From Patescibacteria group bacterium (lineage in GTDB: Bacteria; Patescibacteriota; Patescibacteriia; Magasanikbacterales; GWA2-37-8): DNA of 27,250 bases. This document shows, one piece after another, positions 1-27,250 of this stretch. The stretch lies in contig SCQK01000009.1 of NCBI GenBank assembly GCA_004321885.1, forward strand, positions 1 to 27,250, read 5' to 3'. The position numbers and the translations under genes are program-made. The notes beneath the pieces were generated by a model. That model was not told the DNA's origin. It saw nothing but the letters and a program-made list of their open reading frames with translations, and searched no databases. How positions within the stretch are numbered: the stretch's first letter is position 1; every line of letters begins with the position of its first letter.

Positions 1-2
1 TA

Positions 3-3000
3 TATTTAAATAAAGAAGGAAAAAATCAATATGAACACTATCACCCAAATTTGGTTGATTTGATTAAAAAAACTGTAAAGGAAAGAGGTGAAATAGCGCC
101 GGAAGGATGGATGACTAATAAAGGGCTGGCGGAGATGTTGAAAAAAAACAAGTGGATAATTAATACGAAAGCCAATCAATACAGGCGTTCTTATCCTCAG
201 TGGTTTAAGGCGTATCTAATTCCGTCACTCAAACGGAAACATGAACATTATCATCCTAAATTAGTGGAAATAATTATTAAGGAGATTGAAAACGAAAAAG
301 AATATACTGAAAAAGACAAACTAAAGAAAGAAATGTGTGACTTTGTACAAGAATTAATCAATGGTAGTACAGATAAAAACAAGGATTTCCAATCAATAAT
401 ACGTGTCTGTGGCCCTTCACGCTATTTAGATATTCTTTATAAATTCCACCCTGAATATAAAGGATTGCCCGTGGATTACGTAAAAGGCGTCATCGCCGAC
501 TATCTTGGCGATTTTTTGGTAGCAAAAGGCGAATTTAGACCCGAAGATGTTCCTTTCACTTTAGAATATCTGTCGGATATCACTTTTCAAGAGGGCCTTT
601 ACGAAACCATCAAGGACAACTGTCTAAAATACTATTTTGAACAAAAACGTGCCGGCAAAAAAGACAGCCACGAAATAATTTATGGCTATCTAGATCACAT
701 GGTGAGCGAACTCGGCCACCTTAATAATTCAGTGCTTGATGACATCATTCAAAAAGTGATTGTTTACTACGATTCCGTTTTGCGTGACTTTTATAAGCCG
801 TCAAAATTCGTGAATACACTTAGCAAAGATCGCGAATTTCCGGATTTGAACCAAAAAATAAACATGAAAGAATTGACTGAAAAGAAACGCTTGCTCATCG
901 CCGATGAAATGGGTTTGGGGAAAAGTGCGTCGGTCATCATGGCCAAAGAACAATTGAGAATAAAATGCGCTTTAGTGGTAGCCCCCAGCAATGTATTAAA
1001 TACATGGCAACAATATTTGTCAGAAGTAGACGCTACTGACCCGAAAAGGGGCGGCTATTTCAAAAGCGGGCAAGCGCCACGGGTATTAAAGGTGGAAAAC
1101 GACGAGGACTTAGACCAAGTCAATGCCACTAACTACGACTACATCCTTATTTCCCAGGAACGTTTGAGCGGAGCCAATTATGTCGATAAATTACTGACGA
1201 CTGACTATGACATGTTGATAGCCGATGAAGTGCACAAATTGAAACGGCTTGAAAGCGCGCGCGCTCCGGAACTGTTACGGCTGGCGGGAAAAATAGAGGG
1301 AAAAGATAAATACCTGGCTCTTCTTTCCGGTACACCAATCCCAAATAAAATTGAAGATTTGGCTCTGTTACTCAAACTTCTTTATCCAAAAAAATTTGCT
1401 TCTGTTGATAGCGATGAACTCATCCAACAAATTATCTGCGGTGATACCATGGATCTGCGTGCTCTGTTGCTACCACGGATGCAAATGAAAAATTTGGAAG
1501 AGGGCGTGGAGATGCCTACGTTAACCGAAGAGACGATTAAAGTAGAACTTGATAAATTAGAAAAAGACATATATGAAGTACTCTTAGAGGAAAACGAACT
1601 AACCGCCTCGGAAAAAATAATAATGTTAAGACAATTTCTTTTAAATCCGGAATTGCTGAATTCTACTCCCGGGATTGAAGGTTCAAAAATAAAAGAACTA
1701 TCAAATAGCTTGGACACGGCTTTCCGACATCACGACAAAATCGTAGTGTTTGTTAATGACTACATTGAAGGAATAATGCGGGGGGAAAAATCAATCATAA
1801 AAAAATTACAATTGCCAGCCGATGTGACAATACGGGCAATACATGGAGAAACCGGCAAAGAGGAGCGGCTGGCAATACAGCAGGAATTGCGCCCGGCGCA
1901 TGGAAAATTTTTGCTATTTGTAAGCGGTCAGACAGCCGATGTGGGTGTTGATTATTCCGGCGCTCAACATGTCTTCTTCTACAATGAGCCATGGACCGAA
2001 TATCAAAAACGTCAAGAATTGGGCCGCGTCTATCGTCCCGGGCTGGAAGAAGGTTTGGAAAGCGACACGCTTGTCTCTGTCGGCACAATTGAAGAGGGCA
2101 TTCATGAATATATCCGCCGAAAATACATCGCCGTGGAAAAATTATTACGCGGGATTCCGATTACTGATTTGGAAAAAGAACTGCTGGAAAAAGACGAGAA
2201 AAGCAAGGAGCCGGATTTGTCAGTCAACCCGGAACTGGCCCAATACTATTTCTCTTCATGGGATAAGATGATGAAAATATTTGGTTATGTAAAAGAAATT
2301 GGCGAAGAAAAATTCAATAAATTTTTGTCCAAATACGCCAAGGATTACGCTGACTGCTATTTAGATCTGGGTAATCGCAGTTACCAGTCAAACGCCAACC
2401 GCGTATCCGGTACGCTAATCCATAAATTAGTGAAAGAATCCGGCAGTTCCGCGGAGTCACTGAAAATAATAGACATCGCTTCGGGCCCGGAAATGCTCAA
2501 ACAGCATATTGGAGACGAATATCGTGATAGAATTTTCAGCATTGATATCAACAAACAACATTTCGCGACACGAGAGGGTAACAAAAGAGTCGCTGGGAGC
2601 TTGTCGGCGATGCCTTTCGCAGATCAGTCCTTTGATTTCGCCAACATATCTCTTGCTCTGCATTACACTGGCTTCGCTCCAAGCAAGGGAAAACTGGAAC
2701 GGCTAAAAGTATTAATGGAAACTAATAGAATTCTGAAAGAGGGTGGCAAAGCGATAATTAATCTGATTTATACTCTTGAGCCGAAAGATTTTGAAAAATT
2801 TAAAGAAGCGGCCGAAGTGTTGGGTTTCCGAATTGTTGACGGATACACAGGCGAAGTTAGCGCGGACAAACAATATCTTTCCCGCGTCATTACGTTAGAA
2901 AAAATAAAAAATCTGGATACTAAATTGACCACGGAAGATATGTCCGGTCAATTGGGTAAAGAGAAGCTGGAGGGACTAAAATTCAAAAAAACTGAGGCGA

Positions 3001-3269
3001 AATTAAAGGATTCGCGACAGATTTTGACTTCTTTCAAATTGGGCGGCGCTAAAATTGACGTGCATTTTAACGAGGATGACTTAATGGTGTTAAAAGAAGA
3101 ACAAGAATTGTTGAGGGAGGGGGAATCGCTGAAGCGAAAGTACACAAAAATCGTAAATATACCGCCGCAAGAAATTATTGACCATAATTTTGTTCGCATC
3201 AAAATAGGAAAAAAATATATACTATTCAAAAAGTTATCCAAGGGCTCGGGAGTAGTAATAGTAAAATAA
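3..3269 (+). CDS. SNF2-family helicase fused to a C-terminal class I SAM-dependent methyltransferase; 5' end open at the window edge
   Basis: SNF2 motifs: I 'LIADEMGLGKS', II 'MLIADEVHKLK', III 'LSGTPIPNK', V/VI 'FVSGQTADVGVDYSGAQHVFFYNEPWTEYQKRQELGRVYRPG'. Class I MTase motifs: 'IIDIASGPE', 'SIDIN', 'PFADQSFDFANISLALHY', 'LKEGGKAII'. Reading frame is open back to nt 3, and the first listed start (TTG at 51) is probably internal. About 37% GC, lysine-rich C-terminus. Confidence 0.8.
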   Translation, partial: YLNKEGKNQYEHYHPNLVDLIKKTVKERGEIAPEGWMTNKGLAEMLKKNKWIINTKANQYRRSYPQWFKAYLIPSLKRKHEHYHPKLVEIIIKEIENEKEYTEKDKLKKEMCDFVQELINGSTDKNKDFQSIIRVCGPSRYLDILYKFHPEYKGLPVDYVKGVIADYLGDFLVAKGEFRPEDVPFTLEYLSDITFQEGLYETIKDNCLKYYFEQKRAGKKDSHEIIYGYLDHMVSELGHLNNSVLDDIIQKVIVYYDSVLRDFYKPSKFVNTLSKDREFPDLNQKINMKELTEKKRLLIADEMGLGKSASVIMAKEQLRIKCALVVAPSNVLNTWQQYLSEVDATDPKRGGYFKSGQAPRVLKVENDEDLDQVNATNYDYILISQERLSGANYVDKLLTTDYDMLIADEVHKLKRLESARAPELLRLAGKIEGKDKYLALLSGTPIPNKIEDLALLLKLLYPKKFASVDSDELIQQIICGDTMDLRALLLPRMQMKNLEEGVEMPTLTEETIKVELDKLEKDIYEVLLEENELTASEKIIMLRQFLLNPELLNSTPGIEGSKIKELSNSLDTAFRHHDKIVVFVNDYIEGIMRGEKSIIKKLQLPADVTIRAIHGETGKEERLAIQQELRPAHGKFLLFVSGQTADVGVDYSGAQHVFFYNEPWTEYQKRQELGRVYRPGLEEGLESDTLVSVGTIEEGIHEYIRRKYIAVEKLLRGIPITDLEKELLEKDEKSKEPDLSVNPELAQYYFSSWDKMMKIFGYVKEIGEEKFNKFLSKYAKDYADCYLDLGNRSYQSNANRVSGTLIHKLVKESGSSAESLKIIDIASGPEMLKQHIGDEYRDRIFSIDINKQHFATREGNKRVAGSLSAMPFADQSFDFANISLALHYTGFAPSKGKLERLKVLMETNRILKEGGKAIINLIYTLEPKDFEKFKEAAEVLGFRIVDGYTGEVSADKQYLSRVITLEKIKNLDTKLTTEDMSGQLGKEKLEGLKFKKTEAKLKDSRQILTSFKLGGAKIDVHFNEDDLMVLKEEQELLREGESLKRKYTKIVNIPPQEIIDHNFVRIKIGKKYILFKKLSKGSGVVIVK

Positions 3270-3483
3270 TTTTCTTCACCTACCAAACTTCAATGGCAGA
3301 TATACTATATAGCGACGTCGGACTCGCCCCCTATTTTGATATTGACAAAACTGCTAAAAATAGCATACTATTCCCTGCTGACTTATCAGTGGATAGCGGC
3401 TCCCGCCCGGTTTTAAAATTTCTTGACTACCGAGCGGGAACCACTATCAACCAACAACGTACATTCCGCAAGGAGAAATTCCG

Positions 3484-4623
3484 ATGGCTCTTTTCTTCCC
3501 CGGACTTTCAAAGACGTTTCTCGGACGCTACGAAAACAACCCCAAAGAGCTCCGCGTTCTCCAAGTGATCTGCGAACACCTGCGCAGTGGTTACACCACT
3601 GGAAAAAAGCGCGGCGCTGGATCTAAGGAAGACAAGGTCTTTCAAGACGCGAAGGACTCCCTGGAAAAAGAAGATGTCCCCTTGGAAAGAAAGGACTTCA
3701 TCTACATCAAAGCCGGGATCCGAATCGCCTACAAAATCCTCGTGGGCGAAGAGGGTGAGGATACGAGCACCACGCTTTCAGAAAACATCATCTCGGATTT
3801 GCGTGTGGATGGCATAACAAACTGGACAGAGGTGCTCCGGGCAAACGGCGACCTGGACTATCTGTTCAAGAATGAGCGCGAAACGGCCGCGCGGGCCGAA
3901 GCCGCGCTCACAGAAGCCCAAGCAACTCTGGAAAAGCTGGCGTCGCGCACCAACAAGGTGCGCGTGAGCGAAAAGCTCATAACCTTGGTTGGCGAACTGC
4001 TTCCCACGCTGGAGGATGTCCTCGCGGAAAACGAATCGCTCAAGGAGGCGGCATCGCGATTCGCCGAAGAGCGAACAGAATCAGAACGTAAGCTTCTCGA
4101 AGCCGAAACAATGATTCGCCTGCTCGAAGAGGACAACGATTCGGCCCAGGGCCGTTTGGACAGCGTCAGGGCAGAACTCCGGAAGGCCCATGACCTCTCG
4201 GTCTTGCAATTGGCTCTCCAATATCCACAGCATCCCCAGCTCATGGAGATAGCCCAACGCATTGAGGAAGATAAGAAGCAAGGGCAAAACGAGATGGGGA
4301 CGTTGGTTGCCCAACTACCAAAAACCTACACTGGAGGAACGATAGAATACAAGCAACGATTCCTCCGACTACTGTTCGATCTCGCGCGAAACGAACAGGA
4401 GCAGATCATCGGTCAACTGCGAAATCTGGCCGAACAGGGGCCGAAGCATGCTTCCTTGCACACGAGGAAGACGCAAATACGTCTCCTCTACAGCCCGATG
4501 GACTGCATGGTTTCCCGCGGCGCGGATGACATCCGCTTCACATGGAGCAAGGAGAACGGCGCGATTACCGTTCACTGGCTCTACCGAAAGGGCGATAGCC
4601 GCGTGCGTCAATCCGAGGCATAA
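3484..4623 (+). CDS. hypothetical coiled-coil protein in a GC-rich (foreign-looking) segment
   Basis: ATG preceded by AAGGAG 8 nt upstream. About 57-60% GC against an AT-rich neighbour. Central E/R/L/A-rich heptad-like region. Intrinsic terminator follows immediately. Confidence 0.6.
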   Translation: MALFFPGLSKTFLGRYENNPKELRVLQVICEHLRSGYTTGKKRGAGSKEDKVFQDAKDSLEKEDVPLERKDFIYIKAGIRIAYKILVGEEGEDTSTTLSENIISDLRVDGITNWTEVLRANGDLDYLFKNERETAARAEAALTEAQATLEKLASRTNKVRVSEKLITLVGELLPTLEDVLAENESLKEAASRFAEERTESERKLLEAETMIRLLEEDNDSAQGRLDSVRAELRKAHDLSVLQLALQYPQHPQLMEIAQRIEEDKKQGQNEMGTLVAQLPKTYTGGTIEYKQRFLRLLFDLARNEQEQIIGQLRNLAEQGPKHASLHTRKTQIRLLYSPMDCMVSRGADDIRFTWSKENGAITVHWLYRKGDSRVRQSEA

Positions 4624-4640
4624 TTCGCCTCCCCCGCCTT

Positions 4641-4673
4641 ATCCCGCTGTTCGCCCGGCGGGATTCTTTTTTT
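4641..4673 (+). terminator. rho-independent terminator: ATCCCGC...GCGGGAT stem followed by TCTTTTTTT
   Basis: 7-bp GC stem with 10-nt loop and a U-tract. The U-tract overlaps the stop codon of the convergent - strand gene. Confidence 0.6.
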
Positions 4674-5916
4674 ACACCAACTCAAACCTCCGCCGGCGGC
4701 CGTAGAGAAGATAAATAATGAGAGCAATAATAGCTATAAAAATAAACGTGCGGTAATACGGCACATAAAGCGCGAGAACGCCCCAGCCGCTTATCCACTC
4801 AATAGAAATTGAGCCCTGCACCGTCTCCACGTTGTTTATCAACTGTCGGTCTTGCTGGTCCAAGAAAACAAGCTGTTCCTGTTCGTTTTTTATTCGCGCG
4901 TCAATTTCATTTCGTTTCTTCTGGTACTGCGCGTTCTCGTTGGCCAAAAGCTGATTAAGCCGGCGCTGTTCGGTTGACAGATTACTAACGGCGACCGCGA
5001 TTTCCTGTTGGCGCTCGGTGCTGGTGGTAAATTCTTTTTTTAATTTATTGATACTGTTAGCCGTATAGCTTAACTGTTGTTTTAGTGAAGCGACCTTGGT
5101 ATTATGGCTGACCACCAAGTCCTGCCTTTGTTTTTGCGAATCCGCCAGAGCGCTTTGGGAAGAAGCTGTGTTTTGTTCAATGACGGTTTTCTCGGGCAAC
5201 AGATTGCGCGAGTTTATTATTTCAGCCATAAAGCGCGGACTGGCGGCCAATTCCTTCAACTCGTCCTTAAACGATTCCATCTCTGATTTGGGTAGCACAA
5301 ATTCAATGCGCGCGTATTTGGAATCCGACGATGAATTGTCTACACGGCCGCCATGCCCGCGCACTATAGTCTGAGCGCGCGTCGCTTTCTTTTGCACTTG
5401 TCGTGTTTTAATTTCGGCGTGATAATCGGTTTTCAAGTATTCGCGGGTGTCAAAGGGTGAGGCCTGCGTAAAATAACGGCCAATACTTTTAGCGGCTCCA
5501 CCAACTATCTCGCCTACGATTCCACCAGCGGTAACCTCACGCGCGCTAAGACCGGTATACGCGCCATAAACAACGCCTAAATCGTTTGCGCTGATTTCTC
5601 CAGAAGAGGATCTCTGATAGCCAACTTTGCTCGCCGCATCATAACCGTAGCCAGCAGGGTTCAAACCATGATCGGCCGAAGTTAAACGATTTAAATAGAA
5701 ACCTTGCGTAACGAAAAATAAAATAGATAACCCCCCGCAGACAAACGCAATCCGCCAAGGATAACGAAAACGGCGACGTTCGGGTTGAACAGTATTTTGC
5801 GTTCTAAGCGCGGCAAAAATCCTCGCCTTCATCGCTTCGTTGCCAATTGGCAATATTCGCTCTTTCTGCCCCCAATGATGAAGTAAATCTTTTAAATTGT
5901 AACTGACTTGTGTCAT
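4672..5916 (-). CDS. DUF4349-like membrane protein (putative anti-sigma factor partner)
   Basis: TM helix 'IAFVCGGLSILFFVTQGFY' near the N-terminus and 'VLALYVPYYRTFIFIAIIALIIYLL' at the C-terminus. Q/E/K-rich coiled-coil segment. Lies directly downstream of, and co-oriented with, the ECF sigma gene. Confidence 0.55.
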   Translation of the reverse strand: MTQVSYNLKDLLHHWGQKERILPIGNEAMKARIFAALRTQNTVQPERRRFRYPWRIAFVCGGLSILFFVTQGFYLNRLTSADHGLNPAGYGYDAASKVGYQRSSSGEISANDLGVVYGAYTGLSAREVTAGGIVGEIVGGAAKSIGRYFTQASPFDTREYLKTDYHAEIKTRQVQKKATRAQTIVRGHGGRVDNSSSDSKYARIEFVLPKSEMESFKDELKELAASPRFMAEIINSRNLLPEKTVIEQNTASSQSALADSQKQRQDLVVSHNTKVASLKQQLSYTANSINKLKKEFTTSTERQQEIAVAVSNLSTEQRRLNQLLANENAQYQKKRNEIDARIKNEQEQLVFLDQQDRQLINNVETVQGSISIEWISGWGVLALYVPYYRTFIFIAIIALIIYLLYGRRRRFELV

Positions 5917-5974
5917 AAACGAAATGGGTGAGGAAAATATTTTCGAACGAATGAGTCTATATGTGACGCAGCCC

Positions 5975-6508
5975 TTATACTATTGTGTTAAAACCCGTGC
6001 GCGCCCGAGCCAGCGACCGATGCACGCGCACTCGCGCTGTGATAACGGAAATTTCCAGCACCCGCGCGATTTCTTTAAACGGCAAATCGGCGATATAGCG
6101 CAAACGGAGCAATTCCCTGTCTTCTTCCGGCAACATTTTCAAAATCTTTTCCACCAAAAATTTTTCAGACAAATCGCCGCCGACTGAAACCGTTTGGAAA
6201 TTTTCCTCGTTAGTTTCTTCAATGGATCTCTCTCGGCCGTTCTGCCGCCAATGCTGGCGGCACTCGTTGCGCGCGATGGCAAACAGCCAGGAGCTAAACC
6301 TTACGCCGCGGGCATGAAATTTTGCCAGCGATGCTATCGCCTTGAGCCATGTATTCTGCAAAATATCATCGGCCAAACTTTTTTCGCGCAAGGTGTTCAC
6401 CAGATAGCCGTACAATTTCGGCGTGATGGCGTCCCAAAGCAAGCCCAAAGCGGCCTGTTCTCCTTTTTTGGCCCGAGCTATCAAGGCAAGTTCTTCGTGT
6501 ATTTCCAT
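5975..6508 (-). CDS. ECF-type RNA polymerase sigma-70 factor
   Basis: Region 2 ('LLWDAITPKLYGYLVNTLREKSLADDILQNTWLKAIASLAKF') and region 4 ('DRELLRLRYIADLPFKEIARVLEISVITARVRVHRSLARAR'). Start chosen at internal Met 'MEIHEEL' (ATG 6508-6506) with GGGAGG about 12 nt upstream. The ORF-track extension to 6703 runs through a promoter, structured RNA and terminator. Confidence 0.8.
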   Translation of the reverse strand: MEIHEELALIARAKKGEQAALGLLWDAITPKLYGYLVNTLREKSLADDILQNTWLKAIASLAKFHARGVRFSSWLFAIARNECRQHWRQNGRERSIEETNEENFQTVSVGGDLSEKFLVEKILKMLPEEDRELLRLRYIADLPFKEIARVLEISVITARVRVHRSLARARTGFNTIV

Positions 6509-6589
6509 AGATGTCTGTTTGCCTCCCCGTCGGGAGTGCCACCATTCTACTAAAGATAATGCGCGAAAGCAATAAAATGTTACATAAAC

Positions 6590-6614
6590 AAAAAACCGCC
6601 TCGCGAAGAGACGG
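6590..6614 (-). terminator. rho-independent terminator (- strand): CCGUCUC-UUCGC-GAGGCGG followed by UUUUUU
   Basis: Read on the - strand: 7-bp stem with one G-U pair, then a T6 run. Sits between the tRNA-like structure and the sigma gene start. Confidence 0.55.
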
Positions 6615-6623
6615 CTTTGAGTG

Positions 6624-6692
6624 TGGAGCCAAGGGGTATTGAACCCCTCTATCCGAGTGCTAACCACGGAACCCTCACCATGAGGTGGCCCC
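6624..6692 (-). ncRNA. tRNA-like degenerate element (acceptor stem plus perfect T-arm, non-canonical D/anticodon region)
   Basis: - strand: GGGGCCA...TGGCTCC acceptor pairing (7 bp with one G-U). T-arm AGGGG-TTCAATA-CCCCT with canonical T-loop. Only 69 nt, no encoded CCA, no standard D-arm. Preceded by an extended -10 'TGGTATAAT' at 6712-6720 (- strand). Confidence 0.3.
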
Positions 6693-6705
6693 CTGTACTC
6701 CACGC

Positions 6706-6720
6706 GAGCATTATACCAAA
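6706..6720 (-). promoter_or_regulatory. extended -10 promoter 'TTTGGTATAATG' (- strand) driving the tRNA-like RNA
   Basis: TGnTATAAT consensus read on the - strand. A second similar box 'TTGGTATAGTG' lies at 6794-6806 (- strand) ahead of a second small hairpin and terminator unit. Confidence 0.4.
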
Positions 6721-6732
6721 TTTTGAGGCATC

Positions 6733-6758
6733 AAAAAAGCCCGAGATATTTCTCGGAC
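6733..6758 (-). terminator. rho-independent terminator (- strand): GUCCGAGA-AAUA-UCUCGGGC followed by UUUUUU
   Basis: 8-bp stem, tetraloop and T6 when read on the - strand. Terminates a roughly 60-nt transcript from the 6794-6806 promoter-like box. Confidence 0.55.
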
Positions 6759-6898
6759 TTTCAGGGTTCAATAGAATCCGTGGTTAGCATTATCACTATA
6801 CCAATTTTAATAATATTTGTCAATATCACCTATCCACACCCCCTTTACTAAATGTCTTTTGAGAGATAAGATATATCCAGAAAATTACCCCCACCCAA

Positions 6899-6921
6899 CC
6901 TCCCCCTTATCAAGAGGGAGG
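6899..6921 (+). repeat. family B hairpin element (CCTCCCCC-loop-GGGAGG) supplying the gatB RBS
   Basis: 'cctcccccttatcaagagggagg'. GGGAGG lies 12 nt upstream of the gatB ATG. Confidence 0.6.
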
Positions 6922-6932
6922 AAACAAATTGT

Positions 6933-8498
6933 ATGTCAAAATATATTCCCATCATCGGCCTGGAAATACACGTGGAGCTAAAAACCAAGAGCAAAATGTT
7001 TTGCTCCTGCGCCAACAACCCGGACCGCCCGCCTCGCCCGACGAGCGGGCTCGTCGAGGCGGGCGACGCCCCAAACACCAATGTCTGCGAAATCTGTCTG
7101 GCGCACCCGGGCACCTTGCCCGTGCCGAATAAAACCGCTATTGAATGGGCCGCCAAAATCGCCACTGCCCTGGGATGCAAGCTCAACAAAGAAAGTAAAT
7201 TTGACCGCAAGCATTATTTTTACCCCGACCTGCCCAAGGGCTACCAGATTTCCCAATTTGACCAGCCCATCGGCGAGCACGGCTTTATTGAACTCCAATT
7301 TCCAGTCGGCAAAAACCCGCGCGAAGCGGCGCGCATCGGTATCACTCGCGTGCATTTGGAAGAAGACACGGCAAAGTTGACCCACGGGGCGAAGGGAGAA
7401 ACTTTGGTTGACTTCAACCGCGCCGGCGTGCCCCTGGTGGAAATCGTATCCGAGCCCGACGTGCAAAGCGCCGTTGAAGCCAAGAGCTATTGCCAGGAAC
7501 TGCAAAATATTTTTCGCTATCTCGGCGTGAGCGACGCGGACATGGAAAAAGGCCACATGCGCTGTGAGGCCAACGTGTCGGTGCAGGAAGAAGGAAAATT
7601 TACAAACGACAAGGGCGTGATAAAACCGACAGGAAAAAACAAACTAAACGCCAAAGTTGAAGTGAAAAATATAAACTCTTTCCGCGCCGTGGAAAAAGCG
7701 ATTGAATTTGAAATCAAACGCCAGACCGCCATGATAGAAAAAGGCGAATCATGGAAACAGCAGACCCGCGGCTGGGATGACGACAAGGGCGAAACGATTT
7801 TACAAAGAGAAAAAGAAACCTCGGCCGATTACCGCTACTTCCCCGAGCCCGATATTCCACCGTTTAATCCGGTTAAAATCACCGGCGACATCTCTTTGCC
7901 CGAACTGCCGGCCGCCAAACGGTCTCGCTTCCGCGACGAGTATGGTTTTTCTTATTCCGACGCCGACATCTTGGCCAGCGACGCGCACTGGGCGGCTTTT
8001 ACCGAACAAGTGATGAGCGAACTCGTTGACTGGCTGAAAACTTTATCCAAAAAAGAATCTCCGGCGCAAATCGCGCGGCTGGCCGGCGGCTGGATTACTT
8101 CCAAACTGATGGGCGCCATGGCCGAACGCAAAATTGACATTCGTATTCTGAAATTAAAGCCGGAAAATTTCGCCGAACTGGTCGCTTTGATTTACACAAA
8201 CAAAGTCAACTCCACCAACGCGCAAAAAATTCTGGCCGAGATGCTGAACTCGGGCGTGGACATGGACCCCACGCATATAATGGAAGACAAGGGCTACGGC
8301 CAAATAGCCGACGAAGGCAAACTGGGCGAAGTGGTTGATGAAGTGCTCAAGAGCCACCCTGAACAAGTGGCGCAATTCAAAGCCGGCAAAGAACCGATTT
8401 TACAATTTCTAAAAGGCATGGTAATGAAAGCGACCGAGGGCTCGGCCGACCCGCAAATGGCGGAAAAATTGCTGCGGGAGAGAATTAAAATATCCTGA
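6933..8498 (+). CDS. gatB: aspartyl/glutamyl-tRNA(Asn/Gln) amidotransferase subunit B
   Basis: 'IGLEIHVELKTKSKMFCSC...NTNVCEICLAHPGTLPVPN...FDRKHYFYPDLPKGYQISQFDQPIGEHG' are typical GatB motifs. C-terminal YqeY-like tail. Contains a roughly 14-aa in-frame insertion encoded by a GC palindrome. Confidence 0.9.
   Translation: MSKYIPIIGLEIHVELKTKSKMFCSCANNPDRPPRPTSGLVEAGDAPNTNVCEICLAHPGTLPVPNKTAIEWAAKIATALGCKLNKESKFDRKHYFYPDLPKGYQISQFDQPIGEHGFIELQFPVGKNPREAARIGITRVHLEEDTAKLTHGAKGETLVDFNRAGVPLVEIVSEPDVQSAVEAKSYCQELQNIFRYLGVSDADMEKGHMRCEANVSVQEEGKFTNDKGVIKPTGKNKLNAKVEVKNINSFRAVEKAIEFEIKRQTAMIEKGESWKQQTRGWDDDKGETILQREKETSADYRYFPEPDIPPFNPVKITGDISLPELPAAKRSRFRDEYGFSYSDADILASDAHWAAFTEQVMSELVDWLKTLSKKESPAQIARLAGGWITSKLMGAMAERKIDIRILKLKPENFAELVALIYTNKVNSTNAQKILAEMLNSGVDMDPTHIMEDKGYGQIADEGKLGEVVDEVLKSHPEQVAQFKAGKEPILQFLKGMVMKATEGSADPQMAEKLLRERIKIS
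7026..7065 (+). repeat. 40-nt GC-rich near-perfect palindrome inserted in-frame in gatB
   Basis: 'cgcccgcctcg' and 'cgaggcgggcg' are perfect 11-bp arms. Inner 'cgacgag-cggg-ctcgtcg' hairpin. Encodes 'PDRPPRPTSGLVEAGDAP' between the conserved 'KMFCSC' and 'PNTNVC'. Confidence 0.7.
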
Positions 8499-8552
8499 AA
8501 CAAGGGGTTGCCCTGCGGGCAAAAGTTCAGGATAACATGTGGATAAGTCGCT

Positions 8553-8581
8553 TTGACCACCGCCTCACCTTCTGCTAAACT
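8553..8581 (+). promoter_or_regulatory. candidate sigma70 promoter for carAB-pyr (TTGACC, 17 nt, TAAACT)
   Basis: -35 at 8553-8558 and -10 at 8576-8581. About 155-nt structured leader before carA. Confidence 0.4.
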
Positions 8582-8636
8582 GTTATGGATATATGCACAG
8601 CCCCACTGAAAAACCAACGGTAAAAATTATAATCGG

Positions 8637-8662
8637 CCACCCGTAGAGGGTGGTCTTTTTTT
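8637..8662 (+). terminator. intrinsic terminator/attenuator in the carA leader: CCACCC-GTAGA-GGGTGG followed by TCTTTTTTT
   Basis: 6-bp GC stem plus T-tract, 80 nt upstream of the carA ATG. Followed by a 19-bp interrupted stem (8665-8727) and an 8-bp stem 'aatccgcc-tttg-ggcggatt' abutting the start codon. Confidence 0.55.
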
Positions 8663-8741
8663 GATAACTCTCGAAATTTTGGAGCCATAGGCGAACAAAA
8701 TTTCGCAAGAGTTATCAATCCGCCTTTGGCGGATTACATTT

Positions 8742-9893
8742 ATGTACCCAGCACGGTTAATTTTAAACACCGGCCAAGAATTTCTCGGCCTTTCACCCGC
8801 CTGGCAAAAAGGCGACTTTTACGGTTTACCCTCACACCAAAAATTTTGGTGTGAGGGCGAGGTTGTTTTTACGACCGGCATGACCGGCTATGTGGAAACT
8901 CTCACCGATCCTTCGTATGCCGGACAAATTATCGTCTTCACCTATCCGCTCATCGGCAACTACGCCGTGCCGCCGGCCAAATTCTGGGAATCGGAAAAAA
9001 TCCACGCGGCCGGAGTGGTGGTAGGCGAGGCGTGCCAGTGGCCTGATACCCCCTCCTCACCTCCCTCCCGAAACAAGTTCGGGACAGGCTCTTATAAAGG
9101 GGGAGGGACTTTGGCCGGATGGCTAAGAGAACAAAAGGTGCCTTTACTCACCGGGGTGGATACTCGCCTGCTTACCAAAACACTACGCGAGAAGGGTGCC
9201 ACGCCCGGAGCGATTACGTCTTACCCCTACCTAACCTCCCCCTTAAAAAGGGGGAGGAACAGGAGGGGGTATAATTTCTTTGACCCGAACGAAACAGATC
9301 TGGTGGCGCTGGTTTCTCCCAAAAGACCGACCACTTACGGCAAGGGGAAAAAGAGAATCATCGCCGTTGATTGCGGGATGAAAAAAAATCTGCTCCGCTC
9401 ACTCTTAAAATTACCGCTGACTATAAAAATCGTGCCGTACGACTACGATTATAACAAAGAAAAATTTGACGGCGTGTTTATCTCCAATGGCCCGGGCGAC
9501 CCGGAACGTTGCGGCCGAACGATAGAAATTCTGCGCCGCGCCATGAAAAAGAAAAAACCGATTTTCGGCGTCTGTCTGGGCAACCAGCTGTTAGCACTGG
9601 CGGCCGGAGCCAAAACCTACAAACTGCCCTTTGGCCACCGCGGACAAAATCAACCCTGCCAAGACAGCGCCACTGGCCGTTGTTATATCACCAGCCAAAA
9701 CCACGGCTACGCCGTGAACCCGGCCACCCTGCCGCCGGACTGGCGCGTGAGTTTCAAAAACTTAAACGACGATTCAGTGGAAGGCATCGGCCACAAATCA
9801 TTGCCGTTTTTCGCCGTGCAATTTCATCCCGAAGCGGCGCCCGGCCCCGCAGACACGCAGTGGCTTTTTGAAAAATTTTATGAAACTTTATAA
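8742..9893 (+). CDS. carA: carbamoyl-phosphate synthase small (glutaminase) subunit
   Basis: 'VVFTTGMTGYVETLTDPSYAGQIIVFTYPLIGNY', 'PIFGVCLGNQLLALAAGAKTYKLPFGHRGQNQP' (catalytic Cys), 'FAVQFHPEA'. Two in-frame family B element insertions. Confidence 0.9.
   Translation: MYPARLILNTGQEFLGLSPAWQKGDFYGLPSHQKFWCEGEVVFTTGMTGYVETLTDPSYAGQIIVFTYPLIGNYAVPPAKFWESEKIHAAGVVVGEACQWPDTPSSPPSRNKFGTGSYKGGGTLAGWLREQKVPLLTGVDTRLLTKTLREKGATPGAITSYPYLTSPLKRGRNRRGYNFFDPNETDLVALVSPKRPTTYGKGKKRIIAVDCGMKKNLLRSLLKLPLTIKIVPYDYDYNKEKFDGVFISNGPGDPERCGRTIEILRRAMKKKKPIFGVCLGNQLLALAAGAKTYKLPFGHRGQNQPCQDSATGRCYITSQNHGYAVNPATLPPDWRVSFKNLNDDSVEGIGHKSLPFFAVQFHPEAAPGPADTQWLFEKFYETL
9049..9108 (+). repeat. family B element (compound) in-frame in carA
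   Basis: 'cccctcctcacctccctcccgaaacaagttcgggacaggctcttataaagggggaggg' encodes 'PSSPPSRNKFGTGSYKGGG'. Contains inner hairpin TCCCGAA-acaag-TTCGGGA. Confidence 0.6.
9235..9272 (+). repeat. family B element in-frame in carA
   Basis: 'cctccccc-ttaaaaa-gggggagg-aacaggagggggtat' encodes 'SPLKRGRNRRGY'. Confidence 0.65.
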
Positions 9894-12800
9894 AGTTATA
9901 ATTCTCGGTTCCGGAGGATTGCAAATCGGCCAGGCCGGCGAGTTTGATTATTCGGGCTCCCAGGCCATCAAGGCCCTGAAAGAAGAAGGCATCAAAACCG
10001 TGCTGGTAAACCCCAACATCGCCACTGTTCAAACCGACCCAAACATGGCTGACGCGCTCTATCTTCAGCCGCTCAATTTTCAAACACTTAAAAAAATTAT
10101 CGCCAAAGAAAAACCGGACGGCATTTTGCTCGGCTTTGGCGGACAAACCGCGCTCAATCTGGGTTTGGAACTGGATGAAAAAGCCGTACTCCAAAAATAC
10201 GGCATGGCCGTGCTGGGTAGCGATACGCAAACAATACGAACAGCCGAAGACAGAAATTTATTCAAAATCGCGCTGGCGAAAATCGGAGTGAAGACTCCGA
10301 AAAGTTTTACCGCGCGCGACGTGAATGAAGCGCTGGCCGCGGGAAAACAAATCAGCTACCCCTTGATGATTCGCAGCGGCTTCTCTTTGGGCGGACTTGG
10401 TTCCGGAAAAATCGCCGACGCGCGGGAACTGAAACAACGCGCAGGCGAAGCGCTCTCCGGCGCCCCGCAAATCCTGGTGGAAGAATACCTGGGCGGCTGG
10501 AAAGAAGTGGAATACGAAGTGGTGCGCGACAGAAAAGACAACACCATTATTGTCTGCAACATGGAAAACATGGACCCGATGGGCATCCATACCGGTGAGA
10601 GCATCGTGGTGGCGCCTTCGCAGACCTTGAACAACGAACAGTATCATCGCCTGCGCGAGCTGTCCATCAAAATCGCCCGCCACCTGAAAATCATCGGCGA
10701 ATGCAACGTGCAATTCGCCTTGCACCCGAAAACCGGCGACTATCGCGTGATAGAACTCAACCCGCGCCTGTCGCGTTCATCGGCTCTGGCTTCCAAAGCC
10801 ACGGGCTATCCCCTGGCCTACATCGCGGCCAAGCTGGCCATCGGCAAACTTTTGCCTGAACTCAAAAATTCAGTCACCAAAAAAACCTCGGCCTTTTTTG
10901 AACCGGCCTTGGATTATCTGACAATAAAAATTCCGCGCTGGGACACAAACAAACTGCGCTCGGCCGAACGCTCCATCGGCTCGGAGATGAAAAGCGTGGG
11001 CGAAGTGATGGCCATTGGACGCTCGTTTCCCGAAGCATTGCAAAAAGCCGTGCGTATGCTGAATATCGGCGCCGACGGGCTAAGCGATTATCCGTTTCCC
11101 ATCGCCGAACCGAAAAAAGAAATGGAGAACGCCACCGACCGACGTTTGTTCGCGCTTTACCAATTTTTTAAAAAAGGCGGCGGCGTAAAAGAAGCCGGGC
11201 AACTTACGAGTATAAACGAATGGTTTCTGGCGCACATCAAAAACATCGCGGCGCTGGAAAAAACAATCAAAAATAAACGACTAACGCCAGCCCTGCTTTT
11301 ACAAGCCAAGCAATTCGGCTTTAGCGACGTCGGTCTGGCAAAATTAAAAAATACTGACGAGAAAAAAATCAGGCGCCTGCGCAAAAAAAACAAAATCCTG
11401 CCGTGCTTTAAACAAATAGACACCCTGGCCGGCGAATATCCGGCCGAGACGAATTATTTATACGCCACCTACCACGGCGCCGGACACGATATCGCCGCTT
11501 TGGACAAAAAACCGATCATCGTCCTCGGCTCTGGTCCGTACGCCATCGGTTCGTCGGTGGAATTTGACTGGTGCGCCGTGAACACGGCCCGCGCCCTGCG
11601 CGCCTTGGACAAAAAAACAATAATGCTCAACTCCAATCCGGAAACAGTCTCCACTGACTACGACGAATCCGACCGTTTGTATTTTGAAGAGCTGACTTTG
11701 GAGCGCGTGGCTGACATCGCTGATTTTGAAGGCGGCGCGAAGGCGTCTTTTGAATCTACACCCGGCATTGTTGTTTCGGTCGGCGGACAAATCGCCAATA
11801 AAATCGCTCTGCCGCTTTTTGAAATGGGTTATAAAATTTTAGGCACCCCGCCCGTGGCCATAGACCAGGCCGAAGACAGACAAAAATTTTCCTCACTCTT
11901 GAATAAATTAAAAATAGACCAGCCGGAATGGATTGAGTCGGGTAATTTGAGTAAAGCCAAGGCTTTCGCCAAAAATTTCGGGTATCCGGTCCTGGTGCGG
12001 CCGTCATACGTGCTCTCTGGCGCGGCCATGAACGTGTGCCCGAACGAAGATGAACTGACAAACTATCTACGTTCGGCTTCGGCCGTTTCTCCCGACCATC
12101 CGGTGGTTATTTCCAAATTTATCACCAATGCCAAAGAGTTAGACATAGACGGAGTGGCCGACAAGGGAAAAATTATAATAGAAGCGATTTGCGAACACGT
12201 GGAAAACGCGGGCGTGCACTCGGGCGACGCCACCCTGGTCTTGCCCCCGCAAAAACTTTATTTGGAAACGATTCGCCGCGCCAAAAACATCGCTCGCGCC
12301 ATCGCCAAATCACTCAAAATCACCGGGCCCTTTAACATCCAGTTCATTGCCAAGGATAACGCGCTCAAAGTGATAGAGTGCAACTTGCGCGCTTCCCGCT
12401 CTTTTCCTTTCGTATCCAAAGTGACCGGACATAATTTCATAGAACTGGCCACCAAGGCCATGCTGGGCGGTGTTGGAGTTCCTCCCCCTCTTAGGGGGAG
12501 GATAAAGGAGGGGGTATTTGAAACCCTGGAGCTCAACCACGTCGGCGTGAAGTCGCCGCAATTTTCTTACCACCGACTGAAAGGAGCCGACCCGGTGGCG
12601 CAAGTGGAAATGGCTTCCACCGGAGAGGTGGCCTGTATCGGCGGCGATTATTTGCGCGCCTTTTATTCTTCCTGGCTGGCCACGGGCAAAAATATCAGCC
12701 GCCGCCGGGCGCTTGTCACCATTGCCGATGAATGCAAACAAAAATTCTTGCCATTAGTGAAAAAAATGGACAAACAGGGCTGGGAAATATATACTACTGC

Positions 12801-13110
12801 CGGCACCCACGACTTTTTGTCGCGCCACGGAGTGGCCAGCAACTTTGTTTACAAAATCAGCGAGCAAAACAAGCCGAACGTGGAGGCAACGATTTCAGAA
12901 AAGCAAGTTGACGTAATCATTGTCATTCCGAGCGAAGCGAGGAATCTCTGTTTATCAAACGACAGCGACGGCTACAAAATTCGCCGGCTGGCCACGGACC
13001 GCCACATCCCACTTATCACCAACTCGCAAACCGCTATTTTGCTCTTGCGCTGTCTCACCGAACTTGACGCCAATAAAATGCCGATAAAATCGTGGCAAGA
13101 ATATTTTTAA
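9868..13110 (+). CDS. carB: carbamoyl-phosphate synthase large subunit
   Basis: 1080 aa. Two ATP-grasp halves ('[20 protein letters not shown]', '[20 protein letters not shown]') and a C-terminal MGS-like domain. Overlaps the carA 3' end by 26 nt. Confidence 0.95.
12481..12517 (+). repeat. family B element in-frame in carB
   Basis: 'cctccccc-tctta-gggggagg-ataaaggagggggtat' encodes '[13 protein letters not shown]'. Confidence 0.7.
12921..12946 (+). repeat. family A short hairpin element in-frame in carB
   Basis: 'tgtcattccgagcgaagcgaggaatc' encodes 'VIPSEARNL' in the MGS-like domain. Confidence 0.6.
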
Positions 13111-13191
13111 TGTCATTGCGAGGAGCGGAGCGACGAAGCAATCCCATACAATTAAGGGGATTGCCACGGCCCTGCGGGCCTCGCAATGACA
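13111..13191 (+). repeat. family A full-length palindromic element filling the carB-pyrB intergenic space
   Basis: Begins immediately after the carB TAA. Termini 'tgtcattgcgagg...cctcgcaatgaca' are 13-bp perfect inverted repeats. Inner hairpin 'gcaatccc...gggattgc'. Confidence 0.75.
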
Positions 13192-13199
13192 ATACAATT

Positions 13200-14120
13200 A
13201 TGCCAAACACACTCAAAGGCAGGGACATAATTTCCATCGCGGAACTTTCCAAGCCGGAAATTCTGCTGGTGCTAAAAAACGCGCAAGAATTAAAAAAACA
13301 CCCGCGCCCGAAACTGCTGGAAGGGCTGGTGATGGGCAGTTGTTTTTTTGAACCCAGCACGCGCACGCGCTTGTCGTTTGAAACAGCCATGCAGAAGTTG
13401 GGCGGACGGGTAATCGGCTTTGCCGACCCGGGCGTGACTTCGGCCAAGAAAGGCGAGTCGCTGTACGACGCCATAAAAATCATCGGCCAATACGTGGATG
13501 TCATCGCCATGCGCCATCCGTTGGAGGGAGCGGCGCGACGCGCGGCCGAGGCCACGGACAAACCAATCATCAACGGCGGCGACGGAGCCAACCAGCACCC
13601 CACCCAAACCCTGCTGGACTTGTTCACTATTCAAGAATGCCAGAAAAAATTAAGCAACCTTCATATCGCCATGGTCGGCGACCTGAAATATGGCCGCACC
13701 GTGCACTCGCTGGCCCAGGCGCTTACCCATTTTGGCGCCCGCCTGTATTTCGTGGCGCCCGACAGCTTGCAGATGCCCGCGTATATTTGCGATGAATTAA
13801 AAACCAAAGGCGTCAAATTCTCCATGCACAAAAAAATGGAAGAGGTAATCGGCAAAGTTGATATTTTTTACATGACCCGCATCCAGGGCGAACGTTTTGC
13901 CGACCCGATGGAGTACGAAAAAGTAAAAAACAGTTTCGTGCTCAAGGCCGACATGCTAAAAAACGCCAAACCAAACCTGAAAATCTTGCACCCCTTGCCG
14001 CGCGTGAACGAAATTGAAACAGCCATAGACAAAACAAAATTCGCCTACTATTTCCAGCAAGCGGAAAACGGGCTCTATGCCCGCCAGGCCCTGCTGGCGA
14101 TGGTGTTGGGAAAAATTTAA
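13200..14120 (+). CDS. pyrB: aspartate carbamoyltransferase catalytic subunit
   Basis: '[11 protein letters not shown]', 'HPTQTLLDL' and 'LHPLPR' motifs. Start taken at 'MPNTLKGRD' (ATG 13200), just after the element. The ORF-track 13092 start reads through the palindrome. Confidence 0.9.
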
Positions 14121-14123
14121 TAA

Positions 14124-14208
14124 TGTCATTGCGAGGCCCAAGGGGCCGAAGCAATCTCAGACAAGTAAGGGATTGCCACGTCGGCCTGCAGGCCTCCTCG
14201 CAATGACA
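14124..14208 (+). repeat. family A full-length palindromic element filling the pyrB-pyrI intergenic space
   Basis: 'tgtcattgcgagg...cctcctcgcaatgaca'. Same architecture as 13111-13191, with a different centre. Confidence 0.75.
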
Positions 14209-14216
14209 AAAATTTT

Positions 14217-14681
14217 ATGAAAGAAAAAAAACTTTTGGTCAACGCCATAAAAAACGGCACGGTGATAGACCACATCACCGCCGGTAGCGCGCTCAAAATC
14301 ATCCGCATCCTCAATCTGGCCAGCCACGAAAAAGTCGTGACGGTCGGGCTGAACTTGCCCAGCAAATCCATGGGGCGCAAGGACTTAATCAAAGTAGCCG
14401 AGCGCGAACTTTCACCCGATGAAGTAAGCAGCGTGGCCATTCTGGCGCCGCAAGCCAGCATCAACATCGTCAAAAATTACGAAATAGTTAAAAAATTTAA
14501 AATAAAACTACCGGAAAAAATTGAGAGCGTAGTTGTTTGCCCCAACCCGAAATGCATTACCAACCACGAGCCCATGGCCAGCGTGTTTTTTATTCTGCCC
14601 AACGGCAAACACATTAAACTGCGTTGTAAATATTGCGAAAAAGTTTTTGGTCACGATGATATCCGTGAATATAGAGTATAA
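14217..14681 (+). CDS. pyrI: aspartate carbamoyltransferase regulatory subunit
   Basis: 'AIKNGTVIDHI', 'GLNLPSKSMGRKDLIKV', zinc domain 'CPNPKCITNHEP...LRCKYCEKVF'. Confidence 0.9.
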   Translation: MKEKKLLVNAIKNGTVIDHITAGSALKIIRILNLASHEKVVTVGLNLPSKSMGRKDLIKVAERELSPDEVSSVAILAPQASINIVKNYEIVKKFKIKLPEKIESVVVCPNPKCITNHEPMASVFFILPNGKHIKLRCKYCEKVFGHDDIREYRV

Positions 14682-14690
14682 AAACACCAT

Positions 14691-15857
14691 ATGAGCCGGC
14701 TCATAACTTTACCCGCTTTGATTGACCCGCACGTGCATTTTCGTACCCCGGGTTCCGAGCACAAAGAGGATTGGATTTGCGGAGCGCGCGCCGCCTTCGC
14801 CGGCGGATACACCACGGTGATTGACATGCCGAACAACAACCCGCCGGCGATTGATGAAGAGTCATTGAATAACAAAATCAAGCTCGTGGAACAACAACTG
14901 TCATTCCTGCGAAAGCAGGAAGGGAGCCCTTCGGGCTCGGAATTCATTTCTGTCCACCCATATTTTTATCTCGGGGTTACTCCCCTCCCCCTTGATAAGG
15001 GGGAGGCAGGGTGGGGGTCGGCGGTAGCCCTCAAAATGTTCATGGGTTCCAGCACCGGCAGTTTGCTGGTGGACAAATACGAAGACCAGGAAAAAATATT
15101 CGCCAAAGCCGCTGAACTTGATTTGCTGGTGGCAGTGCACGCAGAAGATGATGAAACAATAAAAAATAATCAACTGTCATTCCAGCAAAAGCTGGAATCC
15201 ATCGCCAATCCAGTCGCTCTTCACTCGCAAATCCGCTCGCGTGAGGCGGCGATAAAAGCCGTGTCGCAAGCGATTGAACTGGCGGAAAAGACCGGCGCGC
15301 GATTATATATCTGCCATATTAGCACAAAGGAAGAAGCTGAATTGGTTAAATCGGCTAAAGAGCGCGGAGCCAAAATTTATGCCGAAGTCACACCGCATCA
15401 TTTGTTTCTGAACGAAAGCGCGTATGAAACATTGGAGACAAAAGCGCAAATGAATCCGCCTCTGCGCACGGCCGCGGACCAAGCGGCGCTCTGGCAGGCG
15501 ATAAACGACGGAGTAATAGACACCATCGGCACCGACCACGCTCCGCATACTTTGGAAGAAAAAAATCAACCATACCCCAAATCGCCTTCGGGCGTGCCCG
15601 GCATTGAGACATGTTTGCCGCTATTGCTCAACGCGTACAATCAGGGTAAAATCAGTTTAGAGAAAATAGTGGAATTATGCCGGACAAATCCGCAAAAAAT
15701 ATTCCGTTTGCCTGATAACAGTGACGAGGTGATTGTGGATTTGGATTTGGAAAAAGAGGTAAAAAATGAGAATTTAAAAACTAAATGCGGCTGGTCGCCC
15801 TTTGCTGGGTGGAATCTAAAGGGGTGGCCGATAAAAACGATAATTATGAAAAAGTAA
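14691..15857 (+). CDS. pyrC: dihydroorotase
   Basis: 'LIDPHVHFRTPG' metal-binding motif, 'GTDHAPH'. Contains three in-frame element insertions. The stop codon lies inside the left terminal repeat of a MITE-like element. Confidence 0.85.
   Translation: MSRLITLPALIDPHVHFRTPGSEHKEDWICGARAAFAGGYTTVIDMPNNNPPAIDEESLNNKIKLVEQQLSFLRKQEGSPSGSEFISVHPYFYLGVTPLPLDKGEAGWGSAVALKMFMGSSTGSLLVDKYEDQEKIFAKAAELDLLVAVHAEDDETIKNNQLSFQQKLESIANPVALHSQIRSREAAIKAVSQAIELAEKTGARLYICHISTKEEAELVKSAKERGAKIYAEVTPHHLFLNESAYETLETKAQMNPPLRTAADQAALWQAINDGVIDTIGTDHAPHTLEEKNQPYPKSPSGVPGIETCLPLLLNAYNQGKISLEKIVELCRTNPQKIFRLPDNSDEVIVDLDLEKEVKNENLKTKCGWSPFAGWNLKGWPIKTIIMKK
14899..14921 (+). repeat. family A short hairpin in-frame in pyrC
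   Basis: 'tgtcattcctgcgaaagcaggaa' is TTCCTGC-GAAA-GCAGGAA. Encodes 'SFLRKQE'. Followed by a small hairpin 'gagccc-ttc-gggctc'. Confidence 0.7.
14982..15018 (+). repeat. family B element in-frame in pyrC
   Basis: 'cccctccccc-ttgataa-gggggagg-cagggtgggggt' encodes 'PLPLDKGEAGWG'. Confidence 0.7.
15175..15198 (+). repeat. family A short hairpin in-frame in pyrC
   Basis: 'tgtcattccagcaaaagctggaat' is ATTCCAGC-AAAA-GCTGGAAT. Encodes 'LSFQQKLE'. Confidence 0.7.
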
Positions 15858-16014
15858 GAAATTTGAACGGTGGTCTCGCTCGGATAGTTACGGACTCGCT
15901 GTCGCTTTTTGACCCAATGAGCATAATCGCATGGATCAAAATGCCTTCGGCACCGCTCCAACTCGTCTCGTAACTGCACCTCGCTCGCCCAATGTTCAAA
16001 TTTCTTACTTTTTC
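15848..16014 (+). mobile_element. MITE-like element: 21-bp perfect terminal inverted repeats flanking about 125 bp
   Basis: Left 'gaaaaagtaagaaatttgaac' (15848-15868) is the exact reverse complement of right 'gttcaaatttcttactttttc' (15994-16014). The interior carries direct 'CTCGCTCG' repeats. The pyrC TAA is within the left repeat. Confidence 0.5.
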
Positions 16015-16028
16015 TCACATCCATTTTT

Positions 16029-16982
16029 ATGAAACATCTAATCTCCCTAAAGGAACAAACAAAAGAAGACCTGCTGGAAATTTTGGATTTAGCAAAAAAA
16101 GTTAAAGCCACATACAAGGCCGGTGAGACGATGGAGCCATTAAAAAACAAAACCCTGCTCATGCTTTTTCAAAAAAGCTCCACGCGCACGCGCCTGTCGT
16201 TTGAGGCCGGCATAACCGAACTGGGCGGACACGCCATTTTTCTGGACAGCCGCGCCACGCAATTTTCGCTCACTGATTTCGGCGATGAAATAAAAGCCGT
16301 AATGCGCTTTGGCGACATCCTGATGTTTCGGGCCATGAAAGCGGCGGACGTGGAAAAGGCGGCGGGCTTCAATCAGATTCCGGTGATAGACGGTTGCAGT
16401 GAAAAATATCACCCGTGCCAGGCCTTGGGAGACATTTTGACAATGAGTGAGCATGCCAATGGACTGGAAAACGTGAAAAAAATCACTTGGCTGGGAATTG
16501 AAAACAACGTCTCTAACACCCTGACGCTGGCCGGCGCCAAACTGGGAATTGAAGTGACCATCGCCGCGCCCGAAGCCAACCCGGCCAGCGTGGACGCGGA
16601 GTTAAACGCCCAGGCCTCTGCCGTCGGCAAAGTGACACGCACTTTGAATTTGGCCGAAGCGCTGGCTGGCGCGAATTTCATCCACACCGACACCTGGATG
16701 GATATGGAATTTTTTTCCGACGGAAAAGTGAAGCCGCAATTTGAAGCCGAATACGAACGGCGCAAACGGGTGTTCACGCCTTTTCAACTAAACGCGGGCT
16801 TAATAAACACCCACGCCCCGCAAGCGAAAATTATGCACTGCATGCCGTGTCATGTGGGCTATGAAATTTCACGCGACGCCATAGACCATCCCAATTCAAT
16901 AATTTTTGACCAGGCGGAAAATCGCAAACACATCCAAAAAGCGATTATTCTTTGGCTACTTGGTATTCCCTCCCCTTTATAA
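16029..16982 (+). CDS. ornithine-carbamoyltransferase-family transcarbamylase paralog (substrate uncertain)
   Basis: 'STRTRLSFE', 'HPCQALGDILT', 'HCMPC' (OTC HCLP-type) and a C-terminal 'SIIFDQAENRKH' closely like OTCase. The ornithine-binding 'DxxxSMG' is 'DTWMDME'. Confidence 0.75.
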   Translation: MKHLISLKEQTKEDLLEILDLAKKVKATYKAGETMEPLKNKTLLMLFQKSSTRTRLSFEAGITELGGHAIFLDSRATQFSLTDFGDEIKAVMRFGDILMFRAMKAADVEKAAGFNQIPVIDGCSEKYHPCQALGDILTMSEHANGLENVKKITWLGIENNVSNTLTLAGAKLGIEVTIAAPEANPASVDAELNAQASAVGKVTRTLNLAEALAGANFIHTDTWMDMEFFSDGKVKPQFEAEYERRKRVFTPFQLNAGLINTHAPQAKIMHCMPCHVGYEISRDAIDHPNSIIFDQAENRKHIQKAIILWLLGIPSPL

Positions 16983-17004
16983 GGGGAGGGTTAGGGTGGG
17001 GTAT
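16968..17004 (+). repeat. family B element spanning the OTC-paralog stop and the pyrD RBS
   Basis: 'ccctcccc-tttataa-ggggaggg-ttagggtggggtat'. The TAA stop of the upstream gene is inside the hairpin loop. GGGTGGGG lies 5 nt before the pyrD ATG. Confidence 0.7.
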
Positions 17005-17005
17005 T

Positions 17006-17917
17006 ATGCTCACCACAACTTTCCTCAACAAAACTTTCGCCAATCCCATCGTGCTCGCCTCGGGCATTCTTGGCGTGTCGGCCGCCAGTTTGGCGCGGGC
17101 GGTGAAAGATGGCTGCGGCGGAGTGACGGCCAAGTCGGTCTCGCTTGAACCGCGCTCCGGTCATCCCAATCCCACCACCGCCGGCATGGAGCATTTTTTC
17201 ATCAACGCGGTTGGACTTTCCAACCCGGGCGTGGACGCGGCGGTGGAAGAACTGAAAAAATTCAAAGAATTATCCGTCTCACCGCTCATCGGCAGTATTT
17301 TCGCGGGCACGCCTGAGGAGTTCGCCGTCGTGACGGAAAAAATTTGCGCGGCGCCAATTGATTTTCTGGAAATCAATGTTTCCTGCCCGAACGTAAGCAA
17401 AGAATTCGGCAAACCGTTTGCTTACTCCACCGAAGCCGTGGAAATTATCACCAAAAAAGTAAAAGCCAAAGCGACTGTGCCGATAATAATAAAACTTTCT
17501 CCCAATGCCTGGAACATAGACGAAATCGCGCTGGCGGCCGAAACCGCCGGCGCCGACGCCCTTTGCGCCGTCAACACCATCAGCGGCATGATAATTGACT
17601 GCCACAGCCGCAAACCGATATTGCACAACAAACAGGGCGGGGTTTCGGGTCCGGCGCTGCTGCCTATCGCGCTAAAATGCGTGTATGACATTTACAAAAA
17701 AGTGAAAATTCCCATCATTGGCACAGGCGGCATTTGTTCTGGCGAAGACGCGCTGGCCATGATTATGGCCGGAGCGGCTTTGTTGGGTGTTGGCTCGGCC
17801 GTGTATTTCCGCGGGAGCGAGGTGTTTGAAAAAATTTGCGAGGAGATGGAGAAAATAATGGAAGAGGAAGGGATAAAAAATTTGGAGGAAATCCGCGGCG
17901 CGGCGCACTCATCATGA
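17006..17917 (+). CDS. pyrD: dihydroorotate dehydrogenase (class 1B) catalytic subunit
   Basis: 'NPIVLASGILG', 'GLSNPGVDA', 'NVSCPN', 'IIGTGGICSGEDA'. Start taken at 'MLTTTF' after the element-supplied RBS. Confidence 0.85.
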   Translation: MLTTTFLNKTFANPIVLASGILGVSAASLARAVKDGCGGVTAKSVSLEPRSGHPNPTTAGMEHFFINAVGLSNPGVDAAVEELKKFKELSVSPLIGSIFAGTPEEFAVVTEKICAAPIDFLEINVSCPNVSKEFGKPFAYSTEAVEIITKKVKAKATVPIIIKLSPNAWNIDEIALAAETAGADALCAVNTISGMIIDCHSRKPILHNKQGGVSGPALLPIALKCVYDIYKKVKIPIIGTGGICSGEDALAMIMAGAALLGVGSAVYFRGSEVFEKICEEMEKIMEEEGIKNLEEIRGAAHSS

Positions 17918-17921
17918 ATGT

Positions 17922-18067
17922 CCCCCTCCCCTATTTGCGAAAAGAGTGAGAGAAAAAGCAAACTTGTTGCTTTTTCCGAACGAATGAGCAAATATCCGCA
18001 GATATTAGGGGAGGGATAAACCCCGTTAGAGGTCTGCAGACCTCTAACGGGGTAAAGGGTGGGGTTA
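17922..18067 (+). repeat. compound family B region in the pyrD-pyrK intergenic space
   Basis: 'cccctcccc' (17922) pairs with 'ggggaggg' (18008) across a 70-nt insert that contains AAAAAGCAA-acttg-TTGCTTTTT. This is followed by a perfect hairpin 'ccccgttagaggtctgcagacctctaacgggg' (18021-18052). A 'taaagggtggggtt' SD-like tail precedes the pyrK ATG. Confidence 0.6.
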
Positions 18068-18072
18068 AACGT

Positions 18073-18945
18073 ATGGATAGTACAAAATTCTTAAAAATAG
18101 AAAAAATAACAGACGAAACCCCGTTCGTCAAAACATTCTATTTTAATCATCGCCTAAACAGCAAGCCCGGGCAATTTGTGATGCTCTGGCTACCGGGAAT
18201 TGACCAAAAACCGTTTTCCATCGGCTGGGAAGATGAAAACGGCTTTGCCCTGACTGTGTTCAATCGCGGACCGACGACGAACAAACTGTTTGAAATGAAA
18301 GCCGGCGAACGAGTGGGCATTAGCGGGCCCTACGGTACTTCTTTTTCCGTGCGCCCAAACACGCGCTATATCATGGTCGCCGGCGGCTATGGCGCCGCGC
18401 CTCTTTCTTTTTTGGCCAAGCAGCTATCTGTCATTGCGAGGAGCGTAGCGACGAAGCAATCCCAATCTACAAAAATTGATTTCCTCCTCGGCGCCCGCTC
18501 GGCCGAACACGTGCTATTTGAAGACCGTCTGTCAAAATTACCCAACACCAAAATCCACATCGCCACCGACGACGGCAGTAAGGGACATAAGGGATTTGTG
18601 ACCGACCTGCTTTCATCTGTCATTCCTGCGAAAGCAGGAATCCACGACAACTCACTGGATGCCCGTTTTCACGGGCATGACATATTCGTCTGCACTTGCG
18701 GCCCCGAACTGATGGAAAAAAAAGTTTTGGACGCTTGCAACGTCGCCGGCGTGGAATGCGAAATCAGCATTGAACGCTACATGAAATGCGGCGTGGGCGT
18801 GTGCGGACAATGCGCCGTGGACGACCTGGGCCTGCATATGTGCAAAGAAGGGCCGGTGGTAAGCGGCGCGCTCGCCAGTCAAATTAAAGAGTTCGGCGTC
18901 TACCATCGCGACAAAAGCGGGAAAAAAGTATACTTCGAAAATTAA
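18073..18945 (+). CDS. pyrK: dihydroorotate dehydrogenase electron-transfer (FAD/2Fe-2S) subunit
   Basis: FAD/NAD-binding fold and C-terminal 'CGVGVCGQCAV' cluster motif. Two in-frame family A insertions. Confidence 0.85.
   Translation: MDSTKFLKIEKITDETPFVKTFYFNHRLNSKPGQFVMLWLPGIDQKPFSIGWEDENGFALTVFNRGPTTNKLFEMKAGERVGISGPYGTSFSVRPNTRYIMVAGGYGAAPLSFLAKQLSVIARSVATKQSQSTKIDFLLGARSAEHVLFEDRLSKLPNTKIHIATDDGSKGHKGFVTDLLSSVIPAKAGIHDNSLDARFHGHDIFVCTCGPELMEKKVLDACNVAGVECEISIERYMKCGVGVCGQCAVDDLGLHMCKEGPVVSGALASQIKEFGVYHRDKSGKKVYFEN
18429..18463 (+). repeat. family A half-element in-frame in pyrK
   Basis: 'tgtcattgcgaggagcgtagcgacgaagcaatccc' matches the left 35 nt of the 13111 element with one mismatch. 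Encodes 'SVIARSVATKQSQ'. Confidence 0.75.
18618..18642 (+). repeat. family A short hairpin in-frame in pyrK
   Basis: 'tgtcattcctgcgaaagcaggaatc' matches the pyrC copy at 14899. Encodes 'SVIPAKAGIH'. Confidence 0.75.
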
Positions 18946-18961
18946 GTCCAAAGCCAATTAT

Positions 18962-19006
18962 AAAAAAAGAAAAAGCTCTCATTCCGTGCGATGACGAAAC
19001 GAGAGC
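18962..19006 (-). terminator. rho-independent terminator for the - strand GC-rich gene
   Basis: - strand: GCTCTCGTTTCG-loop-CGGAATGAGAGC (imperfect 11-bp stem) followed by TTTTTCTTTTTTT. Confidence 0.5.
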
Positions 19007-19082
19007 GAAACGAACCGAGGGACCAAGTGACCCAAGCCCTTCCGATTTGGCGAAAGGGCTGAGGCACCAAGGATCCCAGGGC

Positions 19083-19730
19083 CTACTTGCCGCGAGGAAG
19101 GAGATAGGAGGCGCCGAAGCCGTAGACAACCCAGCGGACGTCCAGCACCCAGCGAGCGCCGACCCAGGAGAGACAGGCCACGTAGAGGCCGCCACGCCGG
19201 CCGCGCAAAAGCGTGCCCGGCAGGACGATGATCTTGTCCTGCATCTCCTTCGGGATCTCGGCCTGGCACTCCAGCATACGCTTGCCATCCACCAGGCCGT
19301 AGTTGGCCTTGAGGACGACGGCGCGGGCGCGCATGACCTCGCCGTTGACATAGCCCGGGTCATCGGGCTCGAGGAAGGACACATACTCCAAGTCCTTCAC
19401 CTCGAACTGCGACGGGGCCACATCCTCCACCACCTCCCACTTGCGCTTCTTGCCTGCCTCGTCCTCGTACTCGGGGATGAGGTCGGCGGCGAGCAACTCG
19501 GACGGGAGCTGGTCGCGCTTGATCGATGCCGCCACGCTTTCGCCGTTTTCCTCGCCGATCGGCTCCAGCTTCAGCCGGAGCTTGCCGGCGCGAAACAGCT
19601 CCACGTTCTGCGCGCCCGTCTCACATCCGCCGAACTCCGCCCACAGCTTGAGGATCATGGCCCAGATCTGCTTCCCTGTCAGACCCTCCAGCACGGCCTC
19701 CAGTGTCTTCCCTTCCACTCTCGAACTCAT
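19083..19730 (-). CDS. hypothetical protein in a GC-rich (about 62% GC) inserted segment
   Basis: ATG with AAGGAG 7 nt upstream. Balanced E/K/D/L composition, unlike the Ala/Arg/Leu-rich overlapping frames. Terminator downstream. Interrupts pyrK...pyrE. Confidence 0.5.
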   Translation of the reverse strand: MSSRVEGKTLEAVLEGLTGKQIWAMILKLWAEFGGCETGAQNVELFRAGKLRLKLEPIGEENGESVAASIKRDQLPSELLAADLIPEYEDEAGKKRKWEVVEDVAPSQFEVKDLEYVSFLEPDDPGYVNGEVMRARAVVLKANYGLVDGKRMLECQAEIPKEMQDKIIVLPGTLLRGRRGGLYVACLSWVGARWVLDVRWVVYGFGASYLLPRGK

Positions 19731-19895
19731 GGCTGTTCTCCTTTCCGGCGCCTCGCCAGAATGGCAATTTGCCCCGCCCCGGGGCTCGGGTTTTTATGCT
19801 AAAAATAACAAAGAGCTAACAGCGATTTATATCACAACATTACTGCTTCTGTCAAGCTAAACACCGTCACAACCGCCATATCCTTTCACAAACCC

Positions 19896-19928
19896 TTGCG
19901 CGATTATCTGCGCGATTCTTGCGCGATT
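19896..19928 (+). promoter_or_regulatory. three direct repeats of TGCGCGATT (11-12 bp spacing) just upstream of the fic -10
   Basis: 'ttgcgcgatt' 19896, 'ctgcgcgatt' 19908, 'ttgcgcgatt' 19919. Operator- or iteron-like. Confidence 0.5.
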
Positions 19929-19938
19929 TAATTTTTTA

Positions 19939-19947
19939 TGGTATGAT
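19939..19947 (+). promoter_or_regulatory. extended -10 promoter TGGTATGAT for fic-pyrE-pyrF
   Basis: TGnTATGAT 29 nt upstream of the fic ATG. Same box type as 'TGGTATAAT' at 6712-6720. Confidence 0.45.
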
Positions 19948-19975
19948 ATTGGCAAGGAATTCTTCGGCCTAAACT

Positions 19976-21031
19976 ATGTTTGAACCAAAGTATAAAATCA
20001 CCAATCAAATCATCCAGATGCTCACCGCCATCGCCGAGGCCAAGGCGATTATTGAACGCGCGCGCCTTTTGCCGAAGCACGAACTCAAACTGCGACGCCA
20101 GGCCCTTCTCCGCATGACCCACAGCTCCACGGCCATAGAAGGCAACCGGCTGAATATGCGCGAAGTGGAGGCCGTGGCGGCGCGCAAAAAAGTGGATGCC
20201 CCGGAACGCGAAATCTATGAAGTAAAAAACTACCTGGAAGCGATTCGCTACATTGAAAAAGTCGTAAAAAACAACCAGCCAATCACCGAAAAGATTATCT
20301 TACAAATTCACCGGCTTGTAACCGACAAAACTTTGCCGGCACATTCCTCGGGGCAATATCGCAAAGGGCCGGTGTATGTGGTGCGGCGCTGGAGAGACGG
20401 CCGCCAGGAAGTTTTGTATACCGCGGCTGGCGCCGGACAAGTCCCCGGTCTTATGGCCGGCTTAACGCGCTGGCTCGCTGAAAGTGAAACGCAAAATATC
20501 AGCCCAGTCATCGTGGCCGGTATCGCGCACCAGGAAATCGCGGCTATTCACCCCTTTGCCGACGGTAATGGCCGCACCGCGCGCGCCCTGGCCACGCTTA
20601 TCCTTTACCGACGCGGCTACGACTTTCGCCGCCTTTTCGCCCTGGAAGATTTCTACAACGAAGACAGGCCGTCGTATTATCGCGCCATCAACGTCGGCAA
20701 AAACTACCAACAGCGCCGCGTTGATTTTACGCCATGGCTGGAATATTTTGTGCGCGGATTTAAGGAAGAAATTATTAAAGTGAAAAATAACGTGCTCACA
20801 CTATCGGCCAAAAAGGTTGACAAAAAAATTGAAGCGCAAATTTATCTTGATAAAGACCAGCTCAAAATTTTGGAGTTTGCCGACCAGATGGGAAAAATAT
20901 CCGTGGGCGACGTGGTGGATATTTTGAGTTGTCCCAAACGCACCGCCCAATCGTATCTACAAAAATTAAAAAAACTGAAAATTATCCGGCAAGTCGGCAA
21001 AGGGCCGGCCAGCGGATATATAATAGCGTGA
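19976..21031 (+). CDS. fic: Fic/Doc family protein (class II, N-terminal inhibitory helix) with C-terminal winged-helix domain
   Basis: Fic motif 'HPFADGNGRTARAL'. Inhibitory motif 'STAIEG' ([ST]xxxE[GN]) near the N-terminus. C-terminal HTH-like 'ISVGDVVDILSCPKRTAQSYLQKL'. Stop is 6 nt before the pyrE ATG. Confidence 0.85.
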   Translation: MFEPKYKITNQIIQMLTAIAEAKAIIERARLLPKHELKLRRQALLRMTHSSTAIEGNRLNMREVEAVAARKKVDAPEREIYEVKNYLEAIRYIEKVVKNNQPITEKIILQIHRLVTDKTLPAHSSGQYRKGPVYVVRRWRDGRQEVLYTAAGAGQVPGLMAGLTRWLAESETQNISPVIVAGIAHQEIAAIHPFADGNGRTARALATLILYRRGYDFRRLFALEDFYNEDRPSYYRAINVGKNYQQRRVDFTPWLEYFVRGFKEEIIKVKNNVLTLSAKKVDKKIEAQIYLDKDQLKILEFADQMGKISVGDVVDILSCPKRTAQSYLQKLKKLKIIRQVGKGPASGYIIA

Positions 21032-21037
21032 TTTTTT

Positions 21038-21634
21038 ATGCTCAAGAAACTAATCATCAAACTCCACGAAATCAACGCCGTCAAATTCGGGGAATTCAAA
21101 TTAAAAAGCGGAATAATGTCGCCGATATACATTGACTTGCGGGTGACGATTTCTTATCCCGAAGTTTTGAAAATGGTGGCCGAGGCCATGTGGGAAAAAG
21201 TCAAAGACGTTAATTTTGATTTGATTTGCGGAGTGCCTTACACCGCCCTGCCCATTGCCACGGCCATTTCTCTGGCGCATGACAAACCAATGATCATGCG
21301 GCGCAAGGAAGTAAAGGACTATGGCACGAAAAAAGCGATTGAAGGCGCGTTTGTCGCCGGACAAAAAGTATTGGTGGTGGAGGATTTGGTGACGAGCGGC
21401 AGTAGTGTGTTTGAAACGATTGAACCTTTACAACACGAAGGATTGACGGTGAGCGATATTGTGGTGTTGGTGGACCGCGAACAGGGCGGCCGCAAGCATC
21501 TGGCGGAAAAAGGGTTTAATTTACATTCGGTTTTGACGATTTCGGAAATGTTAGCTGTTTTGGTAGAAGCCAGTAAATTGGACAACGCGATGGCGGATAA
21601 GGTGAAAGATTTTATAAACGCGAATCAAGTATAA
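21038..21634 (+). CDS. pyrE: orotate phosphoribosyltransferase
   Basis: 'KFGEFKLKSGIMSPIYIDLR' and PRPP motif 'VLVVEDLVTSGSS'. Confidence 0.9.
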   Translation: MLKKLIIKLHEINAVKFGEFKLKSGIMSPIYIDLRVTISYPEVLKMVAEAMWEKVKDVNFDLICGVPYTALPIATAISLAHDKPMIMRRKEVKDYGTKKAIEGAFVAGQKVLVVEDLVTSGSSVFETIEPLQHEGLTVSDIVVLVDREQGGRKHLAEKGFNLHSVLTISEMLAVLVEASKLDNAMADKVKDFINANQV

Positions 21635-21640
21635 CAAATA

Positions 21641-21754
21641 CCCCTCCCCCACCCTCCCCTTATAAAGGGGAGGGTGCAATTTTCCTCCCCCTTTATAAGG
21701 GGGAGGCTCGCCACCACACCAAATGCTTTGGTGTGGTGGCGAGGAGGGGGTAAA
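21641..21754 (+). repeat. two tandem family B hairpins plus a 14-bp perfect hairpin and SD tail in the pyrE-pyrF spacer
   Basis: 'ccctcccc-ttataaa-ggggaggg', 'cctccccc-tttataa-gggggagg', 'ctcgccaccacacc-aaatgcttt-ggtgtggtggcgag' (21707-21743), then 'gagggggtaaaaatt' before ATG. Confidence 0.7.
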
Positions 21755-21758
21755 AATT

Positions 21759-22520
21759 ATGAAATACAAACAACGCGCCGAGATGTGCGCCAATCCGACC
21801 GCCAAAAAATTACTTGAATTGATGAATGAGAAACAAACAAACCTGGCGCTGGCCGCGGACGTGACGACCAAAAAAGAACTGCTGGAAATCGCCGACACGT
21901 TGGGGCCGGAAATCTGCGTGCTTAAAACGCACATTGATATTATTGGGGATTTTGATTCTGATTTAATCATCCAGCTTCAGCGCTTATCAGAAAAACACAA
22001 TTTTCTTTTTTTTGAAGACCGCAAATTCGCTGATATTGGAAACACGGTCATGCACCAATACCAAGACGGCATTTATCACATCGCGGACTGGGCGCATATC
22101 GTGAACGCGCACACTGTTCCGGGTCCTGGAATTATTGATGGATTAAAAGAAGTGGGTCTGCCCAAAGGGCGCGGGTTGCTATTACTGGCGGAAATGAGCT
22201 CCAAAGGCGCTTTGGCGAGCGGCGCCTACACCGAAAAAACGATAAAAATGGCGCAGGCCAACAAGGATTTTGTCGTCGGCTTTATCACTATGCGCCAGCT
22301 AATTGACGACCCGTGTTTTATAAACTTCACGCCCGGGGTTCAGCTCGCCCAAGGAGCGGACGCGCTGGGCCAGCAATACAACACTCCGGAAAACGTCATC
22401 GCCAAACAAAAATCCGACATTATTATTGTCGGACGAGGCATTTACAAGGCCGCGGACCCGGTCGCCGAAGCGAAAAAATATCGCGAGGCCGGTTGGAAGG
22501 CCTACACTTCTATTATTTAA
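21759..22520 (+). CDS. pyrF: orotidine-5'-phosphate decarboxylase, eukaryote (URA3)-like type
   Basis: 'YKQRAE...[20 protein letters not shown]...[10 protein letters not shown]', '[16 protein letters not shown]', '[11 protein letters not shown]'. Long collinear similarity to fungal URA3 as I recall it. Start 'MKYKQRAE' after the element RBS. Confidence 0.85.
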
Positions 22521-23085
22521 TCCTCTGCAGGGCTTCTTTAAGCAACTGCTCGCTGGTTTTACCGTTAGCGTCCAGCTTTTTCACCGCCTCGCGCGCTTCC
22601 TGCGTAGAATAGCCCAACGCTATCAACCCGTCAACCACATCTCCCAATAAACCGCCCTCACTCGTTTCTTCGGCCAGCGCGCCCGCGGCCATTTTCTCTT
22701 TGAGTTCCACCACGATTCTCTCGGCGGTCTTTCGGCCGATGCCGCTTACTTTGGTAAGGTAATCAACATCGCCGCGGCTCACCGCTGAAGCGATTTCATC
22801 AACTGTTCCCAAAGACAGCAAGTGCATGGCGGTTTTCGGCCCAATGCCGCTCACGTTCAAAAACTTCAAAAACAAAGCCCGTTCGCCCTCGTTTTGAAAT
22901 CCGAACAAATCCATCGCGTTTTCGCGCACGGCCAAATAAGTAAAAACTTCCGTTTCCACGCCGACAGGCCACTTCTTCGCCGCTCCCGAATTAACAAACA
23001 AAACATACCCCACCCCGCCCGAGGTCATGAGCGTAATTTCATTACCGCTATTTTTCATTATTTTCCCGCGCAAAATTGAAATCAT
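22513..23085 (-). CDS. ruvA: Holliday junction branch-migration complex subunit RuvA
   Basis: 'MISILRGKI...GGVGYVLFV' OB domain, two HhH '[14 protein letters not shown]' and '[14 protein letters not shown]', C-terminal domain III. Overlaps the pyrF 3' end by 8 nt (convergent). Confidence 0.85.
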
Positions 23086-23121
23086 AAAAAATTAATAACC
23101 AAAAAATCTTAATTAGCAAAC

Positions 23122-24156
23122 TTAAAGTTCTACCCTCACCGAGAGACGGAAACCGCGCTTGGGATCCGGATGCCCGGCATCGTCCCCGTCAAACCCCGCC
23201 TGGGAAAAGCCCGGAACGAAGCACGCGTTCGGCACATCGCCGACTGAAACCGGCAAGTTGATAAAACGCGTCCAGGTATTGCTGTCTATTGGTCTAAGCG
23301 TGGTTGGTTGGGAACCGGTCGGGAATTTTTTTTTGATTAACTGGCTCTGAATGGTTTGCAGGGCGCCGTATTCGTGGGGGTTGGTAATATGGGCCTGCGA
23401 CAGCTTAGAGGCCGCGCGTTCCCGGTTTATAGCGGCGAATTCCGTTTTTTGATCATCCACTGTTTTATTGCAGGTGCGGGGGTCTGGTTTTTGACTGGGA
23501 TTCATCATTGCTATGTAGGGCCTGTCTGGAACGGCTTCCACCAACTCGGCGGCTTTGTCGTTGATAAGCCCGACGAAATGATTCCATTCCAGAAAGGCAT
23601 CGTTCACGTCTCGCTCCTGGCTTTCTTTAATCCAAATCGGCTTAAAGGCCTTTTTGAATTGCTCAACCGTGGTGTTTAGCTGGGTTGTCTTATCCGGCAT
23701 AAATATGGGAATGGAGCCGGCCGCGATCTCCTGTTCTATTGTTTTTCGCTTTTCGGGCGTGAGACGGCCAAAATCAGCCGTGCCGATATTGCCAGCCCAG
23801 GCCTCAAGATTCATAGCACGGTACATTTGTTGGTTGTCTTGCCGGACCTGCATTAAATCCCAGGTCATTTCTTTGTGTTCGTTGGCAATTGGATTTTGCT
23901 CAATACCCGGAATGCCGCTTTCAAGCAGGGCTTCGCGGAAGGGGTTGGTGGCGTTATGGACAGTAAACCGGCCCAAACGCTCTCTTTCTAATTGAGCGAG
24001 TTCATCCGGTGAAACTGTCCGGTACGGGCCACCATTGGCGTTTTGCGGAATATCTGATGGCTCGTCTGGCTGAGGCTGCTCTCCGACAATGCGGCGGTGA
24101 AGCCGATCGACTATTCCTTCGGCGATTCCCTCAATTCTTCCTATTCTTCGTGGCAT
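23122..24156 (-). CDS. hypothetical protein (no recognisable motifs)
   Basis: 344-aa ORF between nif3 and ruvA on the same strand. Normal composition. Start abuts a family B element. Confidence 0.5.
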   Translation of the reverse strand: MPRRIGRIEGIAEGIVDRLHRRIVGEQPQPDEPSDIPQNANGGPYRTVSPDELAQLERERLGRFTVHNATNPFREALLESGIPGIEQNPIANEHKEMTWDLMQVRQDNQQMYRAMNLEAWAGNIGTADFGRLTPEKRKTIEQEIAAGSIPIFMPDKTTQLNTTVEQFKKAFKPIWIKESQERDVNDAFLEWNHFVGLINDKAAELVEAVPDRPYIAMMNPSQKPDPRTCNKTVDDQKTEFAAINRERAASKLSQAHITNPHEYGALQTIQSQLIKKKFPTGSQPTTLRPIDSNTWTRFINLPVSVGDVPNACFVPGFSQAGFDGDDAGHPDPKRGFRLSVRVEL

Positions 24157-24164
24157 ACGTTTAA

Positions 24165-24250
24165 ACCCCCTCCTCTGTCCTCCACCTAAAAGGGGGAGAA
24201 AAGTGACAGTGTTACCCCTCCCTCGCCCTCCCCTTATAAAGGGGAGGGAA
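24165..24250 (+). repeat. compound family B element in the nif3-hypothetical spacer
   Basis: 'cccccctcctctgtcctccacctaaaagggggag...cccctccctcgccctcccc-ttataaa-ggggaggg'. Confidence 0.6.
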
Positions 24251-24252
24251 CT

Positions 24253-25215
24253 TTATTTCCTTCCTCTCTTCACCCGAATAAGCCCCCCGCAGGGCACTAC
24301 TTCCACTCCGCGCTTTTCCAGCTCGTCCAAAAACAAATTCATGCCCAGCGAATCCGAGGAAATATGCCCGGCAATGACCACGTTCATGTGAAACTCGTTG
24401 GCCCGCTCCATCGCGTCGTCTTTCATGTGCATTCCGACAATCGTGCTAATGCCGGCGCGCGACAATTCCTGATAAACTTTATTAGACGGATTGGTGCCGC
24501 CGGTCATTTCCAGCAGATACTTGCCCACGCGATGCTTGGGGTTGCCGGTAAAAATCTTGGGTCCGGCCCCGCGCTTCTTTGCCTCGCGGTATTCGGGAAT
24601 CTCCAACAGGCACTTTAGTAAATCCCCGACTGTCTCGGGCTTTTTCTTTTTCAAAAAATCAGCCAAAAATTTATGCACCAAATTATCGGTGATGGTGTGC
24701 GCGTTCATCAGGCTCATGCCCAAAATACGGGCGACGTCTATAATCCGGTAATGATTGGCCGGGTGCACGCTGCGACCCACTTCTTTTATTCTTTCTTCCA
24801 TCAATTTTTCCGCGACATGAACTGGCATGCCCAACTCCTCATAGACCTCCACGGCCAAATCCATCACTCCGTGCAAACCAGCCAGCCCGCCGCCGATGGG
24901 ATGGTGCGCCAACACCAAATCAATCGGTTTGCCGCGTTCGCCCATTTGCGAGGCCAACAAAATCTCGCTAGCGCCGATATCAATGCCGGCCATCAGCCGT
25001 TTCACGCCGGTCTTGGGGTCGCCGCAATGAATACGGCTGTCGTCGTAGGGATTGAACAATTGCTCCGCGTCAAAATATTCTTTTTCATCGGGCTTCAAAC
25101 CGTTATACTCCTTTTCCACGCGCCCCAGATATTTTTCCACACCCTTGGGCCCGCGCGGGTCGGCCGCCGCGGCCATTTTCAACCCCAAAGCAAAAATTTG
25201 TCTAATAGTTAACAT
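24253..25215 (-). CDS. Nif3-family dinuclear metal-centre protein (DUF34/YqfO-like)
   Basis: 'DLVLAHHPIGG' and 'VVIAGHISSD' metal-ligand motifs, with characteristic length. Confidence 0.75.
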   Translation of the reverse strand: MLTIRQIFALGLKMAAAADPRGPKGVEKYLGRVEKEYNGLKPDEKEYFDAEQLFNPYDDSRIHCGDPKTGVKRLMAGIDIGASEILLASQMGERGKPIDLVLAHHPIGGGLAGLHGVMDLAVEVYEELGMPVHVAEKLMEERIKEVGRSVHPANHYRIIDVARILGMSLMNAHTITDNLVHKFLADFLKKKKPETVGDLLKCLLEIPEYREAKKRGAGPKIFTGNPKHRVGKYLLEMTGGTNPSNKVYQELSRAGISTIVGMHMKDDAMERANEFHMNVVIAGHISSDSLGMNLFLDELEKRGVEVVPCGGLIRVKRGRK

Positions 25216-25233
25216 AATATGTACCTAACTTTT

Positions 25234-25270
25234 CTCTCCCCTTTATAAGGGGAGAGACAGAGAGGGGTAA
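25234..25270 (+). repeat. family B element upstream of nif3
   Basis: 'ctctcccc-tttataa-ggggagag-acagagaggggtaat'. Confidence 0.65.
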
Positions 25271-25313
25271 TTTAAAAATTATAATGCTTCAATATTATGT
25301 CAAACCGACGGGC

Positions 25314-25342
25314 TTGTCAAACCGGTGCCGGCCTGATATACT
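25314..25342 (+). promoter_or_regulatory. sigma70-like promoter TTGTCA, 17 nt, TATACT
   Basis: -35 at 25314-25319 and -10 at 25337-25342. Drives the small acidic ORF or RNA ending at the 25533 terminator. Confidence 0.5.
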
Positions 25343-25391
25343 ACACCATACTTTTCCCGCACCACTGCGGGTGAAAAATATATCTCTCAAA

Positions 25392-25520
25392 TATGTTGGA
25401 GAATATAAACACATTCGAAGACGACGAAGAAAATTTGGATAGCGAAGAGGAGGAAGAGGTGGATGGCGTCCCGAAACCTGGCAGTGATGAGGATGCGGAT
25501 GACGACGAAGACAGCATGTA
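25392..25520 (+). CDS. small (42 aa) extremely acidic ORF 'MLENINTFEDDEENLDSEEEEEVDGVPKPGSDEDADDDEDSM'
   Basis: Promoter upstream and intrinsic terminator downstream. No clear SD, so it could instead be a small RNA. Confidence 0.3.
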
Positions 25521-25523
25521 ATT

Positions 25524-25559
25524 AAAAAGAATCCCCGCCTTGGGCGGGGTTCTTTTTTT
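25524..25559. terminator. bidirectional intrinsic terminator CCCCGCC-ttg-GGCGGGG flanked by A-tract and T-tract
   Basis: 'aaaaagaatccccgccttgggcggggttcttttttt'. Serves the convergent small ORF (+) and efp (-). Confidence 0.7.
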
Positions 25560-26118
25560 ACGCTCTGGTGGAGTATTCGCCCGTTTCGGTATTTACCAGA
25601 ATCTCTTCGCCTTCTTTTATGAATATCGGGGCCTGAATTTTTAATCCGTTTTCCAAAGTGATTTCTTTGGTGACGTTGCCCGAAGCGCTGTCGCCCTTGA
25701 CCGCCGGCGGCGCGTCAATCACCTTGTATTGAATCTTTTTCGGTATCTGCGCGGAAACCGGCCGGCCCTCGTACAGCCCCACGACCACGTCTATCCCTTC
25801 TTTCAGATACTTGGCCTCGTCGCCGAGCAAATCGTTGTTCATCTCTATCTGCTCATAGGTGCTCATGTTCATGAAAGCGAAATTGGCGCCGCTTTTGTAC
25901 AAATACTGCATAGAATGAAACTCCACCTCCACGATATCCACGCTTTCGCTGGTTTTGTAGGTTATTTCAATCACCTTGCCCGAGGCCAAACTTTTCATCC
26001 GCACGCGCACAAAAGCCGCGCCCTTGCCAGGGTTGACGTGCTGAAAATCCACCACGACAAACAAATCATTCTGGTGCCTGATGACTACCCCTTTTCTGAT
26101 TTCGCTGGTAGGGGCCAT
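25558..26118 (-). CDS. efp: translation elongation factor P
   Basis: 'VDFQHVNPGKGAAFVRVRMK' (modifiable Lys in the PGKG loop). Three OB/KOW-like domains. 186 aa. Confidence 0.9.
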   Translation of the reverse strand: MAPTSEIRKGVVIRHQNDLFVVVDFQHVNPGKGAAFVRVRMKSLASGKVIEITYKTSESVDIVEVEFHSMQYLYKSGANFAFMNMSTYEQIEMNNDLLGDEAKYLKEGIDVVVGLYEGRPVSAQIPKKIQYKVIDAPPAVKGDSASGNVTKEITLENGLKIQAPIFIKEGEEILVNTETGEYSTRA

Positions 26119-26130
26119 AAAAAAACTCTA

Positions 26131-26241
26131 AATGTCAAAATCCAAATTTCCAATATCAAATCAATTTTTAATGTCAAATTTCAAATGTCCAATTTGACAT
26201 TTGGATTTTTGTCATTGATTTGACATTGGAAATTTGACATT
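26131..26241. repeat. array of 9-11-nt 'TTTGACATT' repeats: three in - orientation, then three or four in + orientation
   Basis: 'aatgtcaaa' at 26131, 26170 and 26184 (variant). 'tttgacatt' at 26193, 26218 and 26233. 'tttgtcatt' at 26207. Near-palindromic centre 'aaatgtccaatttgacattt'. Lies in the efp upstream region and runs into the epmA 3' end. Confidence 0.7.
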
Positions 26242-27234
26242 AATATTCTCTATTTGGTCTTTCACGCTTTGAAACATTACCTCGTTTATATCCCTGGCTC
26301 CGGTAAACAATAATACCATGCGGTCAACCCCCAAGGCAATACCGGCCATGTCTTGGCGCGCTGCCTCGGGCAAGCCGGCAATCGCGGCGATAAAATCCGG
26401 GTCAACGCCCCAAACCGGCTTGCCCGCCCCCAGCCGCTTGTTTTTGTCTTCCTCCAAACGCTTTTTTTGCTCGGCCGCGTCGGTCAGTTCGCCAAAGGCG
26501 TTGGCCAATTCCAAACCGCCAATATACAATTCAAACCTCTCGGCGTAACGTTGGTCATGTTCGCACAAACGATTGAGCGAGGTCATCTGCTGGGGATAAT
26601 CATACACAAAAACCGGCCACTCGGCGCCCAGCTTTGGTTCTATTTCATTCAAAAAAATCTTAAAAAACAAATCTTCATAGGCGTCGCGCGGGTCCGCGGC
26701 GAAACCGCGCGCCAAAACCAGCTCGCGCATTTTTTCCAGCTCCAAATATTCATCCAAATTCACGCCAAGATATTTTTGCCACACTTCTTTCATGCTTAGC
26801 CGGTCCCAAACCCCCTCCTTTATTCTCCCCCTTGGGAGAGGAAGTTGAGAAGCAACAAACTTAAACAAATTTTCCGTGTCGTCCATTATCTCGGTCAGGG
26901 TTCCGGGGGCGCGGTACCACTCAATCATGGTAAATTCGGTGTTGTGCGTGCGGCCAAACTCTTCGTAGTCGCGAAAAACCTTGCCAATTTCAAAAATTTT
27001 TTCATAACCCGCAGCCAACAATTTTTTCAAGCCGTATTCGGGCGAAGTGCGCAGATAAAATTGTTCGGTCACGCCGTTTGGAGCGTGGAAAACCGCTGAC
27101 ACCGGGTTCAAATACGGCTCCTGGCTGGCCAAACGCACAGCCACGGGCGTGTCGGTCTCCACAAAACCCGCGCGCCAAAAAAATTCCCGGATTAACTTTA
27201 TTATCTGAATTCGCGCGTCATATATCCCGCGCAA
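26212..27234 (-). CDS. epmA: EF-P lysine beta-lysyltransferase (class II lysyl-tRNA-synthetase-like, GenX/PoxA)
   Basis: 'TSPEYGLKKLLAAGYEKIFEIGKVFRDYEEFGRTHNTEFTMIEWYRA' (class II motifs 1 and 2), 'GVDRMVLL'. Directly upstream of efp. Contains an in-frame family B element. The last roughly 13 aa are encoded by the repeat array. Confidence 0.8.
   Translation of the reverse strand: MRGIYDARIQIIKLIREFFWRAGFVETDTPVAVRLASQEPYLNPVSAVFHAPNGVTEQFYLRTSPEYGLKKLLAAGYEKIFEIGKVFRDYEEFGRTHNTEFTMIEWYRAPGTLTEIMDDTENLFKFVASQLPLPRGRIKEGVWDRLSMKEVWQKYLGVNLDEYLELEKMRELVLARGFAADPRDAYEDLFFKIFLNEIEPKLGAEWPVFVYDYPQQMTSLNRLCEHDQRYAERFELYIGGLELANAFGELTDAAEQKKRLEEDKNKRLGAGKPVWGVDPDFIAAIAGLPEAARQDMAGIALGVDRMVLLFTGARDINEVMFQSVKDQIENINVKFPMSNQ
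26808..26846 (-). repeat. family B element in-frame in epmA (- orientation)
   Basis: - strand 'cctctccc-aag-ggggagaa-taaaggagggggt' encodes '[13 protein letters not shown]'. Same tail as the carB copy. Confidence 0.7.
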
Positions 27235-27250
27235 TCTTGGATTGTCTTTC

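What the first reader, a model, noticed from the sequence alone, without database searches (positions are those of the whole stretch)
3..3269. Giant AT-rich SNF2 helicase fused to a small-molecule/RNA-type SAM methyltransferase, with an internal N-terminal sequence repeat
A single 1072+ aa polypeptide combines a complete SNF2 ATPase (motifs I-VI) with a Methyltransf_11-like domain. That domain lacks the DPPY/NPPY motif, so it is not an obvious DNA N6-MTase. The C-terminus is a Lys-rich coiled coil. The N-terminal 280 aa are unrecognisable and contain the repeat 'YEHYHPNLVDLIKK' (nt 30-71) and 'HEHYHPKLVEIIIK' (nt 240-281). At about 37% GC it is compositionally foreign to the pyr region. SNF2 plus MTase modules occur separately in defence systems such as DISARM, so a fused form could be a single-chain defence or epigenetic effector. 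The gene is open at the window edge.
Basis: partly seen in the sequence, partly recalled or inferred. Interest (0 to 1): 0.65.

Follow-up and report, generated by a model that had tools for sequence, protein, structure and literature searches.

The report
CPR giant SNF2–Rrp8-like methyltransferase fusion
The open reading frame is the 3' two-thirds of a giant protein found only in Patescibacteria (CPR), which joins a chain of DNA-binding modules, a chromatin-remodeller-type motor and a methyltransferase most like the eukaryotic rRNA enzyme Rrp8; the combination is real, conserved and undescribed, but what it does is still inferred.

Summary
Nucleotides 3-3269 (+) are one ORF of 1088 codons, open at the contig edge, with an intact SNF2 motor and a class-I SAM methyltransferase (MTase) that has no DPPY/NPPY motif.

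Three details need correcting:
- **GC:** it is 0.40 overall, and 0.33-0.37 only in the first ~900 nt.
- **C-terminus:** it is Lys-rich but is predicted to be a folded alpha/beta domain, not a coiled coil.
- **N-terminal repeat:** it is the last 1.3 copies of a tandem array of ~68-aa winged-helix DNA-binding modules, with up to 12 copies in relatives.

The window is a whole Patescibacteria contig. The same one-ORF fusion recurs in about 60 genomes across CPR classes. The family is small, about 153 clusters at 50% identity.

No DISARM, Zorya, Dpd or PLD partners occur. The only recurrent neighbour is a dedicated 100-170-aa protein with moderate similarity to alkyladenine DNA glycosylase. It is present in about 37% of loci and cannot be checked in the window, because upstream lies off the contig.

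The gene is AT-shifted relative to its hosts across the family.

Best reading: an accessory, DNA-tracking purine methyltransferase. Its function is unproven.

The parts
3..3269 (+). 5'-truncated gene for the giant (wHTH)n-helical-SNF2-Rrp8-like MTase-CTD protein. 1088 codons are visible. Full-length relatives have 1100-1900 aa.
   Evidence: P0001 is this very protein; its contig is 27250 bases long, the same as the window.
3..71 (+). C-terminal third of a winged-helix repeat module, cut by the contig edge. It holds the 'YEHYHPNLVDLIKK' copy.
   Evidence: The repeat HMM matches aa 1-23 to model positions 46-67 (E 3e-5). Self-alignment.
81..284 (+). One complete ~68-aa winged-helix (MerR/RacA/Par-like) DNA-binding module, ending in 'HEHYHPKLVEIIIK'.
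300..788 (+). Conserved all-helical domain with no recognisable relative (aa ~100-262). It is present in both long and short forms of the family.
882..2042 (+). SNF2-type ATPase motor: N-lobe aa 294-538 and C-lobe aa 563-680. Motif I DEMGLGKS at nt 903-926, motif II DEVHKLK at 1224-1244, motif III LSGTP at 1323-1337, motif VI at 2016-2042.
   Evidence: Pfam and motif scan. The best solved relatives are the dsDNA translocases SSO1653 (1z63, E 1e-16), ISWI, Ino80 and Chd1.
2229..2909 (+). Class-I SAM methyltransferase domain, Rrp8/nucleomethylin-like (aa 743-969). Motif I IIDIASGPE at nt 2466-2492, motif II FSIDIN at 2535-2552, motif IV LALHYT at 2652-2669, followed by a family-specific insertion.
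2922..3266 (+). Conserved Lys-rich alpha/beta C-terminal domain (aa 974-1088), packed against the MTase. Fold not identified.
   Evidence: AF2 pLDDT is 84-96 over this stretch. Invariant F282, N294, D297, L314, P325, R336, L345, F346 and G354, in segment numbering. Pfam finds no family.

Best explanation
Shown: the ORF encodes the C-terminal ~1,090 residues of a Patescibacteria-specific multidomain enzyme. Its parts, in order, are:
1. A tandem array of MerR/RacA/Par-like winged-helix DNA-binding modules. The array is truncated here; relatives have 0-12 copies.
2. A conserved helical domain.
3. An intact SNF2 dsDNA-translocase-type motor.
4. A class-I SAM methyltransferase whose closest known relative is eukaryotic RRP8/nucleomethylin, with invariant SAM-binding motifs.
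5. A conserved C-terminal alpha/beta domain.

Inferred mechanism:
- The winged-helix array anchors the protein on double-stranded DNA.
- The SNF2 motor translocates along the duplex and distorts it, exposing bases.
- The Rrp8-like domain then methylates a ring nitrogen of a purine. By analogy with Rrp8 this would be N1 of adenine, a position hidden in intact duplex. The target could be DNA or nucleic acid held at the motor.
- In at least a third of lineages a dedicated small protein with an alkyladenine-DNA-glycosylase-like core is encoded next to the gene. It would recognise or excise the methylated purine.

Sporadic distribution, shifting neighbourhoods, variable repeat number and host-atypical codon composition mark this as an accessory, probably horizontally moving module. 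That points to a role in genome conflict (defence) or DNA marking rather than core housekeeping.
For: Architecture:
- Pfam and motifs.
- AF2 models: pLDDT 89.9 for MTase+CTD and 82.1 for the N-terminus.
- Pfam PF05148 passes its cut-off in homologues P0006 and P0023.
- 1-12 tandem copies occur in 71 of 121 family members.

DNA as the track:
- The SNF2 core is closest to SSO1653, ISWI and Ino80.

A catalytic MTase:
- D95, A97, S98, G99, P100, S117, D119, N121, H158, Y159, E170 and R171 are invariant in 21 sequences that are 46-64% identical to the window protein.

Conserved fusion across CPR:
- 60 loci in Levy-, Roizman-, Saccharimonadia, Paceibacterota, Peri-, Kaiser-, Uhr-, Doudna- and Gracilibacteria among others, almost always as one ORF.

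Accessory or mobile:
- Only 153 clusters (50% identity) at E<=1e-30 among 1.84 billion representatives.
- No conserved synteny.
- Gene GC is below that of the flanks in 43 of 53 loci. Gene GC3 is below host GC3 in 17 of 19 GC-rich hosts (Wilcoxon p 1e-6).

Partner:
- A small protein is present in 22 of 60 loci and adjacent in 21.
- In the reverse look-up, three of four partner genes lie about 90 nt (one ~390 nt) upstream of an annotated SNF2 giant. The fourth is followed by an ORF cut by the contig end and not annotated.
- AAG-likeness: hhalign probability 79%, E 1.6e-5 over 104 colinear columns for one subfamily. The two subfamilies are linked at 96.8%. Equivalents of AAG Glu125, Tyr127 and Asn169 are conserved in 69-95% of 58 members.
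Against: - No substrate has been shown. The nearest characterised MTase acts on rRNA, not DNA, and identity to it is only 17-19%.
- Motif IV (HY) and a 9-residue insertion differ from RRP8, so base and atom specificity cannot be transferred.
- The glycosylase link is moderate at best. Profile searches of the partner against PDB sequences found nothing. Only 1 of 58 members gives a sub-threshold Pfam MPG hit in the large set. The subfamily that aligns best with AAG lacks the catalytic Glu.
- The partner is absent from more than half of the loci and cannot be checked in the window.
- Gene GC3 still tracks host GC3 (r 0.67, slope 0.54), so long residence with an intrinsic AT bias is possible instead of transfer.
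- No homologue occurs in phage or plasmid collections, and neighbourhoods are mostly housekeeping rather than defence islands.
Confidence: 0.4

Rival explanations
1. Transcription-coupled RNA methyltransferase. The protein binds DNA (for example rDNA) through its winged-helix array and rides with or behind RNA polymerase like RapA. Its Rrp8-like domain places m1A (or a similar mark) on nascent rRNA or another RNA.
For: The MTase domain is closest to the rRNA m1A enzyme RRP8/nucleomethylin by sequence and by two structure methods. Yeast Rrp8 makes m1A645 of 25S rRNA (PMC6085284, listed). Other top structural neighbours include rRNA and tRNA MTases: Bud23/WBSCR22, Trm9 and Trm11. A weak RapA-model match covers the SNF2 N-lobe.
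Against: The RapA model scores 29.9 bits against a 576 cut-off. The motor is closest to dsDNA translocases. A housekeeping rRNA modifier should be widespread, syntenic and compositionally native. This family is small, sporadic, AT-shifted and variable in repeat number. A DNA-glycosylase-like partner is not expected for an RNA enzyme.
Confidence: 0.15
2. Alkylation-damage repair factor. A CSB/Mfd-like SNF2 translocase recruits a mini-AAG glycosylase to lesions. The MTase-fold domain binds SAM or methylated bases as a sensor rather than catalysing methyl transfer.
Against: Invariant motif I/II and motif IV residues suggest catalysis rather than binding alone. A repair function would not explain a 0-12-copy DNA-binding array or host-atypical composition. 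The repair-gene neighbours are single occurrences, not recurrent.
Confidence: 0.15
3. Nucleoid remodeller with protein methyltransferase activity. The motor repositions DNA-bound proteins, and the MTase methylates a nucleoid-associated or ribosomal protein.
Confidence: 0.1
4. A member or single-chain version of a known SNF2-containing defence system (DISARM, Zorya, Dpd, BREX-associated BrxH) or a Type ISP/III restriction-modification enzyme.
For: PADLOC and NCBIfam models for ZorD, DpdE, DrmD, BrxH and HmaA match the protein (best 7e-22). SNF2 with an MTase is a recurring defence pairing (established knowledge).
Against: All matches cover only the generic SNF2 core, with scores of 15-55 bits against equivalog cut-offs of 500-1500. 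There is no nuclease domain, no N6-adenine or C5 MTase motif, and no PLD, DUF1998 or Mrr partner in the window or the related loci examined. The MTase+CTD has no hit in phage or plasmid records.
Confidence: 0.05

Closest known systems
RRP8 / nucleomethylin (Pfam PF05148 Methyltransf_8; PDB 2zfu), the eukaryotic 25S/28S rRNA m1A methyltransferase
   Different: Identity is only 17-19%. The window protein scores 17.5 bits against the 27-bit cut-off. Motif I is DxASGP rather than DxGCG. Motif IV is HY followed by a 9-residue insertion. The domain has an added three-helix N-terminal cap and a C-terminal alpha/beta domain. It is fused to SNF2 and winged-helix modules, is bacterial (CPR) and is sporadically distributed.
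Prokaryotic SNF2 ATPases of defence and DNA-modification systems (DISARM DrmD, Zorya ZorD, Dpd DpdE, BREX BrxH)
   Same: An SF2/SNF2 motor with all helicase motifs, which co-occurs with a methyltransferase activity. An accessory, patchy distribution.
   Different: Scores lie far below every family cut-off. There are no partner genes (DrmA/B/C, ZorA-C, Dpd cluster, PglX/Z) and no nuclease. The MTase belongs to a different class and is fused in cis.
Sulfolobus SSO1653 and eukaryotic ISWI/Ino80/Chd1 remodeller ATPases
   Same: They are the closest solved relatives of the motor (E 1e-16 to 1e-12). These are dsDNA minor-groove translocases.
   Different: Entirely different accessory domains, and no histone-related modules.
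RacA / pSK1 Par / MerR-type winged-helix DNA-binding domains
   Different: Here the module is iterated up to 12 times in tandem in one chain and carries a characteristic C-terminal 'E[HY][YF]xP[DE]L[IV]' helix. It has no Pfam family of its own.
Alkyladenine DNA glycosylase AAG/MPG (Pfam PF02245; PDB 1f4r), as a comparison for the small partner protein of related loci
   Same: A colinear profile alignment over ~104 columns (probability 79%, E 1.6e-5). Equivalents of Glu125, Tyr127 and Asn169 are conserved in most members.
   Different: It is half the size (100-170 aa against ~200-aa cores). It lacks the AAG insertion and the C-terminal third. It falls below Pfam thresholds and has no PDB sequence hit. 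One subfamily lacks the catalytic Glu. It is not present in the visible part of the window.
Polyvalent SNF2-methylase proteins of phages and conjugative elements
   Same: Very large single chains that combine an SNF2 motor with a methyltransferase (comparison from established knowledge).
   Different: Those carry N6-adenine DNA MTases and ride on mobile elements. This family has an Rrp8-like MTase, lies in chromosomes among housekeeping genes, and has no hit in 50,697 phage or 72,556 plasmid records.

Membership tests
SNF2 family ATPase (Pfam PF00176 + PF00271) | SNF2-rel_dom and Helicase_C above the gathering scores | tested here: met
   75.4 bits against 24.9, and 49.3 against 23.5
SNF2 family ATPase (Pfam PF00176 + PF00271) | Helicase motifs I, Ia, II (DExH), III, V and VI intact | tested here: met
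   DEMGLGKS, VVAPSNV, DEVHKLK, LSGTP, SGQTADVG and ELGRVYRPG were all located and are nearly invariant in 40 homologues
Methyltransf_11 class-I SAM MTase (PF08241) | Score above the gathering cut-off, with a SAM-binding motif I and an acidic motif II | tested here: met
   32.3 bits against 21.2. D95-x-A-S-G-P and D119 are invariant
Rrp8 / Methyltransf_8 (PF05148) | Score above the Pfam gathering cut-off (27 bits) | tested here: not met
   The window protein scores 17.5 bits. Homologues P0006 (31.9) and P0023 (27.8) pass
Rrp8 / Methyltransf_8 (PF05148) | Closest fold among solved structures | tested here: met
Rrp8 / Methyltransf_8 (PF05148) | N1-adenosine methylation of large-subunit rRNA | not testable with these tools
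   Needs a biochemical assay or nucleoside mass spectrometry
DNA N6-adenine / N4-cytosine MTases | (D/N/S)PP(Y/F/W) catalytic motif IV | tested here: not met
   No such motif anywhere in the 1088 residues. Motif IV is LALHYT
DISARM (DrmD with DrmA/DrmB, DrmMI/II, DrmC) | DrmD equivalog score | tested here: not met
   NF038317 scores 34.3 bits against a 610 cut-off, over the N-lobe only
DISARM (DrmD with DrmA/DrmB, DrmMI/II, DrmC) | Neighbouring DUF1998 helicase, DUF499 and PLD nuclease genes | tested here: not met
   Absent downstream in the window. Absent from the eleven related loci annotated with Pfam, and no large recurrent neighbour in ~60 loci. Upstream of the window could not be seen
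Zorya ZorD / Dpd DpdE / RapA | Equivalog model scores | tested here: not met
   ZorD 15.5 against 1500, DpdE 45.9 against 500, RapA 29.9 against 576
Type ISP / Type III restriction-modification enzymes | A nuclease domain plus an N6-adenine MTase and target-recognition domain in the same system | tested here: not met
   No nuclease family was detected and there is no NPPY-type MTase
Polyvalent proteins of phages and conjugative elements | Encoded on phage, plasmid or ICE genomes | tested here: not met
   tblastn of the MTase+CTD gave no match in the phage or plasmid collections. Chromosomal housekeeping neighbours
AAG/MPG glycosylase (PF02245), for the partner protein of related loci | Pfam gathering score, or significant profile-profile similarity | tested here: inconclusive
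   Best Pfam E-value is 0.0015, below the cut-off. hhalign probability is 79% for subfamily c2 and 1% for c1 alone, while c1 and c2 are linked at 96.8%. No structure model could be made

The most novel reading that the evidence does not exclude
This would be a CPR-specific two-component 'write-and-excise' DNA system. A winged-helix-guided SNF2 motor opens duplex DNA so that an Rrp8-like domain can place a Watson-Crick-face or ring-nitrogen methyl group (m1A-type) on DNA. A dedicated mini-AAG glycosylase then reads or removes that base. The outcome would be either restriction of invading DNA through abasic sites or a reversible epigenetic mark. Neither the modification chemistry nor the pairing of motor, MTase and glycosylase has been described in any organism.
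Probability: 0.15. Interest if true: 0.85.

Novelty: new variant of a known kind. Interest (0 to 1): 0.6.

Why it matters
SNF2 motors paired with methyltransferases are a known theme in prokaryotic DNA modification and defence. Every described case uses N6-adenine or C5/N4-cytosine DNA MTases. Here the MTase is of the Rrp8/nucleomethylin type, otherwise known from eukaryotic rRNA m1A formation and rDNA silencing. It is covalently joined to a remodeller-type motor and to up to a dozen DNA-binding modules, in bacteria with ~1-Mb genomes where a 4-6-kb gene is a large investment.

If the substrate is DNA, this would reveal a new enzymatic DNA base modification and perhaps a glycosylase that reads it. 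If the substrate is RNA, it would be a new way to couple rRNA modification to the template. Either way it gives bacterial relatives of the Rrp8 fold and a testable function for an unannotated CPR gene family. The short forms of ~1,100 aa, such as the one in the closed Roizmanbacteria genome CP066689, are tractable for heterologous expression.

Tried and rejected
1. **Contig extension.** The exact protein exists on one contig only, which is the window itself, and the nearest relative is 65% identical. The 5' end could not be recovered.
2. **Defence-system membership.** PADLOC and NCBIfam gave only sub-threshold SNF2-core matches. Rejected.
3. **Conserved operon partners.** All-against-all clustering of up to 4 neighbours on each side in 61 loci found only the small AAG-like protein as family-specific. 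The other recurrent clusters were generic ABC ATPases and HTH_3 regulators.
4. **Partner identity by PDB sequence profile.** Two searches found nothing relevant. A Pfam scan of 58 members gave one sub-threshold MPG hit.
5. **A diverse AAG profile.** The profile-profile test is therefore weaker than it could be.
7. **AFDB fold search.** The library was unavailable.
9. **Phage or plasmid origin.** No matches.
10. **Literature.** Two full-text searches found no description of this fusion. The one CPR methyltransferase preprint mentions SWI2/SNF2 only generically.
11. **Eukaryotic contamination or a two-gene artefact.** Rejected on gene content and on single-ORF conservation.
Full report
**1. The observation**

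Frame 3 of the + strand is open from nt 3 to the stop at 3267-3269, giving 1088 codons. The first possible start listed is a TTG at nt 51. The ORF runs off the 5' edge.

- Pfam places SNF2-rel_dom at aa 294-538 (75 bits), Helicase_C at 563-680 (49 bits) and Methyltransf_11 at 824-919 (32.3 bits, cut-off 21.2). There is a sub-threshold Methyltransf_8 (Rrp8) match at 793-945.
- All SNF2 helicase motifs are present, and no (D/N/S)PP(Y/F/W) motif exists anywhere.
Their alignment scores 70 against 24 +/- 4 for shuffles.

Three details need correction:
- Gene GC is 0.401, not ~0.37. Only the first ~900 nt are 0.32-0.37.
- The Lys-rich tail (17.8% K) is predicted with high confidence to be a compact alpha/beta domain, not a coiled coil.
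- The N-terminus is not featureless (section 2).

**2. What it is**

The protein collection holds this exact protein once (P0001). NCBI calls it 'methyltransferase domain-containing protein [Patescibacteria group bacterium]', on a contig of 27,250 bases. The window is therefore the whole contig.

*The family*
- Hundreds of relatives at 45-65% identity are 1,100-1,900 aa long and share SNF2 + Helicase_C + Methyltransf_11. Many also carry precomputed PF05148 and N-terminal HTH hits.
- A scan of one genome per species found 60 loci in named CPR lineages: Levy-, Roizman-, Saccharimonadia, Paceibacterota, Minisyncoccota, Peri-, Taylor-, Kaiser-, Uhr-, Magasanik-, Vogel-, Doudna- and Gracilibacteria.
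- In nearly all of them the whole architecture is one ORF. The few splits are L008, L029 and L063, plus a Gracilibacteria locus broken by reading UGA as a stop.
The rest of the contig is an ordinary bacterial chromosome segment: an ECF sigma factor, gatB, carA, carB, pyrB, pyrC-like, pyrD, pyrK, Fic, pyrE, pyrF and a class II aminoacyl-tRNA synthetase.

*N-terminal repeat*
- The 'E[HY][YF]xP[DE]L[IV]' signature recurs every 68-70 residues in homologues.
- An HMM built from 52 units finds 1-12 tandem copies in 71 of 121 family members. In the window it finds a partial copy (aa 1-23) and a full copy (aa 27-94).
- The contig therefore ends inside the array. The nearest relatives, P0002 (1839 aa, 12 copies) and P0003 (1439 aa, 6 copies), suggest that roughly 220-750 residues are missing.
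- The AF2 model (pLDDT 82) shows helix-turn-helix, a beta-hairpin wing and a trailing helix.
- The repeat consensus hits Pfam HTH_29 'winged helix-turn-helix'.
- Residues ~100-262 form a conserved helical domain with no informative match.

*Motor*
- The closest solved relatives are SSO1653 (E 1e-16) and ISWI, Ino80, Chd1 and Snf2. These are double-strand DNA translocases.

*Methyltransferase*
- A profile of the last 359 residues from 21 family members has as its best PDB hit 2zfu, the MTase domain of human nucleomethylin/RRP8 (E 2.6e-6).
- PF05148 passes its cut-off in some homologues but not in the window protein.
- Motif I (DxASGP), motif II (SxDxN), H158-Y159 at motif IV and E170-R171 in a family-specific insertion are invariant. 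That argues for an active enzyme with its own substrate pocket.
- Yeast Rrp8 makes m1A645 of 25S rRNA (PMC6085284, seen).

**3. Context and distribution**

- The profile of MTase+CTD finds only 153 clusters (50% identity) at E<=1e-30 among 1.84 billion representatives. Almost all sit at the C-terminus of proteins over 1,000 aa. This is a small family for a radiation with many thousands of species.
- Neighbourhoods differ from genome to genome and are mostly housekeeping.
- Clustering of flanking ORFs over 61 loci found no nuclease, DUF1998 or other large partner.
- PADLOC and NCBIfam defence models match only the SNF2 core at a few percent of their cut-offs.
- The MTase+CTD has no match in phage or plasmid records.

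*The small partner*
- The single family-specific neighbour is a protein of 100-170 aa. It is present in 22 of 60 distinct loci and directly adjacent in 21. Many loci are truncated on one side, so this is a lower bound.
- Its two subfamilies are homologous (hhalign 96.8%).
- Its own family is small (59 clusters), CPR-only and unannotated.
- In four reverse look-ups, three partner genes lay upstream of an annotated SNF2 giant (about 90 nt in two loci, ~390 nt in one). The fourth was followed by an ORF cut by the contig end and not annotated.
- Similarity to alkyladenine DNA glycosylase is moderate:
  - Sub-threshold PF02245 hits occur in a few members.
  - hhalign gives probability 56% against human AAG (sequence verified against 1f4r) and 79% (E 1.6e-5, 104 columns) against a vertebrate AAG profile for one subfamily.
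  - The other subfamily conserves residues aligned to AAG Glu125, Tyr127 and Asn169.
  - PDB sequence searches were negative, and no model could be made.
- The window shows no such gene downstream. Upstream is off the contig.

*Composition*
- The drop in GC ends at about nt 3300-3450, the 3' end of the gene.
- Across 53 loci the gene is lower in GC than its flanks in 43.
- In hosts with GC3 >= 0.5 it is lower in 17 of 19 (mean 0.445 against 0.572).
- Gene GC3 follows host GC3 with slope 0.54.
- The 'foreign' look is therefore a property of the family. It is compatible with movement among CPR genomes or with an intrinsic AT bias.

**4. Mechanism**

*Shown.* The protein is a DNA-binding array, a DNA translocase, an apparently catalytic Rrp8-like MTase and a conserved C-terminal domain, all in one chain. 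It is kept together across CPR classes and is accessory in distribution.

*Inferred.*
- The array docks on DNA and the motor moves along or unwinds it.
- The MTase methylates a purine ring nitrogen that is accessible only in distorted nucleic acid.
- The AAG-like partner, where present, recognises or removes that base.
- I give about 0.4 to this DNA-tracking methyltransferase model with a conflict or marking role.

*Rivals.*
- Co-transcriptional RNA (rRNA) methylation: 0.15.
- An alkylation-repair factor with a sensor-type MTase fold: 0.15.
- A protein methyltransferase/remodeller: 0.1.
- Membership of DISARM, Zorya, Dpd or restriction-modification systems: 0.05.

**5. Comparison and novelty**

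- The protein is a bona fide SNF2 ATPase and a Methyltransf_11-type MTase.
- It resembles Rrp8 most but fails the Pfam membership threshold and differs in motif IV and accessory elements.
- It is not a member of any catalogued defence family.
- I found no description of this architecture in two full-text searches.
- I class it as a new variant of a known kind (SNF2 motor plus methyltransferase). There is a minority chance that it represents a new kind of DNA modification/excision system.

**6. Verdict**

The DISARM-style interpretation is not supported, but 'accessory defence or epigenetic effector' remains open. Interest is 0.6. This is a well-defined, unannotated, CPR-wide family with an unexpected MTase class and an intriguing partner. 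Its function rests on inference, and the window copy is truncated.

Noticed in passing
window 8742-22520: There is a near-complete de novo pyrimidine pathway on a contig labelled Patescibacteria: carA, carB, an ATCase-type gene at 13092-14120, an amidohydrolase (pyrC-like) at 14691-15857, pyrD, pyrK-like, pyrE-like and pyrF. CPR bacteria are generally described as unable to make nucleotides (abstract of the preprint listed). Either this lineage is unusual or the contig's taxonomic label deserves checking.
   Followed up: no
window 13092-14120 and 16029-16982: Two separate aspartate/ornithine carbamoyltransferase-family genes lie in the same cluster. One may be an OTCase, or they may be a duplicated ATCase.
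   Followed up: no
window 19976-21031: A Fic/DOC-family gene sits between the pyrK-like and pyrE-like genes, next to the highest-GC stretch of the contig (0.58 at 18.5-20 kb).
   Followed up: no
window 3484-4623: A 379-aa ORF immediately downstream of the finding matches no Pfam, NCBIfam or PADLOC family. It has GC 0.53-0.58 and ends at a strong terminator-like hairpin at 4641-4664. It does not recur next to relatives of the finding.
   Followed up: partly
L003 8139-9971 (Roizmanbacteria CP066689); L007 4446-6182; L050 3183-4865; L051 4223-7095: Short-form family genes that lack the winged-helix array are often preceded by separate ORFs. In L003 this is a 610-aa protein with internal beta-rich repeats and no Pfam hit. 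In L007, L050 and L051 the upstream ORFs match only the N-terminal part of the family profile. These may be stand-alone targeting subunits.
   Followed up: partly
L006 and L036: Two divergent copies of the family gene (62% and 49% identical to the window segment) come from the same metagenome-assembled genome, binchicken_co203_499. This is either paralogy within a genome or mixed binning.
   Followed up: no
L066 5921-12479; L070 11731-12459: In one locus the family gene starts 2 nt after the NAD-dependent DNA ligase gene. In another, an AlkD-type 'DNA_alkylation' repair gene lies two genes downstream. These are single occurrences, noted because they touch on the DNA-alkylation hypothesis.
   Followed up: no
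window 4672-5916 (-) and L065 2783-3799: A DUF4349-like gene lies within a few kb of the family gene both in the window (weak, 24.8 bits) and in the locus of homologue P0006. This may be a coincidence.
   Followed up: no

Follow-up and report, generated by a model that had tools for sequence, protein, structure and literature searches.

A RelE-like fold modelled at the C-terminus of an unannotated, three-part protein family of Patescibacteria

The window analysed here, a stretch of 27,250 nucleotides from an uncultured Patescibacteria group bacterium with ultra-small cells (GCA_004321885.1 SCQK01000009.1:1-27250), carries a gene for a 379-residue protein whose C-terminal domain, as modelled, has the RelE/ParE (BECR, RelE-like) fold. 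The protein belongs to a previously undescribed family in which a divergent, unannotated RelE-like domain is locked into a new three-part architecture; our literature searches found no description of an arrangement of N-domain, coiled coil and RelE-like domain. RelE/ParE toxins, which shut down translation, are among the best-studied bacterial toxins. Surveys of these toxins start from Pfam families, and the present family of ~150 clusters goes unrecognised by Pfam, NCBIfam and PADLOC, with one member mislabelled 'ZapB'; a family model could mend the annotation of these genes. Since the RelE-like domain is built permanently into a larger protein and has no antitoxin gene, the family would offer a simple one-gene system in which to study how a nuclease is restrained and released. 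It also gives the Patescibacteria, whose genomes are very small and whose biology is little known, a candidate function in defence or dormancy.

The layout of the protein, which falls into four parts according to the conservation along an alignment of 101 full-length members, is as follows:

3484-4623, + strand: coding sequence, 379 aa, named 'hypothetical protein EPN28_02680 [Patescibacteria group bacterium]' by NCBI
3484-3849, + strand: conserved helical N-domain, aa 1 to ~122, delimited by family-wide conservation
3874-4203, + strand: variable linker and long coiled-coil-type helix, aa ~131-240, as predicted by the full-length model
4204-4314, + strand: conserved connector, aa 241-277, with an A-x-x-x-P-x-x-P-x-L motif and running up to the near-invariant L278-P279
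4315-4620, + strand: predicted RelE/ParE-superfamily (BECR fold, RelE-like) domain, aa 278-379
4534-4536, + strand: codon for R351, a near-invariant arginine aligned with RelE R61 and YoeB R65

The model of the C-terminal domain (aa 278-379), which was built on a nine-sequence alignment, reached a pLDDT of 76.5 and a pTM of 0.72, and its predicted elements follow each other in the order short strand, helix, helix and three antiparallel strands. When the model was compared with the PDB using Foldseek, nearly all of the top 50 matches belonged to a single superfamily, that of the RelE, YoeB, YafQ, HigB and ParE toxins, including 1wmi_A (E 4.6e-4), 2khe (target-normalised TM 0.72) and 4v7k, in which RelE is bound to the ribosome; the structures of Cami1 (PDB 8phb and 8phj) were also among the matches. 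The order of strands and helices is the topology given for the RelE-like BECR group (bioRxiv 10.64898/2026.08.28.747851). A preliminary description of this DNA had quoted a peptide from the C-terminus, which is indeed present (aa 331-371), and had speculated on a faint likeness to RelE/ParE toxins, a suggestion that the model and the Foldseek matches bear out at the level of the fold.

Sequence comparisons, taken by themselves, would make a weaker case for the identity of the C-domain than the fold does, and they point in the same direction. Using a profile of 71 C-domains, the best match among PDB sequences was YoeB of S. aureus (E 0.066), aligned across the full domain, with the family 'SR' placed on 'SRR' and 'LRFtW' on 'HRLVY'. 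Pfam searches with 14 C-domains returned Gp49 as the sole family found in more than one of them (2/14), at a sub-threshold E of 0.11; Gp49 is counted among the RelE/ParE-superfamily toxin families in the survey by Gerdes (PMC11980606). An intermediate was provided by the gatB locus of a Falkowbacteria genome (L081), which carries a two-gene module of a 99-aa AbrB/MazE antitoxin (PF04014) and a 92-aa toxin, the latter with sub-threshold matches to HigB-like, YafQ and ParE_toxin families (E about 1e-3). In comparisons run with hhalign, the family C-domain profile aligned to this toxin with a probability of 93.7% (E 1.8e-7), and to E. coli RelE alone with a probability of 15% in an unchanged register.

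The residues conserved over 142 divergent C-domains are K329, S344, R345, R351, F352, W354, the basic positions 368/369, G370-D371 and S377-E378. R351, an arginine in 139 of 141 C-domains, aligns with the arginine of RelE 'YRLVY' and of YoeB 'HRLVY' in the respective alignments, and S344-R345 are aligned to YoeB 'SRR'. R61 of RelE and R65 of YoeB are catalytic residues. At the position of RelE Y87 the window protein has Q376, and a tyrosine at 375 or 376 is found in only about one-third of the relatives; equivalents of YoeB E46 and H83 are not conserved in the C-domain alignment.

The N-terminal domain is conserved at M1, F5, L6, S9, Y12, R25, R26, L33, Y37, G64, D75, R80, A82, L86, L106, D109, G110, I111 and W114, and the window protein departs from this consensus at six of these positions (P6, F12, V25, L26, D64 and I75), including V25-L26 in place of R-R. 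A profile of 44 N-domains gave no PDB match below E 0.47, and no Pfam family was matched by more than two of the 44 members, that one match being spurious and no antitoxin or DNA-binding family appearing in the Pfam searches. In the full-length model, whose confidence is low (pLDDT 54.6), helices are predicted all along the first 320 residues and the N-domain consists of nothing else; the model is too uncertain to define the fold of the N-domain or its contacts with the C-domain. The following segment, comprising the linker and the coiled coil, is the least conserved of the family, and is modelled as helices at residues 134-155 and 159-237, with a pLDDT of up to 89 at residues 200-220. Conservation is regained in the connector, and P279, at the start of the C-domain, is found in 133 of 139 relatives.

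Searched directly, neither the whole protein nor its single domains gave matches in Pfam, NCBIfam, PADLOC or the PDB sequences beyond coiled-coil noise. A first word-indexed homologue search, which was swamped by coiled-coil words, returned one relative with 31% identity, in which the last ~60 residues were far better conserved than the remainder. About a dozen further members came from searches with the C-domain, from a coiled-coil-free profile and from metagenomes, and an exhaustive profile search yielded 151 clusters, defined at 50% identity, with E <= 1e-3, 102 of them with E <= 1e-10. No members were found in a scan of viral contigs, nor in a scan of GTDB representatives by family patterns, which were too specific. 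All members bearing a source name are Patescibacteria. The C-terminal domain is present in 146 of the 152 retrieved proteins, invariably at the C-terminal end, and most of these proteins are 320-400 aa long. Split forms, with the N-terminal part and the C-domain in separate genes, were considered and rejected, the short entries proving to be long open frames whose start codon had been called too late.

In a minority of members the N-terminus is replaced, the coiled coil and the RelE-like module remaining constant. The replacements include transmembrane N-termini (P0033 and P0043) and unrelated N-termini (L012 and others) that are winged-helix-like by eye, one with a weak match to Mrr_N (E 0.014); a tandem duplication in the N-terminal region is found in P0069.

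We lean towards the reading that the protein is a cytoplasmic, multidomain toxin of the RelE/ParE superfamily, a single chain in which the C-terminal nuclease is held in cis by the N-terminal part. The C-domain would be a ribosome-dependent mRNA endonuclease of the RelE/YoeB type, in which R351 would be catalytic and S344-R345, R368/K369 and the conserved tail at the C-terminus would take part. Dimerisation of the protein and coupling between the domains would fall to the coiled coil. As a separate antitoxin gene is missing, it is the N-terminal part that would restrain the nuclease in the same chain, in the role of either a fused antitoxin or a sensor that frees the nuclease upon a cue, for instance phage infection or stress. 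From the observed architecture and the modelled fold we infer nuclease activity, toxicity and control in cis.

Like the monodomain type II toxins RelE, YoeB, YafQ and HigB, the C-domain combines the predicted fold and the order of strands and helices with a central-strand arginine and a short C-terminal tail with conserved residues; unlike the monodomain RelE toxins, which comprise ~90 aa, it ends a three-part protein of 379 aa. Classical type II systems have an adjacent, usually overlapping small antitoxin gene, which the window gene lacks, and an operator palindrome, to which an inverted repeat at 3389-3451 may be compared in the window, whereas six of seven homologues have no inverted repeat.

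The closest working analogies would be the fused toxin-antitoxin genes and Cami1. Fused RelE/ParE toxin-antitoxin genes have been documented (Gerdes 2025, PMC11980606), and share with the window protein a non-toxin N-terminal part, a C-terminal BECR toxin and the absence of a partner gene. For these fusions dimerisation through the N-terminal part has been proposed (PMC11980606), a role that in the window protein would be provided by the coiled coil. In contrast to the window protein, whose N-domain and toxin domain match no Pfam family and are separated by a ~80-residue coiled coil, the fusions carry recognisable antitoxin domains (Phd/YefM, ParD, RHH or HTH) and were found via Pfam toxin families. 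The multidomain survey, which began from Pfam families, mentions neither coiled coils nor Patescibacteria (PMC11980606). BECR toxins of the ToxM type have a transmembrane domain (Gerdes 2025), as do the N-termini of P0033 and P0043, in contrast to the window protein, which has none.

Cami1, an ancillary nuclease of type III CRISPR systems, joins a CARF sensor to a RelE nuclease. The window protein has neither a CARF domain, for which no Pfam or PADLOC match was found, nor a CRISPR context, as no CRISPR array or cas gene was detected in the window scans (a repeat search covering 3260-3500 and 18800-20000, and Pfam searches with the ORFs). Lacking both a recognisable antitoxin domain and CARF, the protein would work like the fused modules and Cami1 without being a member of either group.

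The fold alone cannot tell RelE-type RNases from ParE-type gyrase poisons, and the same fold might serve another target, the protein acting like ParE on DNA gyrase or binding some other protein instead of being a ribosome-dependent RNase. We regard this as distinctly unlikely, as the best sequence links are to RNases, namely YoeB and, through the Falkowbacteria toxin, HigB-like proteins and YafQ, and as the arginine aligned to the catalytic one of RelE and YoeB is near-invariant and accompanied by several other conserved basic residues. Moreover, ParE toxins have a C-terminal helix, whereas the modelled C-domain ends in just a short conserved tail. That the RelE-like domain has been repurposed as a non-toxic binding module, within a structural or regulatory coiled-coil factor associated, for example, with the ribosome or with cell division, is unlikely, albeit less so: it would accommodate the absence of an antitoxin gene in any context, the often housekeeping nature of the neighbours (murG/ftsW, rplK/nusG/secE, ATP synthase) and the uneven retention of the canonical Tyr/His/Glu catalytic residues. 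The naming of the homologue P0005 as 'cell division protein ZapB' by NCBI would also fit, but this label apparently stems from the coiled coil alone; we rejected a ZapB or cell division assignment as a coiled-coil artefact, the window protein having no match to ZapB (PF06005) and relatives only sub-threshold matches to ZapB and similar coiled-coil families, such as a coiled-coil match in P0018 (21 bits against a cut-off of 31.5). Against a core factor, the sporadic distribution (0 of 80 related genomes near gatB) and the atypical codons fit an accessory gene, and the strongest conservation concerns basic residues that line the active-site face in RelE and YoeB.

Patescibacteria are often episymbionts, and a secreted or contact-delivered toxin may also be envisaged, in which the N-domain and the coiled coil serve export or delivery and the RelE-like domain is a warhead directed against the host cell. 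A C-terminal toxin domain after a long helical region does resemble the layout of polymorphic toxins, a self-protecting antitoxin would be unnecessary if the domain were inactive until delivery, and the P0033 and P0043 variants carry transmembrane N-termini. Nevertheless, such a function is highly improbable for the window protein, which has neither a signal peptide nor a transmembrane segment in its sequence and is followed by a terminator and a convergent gene in place of an immunity gene. The family is most conserved at the C-terminus and variable in its N-terminal and middle parts, which is the opposite of polymorphic toxins, and on these grounds an assignment to the latter was rejected. 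RelE-like proteins are, in addition, described as mainly intracellular (bioRxiv 10.64898/2026.08.28.747851).

Returning to the single-chain toxin restrained in cis, a wider form of this model is more tentative and considerably less probable: the window protein may be the first example of a Patescibacteria-centred class of single-chain, antitoxin-less RelE nucleases in which an N-terminal sensor of a new kind, coupled through a dimeric coiled coil, would start ribosome-dependent mRNA cleavage upon a particular stimulus, for instance a phage protein or contact with the host. If this were true, the family would constitute a one-gene switch for abortive infection or dormancy in minimal-genome bacteria, and the swappable N-termini (transmembrane, duplicated or other) would be alternative sensors.

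The 379-aa gene is a self-contained unit with a promoter-like site, a strong ribosome binding site and a terminator of its own, flanked upstream by a 214-nt non-coding gap and downstream by the terminator and a convergent gene:

3342-3371, + strand: promoter-like site, TTGACA followed by a 16-18 nt spacer and CATACT or TACTAT, with 10 of 12 consensus matches
3389-3451, + strand: imperfect 23-nt inverted repeat (arms 3389-3411 and 3429-3451), between the promoter-like site and the ribosome binding site
3470-3475, + strand: Shine-Dalgarno sequence AAGGAG, 8 nt 5' of the ATG, read directly from the sequence
4641-4674, + strand: intrinsic terminator, a 9-bp G+C-rich stem with a 6-nt loop, followed by TTCTTTTTTT

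The N-terminus M-A-x-x-F-L, which is common to the whole family, supports the choice of this ATG as the start. The preliminary description had emphasised a strong AAGGAG, unlike most genes here, and a clean intrinsic terminator, and both are real: by eye, the AAGGAG is the sole canonical, well-spaced Shine-Dalgarno sequence among the 22 listed gene starts, and the terminator stem (4641-4664) folds with -15 kcal/mol (z = -2.3), its T-run overlapping the convergent gene (4672-5916, - strand) at the latter's stop codon. The match to the consensus alone makes 3342-3371 a putative promoter. The arms of the inverted repeat are 83% complementary, with a predicted RNA fold of -36.7 kcal/mol (z = -3.8), and the element may represent either a hairpin in the 5' UTR or a palindrome resembling an operator. 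It is not a feature of the family, given that no inverted repeat was found upstream in six of the seven homologues checked and that the seventh (L016) has an unrelated 20-nt palindrome.

With respect to its composition, the preliminary description had attributed to the gene about 58% GC and a sharp contrast with the flanking genes. The contrast is confirmed, the upstream and downstream genes having 40.4% and 47.0%, respectively; the figure itself is too high, as the ORF has 54.6% GC (GC3 64.7%), its highest 500-nt stretch 56.8%, and only residues 131-240 reach 60%. Compared to the whole window (49.4%) and to housekeeping genes (gatB, carAB, the pyr genes, efp and ruvA; 50-53%, GC3 55-67%), the GC content of the ORF is only slightly high and its GC3 unremarkable and within their range. 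The true GC outliers in the window are the upstream SNF2-methyltransferase gene, which is low, and positions 19000-19750 (64%).

Codon usage was scored as the log-likelihood under the pooled (housekeeping) codon table of the other genes of the window, and on this scale the ORF is clearly atypical (z = -5.4). The same holds for the SNF2-methyltransferase gene upstream of it (z = -7.8) and the membrane-protein gene downstream (z = -5.4). Relative to the reference table, the ORF favours AAG for Lys (77% vs 22%), CTC for Leu (43% vs 13%) and CGA for Arg (26% vs 8%). Its tetranucleotide correlation (0.44) is likewise the lowest in the window, a deviation that is inflated by the coiled coil, which is rich in Glu, Leu, Ala and Arg.

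To place the gene in its genomic context, 80 related gatB loci were compared with up to 10 kb of flanking sequence on either side; the closest GatB relatives among GTDB representatives, which share 74% identity, belong to Magasanikbacteria and other Patescibacteria. None of the 80 loci contains a full-length family member, the SNF2-methyltransferase or the membrane protein, one has a single-domain relative (the Falkowbacteria toxin described above), and carA is kept downstream of gatB in six. Loss of synteny would be expected anyway, since the nearest relatives share only this level of GatB identity. The neighbourhoods of the homologues all differ (murG/ftsW, rpiB, rplK-nusG-secE, ATP synthase, M48/LemA and dnaG-rpoD), and a search for a conserved neighbour or an antitoxin gene in about ten loci found none, the neighbours being mutually unrelated. 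The atypical codon usage and the absence of the gene beside gatB in 80 genomes make it plausibly an acquired accessory gene, possibly transferred horizontally and not part of the core, in a Magasanikbacteria-like Patescibacterium. The earlier proposal of a horizontally acquired cargo gene is thus plausible and unproven, drawing on the codon score, the differing contexts and the gatB comparison, and its argument from GC content is weak.

That proposal had gone further and placed the gene as cargo in a single integrated island (3270-6700), together with a sigma/anti-sigma pair and a tRNA-derived attachment-site remnant at 6624. The T-arm and acceptor end of a tRNA-like element do exist at 6621-6648 (- strand), the ORF and the downstream membrane-protein gene are equally codon-atypical (z = -5.4), and the block is missing beside gatB in related genomes. 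However, no integrase, recombinase or transposase was present among the window ORFs scanned, and the tRNA-like 3' end AGGGGTTCAATACCCCTTGGCTCCA occurs in one copy only in the window, with up to three mismatches allowed. The tRNA-like element is not a fragment but a complete small gene, equipped with a -10 box and a terminator of its own, and is not conserved upstream of gatB in relatives, and homologues elsewhere lack flanking sigma/anti-sigma genes or tRNAs. These observations leave the single island unsupported, and we consider it quite improbable. The three atypical genes, whose GC contents differ (40.4%, 54.6% and 47.0%), do not for this reason have the appearance of one imported block, and the ECF sigma factor gene, which has ordinary codon usage (z = -0.1), looks native.

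The preliminary description placed a tRNA-like remnant at 6624, within an integrated island. The element at this site and a promoter match located nearby are listed first.

6621–6692 (flanks 6592–6715), minus strand: tRNA-like cloverleaf of 69 nt
6733–6823, minus strand: consensus promoter match followed by a hairpin and T-run

In the tRNA-like element, the 7-bp acceptor stem (GGGGCCA/TGGCTCC) is perfect and the T-arm (AGGGG-TTCAATA-CCCCT) is canonical. The 'D arm' is abnormal (5-bp stem, 3-nt loop), and the 'anticodon' arm is poor, carrying a GTTAGCA loop and a U-U mismatch within its stem. ARAGORN made no call on this element, and Rfam returned only weak matches, of the tmRNA and mascRNA type. 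Since an extended -10 box (TGGTATAAT) lies immediately upstream and a terminator (6618–6592) immediately downstream, the sequence looks like that of an expressed small RNA gene with its own transcription signals, instead of the remnant initially proposed.

The best promoter match of the region (TTGACA, 17-nt spacer, TATAGT with TG; 11/12) lies within 6733–6823 and is followed, ∼30–60 nt further on, by the hairpin and T-run (AGTCCGAGAAATATCTCGGGCTTTTTT), an arrangement that could encode a very short sRNA. Positions 6778–6789 (CCGTGGTTAGCA) repeat positions 6658–6669, which lie inside the tRNA-like element, in inverted orientation and without mismatch over all 12 nt.

A further sequence with a predicted fold is present ahead of the target gene.

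3389–3451, plus strand: imperfect inverted repeat of 23 nt, downstream of the promoter-like site and upstream of the target gene's RBS

At the RNA level, this repeat is predicted to form a stable fold (z = -3.8). It has no counterpart upstream of the homologues, and is therefore regarded as a local feature.

Compositional and codon-usage outliers, as well as genes resembling defence genes, are encountered elsewhere in the window.

51–3269, plus strand: fusion of a SNF2-family helicase and a SAM-dependent methyltransferase, 1072 aa
19976–21031, plus strand: Fic-domain gene
19083–19730, minus strand: 215-aa ORF, antisense within the pyr cluster

At 40.4%, the SNF2-methyltransferase gene is the lowest in GC content in the window, where its codon usage is also the furthest from typical (z = -7.8). 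Its helicase part resembles defence helicases (PADLOC models ZorD, DpdE, DrmD and BrxH); linkage to the target gene was seen in none of the other loci. The Fic-domain gene, a match to PADLOC's defence model SoFic (E 2.8e-56), lies between pyrK and pyrE in the cluster of pyrimidine biosynthesis genes. The segment of the window that truly stands out as GC-rich is 19000–19750 (64% GC). Here, the 215-aa ORF has a plausible protein sequence with no match in Pfam, and the overlapping plus-strand ORF looks non-coding.

Within the family of the target gene, the same coiled coil and RelE-like module is joined to differing N-terminal parts: transmembrane segments in P0033 and P0043, an N-domain duplicated in tandem in P0069, and unrelated N-termini, which may be winged-helix domains, at homologue locus L012 (84–974) and in three other cases. 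One decayed copy and one single-domain relative were also found.

L002, 1158–1623: decayed family gene copy
L081, 6930–7504: overlapping two-gene toxin–antitoxin pair of the classic type, in a Falkowbacteria genome

The L002 copy carries a deletion of the N-domain and coiled coil, and its first ∼20 codons (MAVYFLENSPTY...) run out of frame into the connector and C-terminal domain, indicating a pseudogene or else a misassembly. The L081 pair consists of an AbrB/MazE-type antitoxin and a RelE/ParE-type toxin of 92 aa. Among the single-domain proteins found in this analysis, this toxin is the one most closely related to the C-domain of the family.

Many of the closest genomes (gatB loci L023–L102) bear the record title 'uncultured Gammaproteobacteria bacterium', and by GatB identity these group with Magasanikbacteria and other Patescibacteria; the titles are probably placeholder or mislabelled taxonomy from bulk-assembled MAG submissions.

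Follow-up and report, generated by a model that had tools for sequence, protein, structure and literature searches.

The intergenic region between an ECF sigma gene and gatB raised the question of what is encoded on its - strand: two small RNAs, the relic of a tRNA or an integration scar, or a leader of the sigma operon. The region was analysed within a stretch of 27,250 nt of Patescibacteria DNA, here called the window. As the initial annotation had described, two tandem units, each consisting of a promoter, an RNA and a terminator, were present on the - strand, and the signals were found for both. Its coordinates do not include the -35 element or the DnaA-box-like motif found at 6830-6838. 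Unit 1 encodes a tRNA-like RNA and unit 2, located directly upstream of it on the - strand with a separate promoter and terminator, a small antisense RNA. The sigma gene lies on the same strand as the module and starts 85 nt downstream of the RNA element. The genes surrounding the module in the window were housekeeping genes, and the window ORFs that were scanned included no integrase. Inspection across members of the family did not reveal a conserved ORF in either of the two RNAs.

The tRNA-like RNA would span 6703-6590 on the - strand, with a putative start at G6703. Its promoter was an extended -10, TGGTATAAT, at 6710-6718 without a recognisable -35. A 5' leader, GUGGAGUACAG, at 6693-6703 was followed by the tRNA-like core at 6624-6692 and by an intrinsic terminator at 6590-6618, an 11-pair stem and then T6. 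The promoter of the small RNA at 6795-6823 matched the consensus at 11 of 12 positions, with the -35 TTGACA at 6823-6818, a spacer of 17 nt and a TG-extended -10 TATAGT at 6800-6795. It would drive a transcript of approx. 57 nt (6789 to 6733) comprising a 5' tail, UGCUAACCACGGA, at 6777-6789, a linker, UAUUGAACCC, at 6764-6773 and an intrinsic terminator at 6733-6761 with a 12-bp hairpin and U6; the fold gave z = -4.2. The two promoters were thus unlike, one near-consensus in both -35 and -10 and the other an extended -10 only, and this apparent difference in strength suggests unequal amounts of the two RNAs.

The core folded as a cloverleaf, in which the acceptor stem was formed by 6692-6686 with 6631-6625, followed by the discriminator A6624. 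The acceptor stem GGGGCCA/UGGCUCC contained G1:C72, G2:C71, G3:U70 and G4:C69 together with A73 and was contiguous with the T stem AGGGG/CCCCU (T arm 6648-6632, T loop UUCAAUA), giving a 7-bp acceptor on a 5-bp T stem. The middle of unit 1 had been described as lacking arms, which was not borne out. We found a D-like hairpin of 5 bp with the loop UGG at 6685-6673 (4-5 bp with an NGG loop in the family, the GG being invariant) and, at the place of the anticodon arm, a loop arm of 6 bp with the 7-nt U-turn loop GUUAGCA at 6670-6652. Across members the loop followed the consensus N-U-Y-R-N-C-R with a variable triplet (CGA, UAG, UGA, UAA, UGU or UAU), and none of these six triplets was an alanine anticodon. 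Position 37 was a C in all members; decoding tRNAs carry a purine at this position. The loop of all members retained U-N-R, the hallmark of loops that serve in fast antisense recognition.

G1:C72, G2:C71, G3:U70, G4:C69 and A73 are the elements that define alanine tRNA identity. In an alignment of 50 sequences the G:U pair at 3:70 was present in 48, G2:C71 in 47 and the discriminator A in 49. The breaks in the identity pairs were U2.C71 in three members and U1.C72, A3:U70 and U3.U70 in one member each. We concluded that the tRNA(Ala) identity set of G3:U70, A73 and G2:C71 is present, from which charging by AlaRS would be predicted. The 3' end encoded A-CAC in the window; the first C was conserved and the next two bases varied in the family, and an encoded CCA was absent in the window and in most members inspected. 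CCA addition would then be expected to follow a putative processing by RNase P and RNase Z.

The acceptor-like closing stem of the initial annotation was real and conserved, and proved to be one of two mutually exclusive stems. In this stem, GUGGAG/CUCCAC, the leader segment GUGGAGU can pair with GCUCCAC at 6629-6623, and its 3' strand is shared with GGGGCCA/UGGCUCC, the stem that gives the exact tRNA geometry. Over 50 sequences 99.7% of the cells of the leader stem were paired and changes were one-sided only. Since the leader stem uses the 3' strand of the acceptor and was chosen over it by RNAalifold, the tRNA-like acceptor may need processing or refolding first. Compensatory changes were observed in the acceptor itself, C6:G67 to U6:A67 in the second copy of contig L050 and to G6:C67 in a divergent paralogue (L016:1635-1716), which also had an altered T stem and D-like hairpin and retained the shape and G3:U70.

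ARAGORN found no tRNA or tmRNA gene in the window and made no call on the homologues among 40 loci of the genome scan, and Rfam gave no match in the window at gathering thresholds, so that no canonical tRNA call explained the region. The only suggestive Rfam match was tmRNA (RF00023) with 18.2 bits and E = 2e-05 over a 501-nt stretch, compared to a gathering score of 47; over a 96-nt stretch it dropped to 9.7 bits (E = 0.016), and only the acceptor and T arm aligned. The permuted tmRNA model (RF04321) reached 11.7 and 13.5 bits against a threshold of 47. Further weak E-value matches, to RefA9 (on the opposite strand, over the terminator), MicC, mascRNA, Plastid-ycf2 and NsiR1, were look-alikes of the terminator or T arm and were discarded. 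The RNA is not a canonical tRNA by gene finder or anticodon loop, and its acceptor and T arm are those of a tRNA.

Approx. 60 non-redundant homologues were retrieved by two independent pattern scans that were anchored on different parts of the tRNA-like RNA. Nearly all were in Patescibacteria records or unlabelled metagenome contigs. Both scans yielded the same family, and the parts outside the anchors were still almost invariant, as was the sequence of the tRNA-like RNA across distant CPR lineages. The covariance model R1 detected a single copy in the window (104.2 bits, E = 5e-27). With dozens of other contigs carrying it, the module is conserved far more than expected by chance. For both genes the promoter and terminator were conserved. 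All 60 members whose upstream sequence was readable had a -10 of the form TAnnnT 5-8 nt ahead of the leader G, with the TGn extension in 55 of them, and a hairpin and T-run followed the tRNA-like RNA in 44 of 59. In 53 of 61 non-redundant members the tRNA-like gene was directly preceded by a homologue of unit 2; in L025 and L126 no recognisable small RNA was found within 260 nt upstream. Five contigs (L016, L050, L108, L145 and L160) contained two modules each, and in L050 and L016 the pairing sequences differed between the two copies. Additional G3:U70 tRNA-like genes in the retrieved loci were limited to family members and the one divergent paralogue. Two scans of viral contigs and a search of a phage genome collection gave no copies. 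We concluded that the module appears to occur widely in the phylum, often in several copies, and to be strongly conserved. No protein-coding family recurred in four or more loci as a conserved neighbour, apart from spurious ORFs over the RNA. The nearest relative of the GatB protein was 77% identical.

The 12-nt complementarity between the two RNAs noted earlier was confirmed and was one base longer. A repeat search gave perfect complementarity of 13 nt between 6658-6670 and 6777-6789, that is, between UCCGUGGUUAGCA, which comprises the loop and the 5' strand of the loop arm, and the 5' tail of the small RNA. A separated inverted repeat of at least 12 nt arose in only 1 of 400 shuffles of the 223-nt region. 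The initial annotation had further stated that both RNAs share GGGTTCAATA. Unit 2 instead carries its reverse complement TATTGAACCC, and this constitutes a second complementarity. The repeat search placed 10 nt of perfect complementarity at 6637-6646 with 6764-6773, the 5' half of the T arm, GGGUUCAAUA, and the linker. The third segment, the terminator 5' strand GUCCGAG, was complementary to the 3' strand CUCGGAU of the loop arm. Thus the conserved parts of the small RNA were all complementary to the tRNA-like RNA.

The intermolecular helix between the 5' tail and the loop arm comprised 13-17 bp across the family. In the 50-sequence alignment compensatory changes on both sides were found at 13 of 17 duplex pairs. 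All 50 sequences had the core 13 pairs formed, and single positions showed up to five pair types. None of 500 shuffles reached the values observed for the whole structure on four of five measures, and sliding the partner by 1-3 columns made the pairing collapse to 37-51%. The duplex energy was on average -24.7 kcal/mol for cognate pairs versus -13.8 for non-cognate ones, and 3.5% of the non-cognates bound as well as the cognates. We concluded that the predicted helix is maintained by compensatory substitutions and is cognate-specific, as is generally expected of an RNA pair that acts by base-pairing in trans; among the earlier readings, that of a base-pairing small-RNA pair was strongly supported. 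Above-chance matches to the 5' tail elsewhere in the window were not found. The arm of the tRNA-like RNA in its free state also covaried (166:174 was GC in 29, AU in 18 and GU in 3 sequences). Because this intramolecular arm covaries as well, the tRNA-like RNA probably exists both free and bound.

The other two contacts were examined across the family. Pairing of the linker with the T arm had a mean energy of -12.0 kcal/mol (z = -2.7), and 86% of the members beat 95% of their shuffles; 93.5% of the cells were paired, with little covariation because the T arm hardly varies. For the terminator 5' strand with the loop-arm 3' strand z was -4.5, significant in 98% of the members, with 94.6% of the cells paired and double changes at 4 of 7 pairs. 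In Saccharibacteria the two strands switch jointly, to CCGAGU with ACUCGG; sequences of the Saccharibacteria type were present in the homologues L022 and L079. A cognate versus non-cognate signal was not detected for this helix, and in the divergent paralogue of L016, as read from its sequence, the complementarity is lacking. Co-folding also suggested pairing of the linker with the leader, which was rejected, as it gave z = -0.7 against shuffles and was not cognate-specific; no co-evolution of linker and leader was detected. A candidate covariation of T-loop A/G with linker U/C was dropped with counts near independence.

Judging from these patterns, we lean towards the reading that the locus is a conserved, chromosomal two-gene RNA module of Patescibacteria, in which a dedicated antisense RNA masks or unfolds a tRNA mimic of alanine identity. 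The single-stranded 5' tail of the small RNA would nucleate on the U-turn loop and then zip 13-17 bp into the loop arm, which would free the 3' strand of the arm. The T arm could in turn be unfolded by the complementarity that the linker has to it and that the terminator 5' strand has to the strand set free. The direction of control would accordingly run from the small RNA, as a dedicated mask or inactivator, to the tRNA(Ala) mimic.

The same helix could be a permanent one, which we consider unlikely. The transcripts would then always form one heterodimeric particle like the permuted tmRNAs, and the duplex, as a structural helix, could resemble P2 of tmRNA, making the arm a long rod beside the alanine-accepting module of acceptor and T arm; such a particle might serve in ribosome rescue without a tag, or as another cofactor for a translation-linked process. 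The helix sequence drifts freely with its pairing strictly kept, as predicted for a structural helix, the two genes are adjacent (53 of 61 members), and the sole family resemblance is to the tRNA-like domain of tmRNA, of which tag-less forms exist in mitochondria, some plastids and mycobacteriophage DS6A (PMC11915505). The tRNA-like RNA, with approx. 70 nt, is also near in size to the tag-less plastid forms of approx. 65 bp (PMC11915505). However, a competing intramolecular hairpin is kept by covariation, which would be unnecessary if the RNA was always bound, and the apparent difference in promoter strength suggests that the two RNAs are not made in equal amounts. The topology is also unlike that of tmRNA, with the body of the small RNA exiting the helix at the core-proximal end, and by eye the small RNA has no conserved reading frame, as stop codons and frames vary across members. 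One subfamily had a frame that closes within the terminator loop, with QSPKP before its stop codon, as a mini tag of a two-piece tmRNA would; this was rejected, since the window and many other members lack the frame. Moreover, Patescibacteria already have a standard tmRNA, recorded in 5252 of 6765 genomes, and the tRNA-like RNA as the tmRNA of the CPR was dismissed for the same reason. In the tmRNA database three Patescibacteria entries are of the type 'Standard NoCDS'.

Still less probable in our judgement is a growth switch resembling a toxin-antitoxin system made of RNA only, in which the free tRNA mimic would be harmful or arrest growth, for example by competing for AlaRS, EF-Tu, RNase P, tmRNA-SmpB or the ribosomal A site, and would be neutralised by a strongly expressed antisense RNA that in many lineages is wired to DnaA. 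The adjacent genes, the near-consensus promoter of the antisense RNA compared to the extended -10 of its target, the two modules on several contigs with cognate-specific pairing and no conserved gene neighbourhood, the 5' tail on a U-turn loop as in hok/sok-type systems, and the DnaA-box-like motif, which at least 17 of 50 members have at the same place, are consistent with it. Typical toxin-antitoxin loci nevertheless differ from a module that is very strongly conserved throughout a phylum and appears to lie in housekeeping instead of mobile contexts; phage and viral copies were absent from the collections searched, an orphan tRNA-like gene without adjacent small RNA was found in L025, and toxicity is pure conjecture. 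The joint switch of terminator strand and arm strand in Saccharibacteria, and the unusual conservation of the complementary terminator 5' strand, could point to a T-box-like sensing in trans. The tRNA-like RNA would bind the nascent small RNA, the freed CUCGGAU would capture GUCCGAG, and the resulting antitermination would allow readthrough into the tRNA-like gene and feed back on its synthesis. We regard this as very improbable, because the tRNA-like gene keeps its own promoter in 60 of 60 readable members, the helix is without cognate signal and missing in the divergent paralogue, and it is not evident what purpose a positive feedback onto the same RNA would serve. Nearly negligible is the combined chance of the two remaining readings of the initial annotation, a riboswitch-like cis leader of the sigma/anti-sigma operon and an attachment-site scar of a decayed tRNA or tmRNA at the border of an island. 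The element is indeed on the strand of the sigma gene, 85 nt upstream, and tRNA and tmRNA genes are the integration sites of many genomic islands (PMC11915505). Yet each RNA ends in its own terminator, the module was absent from the eight loci of the four closest sigma homologues (L001-L008), and elsewhere its neighbours are unrelated. A scar is contradicted by the near-invariant sequence, by the promoter, full-length structure and covarying partner kept in approx. 60 contigs (own -10 in 60 of 60, terminator in 44 of 59), by the housekeeping surroundings in the window, and by the negative ARAGORN and Rfam results. We concluded that the module is neither tied to the sigma gene nor a tRNA scar nor a tmRNA.

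Compared to known systems, the tRNA-like RNA shares with the tRNA-like domain of tmRNA the G3:U70 acceptor, the discriminator A, a canonical T arm stacked on the acceptor and the lack of decoding. It differs in having no pseudoknots, tag frame or P2 helix within the molecule and only 32 nt that separate the acceptor 5' region from the T arm, as well as in its dedicated antisense partner and its occurrence in two or more copies on one contig. The tRNA-like domain of tmRNA lacks a D-like hairpin and an anticodon-like arm, both of which are present here, and the acceptor GGGGCC/GGCUCC is presumably closer to that of tRNA(Ala) than to that of tmRNA (B. subtilis sequences). With tRNA(Ala) it has in common the identity pairs and A73, the T loop UUCRAUA, the order of the cloverleaf arms and a loop of 7 nt with a U corresponding to U33, whereas its D arm is reduced, the linker nucleotides at positions 8-9 are missing, and a conserved leader of 10-13 nt and its own promoter and terminator are present.

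The mode of recognition resembles that of hok/sok and IS10 RNA-IN/RNA-OUT, which recognise a U-turn loop through a single-stranded 5' tail: here too such a tail meets a U-N-R hairpin loop, an extended duplex results, and the dedicated partner is encoded adjacently. The module differs from them in that what it targets is not an mRNA but a non-coding mimic of tRNA, without a toxin reading frame. Its genes do not overlap, so the complementarity must be kept by co-evolution. Membership in the type I toxin-antitoxin systems was rejected, since the target is a structured non-coding RNA without conserved ORF and only the recognition mode is alike. As in the type VIII pairs SdsR/RyeA and CreT/CreA, both partners are RNA and one could neutralise the other by pairing; the module differs in its architecture, in having no CRISPR link, in its phylum-wide instead of patchy occurrence and in the conjectural nature of any toxicity. 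YrlA, a bacterial Y RNA, is likewise a tRNA mimic, but has its ends at the opposite pole of the molecule and its gene near rsr, which was not seen near the module. T-box leaders also read the anticodon arm of a tRNA by an RNA that carries a terminator, but pair via 3-4 nt and are cis-leaders of protein-coding genes. The 3'ETS(leuZ) sponge is a further tRNA-linked transcript that pairs with small RNAs. Rfam gave no matches to YrlA, T-box or 3'ETS(leuZ). A tRNA-like/small-RNA pair of this kind was not found in Rfam or in the literature searched, in which no entry joined tRNA-like RNAs with Patescibacteria and the sole entry joining them with 'candidate phyla radiation' concerned the evolution of release factors.

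CPR/Patescibacteria make up a large, mostly uncultured share of bacterial diversity, and the best-studied CPR strain is without validated small RNAs according to a preprint (bioRxiv 10.1101/2022.03.25.485537). The module was missed by standard annotation (ARAGORN, Rfam), and its intermolecular covariation is among the clearest that could be wished for. With a covariance model of the pair, hundreds of intergenic regions that count as 'empty' in CPR genomes would receive a label. Should the mimic be charged with alanine, it would be a new non-decoding aminoacyl carrier, with bearing on ribosome rescue, on aminoacylation of cell wall or lipids and on growth control in minimal genomes. If it is uncharged, the module would still provide natural orthogonal RNA-RNA address pairs on a tRNA scaffold, of interest for RNA engineering.

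A wider reading, which we put forward tentatively and hold to be rather doubtful, is a phylum-wide, multi-copy control by RNA only, in which a chargeable alanine tRNA mimic would act on the translation machinery, as a candidate tag-less rescue or stalling factor or as a sink for AlaRS/EF-Tu. Each copy would be restrained by a sequence-addressed antisense RNA of its own, whose synthesis in many lineages would be tied to DnaA. Such a tie of antisense synthesis would couple the module to the replication or growth state, and, if true, would represent a previously unknown coupling of translation and cell cycle, or an RNA-RNA toxin-antitoxin system with a tRNA mimic as toxin. A replication origin at this place was rejected, as the intergenic region contained one DnaA-box-like site only, without a cluster and without a skew switch. 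This site, TGTGGATAG at 6830-6838 on the - strand, is located approx. 6 nt upstream of the -35 of the small RNA and matches TTATCCACA at 8 of 9 positions. At the corresponding position TGTGGATAA was found with at most one mismatch in 17 of 50 family members, against a background expectation of 0.009 per window. By eye the motif was present in inverted orientation in approx. four further members, and nearly all members had TTGAC at about the same spacing ahead of the small RNA.

By the source names of its sigma and GatB proteins, the window is assigned to a Patescibacteria (CPR) bin near Magasanikbacteria. The module occupies a gap of 427 bp flanked by the ECF sigma gene (-, 5975-6505) and by gatB (+, 6933-8498), and both of its RNA genes lie on the - strand. 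A DnaA-box-like motif TGTGGATAG (6838-6830, -) is followed by a near-consensus promoter, TTGACA-17-TATAGT with a TG upstream (6823-6795, -), and by a small RNA of approx. 57 nt (6789-6733, -) ending in a 12-bp hairpin and U6. The extended -10 element TGGTATAAT (6718-6710, -) then precedes the tRNA-like RNA, with its predicted start at G6703 and its terminator at 6618-6590 (-). The two matches between the RNAs seen in the initial annotation were both exact complementarities, of 13 nt (6658-6670/6777-6789) and 10 nt (6637-6646/6764-6773); the 10-mer that it had listed as shared by the two RNAs turned out to be complementary and not a common sequence. When the region was shuffled 400 times, one shuffle contained a separated inverted repeat of at least 12 nt. 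Antisense to the terminator of the tRNA-like gene, a weak RefA9-type match to the Enterococcus sRNA A9 of Rfam was detected (6563-6618, +; 33.5 bits vs 49, E = 0.002). Most likely this reflects a terminator hairpin that is similar in both directions, and it was not taken as a gene.

ARAGORN found no gene in the window and Rfam gave no match at gathering thresholds. Under permissive settings the ends of the tmRNA model aligned to 6692-6621 (GGGGCCA…, the T arm GAGGGGUUCAAUACCCCU and UGGCUCC-A), with the entire interior of the model skipped; the scores, 18.2 or 9.7 bits, fell short of the threshold of 47. The predicted fold of this 72-mer was a cloverleaf, with an acceptor stem of 7 bp containing G3:U70 and followed by a discriminator A, a D-like hairpin of 5 bp with the loop UGG, a loop arm UCCG-U-G / C-U-CGGA with the 7-nt loop GUUAGCA, and a T stem of 5 bp with the loop UUCAAUA, abutting the acceptor 3' strand without a gap. 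G1:C72, G2:C71, G3:U70, G4:C69 and A73 form the identity set of alanyl-tRNA synthetase, an enzyme that does not inspect the anticodon. We concluded that the RNA is neither a tRNA nor a tmRNA by the usual tests.

The closing stem noted in the initial annotation is a possible second stem, in which GUGGAGU, the seven bases at the predicted 5' end of the transcript, can pair with GCUCCAC. This leader stem and the acceptor stem overlap on one 3' strand, and both are almost always pairable, the leader stem in 99.7% of cells and the tRNA-type stem in 98.6%. The common 3' strand was invariant, as a strand serving two partners should be. Support for the tRNA-type stem by compensatory changes came from the second module on contig L050, with U6:A67, and from L016:1635-1716, where GGGGCGA/UCGCUCC has G6:C67 and retains G3:U70. 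One-sided changes fitting the leader stem were U7 to C (12 members), C88 to U (two) and A87 to G (one). It is probable that both closing stems are real and that they are alternatives, one perhaps in a precursor and the other in a processed form.

The tRNA-like RNA belongs to a conserved gene family. One genome per species was scanned with the pattern GGTTCAATACCNNNNGGCTCCA, and 40 loci were returned. The full architecture was common to 22 of them: TGnTAnAAT, 6-7 nt, GUGGAGU, a spacer of 3-7 nt, GGGGCC, the hairpin CCUCANGGUGAGG, the loop arm, the T arm, GGCUCCAC and a terminator; ARAGORN called none of these 22. A metagenome scan anchored elsewhere on the RNA (CCACCTCNNGGTGAGG…GGTTC) gave at least 120 matches, and about half of the matches listed were family members. 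Each scan was anchored on its own segment, and the segments that it left free were still almost invariant; the conservation therefore does not stem from the search patterns. With duplicates removed, at least 61 members remained. The -10 element was located 5-8 nt upstream in all 60 members with readable upstream sequence (TG-extended in 55), and a hairpin with a T-run followed in 44 of 59. A covariance model of the tRNA-like RNA, trained on 47 sequences, scored the window copy at 104 bits and found no second copy in the window. A degenerate copy was seen in a Kuenenbacteria contig (L036, 987-1092; 37 bits), with the T stem broken and the 5' acceptor strand not recognisable.

Members carried the record labels Magasanik-, Uhr-, Buchanan-, Kuenen- and Saccharibacteria, Parcubacteria group and Patescibacteria group. 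Further member bins were labelled Gammaproteobacteria (L013, L020, L024, L025, L044, L045) or Bdellovibrionales (L035). These labels are probably wrong, because the proteins of one bin per label, L025 and L035, scored far below the NCBIfam equivalog cut-offs (ClpB 552 bits vs 1232, split over two ORFs). No copies of the module were found in the viral and phage collections scanned; the module is not phage-borne.

Directly upstream of the tRNA-like gene, 53 of the 61 members listed had a small-RNA gene with TTGACA-17-TAtAcT, a length of approx. 60 nt and a terminator. Its first 13-17 nt were perfectly complementary to the loop arm (5' strand and loop), although the arm sequence varies among members. 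The 5' tail and the loop arm were GCUAACCACGGA and UCCGUGGUUAGC in the window, GUCGAAUACGGA and UCCGUAUUCGAC in L012, GAUAAGCGCGAGU and ACUCGCGCUUAUC in L022, and GUUAAGUGCGGAA and UUCCGCACUUAAC in L050. In an alignment of 50 sequences the intermolecular helix comprised 17 pairs, 13 of which showed both-sided changes; the 13 core pairs were standard in 50/50 sequences, and a single position had as many as five pair types. None of 500 shuffles reached the value observed for the whole structure on four of the five measures, and sliding the partner by 1-3 columns lowered the pairing to 37-51%. The mean duplex energy was -24.7 kcal/mol for cognate and -13.8 for non-cognate partners, with only 3.5% of the latter binding as well as the cognate. 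Judged by this covariation, the small RNA co-evolves with the tRNA-like RNA as one module.

Other arrangements were also seen. In L025 (1485-1565) and L126 the tRNA-like gene scored fully (103 bits), and no matching small RNA was found within 260 nt upstream; a different terminated predicted transcript upstream contains UAUCCGAG, complementary to the arm 3' strand. In L132 the 21-nt UAUCCGAGUGUCAAUUGCGGG, approx. 50 nt upstream of the small-RNA start and just upstream of the promoter, runs antisense to the loop arm of a different address type (the address being the sequence that pairs with the small-RNA tail), and resembles a piece of a second module in inverted orientation.

The intramolecular hairpin that competes with the duplex also covaried: pair 166:174 was GC in 29, AU in 18 and GU in 3 sequences, pairs 161:180 and 162:178 switched jointly in Saccharibacteria, and the arm agreed with RNAalifold. 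This pattern indicates that the loop arm also exists unbound. Its 7-nt loop was N-U-Y-R-N-C-R in every member, which contains a U-N-R U-turn as in anticodon loops. In hok/sok and IS10 the target loops of fast-acting antisense RNAs are likewise U-turns, with a single-stranded 5' tail as their pairing partner. The loop triplet took six values (CGA, UAG, UGA, UAA, UGU, UAU) and the following base was always C, which argues against decoding.

Two further parts of the small RNA were complementary to the tRNA-like RNA. The conserved linker YUAUUGAACYCC complements the 5' half of the T arm (mean -12.0 kcal/mol, z = -2.7, 93.5% of cells paired), and the terminator 5' strand GUCCGAG complements the arm 3' strand CUCGGAU (z = -4.5, 94.6%); in Saccharibacteria the latter two switch jointly, to CCGAGU and ACUCGG. 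Together the linker and the terminator strand form a continuous antisense from the arm 3' strand through the T loop. These further helices are inferred; their targets barely vary, which makes them hard to test, and no cognate-specific signal was detected for them. With tail, linker and terminator strand all complementary, pairing with the tRNA-like RNA accounts for all conserved parts of the small RNA. The tRNA-like RNA also has conserved parts outside this pairing, namely its acceptor, its T stem 3' strand and the D-like hairpin with the invariant GG. Mainly because of this asymmetry we regard the tRNA-like RNA as the effector and the small RNA as its dedicated regulator.

On balance we favour a dedicated antisense RNA that controls a folded alanine-identity tRNA mimic through its U-turn loop and arm opening. 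The 5' tail would nucleate on the loop, the small RNA would then open the loop arm and could go on to unfold the T arm, and it would thereby set the amount of folded mimic available. Candidate functions of the mimic follow from its acceptor/T-arm module, since AlaRS, EF-Tu and RNase P recognise a tRNA by this portion. The co-evolution of the two RNAs could also be read as a constitutive two-piece particle; set beside the covarying free arm, we consider this unlikely. Rather less probable is an RNA-only toxin-antitoxin-like or growth-switch module, the likeness to hok/sok notwithstanding, and T-box-like antitermination in trans appears very improbable.

We give almost no credence to the initial annotation's readings as a leader of the sigma operon or a tRNA or integration scar. 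The module was absent at the eight loci of the closest sigma homologues and no protein family recurring beside it was found, so the proposed tie to the sigma gene did not hold. That the module is the tmRNA of the phylum was rejected, because 5252 of 6765 Patescibacteria genomes have a standard tmRNA on record (PMC11915505); the three 'Standard NoCDS' entries for Patescibacteria in the tmRNA database (PMC11915505) might be members of the tRNA-like family. No matching Rfam family and no description of such an RNA pair in the searched literature were found. The pair is built from known kinds, tRNA mimics and U-turn-loop antisense pairs, and it may represent a new category altogether should charging of the mimic and an action on translation be shown.

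Two modules were present on each of the contigs L016, L050, L108, L145 and L160, and one Magasanikbacteria bin had three (L016 twice and L033). The paired tRNA-like genes of L050 (159-240, 3377-3457), L108 (2105-2185, 4756-4836), L145 (5774-5854, 6842-6922) and L160 (1221-1302, 2157-2237) were 1-3 kb apart. Addresses differed between copies wherever both were read: L050 has a small RNA for each copy, of CACUUAACAU and GUAUUCGACAU type, and the loop triplet region (AUCGACA vs AUUAGCA) is the sole difference between the addresses of L016 and L033. A divergent paralogue of the whole module (L016:1455-1790, +), 1.3 kb off the ordinary copy, has a DnaA box, a consensus promoter and its own small RNA, with the 5' AACAUGGCAAUGG pairing with CCAUUGCCAUGUU. 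In its tRNA-like RNA (L016:1635-1716, with GGGGCGA/UCGCUCC as above) the T stem is AGAG/CUCU, the D-like hairpin is altered with the GG loop retained, and the leader stem is weakened. As it scored only 32.9 bits with the covariance model, more distant members probably exist beyond our search patterns.

The DnaA-box consensus TGTGGATAA (at most one mismatch) was found 45-50 nt upstream of the small-RNA start in 17 of 50 members, approx. 6 nt upstream of the promoter -35, against a background expectation of 0.009 per window; by eye it was inverted in about four more. Besides 6830-6838 in the window, it has the same position in L016, L023, L024, L033, L046, L048, L049, L053, L070, L139, L156 and others. 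This suggests that the small RNA may be under DnaA-dependent control in these lineages. A second, Parcubacteria-type subfamily has a conserved AT-rich upstream block with TTAGATAT in place of the box. An origin of replication was rejected, since neither a DnaA-box cluster nor a skew switch was found.

Between the tRNA-like terminator and the sigma start we noted a putative sigma-gene promoter, TTGCTT-17-TAGAAT. Next after the sigma gene comes the gene of a 414-aa protein that matches DUF4349 weakly (4672-6505 for both, -), and sigma with a partner of approx. 394-409 aa is also found in related CPR loci (L002, L004-L008); the two are probably a sigma/anti-sigma pair. At 51-3269 (+) a 1072-aa fusion of an SNF2-family helicase and a methyltransferase domain is encoded, with G+C climbing from 0.40 to 0.50 over the stretch, and two ORFs without a Pfam match lie downstream (3293-3568 and 3484-4623). 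The rest of the window is housekeeping: ruvA, efp, a class II aminoacyl-tRNA synthetase and the pyrimidine pathway. A Fic/DOC-family gene (19976-21031, +) is located inside the otherwise contiguous pyrimidine-biosynthesis cluster of carA, carB, pyrB, pyrI, a dihydroorotase-like amidohydrolase, a second carbamoyltransferase, pyrD with its electron-transfer subunit, a phosphoribosyltransferase and pyrF.

Follow-up and report, generated by a model that had tools for sequence, protein, structure and literature searches.

For the BoxC/PIT/TMECO repeats of bacteria, about 30 years of study (since 1992) have, to our knowledge, brought to light no function, origin or mobilising agent. These repeats are G/C-rich class II intrastrand triplex motifs (Bergler 1992, the BoxC reference in PMC4666352; Hoyne and Maher 2000; Holder et al. 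2015, PMC4666352), and the class is defined by a three-stem anatomy with mirror symmetry (PMC4666352). TMECO follows the pattern CCCTCNCCC-N3-6-GGGNGAGGG-N3-GGGNGAGGG with TTA as the second loop, forms palindromic doublets, is lost and gained between E. coli strains and has been reported as always intergenic in that species (PMC4666352). The TMECO single strand forms a triplex in vitro, as seen by CD and NMR; Holder et al. reported no triplex in vivo and no link to mobile elements, found small deletions and changes centred on TMECO, and cited earlier work in which neither promoter nor terminator activity was detected (PMC4666352).

Anatomy and abundance of the repeat

The 27-kb stretch of Patescibacteria (CPR) DNA analysed here (the window, 27,250 nucleotides in all) carries 13 loci of one repeat, called TM below, where chance would give 0.09. 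A three-stem motif detector returned 13 matches, compared with a mean of 0.09 and a maximum of 1 in 200 dinucleotide-preserving shuffles, and C/G hairpins alone gave 25 strand-wise matches against 1.6 in shuffles. The loci are:

6886..6921, minus strand: TM upstream of gatB and antisense to it; on the plus strand, C arm TACCCCCACCC and then hairpin CCTCCCCC-TTATCAA-GAGGGAGG, whose G stem stops 11 nt short of the gatB ATG (6933)
9047..9107, minus strand: antisense TM covering carA codons 102-122; some 22 nt of other sequence sit nested between one stem and loop 1
9222..9271, no strand assigned: palindromic double TM in carA, codons 161-177 (C arm, hairpin, G arm)
12478..12515, plus strand: TM in carB, codons 871-883, CCTCCCCC-TCTTA-GGGGGAGG-ATAAA-GGAGGGGG
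14981..15018, plus strand: TM in pyrC, codons 97-110, with zero net length change
16966..17003, plus strand: TM that makes up the whole argF-pyrD junction; third stem GGGTGGGG stops 4 nt short of the pyrD ATG (17006)
17922..18065, plus strand: composite TM filling the pyrD-pyrK spacer; the C stem is 17922-17931, loop 1 holds an insert of about 76 nt, the G stem is 18008-18015, loop 2 contains a nested hairpin (18019-18053), and the third stem (18057-18065) stops 7-8 nt short of the pyrK ATG (18073)
21639..21674, minus strand: TM immediately 3' of the pyrE stop codon, antisense
21682..21752, plus strand: TM with hairpin proper 21684-21706, a nested hairpin (21707-21743) in loop 2, and third stem GAGGGGGTA (21744-21752) ending 6-8 nt before the pyrF ATG (21759)
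24165..24200, minus strand: degenerate TM; third stem GGAGGGGG stops 9 nt short of the orf23122 ATG (24156)
24213..24248, minus strand: TM immediately 3' of the stop codon (24253) of a NIF3-family gene
25232..25269, plus strand: variant TM with all three stems altered together, antisense to both adjoining genes
26810..26844, minus strand: degenerate TM in epmA, codons 129-141

A preliminary description of this DNA had claimed a dispersed repeat family of at least 11 copies; the family is real, its positions are those listed (21639-21752 as a single stretch), and the motif lies far above what composition predicts. The unit is about 35-40 bases long (range 33-50 nt) and runs from a C-rich stem through a loop to a G-rich stem; a second, short loop, often reading TTA, then leads to the third stem, again G-rich. 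Stems in the window are 8 nt (CCCTCCCC or CCTCCCCC), and loop 1 is A/T-rich. As in the BoxC/PIT/TM class, a C/T-rich stem and its complementary G/A-rich stem enclose a loop of 3-7 nt, and the third stem, placed after a short second loop, mirrors the G stem of the hairpin, with G opposite G and A or T opposite A. This symmetry is kept in about 11 copies, and the third stem co-varies with the hairpin: in the copy at 25232, all three stems have changed, to TCTCTCCCC / GGGGAGAGA / AGAGAGGGG. The loops and linker (TTTATAA, TTA) are also conserved among copies. TM units occur, in addition, as palindromic doublets or with other hairpins nested in their loops, and copies in the window lie nested within one another. 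The G-rich arm, which had been read as a Shine-Dalgarno (SD) motif added to a hairpin in a new kind of element, is instead the third stem of the published intrastrand-triplex motif. Because purine-motif triplexes do not form in RNA (PMC4666352), the conserved symmetry is a property of the DNA.

We regard the TM family as probably being this Patescibacteria lineage's version of the widespread BoxC/PIT/TMECO repeat, a dispersed DNA for which a DUF559 endonuclease is the candidate agent. Common to both are the C-rich stem, its G-rich complement, the mirror G-rich third stem and the short second loop often reading TTA, as well as palindromic doublets, many dispersed copies, gain and loss at strain level, and a spread that takes in proteobacteria and cyanobacteria. 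A 20-base pattern matched more than 120 genome stretches across phyla, with strong conservation at the unfixed positions, and window 16966-17003 is identical at 38 of 38 positions to copies in Nostoc genomes. On the other hand, the window repeats differ from TMECO in their A/T-rich loop 1, in their CPR host and in five copies that lie in frame inside essential genes (carA, carB, pyrC and epmA), so that the exclusively intergenic location seen in E. coli does not hold here. The literal TMECO pattern was not matched in the window, the published stems being 9 nt and those of the window 8 nt, which makes TM a variant of the G/C-rich class rather than a strict TMECO.

Copies inside genes and between genes

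All five in-gene copies (two in carA, one each in carB, pyrC and epmA) are in frame and free of stop codons. The earlier claim that each adds about 12 amino acids applies to four of the five, which are net insertions of 9-14 aa. Compared with 16 homologues, the copy at 9047..9107 lengthens the protein by 14 aa, and compared with strain L001 (about 88% identical) it amounts to 42 nt of extra DNA; that at 9222..9271 adds 33 nt (11 aa) relative to the same strain, the carB copy adds 9-10 aa relative to 12 homologues, and the epmA copy adds 10 aa relative to EpmA of E. coli and Salmonella. The inserts of carA and carB are missing from more distant homologues as well. The pyrC copy brings no net gain: the element-encoded TPLPLDKGEAGWGSAV aligns without gaps to a segment of conserved length in 16 homologues, and the copy is therefore a replacement, not an insertion. 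An AF2 (AlphaFold) model of CarA (pTM 0.82) shows low-confidence coil mainly at the three inserts, with pLDDT <50 at residues 102-120 (the 9047..9107 insert) and 164-175 (the 9222..9271 insert); the carA inserts are thus predicted to fall in disordered loops, in agreement with the surface-loop location expected for them. In a second CPR lineage (Minisyncoccia, L098), a palindromic copy lies in frame in mnmA.

The resemblance to the Rickettsia RPEs proposed in the preliminary description is borne out as behaviour, namely one dispersed family with copies in frame inside essential genes. Both kinds of element are palindromic, translated, located in tolerant loops and devoid of coding capacity of their own, and carA, carB and epmA hold in-frame palindromic repeats where homologues lack the segment, pyrC being a replacement. 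RPEs are about 100-150 bp long and are not known outside Rickettsia and relatives, nor are they known to be of the triplex type. The window TM, unlike RPEs, includes copies that replace resident sequence and has no known sequence relationship to them, and its triplex-type unit of 33-50 nt sets it apart from the RPE families by length and type.

Between genes, the short operon gaps of the window are largely made of TM elements. Loop 1 of 16966..17003 contains the argF stop codon (TAA, 16980-16982), which accounts for the stop codon previously seen in the loop of one copy. The TMs at 21639..21674 and 21682..21752 form one large palindrome, since the C arm of the former pairs with the G arm at 21744-21752, and the layout of the latter is that of DUF559-flanking copies in other genomes. 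Orientation had been said to follow that of the host gene; about 9 of 14 copies behave in this way, and those at 6886, 9047, 21639, 25232 and half of 9222-9271 do not.

Strain turnover and the DUF559 association

Strain L001 lacks both carA copies of the window (42 and 33 nt) and has a 33-nt copy of its own in gatB; individual copies are thus present or absent between close strains, having been gained and lost. No clear target-site duplication was seen at insertion junctions in the comparison with L001, where those junctions are too diverged for duplications to be either recognised or dismissed. Both the pyrC copy and the second carA copy replace resident sequence rather than being simple insertions, and such replacement without a clear target-site duplication agrees more closely with patch repair or gene conversion than with transposition of the cut-and-paste kind. 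Like MITEs (Correia/NEMIS, ERIC and similar), TM repeats are short, non-coding, located beside genes and able to supply expression signals, but they show no visible signature of terminal inverted repeat plus target-site duplication and have no known parent insertion sequence.

Among loci selected by the motif, the repeat brackets DUF559 genes in Hoeflea, Devosia, a Nitrospirales genome and Scytonema. In a set selected by protein instead (75 non-identical metagenome loci), 39/67 loci have a TM upstream on the same strand, 42/70 have one downstream and inverted, and 52/62 have at least one of the two, compared with 47/1048 background windows (4.5%; Fisher p = 4e-30), an association that pertains to one DUF559 subfamily, since the query proteins came from motif-selected loci. 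In E. coli, the end of the DUF559 gene ycjD falls within a BoxC-like hairpin whose loop holds the stop codon of the gene. This locus lies upstream of fabI (envM), presumably the site of the first BoxC description. Strains of E. coli with ycjD have a median of 19 matching places, compared with 5 in ycjD-negative B2-type strains (about fourfold), and ycjD-negative O157-type strains still have about 13; because this correlation follows phylogroups, no more than two or three of the contrasts in it are independent. A DUF559 profile matches the catalytic domain of the homing endonuclease I-Bth0305I (PDB 3r3p). No DUF559 gene was found in the 27-kb window, the sole match there (6.9 bits) being dismissed, and our literature search returned no paper linking repeats of the BoxC/PIT/TMECO class to DUF559 genes.

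The nearest parallel is with REP/REPIN repeats, which, as TM does, occur as short palindromes in singlets and inverted doublets (for TM, window 21639-21752 and loci L016 and L020). In REP-RAYT and TM-DUF559 alike, a small, usually single-copy gene of nuclease type is bracketed by inverted repeats whose sequence varies between gene copies (e.g. loci L173, L150 and L183 for DUF559). The REP-associated gene encodes an HUH/Y1 transposase (RAYT), whereas the TM-associated gene encodes a PD-(D/E)XK endonuclease, and REPs, unlike TM, are extragenic and have no mirror third stem. Membership of REP/REPIN-RAYT is rejected on the ground that the gene bracketed in other genomes is DUF559 (PF04480), not RAYT. 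Because the DUF559 gene is surrounded by TM repeats in other phyla as RAYT genes are flanked by REP, we infer that a DUF559 (Vsr-like PD-(D/E)XK) endonuclease is the best candidate for the agent spreading the repeat. It may even be, and we put this forward tentatively as a real possibility, that BoxC/PIT/TM are the cognate repeats of a DUF559 subfamily that includes E. coli YcjD and is related to I-Bth0305I, forming a second system of repeat and domesticated nuclease beside REP/REPIN-RAYT that in CPR bacteria would go so far as to write short peptides into essential enzymes.

How the repeat may spread and what it means

In the mechanism we propose, TM, with its unit of about 35 nt (C/T stem, A/T-rich loop, complementary G/A stem, loop of 1-5 nt, mirror third stem), would be dispersed DNA gained and lost between strains through a DNA-level process, with a DUF559 endonuclease as candidate mobilising agent in parallel to RAYT for REP. 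Copies would land, or be patched in, between and inside genes, and in genes only stop-free copies that keep the frame and lie in tolerant surface loops would survive, to be translated as peptides rich first in Pro/Leu and then in Gly/Arg. Where the single-stranded third stem lies 4-9 nt before a start codon, it may act as an SD.

This last point touches the reading originally given to the family, a functional translation module in which hairpin and SD provide operon ribosome-binding sites and, inside genes, mRNA pause or regulatory signals. We consider it unlikely, although the G arm does end 4-9 nt before the starts of pyrD, pyrK, pyrF and orf23122, the RNA hairpin (-16 to -20 kcal/mol on folding) does leave the third stem single-stranded, and in DUF559 units elsewhere the same arm directly precedes the DUF559 start codon. 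The claim that copies sit where a ribosome-binding site is needed is doubtful, as most genes of the window lack an SD, and at least 11 start behind nothing but an A/T-rich leader (AATTTT-ATG type). Of the copies themselves, five run antisense to the local gene or lie distant from any start codon, and GGGTGGGG, present in two of the four "RBS" copies, makes a poor SD that mismatches the CCUCC anti-SD. The conserved feature, moreover, is a mirror symmetry proper to DNA triplexes and inapplicable to RNA, no sign of promoter or terminator activity came out of the work that Holder et al. cite (PMC4666352), and the spacers appear to have been built from the element rather than to have required one. 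An SD role is thus possible for about four copies, those before pyrD, pyrK, pyrF and orf23122 being the only ones to qualify, and it is not the reason for the existence of the family.

An account without a dedicated enzyme is somewhat unlikely in our estimation. It holds that the repeat spreads and decays through host replication and repair, with other copies serving as patch templates when stalling, a template switch or the repair of a break occurs at the triplex or hairpin, a route of the kind Holder et al. proposed for genomic instability (PMC4666352), and that DUF559 genes merely accumulate in, or home into, unstable repeat clusters. The replacements in pyrC and at the second carA site with no visible target duplication, the nesting of copies, the small changes and deletions centred on TMECO (PMC4666352) and the roughly 13 places kept by ycjD-negative O157-type strains all agree with it; it leaves unexplained why 84% of the DUF559 subfamily genes are flanked by the motif across phyla against the 4.5% background, and why the number of places is about four times lower in ycjD-negative B2-type strains. 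Common origin itself could be disputed, given that the stems are low in complexity, that four G tracts could form a G-quadruplex and that few sequences are possible for anything capable of forming a triplex. That the copies are compositional or convergent by-products (low-complexity C/G runs, potential G-quadruplexes) is nevertheless very improbable in view of the 13 matches against 0.09 in shuffles, the conserved loops and linker, the 38/38 identity with Nostoc copies and the clean 33-nt presence or absence between strains, and the shuffle counts and strain comparison refute it for the window.

Earlier accounts of the BoxC/PIT/TMECO class placed it strictly between genes and saw no connection with mobile elements. 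In the window, this class has spread into the coding sequence of essential enzymes of a reduced CPR genome, and its copies come and go among close strains, which makes it a source of variation in protein length and a trap for the annotation and alignment of CPR proteins. The DUF559 association points to a specific candidate enzyme, one open to testing in E. coli; if this link is true, a very large "domain of unknown function" family would gain a function, and the genomic instability reported around TM motifs would also be explained.

Family B as a repeat of the BoxC / PIT / TMECO class

Family B, a repeat of three stems (a C-rich stem, a loop, a G stem, a short loop, and a G-rich third stem, the G arm), is a real and striking repeat family, although the class of which it is a member, BoxC / PIT / TMECO, was already described. 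The preliminary description had reported a GC hairpin joined to a Shine-Dalgarno (SD) element in at least 11 copies, and a repeat was indeed recovered at every place named there, both by repeat finding and by direct reading. A detector specifying a C/T stem of 7-9 nt, a loop of 3-9 nt, the reverse-complement stem, a loop of 1-6 nt, and a third stem that mirrors the G stem gave 13 hits in the window versus a mean of 0.09 and a maximum of 1 in 200 dinucleotide-preserving shuffles, and C/G hairpins alone numbered 25 versus 1.6 in shuffles. With palindrome by-products removed and three composite copies added by eye, the final count is 13 loci; taking the double element at 9222-9271 as two gives 14 units. 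The simple unit is ~35 nt long (for example, 16966-17003: CCCTCCCC-TTTATAA-GGGGAGGG-TTA-GGGTGGGG-TA), and the arm previously called SD mirrors the G stem (GGGGAGGG with GGGTGGGG, GGGGGAGG with GGAGGGGG); in the copy at 25232, all three stems are changed jointly (TCTCTCCCC / GGGGAGAGA / AGAGAGGGG). Palindromic doublets with the C arm on the left and the G arm on the right also occur (9222-9271; 21639-21752), and some units carry hairpins nested in loop 1 or loop 2 (9047-9107, 17922-18065, 21682-21752).

Searched with one genome per species, a 20-base pattern matched at least 120 stretches. Those listed span cyanobacteria, alpha-, beta-, gamma-, and deltaproteobacteria, Nitrospirota, and Chloroflexota, as well as Acidobacteriota, Bacteroidota, Actinomycetota, Omnitrophota, and several CPR lineages, and among them the positions left free by the pattern are strongly conserved. 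Several Nostoc copies are identical at 38/38 positions to window 16966-17003. Small dispersed repeats in Nostoc were reportedly described by Elhai et al. in 2008. At E <= 1, Rfam yielded four weak matches across the whole window, all far under the gathering scores and none covering the element as an RNA family, and a full-text literature search with the element sequence returned nothing relevant. The location of a match within a long open frame, used as a proxy for coding location in the 120 motif loci, was uninformative in GC-rich genomes. The identification came through E. coli ycjD and BoxC, a lead provided by the neighboring genes of the motif loci: the same kind of motif lies upstream of E. 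coli fabI, with a median of 19 matches to it per E. coli genome. Holder et al. (2015; PMC4666352) describe exactly this class and give its successive names as BoxC (with the envM paper, Bergler 1992, as reference), PIT element, and TMECO. They report a triplex formed from a single strand in vitro and not detected in vivo, no purine-motif triplexes in RNA, and the absence of promoter or terminator activity in earlier work; copies in E. coli K-12 are "always located intergenically" without association with mobile elements, and they link the motif to strain differences caused by local instability of the genome. A G-quadruplex reading of the four G tracts was set aside in favor of this published triplex characterization. 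The 8-nt stems of the window depart from the literal TMECO pattern, which makes family B a variant within the class.

Copies between and within genes

The window is the full 27,250-bp contig from a metagenome-assembled "Patescibacteria group bacterium" genome (NCBI). A tRNA scan of the window found zero genes ("argF" below is a label for an ornithine carbamoyltransferase-type gene).

Plus strand: SNF2 helicase/methyltransferase, gatB, carA, carB, pyrB, pyrI, pyrC, argF, pyrD, pyrK, Fic gene, pyrE, pyrF
Minus strand: sigma factor, ruvA, orf23122 (unknown ORF), NIF3-family gene, efp, epmA

In phmmer comparisons, human mitochondrial CPS1 outscores E. coli CarA/CarB as a match for CarA and for the C-terminal part of CarB (8742-13110; CarA E-values of 8e-80 for human CPS1 versus 9e-67 for E. 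coli CarA). About 1 kb of the pyrK-Fic interval (19000-19950) has 59% GC versus ~50% elsewhere and long open frames on both strands, and matched nothing in Pfam, Rfam, or the tRNA scan. Between efp and epmA (26119-26260), TGTCAAA / TTTGACA units in direct and inverted orientation make up an A/T-rich array that is unrelated to family B and may represent operator or promoter architecture. Downstream of the element at 25232 lies a small, very acidic ORF of ~42 aa (MLENINTFEDDEENLDSEEEEEVDG...; 25394-25522, plus strand), on the strand opposite to its neighbors and followed by a terminator-like hairpin and T run.

The third stem ends 4-9 nt 5' of the start codons of pyrD, pyrK, pyrF, and orf23122, and at gatB the hairpin G stem is the upstream part, 11 nt off the start. 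The SD interpretation is nevertheless mostly incidental, because the arm is a mirror of the G stem and at least 11 genes of the window, with leaders of the AATTTT-ATG type, are devoid of SD-like sequence. The spacers holding these copies are almost wholly element, and element-free junctions measure only 6-9 nt (pyrI-pyrC, Fic-pyrE). In the simplest reading, elements would have been inserted between tightly packed genes, and copies with a G-rich arm beside a start codon would be tolerated or mildly useful; SD use would be plausible for copies with GGAGGGGG and a weak proposition for those with GGGTGGGG. The idea that orientation follows the host gene did not hold as a rule either, the sense orientation being found in ~9 of 14 units. 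Read by eye, the consensus unit has two of three frames open in sense and one of three in antisense, which can account for this mild bias.

Alignment of carA with 16 homologs revealed three inserts, the second and third being family B copies (+14 and +11 aa) and the first (aa 28-38) belonging to another palindrome family. All three (33, 42, and 33 nt) are missing from the contig of a related strain (L001, found in SRR22388050, ~88% nucleotide identity), and because more distant homologs also lack them, they are gains in the lineage of the window. The gatB gene of L001, in turn, holds its own 33-nt family B copy, which is missing from gatB of the window. The copy in carB adds 9-10 aa relative to 12 homologs; for that in epmA, the gain is 10 aa over the E. 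coli and Salmonella proteins of solved structure. The pyrC copy, on the other hand, aligns gap-free with 16 homologs, in which this segment has a conserved length, and thus replaced resident codons without insertion, so that the proposed addition of about 12 aa by each copy is right in kind for carA, carB, and epmA but not for pyrC. The second carA copy (9222-9271) is 50 nt long, with a net gain of 33 and ~17 nt displaced relative to L001. No target-site duplication was seen at the carA and gatB junctions compared with L001, the flanks being too diverged to judge. The lack of a visible duplication, together with two copies that are replacements, fits break-and-patch repair at least as well as transposition. 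In an AlphaFold model of CarA (pTM 0.82), low-confidence coil falls mainly at the three inserts (residues 25-34, 102-120, and 164-175), although low confidence is partly expected there because inserts lack support in the alignment. In a second lineage, a Minisyncoccia genome, a palindromic copy lies in frame in mnmA. Without exception, in-gene copies of all repeat families of the window keep the frame and contain no stop codon, which argues that they are translated rather than bypassed. The likeness drawn to Rickettsia palindromic elements is apt for behavior but not for membership. Two hairpin-containing blocks of the gatB-carA spacer, 8494-8534 (41 nt) and 8663-8750 (~88 nt), are missing from L001, indicating that intergenic repeats turn over between strains too.

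Other palindromes share the window with family B.

13108-13200, 14121-14210, 18426-18476: second palindromic family, TGTCATTGCGAGG, variable hairpin, GAAGCAATCC; often inverted doublets
14894-14925, 15170-15201, 18613-18644: third family, TGTCATTCCTGCGAAAGCAGGAATCCA; two in-frame copies in pyrC, one in pyrK (SVIPAKAGIH)
8826-8858 and 21707-21743: fourth palindrome type, CACACCAAA...TTTGGTGTG
~7020-7065 (gatB codons ~30-46): GC-rich palindrome, CGCCCGCCTCG...CGAGGCGGGCG, encoding DRPPRPTSGLVEAGDA within the cysteine-rich N-terminal region of GatB

The second family makes up the carB-pyrB and pyrB-pyrI spacers, with an in-frame occurrence in pyrK (LSVIARSVATKQS); loci of Chloroflexus, deltaproteobacteria, and Komeilibacteria (L054, L067, L085) contain similar sequences. 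The third adds 11 and 7 aa to pyrC relative to 16 homologs, and near-identical units are present in viral contigs as well as at loci of Dehalococcoidia and Nitrospirales. The fourth type forms a 33-nt in-frame carA insert at 8826-8858 (LPSHQKFWCE), missing from L001, and a longer relative (21707-21743) sits within loop 2 of the element next to pyrF. The palindrome in gatB is probably another in-frame insert. The Pfam match to the GatB_N domain implies ~37 extra residues across it.

Association with DUF559 endonuclease genes

When the ORFs of the 120 listed motif-selected loci were clustered by family, one small family was found to abut the motif in four phylogenetically distant genomes (those of Hoeflea, Devosia, Scytonema, and a member of the Nitrospirales), and a degraded fifth copy was also present. 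Pfam places the family in DUF559 (PF04480; E-values of 1e-29 to 1e-32), a Vsr-like endonuclease family. Profile comparison of DUF559 gave a match to PDB 3hrl and a weak one to the catalytic domain of the homing endonuclease I-Bth0305I. In order, the parts of such a locus are a hairpin, a G arm, 0-25 nt, the start codon, the DUF559 gene with its stop codon, a C arm, and another hairpin. To remove motif-selection bias, we turned to protein-selected loci (80 metagenome loci, 75 non-identical), where the motif occurred on the same strand within 160 nt upstream in 39/67 and inverted within 220 nt downstream in 42/70. One or both of these arrangements were present at 52/62 DUF559 loci versus 47/1048 background windows of the same loci (Fisher p = 4e-30), an association that holds for one subfamily because the seed proteins came from motif-selected loci. 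The opposite orientations were enriched too (29/67 and 29/70), so DUF559 genes sit among doublets. Loop 2 at these loci is bimodal in length (1-3 nt or 12-36 nt), and the long class holds a nested hairpin, as in the pyrF and pyrK copies of the window. The flanking repeat varies between loci. In one locus, on metagenome contig Ga0136846_1221116 (L183), the gene lies between inverted copies of an unrelated palindrome (…GGGACCGCCGGCGTCCCGCCGGCC…), and different DUF559 genes may thus pair with different repeat families.

The 27-kb window contains no DUF559 gene. A decayed one beside the copy at 25232 was considered and dismissed, the sole match (6.9 bits, 22 residues) lying in an alternative frame of the small acidic ORF. 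In viral contigs, where the motif was found in 83 stretches and DUF559 in 15 loci, no evidence of a phage vector was seen. In E. coli K-12, the last codons and stop of ycjD, a DUF559 gene, lie inside a BoxC-like hairpin. The interval between ycjD and fabI (L202; NC_000913.3, ~1351040-1351410) next holds a degenerate copy of the 3' end of ycjD (ETVLENI...) and, after it, a full BoxC/TMECO unit, an arrangement that suggests repeated insertion or replacement of the DUF559 gene at that site. A 2026 paper reports ycjD from E. coli phylogroups A, B1, and C, with eefRABCD in its place in B2 and other groups. ST69 and ST182 carry ycjD within groups that otherwise lack it. Across 60 evenly spaced E. 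coli records, ycjD-positive genomes (n = 37) had 12-27 matching places (median 19), ycjD-negative O157-type genomes (n = 7) had 12-14, and ycjD-negative B2-type genomes (n = 15) had 2-9 (median 5). This contrast, which is confounded by phylogeny, fits the remark of Holder et al. (PMC4666352) on 29 motifs in strain 55989 versus one in IHE3034. The literature search found no paper tying DUF559 or ycjD to these repeats. DUF559 proteins may be agents of motif spread, may target the motifs without spreading them, or may be no more than common neighbors of them.

Relative to the literature found, the new elements are a CPR host for this repeat class, the in-frame colonization of essential genes with strain-to-strain turnover, and an association across phyla with DUF559 endonuclease genes of one subfamily.

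Follow-up and report, generated by a model that had tools for sequence, protein, structure and literature searches.

The DNA analysed here, referred to as the window, is a complete contig of 27,250 nt from a Patescibacteria (CPR) bacterium, with a GC content of 49%. A pyrimidine-biosynthesis cluster (carAB, pyrB/I, pyrC, pyrD, pyrE and pyrF) lies beside gatB, and the contig is partly syntenic with that of the closest GatB homologue. The product of gatB contains the Pfam domains GatB_N (E=4e-111) and GatB_Yqey (E=1.5e-35), and its AlphaFold2 (AF2) model has a mean pLDDT of 84.5. It matches a GatB of an NCBI 'Patescibacteria group bacterium' at 100%, and this exact protein was found on one contig only; the nearest relatives are 66-77% identical and mostly labelled Candidatus Magasanikbacteria. 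The features discussed below are as follows.

6933..8498, plus strand: gatB coding sequence, 521 aa, intact and full length (open reading frame list, Pfam, AF2)
7026..7036, no strand: left 11-nt arm of the palindrome, CGCCCGCCTCG, the first 2 nt being gatB flank (codon R32) (sequence)
7028..7063, no strand: 36-nt hairpin element of the 'W' type, CCCGCCTCGCCCGACGAGCGGGCTCGTCGAGGCGGG, the unit common to copies elsewhere (identical copies with differing flanks)
7029..7064, plus strand: GatB codons 33-44, encoding PPRPTSGLVEAG, 12 added residues, with a boundary ambiguous by 1-2 nt (120-orthologue alignment, codon view, AF2)
7040..7055, no strand: inner hairpin GACGAG-CGGG-CTCGTC, stems 7040-7045/7050-7055 and loop CGGG (sequence, folds)
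7055..7065, no strand: right 11-nt arm, CGAGGCGGGCG, the last 2 nt being flank (sequence)

The hairpin in gatB

The 40 nt at 7026-7065 read CGCCCGCCTCG ccc gacgag cggg ctcgtC GAGGCGGGCG. In a sequence-only reading of this DNA the stretch had been described as a 40-nt GC palindrome with perfect 11-bp arms, and the 11-mers at 7026-7036 and 7055-7065 are fully complementary. The palindrome is present at this length, but the mobile unit comprises only the 36 nt at 7028-7063, the outer 2 nt of each arm belonging to the gatB flank. This unit consists of 9-bp terminal inverted repeats (CCCGCCTCG/CGAGGCGGG) enclosing a small inner hairpin, which a CCC bulge (7037-7039) displaces relative to the outer stem, so that the element is asymmetric and has an orientation. 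The 7-bp inner hairpin proposed earlier (GACGAGC/GCTCGTC) is complementary on paper, but realistically its stem has 5-6 bp, because a 7-bp stem would leave a loop of 2 nt and take its last C from the outer arm. The local GC content, previously given as about 80%, was measured as 85%, and it does stand out from that of gatB (52%); it is the top value of any 40-mer in the window (27,210 positions). Folding of the 60-nt stretch gave -19.8 kcal/mol as DNA and -31.8 kcal/mol as RNA, with a z-score of about -2.6 against equally GC-rich shuffles.

Perfect hairpins are in strong excess in the window: with arms no shorter than 11 bp and loops no longer than 30 nt, it holds eight distinct ones, where dinucleotide shuffles averaged 0.26 and never exceeded 2. 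The gatB palindrome was suggested to represent a class separate from the other palindrome families of the window, and it has no sequence in common with them. A search of the window for further copies of its arms, with one mismatch allowed, found none. The motif CCCGCC N3-30 GGCGGG, which caps the gatB hairpin, occurs three times in the window against 0.18 expected, and the other two occurrences (4633-4662 and 25534-25548) are intergenic, followed by T-runs and terminator-like. The gatB hairpin shares the CCCGCC...GGCGGG stem of these Rho-independent-type hairpins, but it lies 93 nt inside the coding sequence and lacks a U-tract, with no T-run in the sequence 3' of it on either strand (CGACGCCCCAAAC sense, GGTCCGGGTTGTTGG antisense). 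The gatB element is not an intrinsic terminator. Its length is a multiple of three and stop codons are absent from all six of its frames, so that gatB stays open.

Insertions in the GatB loop

The palindrome is coding and in frame, as had been proposed, and the GatB of the window reads ...NNPDR-PPRPTSGLVEAG-DAPNTN. An insertion between the KMFCSC and PNTNVC motifs was likewise borne out by alignment with GatB orthologues, where 117 of the 120 closest read NNPDR-DAPNTN with nothing between. The short loop described earlier for homologues is found in solved GatB structures, which carry a 'VEFGAE'-type loop, and the segment is absent from those of A. aeolicus (3h0l), T. maritima (3al0) and S. aureus (2df4). 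Relative to orthologues, the net gain in the window gatB is exactly 36 nt (+12 aa), and the corresponding empty site would read GACCGC|GACGCC. Since this equals the length of the element, any target-site duplication comprises 0-2 nt at most. Distant orthologues with the same segment and no symmetry at the DNA level were also looked for, and no case was found. A 48-aa N-terminal GatB query including the insert returned only five short, uninformative fragments, all of them without it.

The insertion site is the loop bracketed by the invariant CxC and CxxC cysteines. These residues (C24, C26, C52 and C55), which we take to be the zinc site known from the A. aeolicus structure, are invariant among 42 aligned GatB relatives. 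In the AF2 model the pLDDT falls below 50 only at residues 34-44, where no secondary structure is predicted, which suggests that the insert forms a floppy loop at a position that should tolerate it. GatB carrying the insert probably remains functional.

Two other GatBs (P0108 and P0076) have different inserts in the same loop. That of P0108 (GCCCGCCTTGACGAGCCATGGGCGAGGCAG) is 30 nt long, encodes ARLDEPWARQ, begins 2 nt off the insertion point in the window and is read in another frame. Over its first 18 nt, 17 positions agree with the reverse complement of the window element, a score equalled in 0 of 2000 shuffles, and the near-palindromic nature of the window element means that this match does not settle relative orientation. 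In the P0076 gene this site is occupied by a pair of mini-hairpins, CCCGCCaaaGGCGGG and TGCGCCtctGGCGCA. CCCGCC/GGCGGG caps are common to all three gatB inserts, and from these sequences the site appears to have been hit more than once.

Copies in other genes and genomes

In order to find relatives of the element, we scanned 185,579 species-representative genomes with a pattern derived from two related gatB inserts, which gave 101 loci. About 90 of these were set aside as chance matches, being codon-driven ARLDE... matches in conserved genes of genomes with at least 63% GC, while those in DNA of 48-54% GC are real relatives. Matches to the exact pattern, which diverged copies escape, number at most one in each of four CPR species-representative genomes, and the 27-kb contig of the window likewise holds one copy. 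A Candidatus Magasanikbacteria locus (L095) carries the window element letter for letter over at least 36-38 nt within unrelated flanks; there it lies in a different, 345-aa open reading frame and encodes the same peptide, PPRPTSGLVEAG. The orthologue of this gene at a second locus (L135) has the element at the same site in the opposite orientation (PPRRARSSGEAG). One Brennerbacteria genome has a related unit beside a tRNA gene and one Giovannonibacteria genome has one within a giant open reading frame; a Gram-negative MAG of 49% GC has several.

A scan of metagenomes added 55 loci, nearly all in DNA of 34-54% GC. The identical 36-mer was present in at least eight flank contexts with GC fractions of 0.34-0.50, and the 36-nt block bounded by CCCGCC...GGCGGG is what the copies have in common. 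Identical 36-nt units with differing flanks were found at L095, L135, L143, L151 and L159 and in 17 ksgA contigs. The L151 copy lies in AT-rich intergenic DNA, and copies at L159 and L138 sit in clusters nested among other CPR palindromes. A suspected target motif is TTTG(G)/CCAAA(C), lying 0-9 nt from the point of insertion. In a Gram-negative lineage (L110, L132), related 'T/A' units are clustered between genes, in tandem or inverted. The element is therefore dispersed as DNA, in unrelated genes, in both orientations and between genes. Its presence as an identical 36-mer in unrelated genes and intergenic DNA of other genomes also upholds the earlier view of a repeat-type element as opposed to a protein-driven loop.

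The 17 contigs with copies in ksgA/rsmA encode ...QKEVAQRIC-PPRRARSSGEAG-AKPP..., in proteins whose identity as KsgA was confirmed, and the element is reversed relative to its orientation in gatB. These contigs represent six flank types from several diverged Patescibacteria lineages. Ungapped comparison of 150 nt of flank per side gave 41-65% identity in most pairs, against 37/37 for the element in every pair. A further ksgA copy (L166), in a protein 58% identical, has an A->C and a T->G change, which jointly replace an A-T pair in the inner stem by C-G. This double change is compensatory and keeps the inner stem paired.

Inserts at or adjoining 'RIC^AKPP' are present in about 30 of the 120 closest KsgAs and comprise at least 10 different sequences. 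In a neighbour-joining tree of the closest KsgAs, those bearing the W element are scattered among sequences with an empty site, giving a patchy distribution. Five further ksgA inserts were examined as DNA. Three of them (L162, L163 and L166) form hairpins that differ in their interiors but have the CCCGCC/GGCGGG caps in common, the L167 insert is a short quasi-palindrome with a decayed cap (GCCCGCC...GGCAGGC), and that of L164 is an unrelated hairpin. A palindrome in carA of the window is of one family with a further KsgA insert, ASPPHQKFWCGG.

Simple selfish transposition does not readily account for orthologous ksgA copies that are 100% identical; the pattern calls for re-insertion at a specific site, concerted evolution or a function tied to the sequence. 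This perfect identity is the most interesting loose end of the analysis.

Affinities and origin of the element

Rickettsia and a few other bacteria are known to carry small palindromic repeats within genes, and the original work on Rickettsia palindromic elements (RPEs) is reportedly that of Ogata and colleagues in 2000. Like RPEs, the element is a palindromic repeat lying in frame in essential genes of a reduced-genome bacterium (here gatB, ksgA and the gene shared by L095 and L135), keeps the frame open, adds a short extra peptide and also has copies in non-coding DNA. Unlike them, it resides in another phylum, Patescibacteria, and its sequence appears unrelated. It is also shorter (36 nt as compared with about 100-150 nt for RPE-1), is identical across diverged lineages, and inserts into loops that are reused by several hairpins. 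Di Nocera et al. (2013, PMC3733652) place the short intragenic RPE-4 and RPE-6 among the CGTC-tagged REPs; in contrast, the element has no terminal CGTC tag, and its copies per genome are very few as far as seen.

REPs usually number more than 100 copies per genome and are mostly extragenic, whereas exact-pattern matching showed no high copy number of the element in the CPR genomes sampled and its known copies are largely intragenic. In size and shape it falls within the range of 20-40 nt GC-rich imperfect palindromes (36 nt, 9-bp arms and an inner hairpin), and further likenesses are its occurrence in both orientations, the lack of an evident target duplication, and the tandem or inverted intergenic clusters of the related 'T/A' units. 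Intragenic REPs have been documented in some species (PMC3733652). REP, BIME and REPIN elements are mobilised by RAYT tyrosine transposases (PMC2817692, PMC3116915, PMC3733652), and no RAYT or REPtron was seen at the window or the examined loci. In addition, one end of a REP bears a conserved tetranucleotide, GTAG or CGTC (PMC3733652), and the flanks of eight independent copies of the element share neither; CGTC occurs internally only (GCTCGTCGAGG).

Small non-autonomous repeats with terminal inverted repeats that can sit in open reading frames and add peptide also include MITEs and other small mobile sequences of enterobacteria, which have been found intragenically (Delihas, PMC2759123, PMC3184786; reviewed in PMC10969869). 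The element is like them in these respects, but is far shorter than typical MITEs of 50-500 nt and lacks both a clear target-site duplication (0-2 nt at most) and a known parent IS. An Rfam search at the element with a permissive E-value gave CRISPR-DR28 as its best match (E=9.4; 14 bits, where the gathering score is 35), and seven other loci of copies or relatives gave nothing. Taken together, the element behaves like RPEs and intragenic REPs and is REP-like in size and shape, while falling outside both families as they are defined.

The palindrome in gatB is probably one copy of a short, GC-rich, dispersed, low-copy hairpin repeat of Patescibacteria that resembles REPs and RPEs, and it looks like selfish repeat DNA living in protein-coding genes. 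In the lineage of the window the element was inserted into gatB between codons 32 and 45. It may spread as DNA in non-autonomous form through a single-strand hairpin or a cruciform, moved in trans by a hairpin-recognising enzyme such as a Y1/HUH transposase of the IS200/IS605-RAYT type, with selection leaving only those copies that land in permissive loops. Single-strand 'peel and paste' by Y1/HUH enzymes (IS200/IS605 TnpA, and RAYTs acting on REPs) is the best precedent, as it inserts without target duplication. Alternatively, copies could be made by template switching or copy-choice between capped hairpins through their shared arms, a route that would also cover orientation flips and turnover of the interior at a fixed site.

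No transposase or RAYT-like gene was found among all large open reading frames of the window by Pfam or at the loci examined, and viral contigs, phage records and plasmid records held no real match to the element. The inverted clusters at L132 were considered as a candidate REPtron and rejected, as the 4-kb segment that they flank encodes leuS (LeuRS) and argG (argininosuccinate synthase) and no transposase.

The literature searched contained no description of such elements in CPR bacteria, which is an absence of evidence. A single 36-nt element here brings together in-frame entry into three or more unrelated genes, most of them essential, loops that are reused by different hairpins, and conservation of DNA far above that of the surrounding codons. 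If general, this would affect annotation and alignment of CPR proteins, where many 'lineage-specific loops' would be repeat DNA, and the element would serve as a marker for recent movement of DNA among uncultured episymbionts. It would also suggest that an activity which handles hairpins is present in these genomes, where very few enzymes of mobile elements are known.

A more far-reaching form of this reading, which we put forward only tentatively and regard as unlikely, is a CPR superfamily of CCCGCC...GGCGGG-capped hairpins that home to a few loops of essential genes (the GatB Zn-loop and KsgA 'RIC^AKPP'), flip in place and stay nucleotide-identical despite flanks of about 62% identity. If true, it would amount to an active, sequence-specific system of insertion or maintenance as opposed to passive junk, and to a recurrent supply of new surface loops in minimal proteomes. 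Interest would grow if the hot-spot and conservation pattern did reflect such a dedicated system.

A possible but doubtful alternative to dispersal by repeated insertion is that a capped hairpin entered a hot spot once, long ago, after which its interior was overwritten by copy-choice or gene conversion through the arms and the whole was sometimes precisely lost. The inserts that share a position in ksgA (L158, L162, L163, L166 and L167) have the same caps and different interiors, as this would predict, and the caps common to the three gatB inserts are in keeping with it. The pair at L095 and L135, at one site in opposite orientations, is what recombination between arms is expected to give, and identity of the element within diverged flanks fits homogenisation. 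However, conversion within a genome cannot alone keep the element identical across genomes whose flanks agree at about 62%, and 117 of the 120 GatBs have no hairpin at the site to convert. The 2-nt offset of the P0108 unit further argues for separate entry events.

Retention of the hairpin for a host function is less probable again. The element would then be a cis-acting DNA or RNA structure, for instance one that serves in protein binding, pausing or RNase action, or a stem of the terminator type that lacks a U-tract. Such a role would account for 37/37 identity against flanks of about 62% and for the compensatory change that preserves the inner stem, and it agrees with the strength of the RNA hairpin and with the use of the same CCCGCC/GGCGGG stem in the two terminator-like hairpins of the window. 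Against this, the element occurs in both orientations in mRNAs and in unrelated genes, so that no common RNA-level role is evident; it is also absent from most orthologues, has no Rfam match, and in gatB is not followed by a U-tract.

Template-switch mutations are known to make perfect inverted repeats, and the outer 2 nt of each 11-bp arm in gatB are flank, as might be expected if the palindrome had arisen there de novo by a replication error (template switching or hairpin-primed synthesis). This origin is very improbable, given that the identical 36-mer occurs in other genes and genomes and that the window holds no local template for the 36 nt. Slighter still is the case for a protein-level adaptation of GatB with incidental DNA symmetry: the insert does lie in a variable surface loop that is longer in two other lineages as well, but the loop is predicted to be disordered, the same DNA gives unrelated peptides in other frames and orientations and is found outside genes, and chance falls far short of explaining a perfect 11-bp palindrome at 85% GC. 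An assembly or sequencing artefact, which the single contig known for the exact GatB might suggest, is no more credible, since the insert is exactly in frame, the element is present in many independent assemblies (JGI, ENA, Logan and NCBI) and no adaptor-like or vector-like collection entry matched it. A local template-switch origin, an adaptive loop and an artefact were all rejected because identical copies exist elsewhere.

Inserts in ksgA, and palindromes in carA and a Magasanikbacteria ORF

Comparison of the KsgA homologues indicates that the loop 'QRIC^AKPP' of ksgA/rsmA in Patescibacteria (loci L158 and L162-L167; proteins P0121-P0240) is an insertion hot spot. Short inserts of at least 10 different kinds were found there in about 30 of 120 homologues, and these carriers are scattered across the tree. 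Exact CCCGCC/GGCGGG caps, as in the gatB element, were present in three of five further KsgA inserts checked as DNA. At the DNA level, the insert at L167 has a decayed cap and that at L164 is an unrelated hairpin.

Two palindromes lie in frame inside carA (window 8742-9893), and both correspond to segments missing from solved CarA/CPS structures:

8829-8857, carA palindrome 1, CCCTCACACCAAAA-T-TTTTGGTGTGAGGG, encoding ...PSHQKFWCEG...
9224-9268, carA palindrome 2, CCTCCCCCTT-AAA-AAGGGGGAGG, encoding ...TSPLKRGRNRRG...

The family of palindrome 1 was also seen as an insert in the KsgA homologue P0179 (ASPPHQKFWCGG), with a further copy at window 21707-21743.

In the Cand. Magasanikbacteria locus L095, which carries the identical gatB element, the following ORF has no Pfam match:

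3188-4222, minus strand, ORF of 345 amino acids

The encoded protein apparently contains several distinct repeat-encoded segments (PPRPTSGLVEAG; ...SETPARLNDVPPERLCRAGSRSGGKNPL...; ...PPLAPPLIGEGTTEDSRITARASSPYKGGDRGGG...), which suggests that multiple in-frame palindrome insertions occurred within this single gene.

Sequence flanking element copies

We compared the flanks of the element in the window (7064-7080), in ksgA of L158 (8770-8830), in L095 (3880-3895), in the orthologue L135, where the element is reversed, and in AT-rich intergenic DNA of L151. In these five contexts, TTTG(G) occurs 0-9 nt from the insertion point (^), either as such or as the complementary CCAAA(C):

gatB, ^CGACGCCCCAAAC
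ksgA, AATTTG^CGCCAAAC
L095, ^CCAAAC
L135, AAATTTGG^
L151, GTTTTG^

This motif, spotted post hoc, may be a candidate target.

Hairpins and further palindromes

The CCCGCC...GGCGGG motif occurs three times in the window versus 0.18 expected. Two intergenic hairpins share this stem with the gatB element:

4633-4662, hairpin followed by a T-run
25534-25548, hairpin with an A-run before and a T-run after

From their sequence, both look like intrinsic terminators, the second like a bidirectional one. Other palindrome families in the window are:

13101-13201 and 14124-14208, pairs TGTCATTGCGAGG...CCTCGCAATGACA around pyrB
18020-18053, perfect 34-nt intergenic palindrome ACCCCGTTAGAGGTCTG/CAGACCTCTAACGGGGT
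21656-21702, palindrome family CCCCTTATAAAGGGG...CCCCTTTATAAGGGG

The TGTCATTGCGAGG...CCTCGCAATGACA palindrome and the beginning of the pyrB ORF overlap.

In the contig encoding P0076, a GatB with another insert, the gene directly downstream of gatB (L002, 4512-4862) has 23S_rRNA_IVP/bAvd-type Pfam matches. Diversity-generating retroelements have an accessory protein of this fold; no link between this gene and the P0076 insert was seen at L002.

A related unit beyond CPR

Between genes at L110, L132 (720-890 and 4945-5060), L086, L025 and L059, copies of a related 'T/A' unit, GCCCGCCTTGACGAGCC-NNNN-GGCGAGGCAGG, are clustered in tandem and inverted arrays with GGATTGCGG spacers, an arrangement that resembles BIMEs. 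The host is a Gram-negative lineage of 49-50% GC with LptE, 'uncultured delta proteobacterium MFD04492.bin.2.7'. In CPR genomes, units of this type are single, in gatB of P0108 (a GatB with another insert) and beside a tRNA gene in Brennerbacteria (L082). The occurrence of this unit type in both groups indicates that the family crosses phylum boundaries.

Follow-up and report, generated by a model that had tools for sequence, protein, structure and literature searches.

A candidate ribosome-mediated attenuator in the carA leader of Magasanikbacteria-like Patescibacteria

In E. coli and Salmonella, both the pyrBI operon, with its leader ORF pyrL, and pyrE have an intrinsic terminator between the promoter and the pyrimidine gene; the E. 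coli pyrE attenuator lies behind rph, and the ribosome itself blocks the hairpin. Both have an ORF that reaches or enters the terminator, with neither an antiterminator RNA nor a repressor. For pyrBI, attenuation is described as relying on tightly coupled translation of the pyrL leader peptide (PMC5021804, citing Roland 1988). A related effect, the repression of synthetic and natural terminators by a nearby stop codon, was measured in E. coli: termination fell from ~90% to <10% when the distance between stop codon and terminator was shortened from 28 to 5 bp, and this required translation (Li et al., 2016; PMC4824070). The carA leader described here resembles these cases in its terminator between promoter and pyrimidine gene, in an ORF that runs up to or into this terminator with no antiterminator RNA or repressor, and, as in stop-codon repression of terminators, in a stop codon that may lie a few nucleotides 5' of the stem. 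However, the effect reported by Li et al. is general physics at gene ends, whereas we predict a dedicated regulatory leader here. The leader also differs from pyrL: its ORF has 13-21 codons instead of 44, has no SD and begins 2-5 nt from the predicted 5' end, and the leader RNA is A-rich and not U-rich. In addition, the target is carA and the host an uncultured Patescibacteria bacterium, unlike in pyrBI and pyrE. With regard to homology with pyrL, no Rfam leader family matched, and peptide length sets the ORF product apart from PyrL. We regard the carA leader as an analogue of the pyrBI/pyrE attenuators and not as a member of that group by descent.

Several other described systems share part of this architecture. 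Like trpL, hisL and pheL, the carA leader combines a predicted leader peptide with an intrinsic terminator, but it contains neither a codon run nor a 2:3 antiterminator. As in PyrR attenuation, which operates in Bacillus and many Gram-positive bacteria, the terminator is placed in the leader of a pyrimidine operon. Reiterative transcription is a further mode of control, with E. coli carAB P1, pyrBI and upp and B. subtilis pyrG as examples. Such control needs a homopolymeric run in the initially transcribed bases, and E. coli carAB is governed by tandem promoters, reiterative transcription and DNA-binding factors, its arginine-regulated P2 having no attenuation control (PMC6245113). Finally, translation of leaderless polycysteine sORFs in mycobacteria controls the downstream operon (bioRxiv 10.1101/834739). 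Like the carA leader, these sORF attenuators have a very short ORF that lacks an SD; theirs is at the 5' end of the RNA, and ours is predicted to begin close to it. However, they act through runs of Cys codons on an RNA duplex that hides the next RBS, a translational control, whereas a terminator and no such runs are found here.

The gatB-carA spacer and its relatives

The window analyzed in this study is a 27,250-bp contig of a Patescibacteria group bacterium, and all elements studied are located in its 243-nt spacer between gatB and carA (Table 1). Based on Pfam and NCBIfam, the operon downstream of the spacer has the order carA-carB-pyrB-pyrI-pyrC-argF-like-pyrD-pyrK-(two unrelated ORFs)-pyrE-pyrF. 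The genome is visibly rich in palindromic repeats, some of which are inserted in-frame within carA itself.

Table 1. Positions of the features discussed in the text (nucleotides of the window)
Feature	Position	Strand	Description
gatB	6933-8498		gene directly 5' of the spacer
Small hairpin, ttgccc-tgc-gggcaa	8508-8522	+	3' of the gatB stop; probably irrelevant
TGTGGATAA box	8538-8546	+	6 nt 5' of the -35
Sigma-70-type promoter, TTGACC-17-TAAACT	8553-8581	+	scan match 9/12; TG before the -10
Leader ORF, 17 codons plus stop, MHSPTEKPTVKIIIGHP	8593-8646	+	ATG 11 nt after the -10; no SD
Second promoter-like site, CTGAAA-16-TATAAT	8606-8633	+	scan match 10/12
Intrinsic terminator, 8-bp stem GGCCACCC/GGGUGGUC	8635-8662	+	loop GUAGA; U7 at 8656-8662
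Long palindromic hairpin	8663-8716	+	~20 bp plus inner 3 bp; read as a lineage-specific insert
GC hairpin, 7-8 bp, AAUCCGCC-UUU-GGCGGAUU	8717-8735	+	dG -11.7, z -4.0
carA	8742-9893	+	first gene of the operon; Pfam and NCBIfam; N-terminus alignable with homologues
OTCase-like (argF-like) gene	16029-16982		between pyrC and pyrD
pyrE	21038-21634		NCBIfam NF010382, 234 bits vs cutoff 208

Relatives were collected by protein searches followed by look-up of the encoding contigs, and one locus (L005) came from a CarA scan of a genome collection; the comparison set comprised 12 carA loci (the window and 11 related loci) from 9 lineages. All but one of the 12 came from Magasanikbacteria-like Patescibacteria, the exception being a Chlamydiae MAG (L005). 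CarA and GatB of L019, the closest relative, were 76% and 86% identical to those of the window, respectively, and a protein search placed the GatB of the window at 70-77% identity to Magasanikbacteria proteins. L021/L022 represent a Magasanikbacteria MAG and L157-L162 Magasanikbacteria RIFCSPHIGHO2; the related set further contained L143, L144, L145/L146, L148-L150, L151, L152-L156, L163 and L020. In most relatives gatB was found upstream of carA, with a upp-like gene between the two in L143 and L144, and the upstream gene was not gatB in L152, where the neighbor was a tRNA, and in L005. The same layout was shared by the 12 loci: a -35/-10 promoter, an ATG opening a short ORF, an intrinsic terminator and then carA, with the box present in 8 of them.

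The CarA scan of the genome collection gave best matches that were 57-59% identical and came from mixed phyla, and their upstream regions were unrelated except for that of L005. Among 16 more distant carA loci, the unit was detected in L005 only, and L020 possessed a homologous but decayed hairpin. Since no more than one of the 16 distant loci has the unit and the hairpin of L020 is decayed, the unit is, as judged from the loci compared, a feature of this clade and not a generic trait of carA upstream regions.

At the gathering score, no Rfam family was found in the whole window, and no match to PyrR was found in 8400-8900 even at E<=10, which bears out the claim of an earlier sequence-only reading that no PyrR-box-like site is visible. 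That reading had also proposed an Rfam scan as a check, and the leader emerged from it without any family match; the same scan of the 11 related loci returned only an unrelated tRNA in L152. A PyrR attenuator was rejected, as there was no PyrR binding loop, no pyrR gene on the 27-kb contig (NCBIfam identified pyrE as the sole small phosphoribosyltransferase there) and no antiterminator/anti-antiterminator stems. A riboswitch was rejected as well, based on the absence of an Rfam match, the unstructured leader and an identity of 47-77% between relatives.

Promoter, leader ORF and terminator

The sequence-only reading had suggested a possible promoter upstream of the terminator, and this was confirmed both by a promoter scan (Table 1) and by its position and spacing in related loci: the -35, a spacer of 17-18 nt and a TAnnnT -10 were kept in 12 of 12 carA loci. 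From the promoter position, transcription is predicted to start at about G8588/A8589. The box upstream of the -35 occurs as a perfect TGTGGATAA copy only once in the 27-kb window. With 0-1 mismatch, it was present 4-6 nt 5' of the -35 in 8 of the 12 related leaders, and L157 carried a reversed copy 9 nt from the -35. Among the 163 fetched loci, box, -35 and -10 occurred together in this arrangement at carA leaders only. TTATCCACA, the reverse complement of TGTGGATAA, is the DnaA-box consensus. The box probably adds a control of initiation through a DNA-binding protein, for which DnaA is a possible candidate.

With regard to other start sites, the start predicted for the second promoter-like site (~8640) falls inside the 5' arm of the terminator. 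Its TATAAT alone was retained in L019, and none of the other 10 loci had a counterpart; a role as a conserved carA promoter was rejected because a comparable site is missing outside the window and L019. In these two loci, RNAs initiated from the TATAAT just 5' of the hairpin could avoid termination. No promoter-like site was found by the promoter scan between 8663 and 8741 in the window. Reiterative-transcription control was also considered and rejected, as the initially transcribed bases do not contain the required TTT or GGG run: the window has gttatggatatATG after the -10, and no homopolymeric run is conserved there in the 12 loci.

A single annotation script, applied to all 12 loci, revealed in each of them an ORF of 13-21 codons whose ATG lay 8-11 nt 3' of the -10. 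If the start site is canonical, the 5' leader before this ATG is predicted to be 2-5 nt long. In 12 of 12 loci, the stop codon was located either no more than 6 nt 5' of the terminator stem or within the loop; counted from the first base of the stem, its own first base lay between -9 and +10. It was in the loop in the window (TAG, 8644-8646), L019, L148 and L005, abutted the stem in L021, L143 and L144, and lay 4-6 nt 5' of the stem in L145, L151, L152, L157 and L163. The rule of stop placement had been formulated before two of these loci, L157 and L163, were retrieved, and both fit it. We then shuffled the nucleotides that separate the ATG from the stem and compared the first in-frame stop with the observed 20-nt zone. 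The probability per locus was 0.04-0.08 where the stop lies 5' of the stem and 0.38-0.59 where it lies in the fixed loop, and the product over 9 lineage representatives was 3e-9. The other two reading frames of the same loci mostly stopped far 5' of the stem. By this test, stop placement at the terminator is non-random.

The nucleotide sequence of the ORF has diverged considerably. Identity in the ORF region was 71% between the window and L019 (42 nt, 0 indels), 77% between L143 and L144 (43 nt) and 47% between L021 and L144 (43 nt, 0 indels), whereas the terminators remained 93-100% identical across pairs in which the ORF region had drifted to 47-77%. Three of the changes between the ORFs of L143 and L144 were synonymous, and the stop changed from TAG to TAA. 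In these alignments, the ORF retains its frame and length despite the drift. The peptide sequence was poorly conserved among loci, and the leader peptides of the 12 loci contained no runs of regulatory codons. A classic amino-acid leader-peptide attenuator was rejected, given that there is neither a codon run nor a competing antiterminator helix.

The terminator was the best terminator-like match on the + strand of 6500-10500 in our scan. Its stem arms (8635-8642/8648-8655) folded with a dG of -16.2 and a z of -3.9, and 1 of 200 shuffles folded equally well. An intrinsic terminator had already been recognized at 8637-8662, although its true stem starts 2 nt earlier. L019 had an identical terminator. 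Across lineages, we found 7 distinct stem sequences, all of which were fully paired (G-C, A-U or G-U), the differences between them being compensatory; these GC stems had 6-9 bp, were each followed by T6-T8 and showed z values of -3.1 to -6.7. The stem sequence itself was identical in five loci. Pairs were counted per hairpin by script, the MAFFT alignment placing some stems out of register. The pattern GGCCACCC-N5-GGGTGG-N3-TTTTT proved too generic for a metagenome scan: it returned at least 120 unrelated terminators, and none among the matches listed was beside carA or gatB.

Within the leader at 8585-8662, the terminator is the only structure; the leader has no significant fold otherwise (z -1.0), and no alternative antiterminator helix was visible there. 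The first 50-odd bases of the RNA were A-rich and G-poor, and the U content of the leader was 17-39% across loci (17% in the window, plus the U7 run in the terminator). In seven loci (L019, L143, L145, L148, L157, L163 and L005), carA started 0-18 nt after the U-run, which leaves no room for a separate carA promoter. Since the only recognizable promoter of these seven loci lies before the terminator, carA must be transcribed by read-through, and because read-through is obligatory, the element is an attenuator by position.

A look-alike unit was observed on the minus strand of the window (6838->6737), upstream of a small-RNA and sigma-factor region. In this unit, the same TGTGGATAG box lies 6 nt from the -35, and a 9-codon ORF ends with its stop abutting a terminator; a further promoter comes next.

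Hairpins outside the conserved unit

Two hairpins occupy the region between the terminator and carA in the window. The longer one is built of 10 bp, a 2-nt bulge, a further 10 bp and an inner 3 bp and can be extended to 8661-8718; it has a dG of -28.0 and a z of -8.3, and none of 200 shuffles folded equally well. The 19-bp interrupted stem previously assigned to 8665-8727 corresponds to this real hairpin, but these limits overrun into the next one. An 8-bp hairpin had been said to end 5 nt before carA; it is present (Table 1) and ends 6 nt before the ATG at 8742. As DNA, this GC hairpin reads AATCCGCC-TTT-GGCGGATT, and its 3' arm includes GGCGGA (8728-8733), a weak SD-like sequence that lies 8 nt 5' of the carA ATG and is probably masked by the hairpin. 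The statement that carA has no SD thus holds for a canonical SD, the weak GGCGGA being found by direct reading of the sequence. The whole leader (8585-8760) had a z of -5.6 against dinucleotide shuffles.

Both hairpins were absent from L019, L143, L145, L148, L157 and L163, and in L019 the GTG of carA directly abuts the U-run. L021, L144 and L151 had a long hairpin at the same place with a sequence unrelated to that of the window. The GC hairpin was conserved in L021 and L144 and showed compensatory changes in L151 (ACCCGCC/GGCGGGU), and it always co-occurred with a long hairpin. No further copies of either hairpin were found in the window or in any fetched locus. Given this variability among relatives and the palindromic repeats in the genome, we read 8663-8735 as an insert that varies among lineages and lies 3' of the attenuator core; its hairpins would at most modulate mRNA stability or carA translation. 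The weight that had been placed on nested long hairpins was therefore misplaced, as they are missing in the closest relative and have unrelated sequences elsewhere. The hairpin reported after gatB does exist, but its z against shuffles was -0.07 and it was absent in L019.

Proposed mechanism, alternatives and implications

With somewhat better than even confidence, we propose from the conserved layout and from the analogy with pyrBI/pyrE that the carA leader would be a ribosome-mediated transcription attenuator of that type, in which RNA polymerase races against the first ribosome. Transcription would start at the conserved promoter and produce an RNA whose 5' part is unstructured and whose 17-codon ORF is nearly leaderless, 2-5 nt from the predicted 5' end. 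If the polymerase reached the U-run before a ribosome entered the hairpin, the hairpin would form and transcription would terminate at about 8660, yielding a product of roughly 70-75 nt. If the first ribosome followed closely, it would cover the 5' arm, no hairpin would form and the polymerase would read through into carA. Low UTP would slow the polymerase, including at the U7 run, and increase read-through, and fast, abundant ribosomes, that is, a high translation capacity, would likewise relieve termination. The sequence-only reading had also considered this leader an attenuator that works without pyrR; the conserved terminator and the absence of PyrR agree with it, but the conserved short ORF had been missed and the hairpins had received too much attention.

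The signal of such an attenuator is probably UTP or translation capacity. Because the leader is unstructured and offers no alternative helix, a ribosome at the ORF would be the sole conserved way to block termination. The leader peptides have no regulatory codon runs, so the codons do not reveal the signal. The leader of the window is A-rich with 17% U and hence has no U-rich pause region of the E. coli pyrL type; as it is not U-rich, UTP sensing would rest mainly on the U7 run and on the function of the operon. The look-alike unit on the minus strand suggests a signal that is not specific to pyrimidines, and such units could be autonomous. With respect to initiation at the ORF, leaderless initiation loses about 2-fold per leader nucleotide in Caulobacter, and one nucleotide is already inhibitory in E. 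coli (PMC8459731). Judged by these measurements, leaderless initiation would be inefficient with a 5' leader of the predicted 2-5 nt.

Several other explanations could be considered for the same elements. First, the terminator might be regulated by a trans-acting factor or ligand, in line with the unknown factor considered in the sequence-only reading, and the ORF would be incidental. The regulator could be a small RNA, an RNA-binding protein or a small riboswitch within the 50-nt leader. In favor of this, short leader motifs are common to several lineages (ACAAYTGA in L021, L143, L144, L145 and L157; AAAAAUUA in the window, L148, L151 and L152), and five loci have stems that share their sequence and not merely their structure. 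Nevertheless, we consider this unlikely: none of the 12 leaders contains an Rfam family, the leader has no significant fold (z -1.0), and neither Pfam nor NCBIfam revealed a candidate regulator gene linked to it in the 27-kb window. Moreover, the frame and length of the ORF are preserved in leaders that are down to 47% identical, and the stop-placement statistic would be left unexplained.

Second, there may be no regulation at all. The terminator would then be leaky or serve as an insulator for gatB and leader transcripts, and carA would be expressed by constitutive read-through or from the second promoter-like site. A terminator located 3' of gatB fits this explanation, and so do the scan match of 10/12 of the second site, the retention of its TATAAT in L019 and the inability of transcripts from ~8640 to form the hairpin. 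However, this site is unconserved in the other 10 loci, and a plain gatB terminator needs neither a promoter nor an ORF with a conserved frame, both of which are observed; the promoter is conserved in the 12 loci, including L152 and L005, which have no gatB upstream. In addition, a strong terminator (dG about -15, U7) left uncontrolled at a distance of 0-18 nt from the first gene of a 9-gene pathway would be costly. This explanation appears to be as improbable as the first.

Third, promoter, ORF and terminator could form an autonomous small gene, encoding a small RNA or a micropeptide, that merely lies beside carA. The look-alike unit on the minus strand would be in line with this, and terminated attenuator RNAs can act in trans, as is reported for rnTrpL (PMC6614838). 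The possibility is nevertheless very slight, as the peptide is poorly conserved, the RNA is unstructured except for the terminator, read-through is obligatory in the seven loci with no other possible carA promoter, and the unit stays with carA when the upstream gene differs (L152 and L005).

The least probable explanation is that the ORF senses an amino acid or metabolite by ribosome stalling, a principle known from classic leader peptides and TnaC and, in fungi, from the arginine attenuator peptide that precedes the carA homologue CPA1/arg-2. Candidate signals are the conserved Thr-Ile-Asp codons (residues 7-9 are T-I/T-D/Q in L021, L143, L144, L145 and L157) or the C-terminal Pro-stop of the window and L019 peptides, a slow-release context, and the operon also feeds arginine synthesis (OTCase-like gene, Table 1). 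However, regulatory codons are not repeated, none of the motifs is common to all lineages, and a ribosome stalled at codon 9 would be too far upstream to cover the stem, resulting in the opposite polarity. All of these alternatives explain the stop-placement and frame-conservation data less well than does a ribosome-coupled attenuator.

Patescibacteria (CPR) are uncultured bacteria with reduced genomes, and to our knowledge their gene regulation is almost entirely unexplored. Few of them are known to be able to make pyrimidines at all. We found no description of such a leader attenuator in the literature searched on attenuation, on pyrimidine synthesis in Patescibacteria and on CPR translation signals. 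A conserved, sequence-defined attenuator would provide a testable handle on how nucleotide synthesis is tuned in a CPR cell, as well as an indirect read-out of how closely ribosomes trail RNA polymerase. It would carry the enterobacterial logic of 'repression without repressors' over to carA and to a distantly related phylum, reduced to a minimal form that has an ORF of 13-21 codons and lacks both an SD and an antiterminator. There is also a lesson for annotation, in that the functional signal here appears to be an inconspicuous short ORF followed by a terminator, whereas the striking long hairpins appear to be variable inserts.

More tentatively, the combination of a box-controlled promoter, a near-leaderless mini-ORF and a terminator might be a regulatory device in general use among Magasanikbacteria-like CPR bacteria, an idea that we regard as possible but doubtful. 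The module is seen at two places in the window, upstream of the pyrimidine operon and upstream of the sigma-factor region. With similarly low confidence, the U-run of the terminator in such a device might also serve the next gene as a landing site without an SD. If the device is indeed general, operon transcription would be tied to the speed of the first ribosome and hence to NTP supply or translational capacity, with a possible link to DnaA through the TTATCCACA box. It would then provide evidence for transcription-translation coupling in CPR and would represent the first cis-regulatory mechanism defined in this uncultured radiation.

Leader elements in the window and in related loci

The layout of the carA leader, the gatB-carA spacer proposed as an attenuator of the pyrimidine operon, was found to recur as a second unit in the window, running from 6838 to 6737 on the minus strand, within the region that separates the divergently oriented gatB and sigma-factor genes. 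This unit contains, in order, TGTGGATAG, 6 nt, TTGACA-17-TATAGT, 4 nt and a 9-codon ORF (MLTTDSIEP*), the stop codon of which abuts a terminator (AAGTCCGAG-aaatat-CTCGGGCTT-T6).

Among the related carA loci fetched for comparison, L020 (CarA 63% identical) possesses at positions 1-170 a homologous, decayed carA leader, in which cggTcaccTaatagagTAgcTattttt is found where the terminator stood, stem complementarity is lost and the U-run is shorter. The attenuator seems to have been lost naturally in this leader. An additional promoter (TTGACT-17-TACAAT) was observed in the gap between gatB and an upp-like gene in two other loci (L143, 1455-1575; L144, 1405-1515), followed approximately 55 nt beyond by a hairpin and U-run (AACCCAG...CTGGGTTTTTT) and, further downstream, by an ACGGAC segment complementary to the hairpin loop. 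Together, these parts may form a second leader element related to pyrimidines.

The pyr operon of the window is interrupted between pyrK and pyrE (19047-21031) by two genes: a Fic/DOC-family gene and a 251-aa ORF for which no family match was found.

A structured RNA and the sigma-70-family ORF

The minus strand also carries a structured RNA, whose location is listed in the table together with the palindromes described below. It is closed by a stem (GUGGAG/CUCCAC), contains a T-arm like that of a tRNA (GGGGUUCAAUACCCC) and carries a terminator of its own, and folding gave an MFE of -51.6 (z -4.2). No tRNA was called here by ARAGORN, and the only Rfam match was a weak one to the tRNA-like mascRNA family (E 0.047). 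The RNA may be a tRNA-like small RNA that has yet to be classified. The upstream part of the listed sigma-70-family ORF (5975-6703, minus strand) overlaps this RNA. The ORF is probably over-extended; an alternative start, ATG 6506 (MEIHEELALIARAKKGEQ...), has GGAGG 13 nt upstream and agrees with the domain positions.

Structured RNA and palindromic sequences in the window
Feature	Position	Context
Extended -10 and structured RNA of ~110 nt	6717->6590	minus strand; extended -10 (TGGTATAAT) upstream
CCTCCCC-loop-GGGGAGG	6885-6923	before gatB
CCTCCCC-loop-GGGGAGG	21682-21719	before pyrF
CCTCCCC-loop-GGGGAGG	24165-24250, 25232-25270	before minus-strand genes
Palindromic repeats	8828-8857, 9047-9113, 9221-9271	in carA
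Palindromic repeat	12478-12515	in carB
Palindromic repeats	14894-14925, 14981-15018, 15170-15201	in pyrC
Palindromic repeats	18426-18476, 18613-18644	in pyrK

Palindromes at start codons and within genes

Copies of a CCTCCCC-loop-GGGGAGG palindrome lie directly 5' of start codons in the window; since the palindrome adjoins the start codon, the SD (GGAGG) would pair with the anti-SD-like arm. Many other genes in the window, such as ruvA, pyrE, an argF-like gene and the ORF ending at 26118, have a U-rich upstream region without an SD.

Short palindromic repeat families are also present within coding sequences (for example, CCTCCCCCTTATAAAGGGGGAGG, TGTCATTGCGAGG..CGAAGCAATCCC and CTGTCATTCCTGCGAAAGCAGGAATCCA). 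Compared with the closest homologue, the carA repeats coincide with three in-frame insertions (LPSHQKFWCEG, PPSRNKFGTGSYKG and SYPYLTSPLKRG). Such repeats inside genes, in frame in carA, recall the Rickettsia palindromic elements.

Follow-up and report, generated by a model that had tools for sequence, protein, structure and literature searches.

Why do two unrelated enzymes encoded on one Patescibacteria contig, the large subunit of carbamoyl-phosphate synthase (CarB) and the EF-P lysine aminoacylase (EpmA), carry the same short peptide, and is that peptide of use to either of them? An earlier note on this DNA had proposed that both proteins received an identical inserted peptide, P(L)PRGRIKEGV, from copies of one selfish element in the same phase, and that the peptide is either tolerated or a common interaction or modification site. 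The window, by which we mean the whole stretch of DNA analysed, is the 27,250-nt Patescibacteria contig SCQK01000009.1 (GCA_004321885.1), which comes from a metagenome-assembled genome. The features at the two loci are as follows.

9868..13110, + strand: carB, carbamoyl-phosphate synthase large subunit (Pfam CPSase_L_D1/D2/D3 and MGS; PDB alignments to CPS1 and E. coli CPS)
12479..12515, + strand: intact triplex-motif (TM) copy in carB, TTCCTCCCCCT-CTT-AGGGGGAGGAT-A-AAGGAGGGGGT
25558..26118, - strand: efp, downstream of epmA
26212..27234, - strand: ORF of epmA/genX, EF-P lysine aminoacylase; the gene runs to 27250 and its 5' end lies off the contig (Pfam tRNA-synt_2 and EF-P; PDB 3g1z and 3a5z)
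26808..26846, - strand: decayed copy of the carB subfamily in epmA, CTTCCTCTCCC-AA-GGGGGAGA-ATAAA-GGAGGGGGT

The shared peptide and its two loops

The 23-nt core AGGGGGAGRATAAAGGAGGGGGT matches exactly at the carB and epmA sites, with one base differing between the two, and none of 100 dinucleotide shuffles contained a match, so that chance is not an expected source. This confirms that the two enzymes obtain the peptide from the same DNA element in the same phase. The codons concerned are 12481-12516 (+) in carB (GTT CCT CCC CCT CTT AGG GGG AGG ATA AAG GAG GGG GTA TTT, residues 871-884 including flanks) and 26808-26844 (-) in epmA (CTT CCT CTC CCA AGG GGG AGA ATA AAG GAG GGG GTT TGG, residues 131-143 including flanks). 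Strict identity is confined to the 8 residues RGRIKEGV; the proline-rich lead is not the same (CCTCCCCCTCTT versus CCTCTCCCAA) because the first arm and loop of the element differ between the carB and epmA copies, and the proposed identity of the longer peptide does not extend to it. Both copies belong to a subfamily whose second loop is ATAAA, and they share orientation and frame. The common phase is real, yet it is weak evidence: by our reading of the sequence, five of the six frames across the constant part of the subfamily are open, and only the one reading GGA TAA is closed. The argument that the same phase is forced is only partly true, as the carB copy differs from that constant part in having its other two forward frames closed by stops in loop 1 and loop 2.

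The two genes do not record the same history. In carB, the spacing between the 'AML' and 'ETLEL' landmarks is 8 residues in 120 of 120 listed homologs and 18 in the window, a net gain of 10 amino acids, and here the word "inserted" holds. In epmA, the 'xxKL' to 'WDR' spacing is about 17 residues in 108 of the 120 listed homologs and 11 in the window; a native segment was therefore replaced rather than simply added to, and the description does not carry over. The epmA case does not look like a simple insertion, and its sequence suggests either a more complex history or a mechanism that replaces.

Structure prediction, which the note had put forward as a check, places both segments as low-confidence coils between conserved secondary-structure elements. 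In AlphaFold models the CarB segment is a predicted coil with a pLDDT of about 56, and EpmA 131-143 is a predicted coil in which pLDDT falls below 50 at residues 135-137. The lengths of the two loops vary. The CarB loop is longer in the E. coli and human enzymes (PDB alignments), and that of EpmA has about 5 amino acids in E. coli and about 17 in CPR bacteria; in 12 of the 120 listed EpmA homologs its length is non-standard, and most of these carry assorted repeat-derived peptides. The same epmA codon boundary holds TM copies in P0024 and P0026; P0024 occurs on 5 ENA and NCBI contigs, and similar inserts are present in P0010, P0086 and P0026. The NCBI protein match for the window's own EpmA is P0001 (100% identity, 'GenX, partial'). 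RGRIKEGV itself is conserved in neither family, occurring in 0 of 120 listed CarB and 0 of 120 listed EpmA homologs.

A three-armed repeat dispersed through the window

The element is about 36 nt long and consists of a pyrimidine arm, a loop, a purine arm, a second loop and a third arm in mirror symmetry to the purine arm. On account of that third arm, which the note does not mention, it falls among the intrastrand-triplex repeats, a class that has been described before. Class II of the ITxF definition (PMC4666352) comprises a Watson-Crick hairpin whose purine stem is joined in antiparallel sense by a third stem through G*G-C, A*A-T or T*A-T triplets; the stem measures 8-15 nt and tolerates no more than 1 mismatch, and each of the two loops has 1-6 nt. 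By that definition the sequence of the carB copy (TTCCTCCCCCTCTTAGGGGGAGGATAAAGGAGGGGGT, strand 5'-3') reads as a class II, purine-motif intrastrand triplex: an ITxF-like scan, taking the loops as 3 and 1 nt, counted 11 triplets and 1 mismatch; parsed instead with CTT and ATAAA as its loops, the copy has 9 triplets and no mismatch; and the computed RNA hairpin has an energy of about -25.6 kcal/mol. In the epmA copy the subfamily's purine arm, second loop and third arm are kept, whereas the first arm is truncated and the hairpin decayed. It is absent from the ITxF-like scan matches in the window, and its best manual fit, TCTCCC/GGGAGA/GGAGGG, yields 6 triplets with 1 mismatch, which is below the ITxF definition because of the truncated first arm; we read it as a decayed member of the subfamily.

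A repeat search of the 27-kb contig recovered at least 12 family copies (about 13), roughly one per 2 kb. Five lie in frame within genes (two in carA and one each in carB, pyrC and epmA), and all others occupy intergenic spacers. The ITxF-like definition retrieves 9 copies in the window, with 10-12 triplets each, against 0.017 per dinucleotide shuffle. The copies beyond carB and epmA are as follows.

6886..6921, - strand: intergenic TM copy in the spacer between a sigma-factor gene and gatB (repeat search and ITxF-like scan); on the + strand, purine arm GAGGGAGG lies 11 nt upstream of the gatB ATG (6933)
9047..9110, - strand: second carA copy, in reverse orientation, peptide DTPSSPPSRNKFGTGSYKGGG, about +9 aa; an additional 22-nt hairpin (CCCGAAACAAGTTCGGG...) is nested within its first loop
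9222..9272, motifs on both strands: double-flanked, fully palindromic TM copy in carA, peptide SYPYLTSPLKRGRNRRGYN, +12 aa versus human CPS1; hairpin -34.4 kcal/mol, z -4.5
14983..15018, + strand: TM copy in pyrC (dihydroorotase), peptide TPLPLDKGEAGWG
16967..17003, + strand: canonical TM copy CCCTCCCCTTTATAAGGGGAGGGTTAGGGTGGGGTA, equal to the Nostoc consensus; its loop provides the TAA stop of the OTCase gene, and its third arm ends just upstream of the pyrD ATG (17006)
21638..21674, - strand: intergenic TM copy in the pyrE/pyrF spacer (ITxF-like scan)
21682..21752, + strand: TM copy with a perfect 34-nt hairpin nested between purine arm and third arm; -51.1 kcal/mol, z -7.8; third arm GAGGAGGGGGTA lies 8 nt upstream of the pyrF ATG (21759)
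24165..24201, - strand: degenerate TM copy with arm AGGTGGAGG, 3 mismatches to the core; third arm GAGGAGGGGGT lies 9 nt upstream of the ATG of ORF 23122..24156(-)
24213..24249, - strand: intergenic TM copy 3' of a NIF3-like gene (ITxF-like scan)
25233..25270, + strand: variant TM copy TCTCTCCCCTTT-A-TAAGGGGAGAGA-C-AGAGAGGGGTAA, its arms changed and their mirror symmetry kept; another CPR bacterium (P0026) has a near-identical variant in its epmA loop

In several intergenic copies a G-rich arm is thus found 4-11 nt from a start codon, where a Shine-Dalgarno sequence would lie, and this hints at co-option. Within carB and epmA, no in-frame start is suitably spaced after the Shine-Dalgarno-like third arm, and an internal translation start was discarded. 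No tRNAs were found in the window, and an Rfam search at E<=1 gave only four sub-threshold chance hits, away from the carB and epmA segments, and none of them explains the repeats.

The three-arm architecture is maintained well beyond this contig. In 943 kb of loci, a mirror of the purine arm describes the third arm better than a direct repeat does in 127 cases and worse in 6, and on this count an alternative-hairpin or attenuator design, in which the third arm would repeat the second, was rejected. The mirror relation covaries across cyanobacterial, CPR and gammaproteobacterial loci, with compensated variants such as GGGGAGAGA/AGAGAGGGG and GGAGAGGG/GGGTGAGG, and opposite an A of the purine arm the third arm has T or A. 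The canonical sequence GGGGAGGGTTAGGGTGGGG is also a textbook G-quadruplex motif, but a quadruplex reading was rejected, since variants incapable of a three-tetrad quadruplex, such as GGGGAGAGA-C-AGAGAGGGG and the carB/epmA subfamily with its G tracts of 5, 2, 2 and 5, keep the mirror symmetry. For the E. coli element TM_ECO, NMR favoured a triplex over a quadruplex (PMC4666352).

The canonical hairpin was recovered at more than 118 genome loci, nearly all with the same third arm, in Nostoc, Chamaesiphon, Microcoleus, Tychonema, Aliivibrio, Serratia, Nomurabacteria and Zambryskibacteria. The core of the carB/epmA subfamily is present on more than 120 metagenome contigs, where 78 of 134 copies fall outside long ORFs. 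Copies internal to real genes there use another frame, which reads GEDKGGG; ORFs in the RGRIKEGV frame are few and carry the copy within about 36 residues of the ORF end, and these copies are therefore probably outside real genes. Other metagenomes hold in-frame copies in class I aminoacyl-tRNA synthetases, a PMT glycosyltransferase and a GH1 enzyme. The literature searched contained nothing relevant by way of a CPR-specific account of these repeats.

Familiar vehicles of dispersal do not fit. Terminal inverted repeats and target-site duplications, as expected of a MITE or cut-and-paste transposon, are lacking: among 83 distinct copies of the subfamily, flank conservation ends at the module ends, and flanking direct repeats are no commoner than in shuffled pairings. 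The copies begin with TT/CC and end with GGGGT(A), without the GTAG/CGTC tag of RAYT-associated REP/REPIN elements, and neither a transposase-like Pfam match nor a RAYT gene was found on the contig. A phage vector was rejected as well, the canonical hairpin appearing in only 1 viral contig in an IMG/VR scan.

Tolerated by-product, tag or structure

Taken together, we consider it highly probable that the shared peptide is a passive by-product of a dispersed, tolerated repeat of the triplex class, which proliferated and inserted into or overwrote loops, and is not a functional tag. The pyrimidine and purine arms would pair into a hairpin, followed by a short loop and the third G-rich arm; because the third arm mirrors the purine arm, it is predicted to fold back antiparallel onto it within a single DNA strand, which would give a purine-motif triple helix of the triplets listed above. 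The repeat would have proliferated in this Patescibacteria genome, with most copies settling in short intergenic spacers and some inserting into, or overwriting, length-variable surface loops of conserved enzymes, where only copies that left an open frame and a working protein would survive. The codons of the C-rich arm specify prolines and those of the G-rich arms Arg, Gly and Glu, and RGRIKEGV recurs in both reading frames because the two copies belong to the same ATAAA subfamily and use the same one of its five open frames. We infer that the peptides are translated and neutral, and that the copies arose by insertion. The tolerated half of the earlier proposal is thus the one we favour, in the form of tolerated repeat DNA in loops of variable length.

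The other half, in which P(L)PRGRIKEGV would be a functional module for interaction, localisation or modification carried between proteins by the repeat, strikes us as very improbable. An identical Arg/Lys/Glu-rich string of 8 residues in the predicted exposed loops of two enzymes is what such a module would look like, and a few metagenomic ORFs use the same frame. Those occurrences lie near ORF ends and probably outside real genes, the internal cases being in the GEDKGGG frame; sharing of the frame amounts to roughly a 1-in-5 coincidence, and the peptide is present in 0 of 240 listed homologs. The other in-frame copies on the contig encode peptides unrelated to RGRIKEGV (SYPYLTSPLKRGRNRRGYN and DTPSSPPSRNKFGTGSYKGGGT in carA, TPLPLDKGEAGWG in pyrC), and the EpmA loop accepts many unrelated repeat-derived peptides. 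Even less credence attaches to the idea that the segments are artefacts or are removed, whether through mis-assembly at a repeat, as pseudogenes or as a spliced intein or intron-like element, although short-read assemblers can be misled by repeats, the contig derives from a metagenome-assembled genome, and it is the sole record of this exact EpmA. Long ORFs stay open through all five genic copies with conserved sequence on both sides, and independent assemblies (P0024, P0010, P0086, P0026) show comparable in-frame copies at the same EpmA loop. Removal, which the note had named as an outcome that would overturn its view, finds no purchase: at 12 residues (36 nt) the segment is far below the size of an intein or a group I/II intron, and Rfam has no match there. 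The evidence thus offers no support for a functional tag, intein or intron.

A role at the level of the nucleic acid, for which in-frame copies would be retained inside genes, is unlikely, though less so than a role of the peptide. Variants of this idea include a stable mRNA hairpin with an internal, Shine-Dalgarno-like AGGAGG that would pause ribosomes at a domain boundary, and a DNA triplex on the non-template strand that would modulate transcription or replication or create a local instability hotspot. In the carB copy the triplex-motif architecture is perfect and the hairpin has about -25 kcal/mol, the copy falls between the second ATP-grasp and the MGS/allosteric domains, intergenic copies often set a G-rich arm 4-11 nt from a start codon, about 17 native residues were lost alongside the epmA copy, and TM loci in E. 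coli have been tied to genomic instability (PMC4666352). Against this, the hairpin arm of the epmA copy has been lost, and the structure is therefore not maintained there; among the listed homologs of the two genes, none has kept a copy at the site, and neither gene has an in-frame start at Shine-Dalgarno distance. Earlier work in E. coli saw no promoter, terminator or expression effect of the elements, and RNA is reported not to adopt purine-motif triplexes (PMC4666352).

For the DNA itself, "junk" may be too dismissive a word: that 35-nt modules are near-identical across phyla, with their mirror symmetry preserved, implies some selective or mechanistic constraint. A bolder and rather doubtful extension is that the TM module is an active, structure-dependent mobile or gene-converting element of an undescribed kind, spreading through a single-strand triplex intermediate. 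It would move within genomes and across phyla by template switching at forks or with the help of a host-encoded enzyme, and might in addition reshape protein loops and provide ribosome-binding sites. Several observations speak for this idea. The 35-nt sequence is essentially identical in Nostoc, Aliivibrio, Serratia and CPR bacteria, and compensating changes keep both the mirror and the complement symmetry of the three arms. The modules have neither target-site duplications nor inverted termini and accept other hairpins into their loops. One EpmA codon boundary is occupied in at least 3 CPR lineages, and native codons can be overwritten.

These findings join two hitherto separate literatures, that of intrastrand-triplex repeats, which are reported to be strictly intergenic in E. 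coli, and that of selfish repeats translated within essential genes, for which the Rickettsia palindromic elements are the paradigm. In a streamlined CPR genome, such repeats can form whole intergenic spacers, rewrite enzyme loops, and supply stop codons and Shine-Dalgarno-like sequences. CPR peptides such as PAPIRGGxEGGV are then to be read as repeat footprints rather than motifs, and repeat-derived peptides can distort homology searches and gene calling. Mirror covariation across phyla is evolutionary evidence of constraint on the three-arm architecture, and it makes the mechanism of spread a tractable question.

Comparison with known repeats

In-frame residence has precedents. Rickettsia palindromic elements (RPEs; Ogata et al. 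2000) are found in frame in protein-coding genes, as summarised in the background of PMC3733652. The likeness is one of behaviour: a dispersed palindrome occupies intergenic DNA as well as in-frame sites of functional, conserved genes, lengthens the proteins by a short peptide where this is tolerated, and places the same element-derived peptide in unrelated proteins. Compared by description only, RPEs are some 100-150 bp long and specific to Rickettsia, and they are not known to be related in sequence or to have a mirror-repeat third arm. The GTAG/CGTC-tagged REPs of Di Nocera et al. 2013 are palindromes of 20-40 bp that are mostly extragenic, with a minority wholly within ORFs of known proteins, including tRNA synthetases, and their ends sometimes give stop codons, as the TM loop does for OTCase (PMC3733652). 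The present repeats differ from them in having neither the tag nor a RAYT gene on the contig, and REPs are not characterised by a third mirror arm. The SDRs of Nostoc, likened here by description only, were reportedly described by Elhai and colleagues in 2008 as hairpin-forming repeats of 21-27 nt in heterocystous cyanobacteria; they are said to insert into one another and into sequence that is otherwise conserved, and no protein that mobilises them is known. At the Nostoc loci recovered, the TM module adjoins a second CCCCCC/GGGGGG hairpin.

The nearest relatives are the BoxC/PIT/TM_ECO elements (BoxC/PIT, Hoyne et al. 2000, as cited in PMC4666352). Holder et al. 2015 (NAR 43:10126; PMC4666352) define the motif as CCCTCNCCC-N3-6-GGGNGAGGG-N3-GGGNGAGGG with a TTA second loop; TM_ECO oligonucleotides form a triplex by CD and NMR, in vivo evidence in E. 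coli is negative or ambiguous, and intrastrand triplex motifs occur in large numbers in Enterobacteria and cyanobacteria. The likeness covers the order of parts (C-rich arm, 3-6-nt loop, G-rich arm, short second loop, second G-rich arm), the purine-motif triplet rules, the TTA second loop of the canonical window copy, a length of about 36-37 nt, many dispersed similar copies in single and palindromic double forms, the absence of an associated transposase, and abundance in cyanobacteria and some Enterobacteria. The window arms, CCCTCCCC(T)/(A)GGGGAGGG/GGGTGGGG or CCTCCCCC/GGGGGAGG/GGAGGGGG, depart from that consensus, with CCCTCCCC/CCTCCCCC in place of CCCTCNCCC; judged by its arms, the family is a sibling of TM_ECO rather than TM_ECO/BoxC sensu stricto. 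It differs further in its CPR host genome, its very high density and the nested hairpins of some copies, and whereas TM_ECO in E. coli is reported as 'always located intergenically' (PMC4666352), 5 of about 13 copies here are predicted to be translated within conserved enzymes.

Two copies of one element in carB and epmA

The earlier note held that copies of one DNA element in carB and epmA encode an identical inserted peptide. Both copies belong to a family of triplex motifs (TMs) and are located as follows.

12481-12516, + strand: TM copy in carB, CCT CCC CCT CTT AGG GGG AGG ATA AAG GAG GGG GTA, residues 872-883
9868..13110, + strand: carB host ORF
26844-26806, - strand: TM copy in epmA/genX, CTT CCT CTC CCA AGG GGG AGA ATA AAG GAG GGG GTT TGG, residues 131-143
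26212..27234, - strand: epmA/genX host ORF, cut off by the contig end

A 23-nt core, AGGGGGAGRATAAAGGAGGGGGT, matches exactly at both sites, and 0 of 100 dinucleotide shuffles gave a match, so the observation that one element underlies both peptides is correct. A third, degenerate site (24165-24187) has 3 mismatches. The strictly identical peptide is RGRIKEGV; the proline-rich leads are unlike owing to differences in the first arm and loop.

Repeat searches return at least 12 related TM copies in the window, each built from a pyrimidine arm (CCCTCCCC or CCTCCCCC), a loop (typically TTTATAA) and a complementary purine arm, followed by a 1-5-nt spacer and a third G-rich arm with a GGGGT(A) end. 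Five are ORF-internal (two in carA and one each in carB, pyrC and epmA), and the remaining copies are intergenic. One carA copy is double-flanked; the other is reversed, with a small hairpin, CCCGAAACAAGTTCGGG, nested in loop 1 (9072-9093). The intergenic copy at 21682-21752, upstream of pyrF, holds a 34-nt perfect palindrome, CTCGCCACCACACCAAATGCTTTGGTGTGGTGGCGAG (21707-21741), between its second and third arms.

Under a definition like ITxF, the triplex-motif definition of PMC4666352 (8-15-nt stems, 1-6-nt loops and no more than 1 mismatched triplet), the window contains 9 motifs with 10-12 triplets, versus 0.017 per dinucleotide shuffle. This definition captures the carB copy and excludes the epmA copy, which retains the purine arm, second loop and third arm; since its first arm is truncated, the epmA copy reads as a decayed TM member.

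TM copies also act as gene punctuation (16967-17006; 21741-21761; 24156-24176 (-); 6912-6935). In the copy at 16967-17003, the loop TAA is the stop of an OTCase-like gene, and the element also encodes the final residues of that gene's product, IPSPL. G-rich TM arms precede the starts of pyrD, pyrF, ORF 23122..24156 and gatB by 4-11 nt, in the Shine-Dalgarno position.

Host genes, protein loops and other translated repeats

Other genes and ORFs of the window include these.

SNF2 helicase-methyltransferase fusion, sigma-70 factor and gatB
8742-22520: complete de novo pyrimidine operon (carA, carB, pyrB, pyrI, pyrC, OTCase-like gene, pyrD, pyrK, pyrE, pyrF), with a Fic gene mid-operon
19047..19802, + strand, and 19083..19730, - strand: overlapping ORFs between pyrK and the Fic-domain gene, inside the operon
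ruvA, NIF3-like gene, efp and epmA

The window is one whole contig (27,250 nt) of an NCBI MAG that carries the label 'Patescibacteria group bacterium'. Nucleotide biosynthesis is usually missing from bacteria of the candidate phyla radiation (CPR). The window EpmA is closest to Candidatus Magasanikbacteria proteins (~70% identity). The closest CarB fragments (~64% identity) are labelled Chlamydiae, Saccharimonadia or gammaproteobacteria rather than Magasanikbacteria, which suggests horizontal acquisition of the pyrimidine operon or a binning issue. The long overlapping ORFs sit at a local G+C peak (19001-20000, 0.59 vs ~0.50), and a Pfam scan of the + strand ORF gave no match. Dense A/T-rich inverted and direct repeats at 26117-26243 (ATTTGACATTGGAAATTTGACATT and relatives; I5, I16, I20, D6) span the efp-epmA junction and overlap the end of the epmA ORF; a search of Rfam with this cluster returned only miRNA matches at chance level.

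The spacing from 'AML' to 'ETLEL' in CarB is 8 residues in 120 of 120 listed homologs (e.g., GKHKPKPY) and 18 in the window, a net gain of 10 residues at the element; the loop is longer and unrelated in human CPS1 and, by our own reading, in E. coli CPS. From 'xxKL' to 'WDR' in EpmA, the standard is ~17 residues (108 of 120 listed homologs), with ~5 in E. coli and 11 in the window. All 11 are element-encoded, so that here the element replaces native residues; the description of the peptide as inserted thus holds for CarB and not for EpmA. Structure prediction places both segments in low-pLDDT coil. AlphaFold modelling of the last 380 residues of CarB (mean pLDDT 84.9) gives a coil for the segment (fragment residues 167-191, pLDDT ~56) between a helix and a strand, before the MGS-like allosteric domain; in the EpmA model (mean pLDDT 75.4), residues 131-143 are coil, with pLDDT <50 at 135-137.

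The other 12 of the 120 listed EpmA homologs are off-standard at this loop, mostly through repeat-derived peptides of several families. Three homologs (P0024, P0010, P0086) have TM copies at the same codon boundary (CCCGCCCCTATAAGGGGAGGGACAGAGGGTGGGGT), and another, P0026, carries TCTCCCCTATTAGGGGAGAGACAGAGAGGGGT, nearly the window variant at 25233-25270. Because the loop gathers unrelated repeats too, the recurrence is better accounted for by loop tolerance than by target specificity.

A second repeat family, the imperfect palindrome TGTCATTGCGAGG...CGAAGCAATC (13101-13201, 14121-14171, 18426-18476), is intergenic at carB/pyrB and pyrB/pyrI and in frame in pyrK, where the insert is SVIARSVATKQSQ (~+7 aa vs PDB homologs); the EpmA loop of homolog P0038 reads SLRGGARATTKQSPG, a related peptide. 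A third, TGTCATTCCTGCGAAAGCAGGAAT, occurs at 14894-14925, 15170-15201 and 18613-18644 (plus ~18650-18680), with two in-frame copies in pyrC, LSFLRKQEGS (+13 aa) and LSFQQKLES, and one in pyrK, SVIPAKAGIH then LDARFHGHD. With the TM, TGTCATTGCGAGG and TGTCATTCCTGCGAAAGCAGGAAT families all in frame, the enzymes of this single operon are predicted to contain translated copies from no fewer than three unrelated families of short repeats. At two or three fixed loops, many CPR EpmA proteins (P0008, P0025, P0038, P0076, P0080, P0093, P0097) have inserts of low-complexity, repeat-like sequence (PASAKASAGKAG, LRTANCALRTAN, CHSESPIRGEESLS...). Translation of short repeats thus seems general to CPR proteomes rather than peculiar to this contig.

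Origin of the shared peptide

The best-supported reading is that a dispersed triplex-motif repeat has colonised this genome and that the shared peptide is a by-product. A TM copy would persist inside a gene only if its frame is open and the protein tolerates it. As read from the sequence, the constant part of the carB/epmA subfamily (TM copies with second loop ATAAA) has a single closed frame among its six, GGA TAA. Read forward, the open frames encode (R)GRIKEGV and GEDKGGG; read in reverse, they encode PLLYPPP, TPSFILP and PPPLSSP; with five of six frames open, two independent in-frame copies would share orientation and frame about 1 time in 5. For the carB copy, stops TAG (loop 1) and TAA (loop 2) leave the observed forward frame as the only one possible.

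The earlier note had weighed tolerated repeat DNA against a shared functional tag. The identity of the peptide itself is the sole support for a tag, other coding TM copies on the contig read differently and give unrelated peptides, and tolerance is favored. In metagenomes, 78 of 134 subfamily copies lie outside long ORFs, and the RGRIKEGV cases, within ~36 residues of an ORF end, are probably outside real genes. Clearly internal copies use the GEDKGGG frame in two class I aminoacyl-tRNA synthetases and one PMT glycosyltransferase, and a reverse frame in a GH1 glycosidase. In-frame TM copies thus recur, and RGRIKEGV does not. Genic copies may yet have a role at the nucleic-acid level, such as pausing or instability, but two findings weaken this reading: the epmA copy has decayed, and orthologs do not conserve the copies. 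That the segments are an artefact, intein or intron is contradicted by intact and conserved host ORFs, the small size of the segment, the absence of an Rfam match, and similar inserts in independent assemblies.

Distribution and relation to known triplex motifs

An exact scan for CCCTCCCCTTWATAAGGGGAGGG, with one genome per species, found at least 118 loci; among the matches listed, most are in Nostoc, Chamaesiphon, Microcoleus and Tychonema, and others are in Aliivibrio, Serratia, an uncultured gammaproteobacterium, and CPR Nomurabacteria and Zambryskibacteria. After the hairpin, nearly all of these loci have TTAGGGTGGGGTA or a close variant, and this yields the 35-nt module also seen in the window copy at 16967-17003. 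The subfamily core GGGGGAGRATAAAGGAGGGGGT occurs in at least 120 metagenome contigs, and the canonical hairpin in one viral contig only in IMG/VR. Around 83 distinct subfamily copies, flank conservation stops at the module ends, and no target-site duplication was seen. TM density among related CPR contigs is patchy: the epmA surroundings hold 0 motifs in 20 kb for homolog P0004 and 4 in 21 kb for P0024, and the window has 9 strict motifs (at least 12 with degenerate and nested copies) in 27 kb.

The third arm mirrors the purine arm, e.g., GGGGAGGG/GGGTGGGG, GGGGGAGG/GGAGGGGG and GGGGAGAGA/AGAGAGGGG. Across the window and 123 loci taken from genomes (943 kb), the mirror fit exceeded the direct-repeat fit in 127 cases and fell below it in 6. 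In many distinct variants both arms have changed in a compensating manner, with purine-arm A opposed by T or A. The predicted arm pairing is what an antiparallel purine-motif triple helix requires (G*G-C, T*A-T, A*A-T).

We found no earlier description of high TM density in a CPR genome, of triplex motifs translated inside core enzymes, of explicit cross-phyla mirror covariation of TM arms, or of other hairpins nested in TM loops. Palindromic repeats translated within conserved genes are already known, as PMC3733652 describes for Rickettsia RPEs and REPs in ORFs.

The element class itself is also already known: Holder et al. 2015 described "intrastrand triplex motifs" (PMC4666352), with the PIT elements of Hoyne et al. 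2000 and the older BoxC repeats of E. coli as precursors. Its TM_ECO consensus is CCCTCNCCC-N3-6-GGGNGAGGG-N3-GGGNGAGGG, with TTA or CCG as second loop; in vitro, it forms a very stable triplex by CD and NMR, with G-quadruplex formation excluded, and 3610 were counted in 262 proteobacterial genomes (PMC4666352). Triplex motifs of the G/C-rich type likewise occur at very high abundance in Microcystis, Anabaena and Nostoc, and TM loci show more between-strain rearrangement than control loci (PMC4666352). One scanned metagenome locus (L137, 1047 (+)) carries CCCTCGCCC-TTGAG-GGGAGAGGG-ATA-GGGTGAGGG, near the TM_ECO consensus, on a contig with four tandemly spaced carB/epmA-subfamily copies (the L136/L137 arrays), which shows one genome harbouring sibling families of triplex motifs together. 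In E. coli, TM_ECO is "always located intergenically", without a link to transposons, phages or plasmids (PMC4666352), whereas the TM copies of the window are, as predicted from the ORFs, also translated inside core enzymes.

Follow-up and report, generated by a model that had tools for sequence, protein, structure and literature searches.

The pyrimidine genes of this Patescibacteria bacterium raise the question of how one family of hairpins, marked by the motif TGTCATTSC, came to lie both between the genes of essential enzymes and, in-frame, within them. The stretch analysed, a metagenome-assembled contig of 27.25 kb, is referred to here as the window. We consider it likely that the hairpins are small non-autonomous repeats of the CGTC/TGTC-tagged REP superfamily, of the kind recognised by Ssn nucleases, a superfamily that has already been described under the names of CGTC/TGTC-tagged REPs, the NTS/SRM repeats of Ssn nucleases and RPE-4/-6.

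Hairpin units in the pyr genes

Nine exact matches to TGTCATTSC were found on the two strands of the window, all inside 12921 to 18626, compared with an average of 0.50 and at most 2 in dinucleotide shuffles (0 of 100 reached nine), and no other copy of the family occurs elsewhere in the window at zero or one mismatch. A preliminary description of such a hairpin family at 12921 to 18642 was accurate in motif count and coordinates; its seven copies in 6 kb stand as seven sites, which hold ten hairpin units, a minus-strand unit at 18656 to 18682 having been overlooked. A scan-statistic approximation puts P at about 6e-4 for seven sites falling within 5.8 kb of the 27.25 kb. The sites are as follows.

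12921 to 12948, plus strand: single unit in carB, TGTC-ATTCC-GAGCGAAGCGA-GGAAT-CTC, encoding VIPSEARNL in the MGS-like C-terminal domain
13111 to 13191: inverted dimer of 81 nt in the carB-pyrB spacer, perfect 13-nt terminal inverted repeats TGTCATTGCGAGG/CCTCGCAATGACA; unit 13111 to 13145 (plus), spacer 13146 to 13156, unit 13157 to 13191 (minus), TGTC tags outward
14124 to 14208: inverted dimer of 85 nt in the pyrB-pyrI spacer, the same perfect 13-nt terminal inverted repeats; unit 14124 to 14158 (plus), unit 14169 to 14208 (minus), tags outward
14899 to 14945, plus strand: composite unit in pyrC, TGTCATTCCTGCgaaaGCAGGAA, then GGGAGCCCTTCGGGCTC, then GGAATTC, encoding SFLRKQEGSPSGSEF
15175 to 15201, plus strand: short unit in pyrC, TGTC-ATTCCAGC-AAAA-GCTGGAAT-CCA, encoding (L)SFQQKLES
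18429 to 18463, plus strand: long-form single unit in pyrK, TGTC-ATTGC-GAGGAGCGTAGCGACGAA-GCAAT-CCC, encoding VIARSVATKQS
18618 to 18682: in-frame inverted dimer of 65 nt in pyrK, the third dimer of the window, encoding VIPAKAGIHDNSLDARFHGHD; unit 18618 to 18644 (plus), TGTC-ATTCCTGC-GAAA-GCAGGAAT-CCA, and unit 18656 to 18682 (minus), TGTCATGCCCGTgaaaACGGGCATCCA, read as TGTC-ATGCCCGT-GAAA-ACGGGCAT-CCA

An unpaired TGTC tag, a stem that starts with A-T/T-A and a CC(A) or C(T)C tail are common to all units. In the short form, a stem of 8 bp encloses a 4-nt loop, and the earlier characterization of the short copies as perfect stem-loops holds for the units at 15175, 18618 and 18682 (minus strand) only; the composite at 14899 has a 7-bp stem, and at 12921 and 18429 the Watson-Crick closing stem is just 5 bp long. 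In the long form (ATTGC...GCAAT), the interior is a second helix, often with tandem sheared G·A pairs and ending in a GNA-type triloop; it measures 18 to 23 nt in the window units and 10 to 26 nt at the other loci examined. In support of this pairing, 312 of 460 cells are Watson-Crick in register, compared with 74 to 115 when the partner is shifted, and the tandem GA/AG switches with two Watson-Crick pairs. Under nearest-neighbour rules the units at 12921 and 18429 folded no better than their shuffles (z = -0.4 and +0.4), the unit at 15175 gave z = -5.3, and the dimer at 18618 to 18682 gave z = -5.9, with -6.7 and -4.9 for its single units. The 47-nt composite at 14899 carries a 17-nt GC hairpin between duplicated GGAA. 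The unit at 13111 to 13145 differs from the pyrK unit at 18429 to 18463 at 1 of 35 nt, the N of the GNA triloop.

Insertion into conserved coding sequence

Six of the ten units, at five of the seven sites, are intragenic, lying in surface loops of the encoded enzymes, and all of their host ORFs are intact; the five in-frame peptides of the preliminary description (among them VIPSEARNL, VIARSVATKQS and VIPAKAGIH) had been read correctly, and such repeat-encoded strings do recur in other proteins and orthologues. Comparison with orthologues and solved homologues demonstrates that the units are true insertions. CarB has a net gain of 3 residues, its unit (GTC ATT CCG) overlying native AAY ATY CCN at a site that reads (V/I)NIP-SGQGKK / RGLSPT in the orthologues of loci L002 and L003. 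PyrC is 11 residues longer at 14899 than the orthologues of L001 to L004 and L006, with a 13-residue gap in the PDB chain 7uof_A, and at 15175 it has a net 6 residues more than those of L001 and L006. PyrK gains 9 and about 11 to 16 residues; orthologues of 260 to 268 residues are without the insert at 18429, where the Lactococcus enzyme (L. lactis PyrK, 1ep1_B) shows a 10-residue gap. In a structural model of PyrK, most of the insert V120-S130 falls in block 121-130, where the mean pLDDT is 79, compared with 94 to 97 in the flanking blocks; residues 190-198, at the site of the 18618 to 18682 dimer, fall below 50. The units are longer than the net gains, so that clean insertion boundaries cannot be drawn.

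The same positions have been occupied repeatedly. Intact units are absent from L001, L005 and L006 and numerous in L002 to L004, and the same kind of unit lies in the same genes in GCA_023246655.1, JGI 3300014208 and GCA_964413355.1. At the pyrC site 15175, a different unit begins at the same nucleotide in L003, and a pair of units in a different phase is present in L004; the pyrK codon of 18618 is the site of a dimer in L004, of a single unit in L003 and of a scar in L001. Five or more extra residues occur at the same two PyrK loops in 49 of 120 orthologues (41%), mostly as unit-type peptides of differing phases and subtypes. The pyrK units of the window and L004 are identical at 21 of 24 and 19 of 24 positions, compared with 64.5% for the remaining gene and 43% at third codon positions, and the differences inside the units are compensatory.

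The window is a metagenome-assembled contig, repeats often break or confuse assemblies, and many Ssn-like genes sit on contigs of 0.5 to 1 kb, so that an artefact (repeats collapsed into genes during assembly) or chance (native coding sequence that happens to resemble hairpins) has to be weighed. Nine matches against 0.5 expected, the intact host ORFs, independent assemblies with units in the same genes and loops, and identical units across phyla leave this explanation barely credible, and assembly error, which the preliminary description had named as grounds for refutation, is likewise improbable. Its observation that every intragenic copy preserves frame is correct, but reflects survivorship in intact essential genes and is not inherent in the element: most of the unit lengths (27, 28, 35 and 47 nt) are not divisible by three, five of six frames are open per unit, and the in-frame units use two reading phases.

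Intergenic dimers and a possible role in RNA

The two intergenic dimers, whose 13-nt terminal inverted repeats we verified, each start beside a stop codon. In carB, the stop occupies 13108 to 13110 and the dimer follows without a gap; in pyrB, the stop (14118 to 14120) is followed by a second TAA and the dimer starts at 14124. Exactly 8 nt separate the end of each from the following ATG (13200 and 14217), so that the dimers fill 81 of 89 and 85 of 96 nt, in agreement with the earlier statement that they occupy these spacers. This exact placement would suit hairpins kept mainly for a role in pyr-operon RNA (intercistronic processing, mRNA stabilization or translational coupling), with mobility secondary, as would their folding as RNA (-43.5 kcal/mol, z = -6.9, and -46.2 kcal/mol, z = -6.1, for the carB-pyrB and pyrB-pyrI dimers, respectively), the co-orientation of all 10 single units of the window and L002 to L004 with the host or upstream gene, and the roles as RNA elements that REPs are thought to have in other bacteria. 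As DNA, the same dimers fold with z = -7.7 (-28.1 kcal/mol) and z = -4.75.

We nevertheless regard this as unlikely to be the main reason for their presence, since these sequences are spread over many phyla, turn up in unrelated contexts and are present on viral contigs, the unit at 13111 to 13145 being identical over 35 nt to one in an Anaerolineae MAG. The same spacers exist without elements in L001 (69 nt between pyrB and pyrI) and L006, no T-run or terminator-like signal was found to coincide with the elements, the units had no match in Rfam, and an RNA role leaves the flanking of GIY-YIG genes by units (below) unexplained. An RNA-level role is compatible with the mobile-repeat explanation and does not exclude it.

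Family resemblance and association with GIY-YIG genes

Among CGTC-REPs, many repeats have TGTC in place of CGTC as their tag, stems of 8 to 9 bp start with AT and enclose loops of 4 to 5 nt, tails fit CCA, inverted dimers are frequent, and copies lie <20 bp past the 3' end of the preceding ORF (PMC3733652). The units at 15175, 18618 and 18682 (minus strand) fit all of these published features. The window family is closest in description to CGTC-1 (Di Nocera, De Gregorio & Rocco 2013, PMC3733652), sharing its tag, 8-bp AT-starting stem, 4-nt loop, CCA tail, inverted dimers, placement directly behind the upstream ORF and sporadic intragenic copies that keep the frame, but departs from it in the long form, where a 5-bp closing stem and a structured interior replace the 4- to 5-nt loop, and in its high intragenic share. 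That survey reported five phyla, mostly with Alphaproteobacteria, and may not have included Patescibacteria. The superfamily takes in Neisseria dRS3/NTS and the Rickettsia elements RPE-4 and RPE-6, which were equated with CGTC-4 and CGTC-1 and occur as intragenic copies in R. conorii (PMC3733652). Like RPE-4/RPE-6, the units described here are palindromes in-frame in conserved coding genes, adding short peptides to genes that stay intact, with some genes hit twice and a reduced genome in both hosts; the host phylum differs, and here the same two PyrK loops are occupied recurrently by differing subtypes in differing phases.

The resemblance extends to the Neisseria repeats, the targets of SsnA, a GIY-YIG (cd10448) single-stranded DNA endonuclease (PMC11893778). 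The unit at 18618 (TGTCATTCCTGCGAAAGCAGGAATCCAC) is near NTS (CGTCATTCCCGCGMAVGCGGGAATCYRG), and TGTCATTCCCGCGAAGGCGGGAATCCAG, present at 10597 in L003 and 4395 in L004 (both Patescibacteria), has 27 of 28 positions of the NTS consensus. The search pattern for Ssn-related motifs (SRM) matched the window twice, at 15175 and at the minus-strand unit 18656 to 18682, against 0.05 expected from shuffles, whereas the long form lies outside the literal published pattern, as does the unit at 18618. As in Neisseria, units cluster around particular genes and repeat-gene-repeat cassettes exist, though no ssn gene was seen in the window contig; no GIY-YIG gene was found in its 27 kb or in 10 other Patescibacteria loci examined.

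The long form was found at at least 120 genome loci in many phyla, including Chloroflexota, Planctomycetota, Bacillota, Bacteroidota, Pseudomonadota, Patescibacteria and Elusimicrobiota. Five independent loci carry an Ssn-like gene with inverted long-form units on both sides within about 100 bp: L027, L053 and L102, selected by their units, and L127 and L128, selected independently by protein and giving the same flanking picture (L129, a second contig with the same protein as that set and near-identical flanks, was not counted as independent). The first Ssn query was an approximate consensus, and its matches were checked with Pfam only, not against cd10448. The flanked proteins have 95 to 103 residues and a single PF01541 domain, and in P0122, Tyr6, Tyr17 and Glu65 align with SsnA Y6, Y17 and E64, residues that were mutated in SsnA (PMC11893778). 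Among 15 small ORFs with units on both sides, GIY-YIG was the sole recurring real gene. In the L102 cassette, the tags point inward, not outward.

Two other enzymes of mobility can be weighed against these associations. REP/REPIN elements mobilized by RAYT, an IS200/IS605-like tyrosine (HUH) transposase, as proposed for GTAG-tagged REPs, share the architecture of tagged hairpins whose inverted doublets form one long hairpin, with singlets as remnants, and are likewise thought to act as single-stranded DNA; structurally related repeats exist (PMC3733652), and no target-site duplication was visible at the few sites inspected. Here, however, the tag is TGTC rather than GTAG, phmmer with IS200 TnpA (an approximate query, from which RAYTs are distant) gave no match at E<10 over 950 kb of loci that carry units, and GIY-YIG is the only real gene repeatedly flanked, so that mobilization by RAYT appears very improbable. 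The occurrence of units on at least 120 IMG/VR viral contigs could instead suggest passive targets of a site-specific recombinase (compare dRS3 and the Neisseria phage recombinase), or spread by an enzyme yet to be linked to them. This, too, seems quite doubtful: the window units adjoin no recombinase or phage genes, the unit-bearing viral loci showed no Ssn-like ORF and, on a first look, no common gene, and GIY-YIG was the only recurrent neighbour found.

Under the preferred reading, two inverted units with tags outward would form the ends of a small cassette around a single-domain GIY-YIG (Ssn-type) gene, the dimers of 65 to 85 nt would be gene-less miniatures of that cassette, which the 81- and 85-nt palindromes indeed look like, and single units would be half-elements. 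The units may work as single-stranded DNA hairpins to which an Ssn-type nuclease, encoded in another part of the genome, binds and next to which it cuts, and their spread or homogenization may depend on such an enzyme or on recombination between copies. Ssn proteins have been shown to cut single-stranded DNA and to lower transformation in Neisseria, not to transpose repeats (PMC11893778), and the transformation role was shown in Neisseria only. The contig has no Ssn gene, and we infer that a homologue is present and acting in this organism; the way in which new copies are made is likewise inferred. Copies would persist where they are harmless, directly after stop codons or in surface loops of proteins, with only in-frame insertions surviving. 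The pyr genes of this bacterium would place a known and very widespread class of repeats within a tiny Patescibacteria genome, in the genes of its essential pyrimidine enzymes.

Anatomy and gene context of the Family A units

The motif TGTCATTSC matches the two strands of the window nine times, always within 12921-18626, with a dinucleotide-shuffle mean of 0.50 and no shuffle reaching nine. A hairpin-aware scan (TGTC, stem, loop, stem, CC) found 10 units of Family A, the TGTC-tagged hairpin repeats in and between the pyrimidine genes, all inside 5.8 kb of the 27-kb contig. No more Family A copies were found anywhere else in the window, and degenerate copies at two mismatches occur in it at chance level (48 matches vs. 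43 expected). The family put forward in the preliminary description is real and extends further than was described there: the motif copies listed were correct, but the minus-strand unit at 18682 (TGTCATGCCCGTgaaaACGGGCATCCA) had been overlooked, which forms with the unit at 18618 a 65-nt inverted dimer translated within PyrK. The gene names used were also right, because Pfam assigns the same genes.

Table. Family A units (by start coordinate, from the hairpin-aware scan), genes (assigned by Pfam) and a second repeat family in the window
12921, 13111, 14124, 14899, 15175, 18429, 18618; plus strand; Family A units
13191, 14208, 18682; minus strand; Family A units
8742-9893; carA
9868-13110; carB
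13200-14120; pyrB
14217-14681; pyrI
14691-15857; pyrC
16029-16982; second carbamoyltransferase-like gene
17006-17917; pyrD
18073-18945; pyrK
further along than pyrK; pyrE, pyrF
6885-6923, 9091-9112, 9221-9271, 12478-12515, 14981-15018, 16966-17003, 21638-21719, 24212-24250, 25232-25269; second repeat family

TGTC stands directly before the stem in 10 of 10 units. Those at 15175, 18618 and 18682(-) have an 8-bp stem, a GAAA or AAAA loop and a CCA 3' tail; the copy at 14899 is a 47-nt composite in which a duplicated GGAA encloses an extra GC hairpin, with a 7-bp stem followed by GG and no CCA tail; and the six long-form units combine a 5-bp AT-first stem with a structured interior and a 3' tail of CCC or CTC. 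Two intergenic palindromes, 81 and 85 nt long and perfect over their 13-nt ends, were confirmed as first described; they start 0 and 3 nt past the stop codons, and both stop exactly 8 nt short of the next ATG. Dimers fold much better than shuffles (DNA z -4.75 to -7.7) and short units also fold better (z -4.9 to -6.7), while the single long-form units 12921 and 18429 fold no better than shuffles under nearest-neighbour rules. Single units of the window and of three related loci (L002-L004) are oriented with their host or upstream gene in 10 of 10 cases (two-sided binomial P ~0.002, our own calculation).

The window is a complete contig of 27,250 bp from an NCBI metagenome-assembled 'Patescibacteria group bacterium', and the proteins most similar to its PyrK come from Candidatus Magasanikbacteria. 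Neither a usable replication-strand signal in GC skew nor any tRNA (ARAGORN) was found in the window. The aspartate/ornithine carbamoyltransferase-like gene at 16029-16982, between pyrC and pyrD, has a position conserved in the related loci L001, L003, L004 and L006. Between pyrK and pyrE lie an ORF at 19047-19802 without Pfam match and a Fic-domain gene at 19976-21031; pyrE follows pyrK directly in L001, L004 and L005, GC is raised to 0.54-0.55 across 19047-21031, and this stretch is possibly an inserted island.

Other repeats occur in the same contig. The second family, CCCTCCCC-TTTATAA-GGGGAGGG then GGGTGGGG, is present in at least 10 copies. Some of them are read in-frame as part of carA, carB and pyrC, and one overlaps the end of the carbamoyltransferase-like ORF just ahead of the pyrD start. 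A 167-nt element at 15848-16014, unrelated to Family A, has 26-nt arms that are 92% complementary and takes up the whole spacer that separates pyrC from the carbamoyltransferase-like gene; the pyrD-pyrK spacer (17918-18072) is made up of nested palindromes, among them a perfect stem of 12 bp (AACCCCGTTAGAGGTCTGCAGACCTCTAACGGGGT) and ends resembling Family B; and at 26117-26257, between efp and a class-II tRNA-synthetase gene, AATGTCAAA(T)TT recurs in AT-rich, iteron-like repeats, both direct and inverted.

Insertions in the pyrimidine enzymes and recurrence at two PyrK loops

Six orthologous pyr loci (L001-L006) were retrieved via PyrK homologues. Intact TGTCAT hairpins are missing from L001, L005 and L006, where TGTCAT is at background frequency; L002-L004 contain 8-20 units per locus (8 to 11 in L004 and L003, 15 to 20 in L002). 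The pyrB-pyrI spacer is 69 nt long and AT-rich in L001 vs. 248 nt with several units in L002. An assembly artefact as the source of the repeats is one of the less well supported readings.

Family A units are insertions relative to the orthologous loci and to solved homologues, with gaps in the latter opposite both inserts in PyrK and the first one in PyrC. The insertion boundaries are blurred because the net gains are below unit lengths, and in CarB the GTC ATT CCG of the unit overlies conserved native Asn-Ile-Pro codons.

Table. Net gain in amino acids at unit-bearing sites relative to orthologues
CarB site; +3
PyrC site 1; +11
PyrC site 2; +6
PyrK site 1; +9
PyrK site 2; about +11 to +16

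In an AlphaFold model of PyrK with a mean pLDDT of 88, the inserts fall between predicted secondary-structure elements and pLDDT is lower there (79 in block 121-130, 74 in 181-190 and 49 in 191-200, with values under 50 for residues 190-193 and 195-198). The same two loops carry inserts far more widely: 49 of 120 PyrK orthologues have at least five extra residues at one of them, and in most cases the insert reads as a unit-type peptide, in sense (VI[PL]SE.., CHPE..) or in antisense (..R[ND]DN) orientation. The inserts differ in phase and subtype, which argues for repeated events or turnover at what would be tolerated sites.

At PyrK site 2, the units of the window, L003 and L004 begin at one shared codon position, and L001, which lacks intact units, carries TGTCATTC-T-GAATCC (10516-10530) at that same codon, apparently the scar of a unit whose central hairpin was lost. 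Between the window and L004, the two PyrK units are identical at 21 of 24 and 19 of 24 positions, with compensatory differences, and the remainder of pyrK has 64.5% identity, with 43% at third codon positions. The pyrK hairpins may either be under selection or be re-copied from other genomic copies.

Small PF05635 genes ('23S rRNA intervening-sequence protein', bAvd-like) are also inserted in pyr-operon spacers of two of the relatives (L002 6785-7150 and L006 4786-5139). An inverted repeat (TTCACAGCCAACAGCCAATAG / CTATTGGCTGTGAAC) brackets the one in L006, an arrangement suggestive of a further small mobile cassette.

The long form and its association with Ssn-like genes

A scan of one genome per bacterial species for TGTCATTGCGAGG-N14-20-GCAATC found the long form in at least 120 genome loci, with the matches listed coming from Chloroflexota, Planctomycetota, Bacillota, Bacteroidota, Pseudomonadota, Patescibacteria, Elusimicrobiota, Nitrospirota and other phyla, and with an identical 35-mer shared by the window and an Anaerolineae MAG. 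Across the 18-nt interiors of 92 distinct units, in-register pairing occurs at 312 of 460 cells vs. 74-115 in shifted registers, and two neighbouring interior positions hold tandem G·A/A·G in 57 units and two Watson-Crick pairs in 28. In the 5'-GA/3'-AG context found here, sheared G·A pairs in tandem are known to be stable. The in-register pairing and the switch between G·A and Watson-Crick pairs indicate that the supposed loop of the long form is a helix capped by a GNA-type triloop. Units lie inside a long ORF in 19 of 50 cases in Patescibacteria vs. 52 of 247 in other phyla, a comparison that we discount because these are stop-to-stop ORFs, often spurious in GC-rich genomes and repeat arrays.

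The long form was also found in at least 120 IMG/VR viral contigs, with no Ssn-like ORF in 1.08 Mb around the units of the viral contigs listed. Phages might carry the repeats from host to host, or the units on viral contigs may belong to host DNA flanking prophages.

A phmmer search of all ORFs of 127 loci with an approximate consensus of Ssn-like proteins (single-domain GIY-YIG ssDNA endonucleases) returned three proteins of 95-103 aa, each with PF01541 only, and all three genes have long-form units on both sides within about 100 bp. A further protein search with these three, aimed at Ssn homologues in Patescibacteria, was dominated by Oscillospiraceae relatives among the best 120 of 8000 candidates. 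Three loci selected by protein (L127, L128 and L129) share one arrangement: a unit, ~30-60 nt, the gene, ~15-45 nt and an inverted unit, with tags outward. Five independent loci in other phyla have a PF01541-only candidate Ssn protein (95-103 aa) whose gene is flanked by long-form units, and the Ssn-like GIY-YIG gene is the only recurring real gene among small ORFs with units on both sides. A 75-aa ORF flanked by units in L002 was considered as an enzyme candidate and rejected, as it matches no Pfam family and resembles a small membrane protein. On two Oscillospiraceae-like contigs (L127 3001-3291 and L128 3001-3291) the cassette lies in a conserved dnaA-dnaN-(S4-like)-recF-gyrB neighbourhood, beside the replication origin region.

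The dimers of the window share the tags-outward geometry of the cassette with a spacer of only 11 nt, and we propose that they would be gene-less miniatures of it. Neither the window nor 10 further loci from Patescibacteria contain a GIY-YIG gene, so we only infer an Ssn-type enzyme acting in the window organism. Targeting of the hairpins by a recombinase is a less well supported route. We rejected a classical DDE-derived MITE: terminal inverted repeats are present but target-site duplications are lacking, with no direct duplication flanking the units at the three dimers or at the inspected Ssn cassettes. An RNA-level role of the intergenic dimers is plausible, but it leaves both the cross-phylum distribution and the association with GIY-YIG genes unexplained, and the units show no terminator-like signal (in 12800-19000, none of 10 terminator-like matches, sought as a GC-rich hairpin with a T-run behind it, coincides with a unit, and their total is not above shuffles) and no Rfam match (0 across the whole window at the gathering threshold).

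Relation to known repeat classes and significance

CGTC-tagged REPs have an 8-9 bp stem whose first pairs are A-T and T-A, a loop of 4-5 nt (other lengths in some families) and mostly a CCA tail, with the tag 'changed to TGTC' in many repeats; they form frequent inverted dimers, lie within 20 bp of the end of an upstream ORF, include in-frame intragenic copies and are scattered over the genome in high copy number (PMC3733652). The window units share with them the TGTC tag, the dimers, the position after stop codons and the in-frame intragenic copies; the CCA tail is shared by 15175, 18618 and 18682(-); the stem and loop dimensions fit these three and nearly fit 14899, whereas the six long-form units differ. 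Judged by these traits, Family A very probably belongs to the CGTC/TGTC-tagged REP superfamily, a known class. Mobilisation by a RAYT, as for REP/REPIN elements, is less well supported, since the tag of the units is TGTC whereas REP/REPIN elements have a GTAG tag and flank a Y1 (IS200-like) transposase gene, and a phmmer search with IS200 TnpA, of limited sensitivity to distant RAYTs, gave no match in 127 loci (950 kb).

The Neisseria NTS (CGTCATTCCCGCGMAVGCGGGAATCYRG) is bound and cut as ssDNA by SsnA, a 94-aa single-domain GIY-YIG nuclease (cd10448), and ssn genes across phyla are flanked by 'Ssn-related motifs' (SRM; 2025, PMC11893778). The published SRM pattern, HGTCWYN(0-2)YYVSBRHN(0-5)WNVSBRGN(0-2)RNCYNB (PMC11893778), is matched by 15175 and 18682(-) vs. 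0.05 matches expected, and 18618 misses it by one stem transition; the long forms cannot fit it because their interiors are long. Units of L003 and L004 equal the Neisseria NTS consensus at 27 of 28 positions.

No report of REPs in the Candidate Phyla Radiation was found in the literature searched. What is new here is the host lineage of the repeats, how densely in-frame copies occupy essential pyrimidine genes and recur at fixed loops, the long-form variant with its structured interior, and the association of this variant with Ssn-like cassettes. A repeat class recently explained as targets of Ssn ssDNA nucleases is now placed in the Candidate Phyla Radiation, and the motif definition is widened by a long ATTGC form, which we predict to be a structured hairpin with tandem G·A pairs, near-unchanged across many phyla and flanking Ssn-like genes. 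The repeat-encoded peptides (VIPAKAGIQ, VIARS..TKQS, CHPERSEGS and ..RGNDN) inflate protein lengths and can seed false homology, and the repeats give rise to spurious small ORFs, 12955-13197(-) among them.

Even in a minimal genome, essential enzymes are open to repeat colonisation, repeatedly at the same surface loops. Patescibacteria are thought to depend on DNA uptake. The pyrK units keep their sequence and pairing in a gene otherwise saturated at synonymous sites, and the unit-less relative has the apparent scar; on these grounds we raise the speculative and rather improbable reading that in Patescibacteria the DNA hairpins in and around the pyr operon are actively maintained rather than mere passengers, perhaps as a barrier or guide, dependent on Ssn, when incoming ssDNA recombines. 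If this were true, the Neisseria mechanism would be a pan-bacterial system, reaching into coding sequence.
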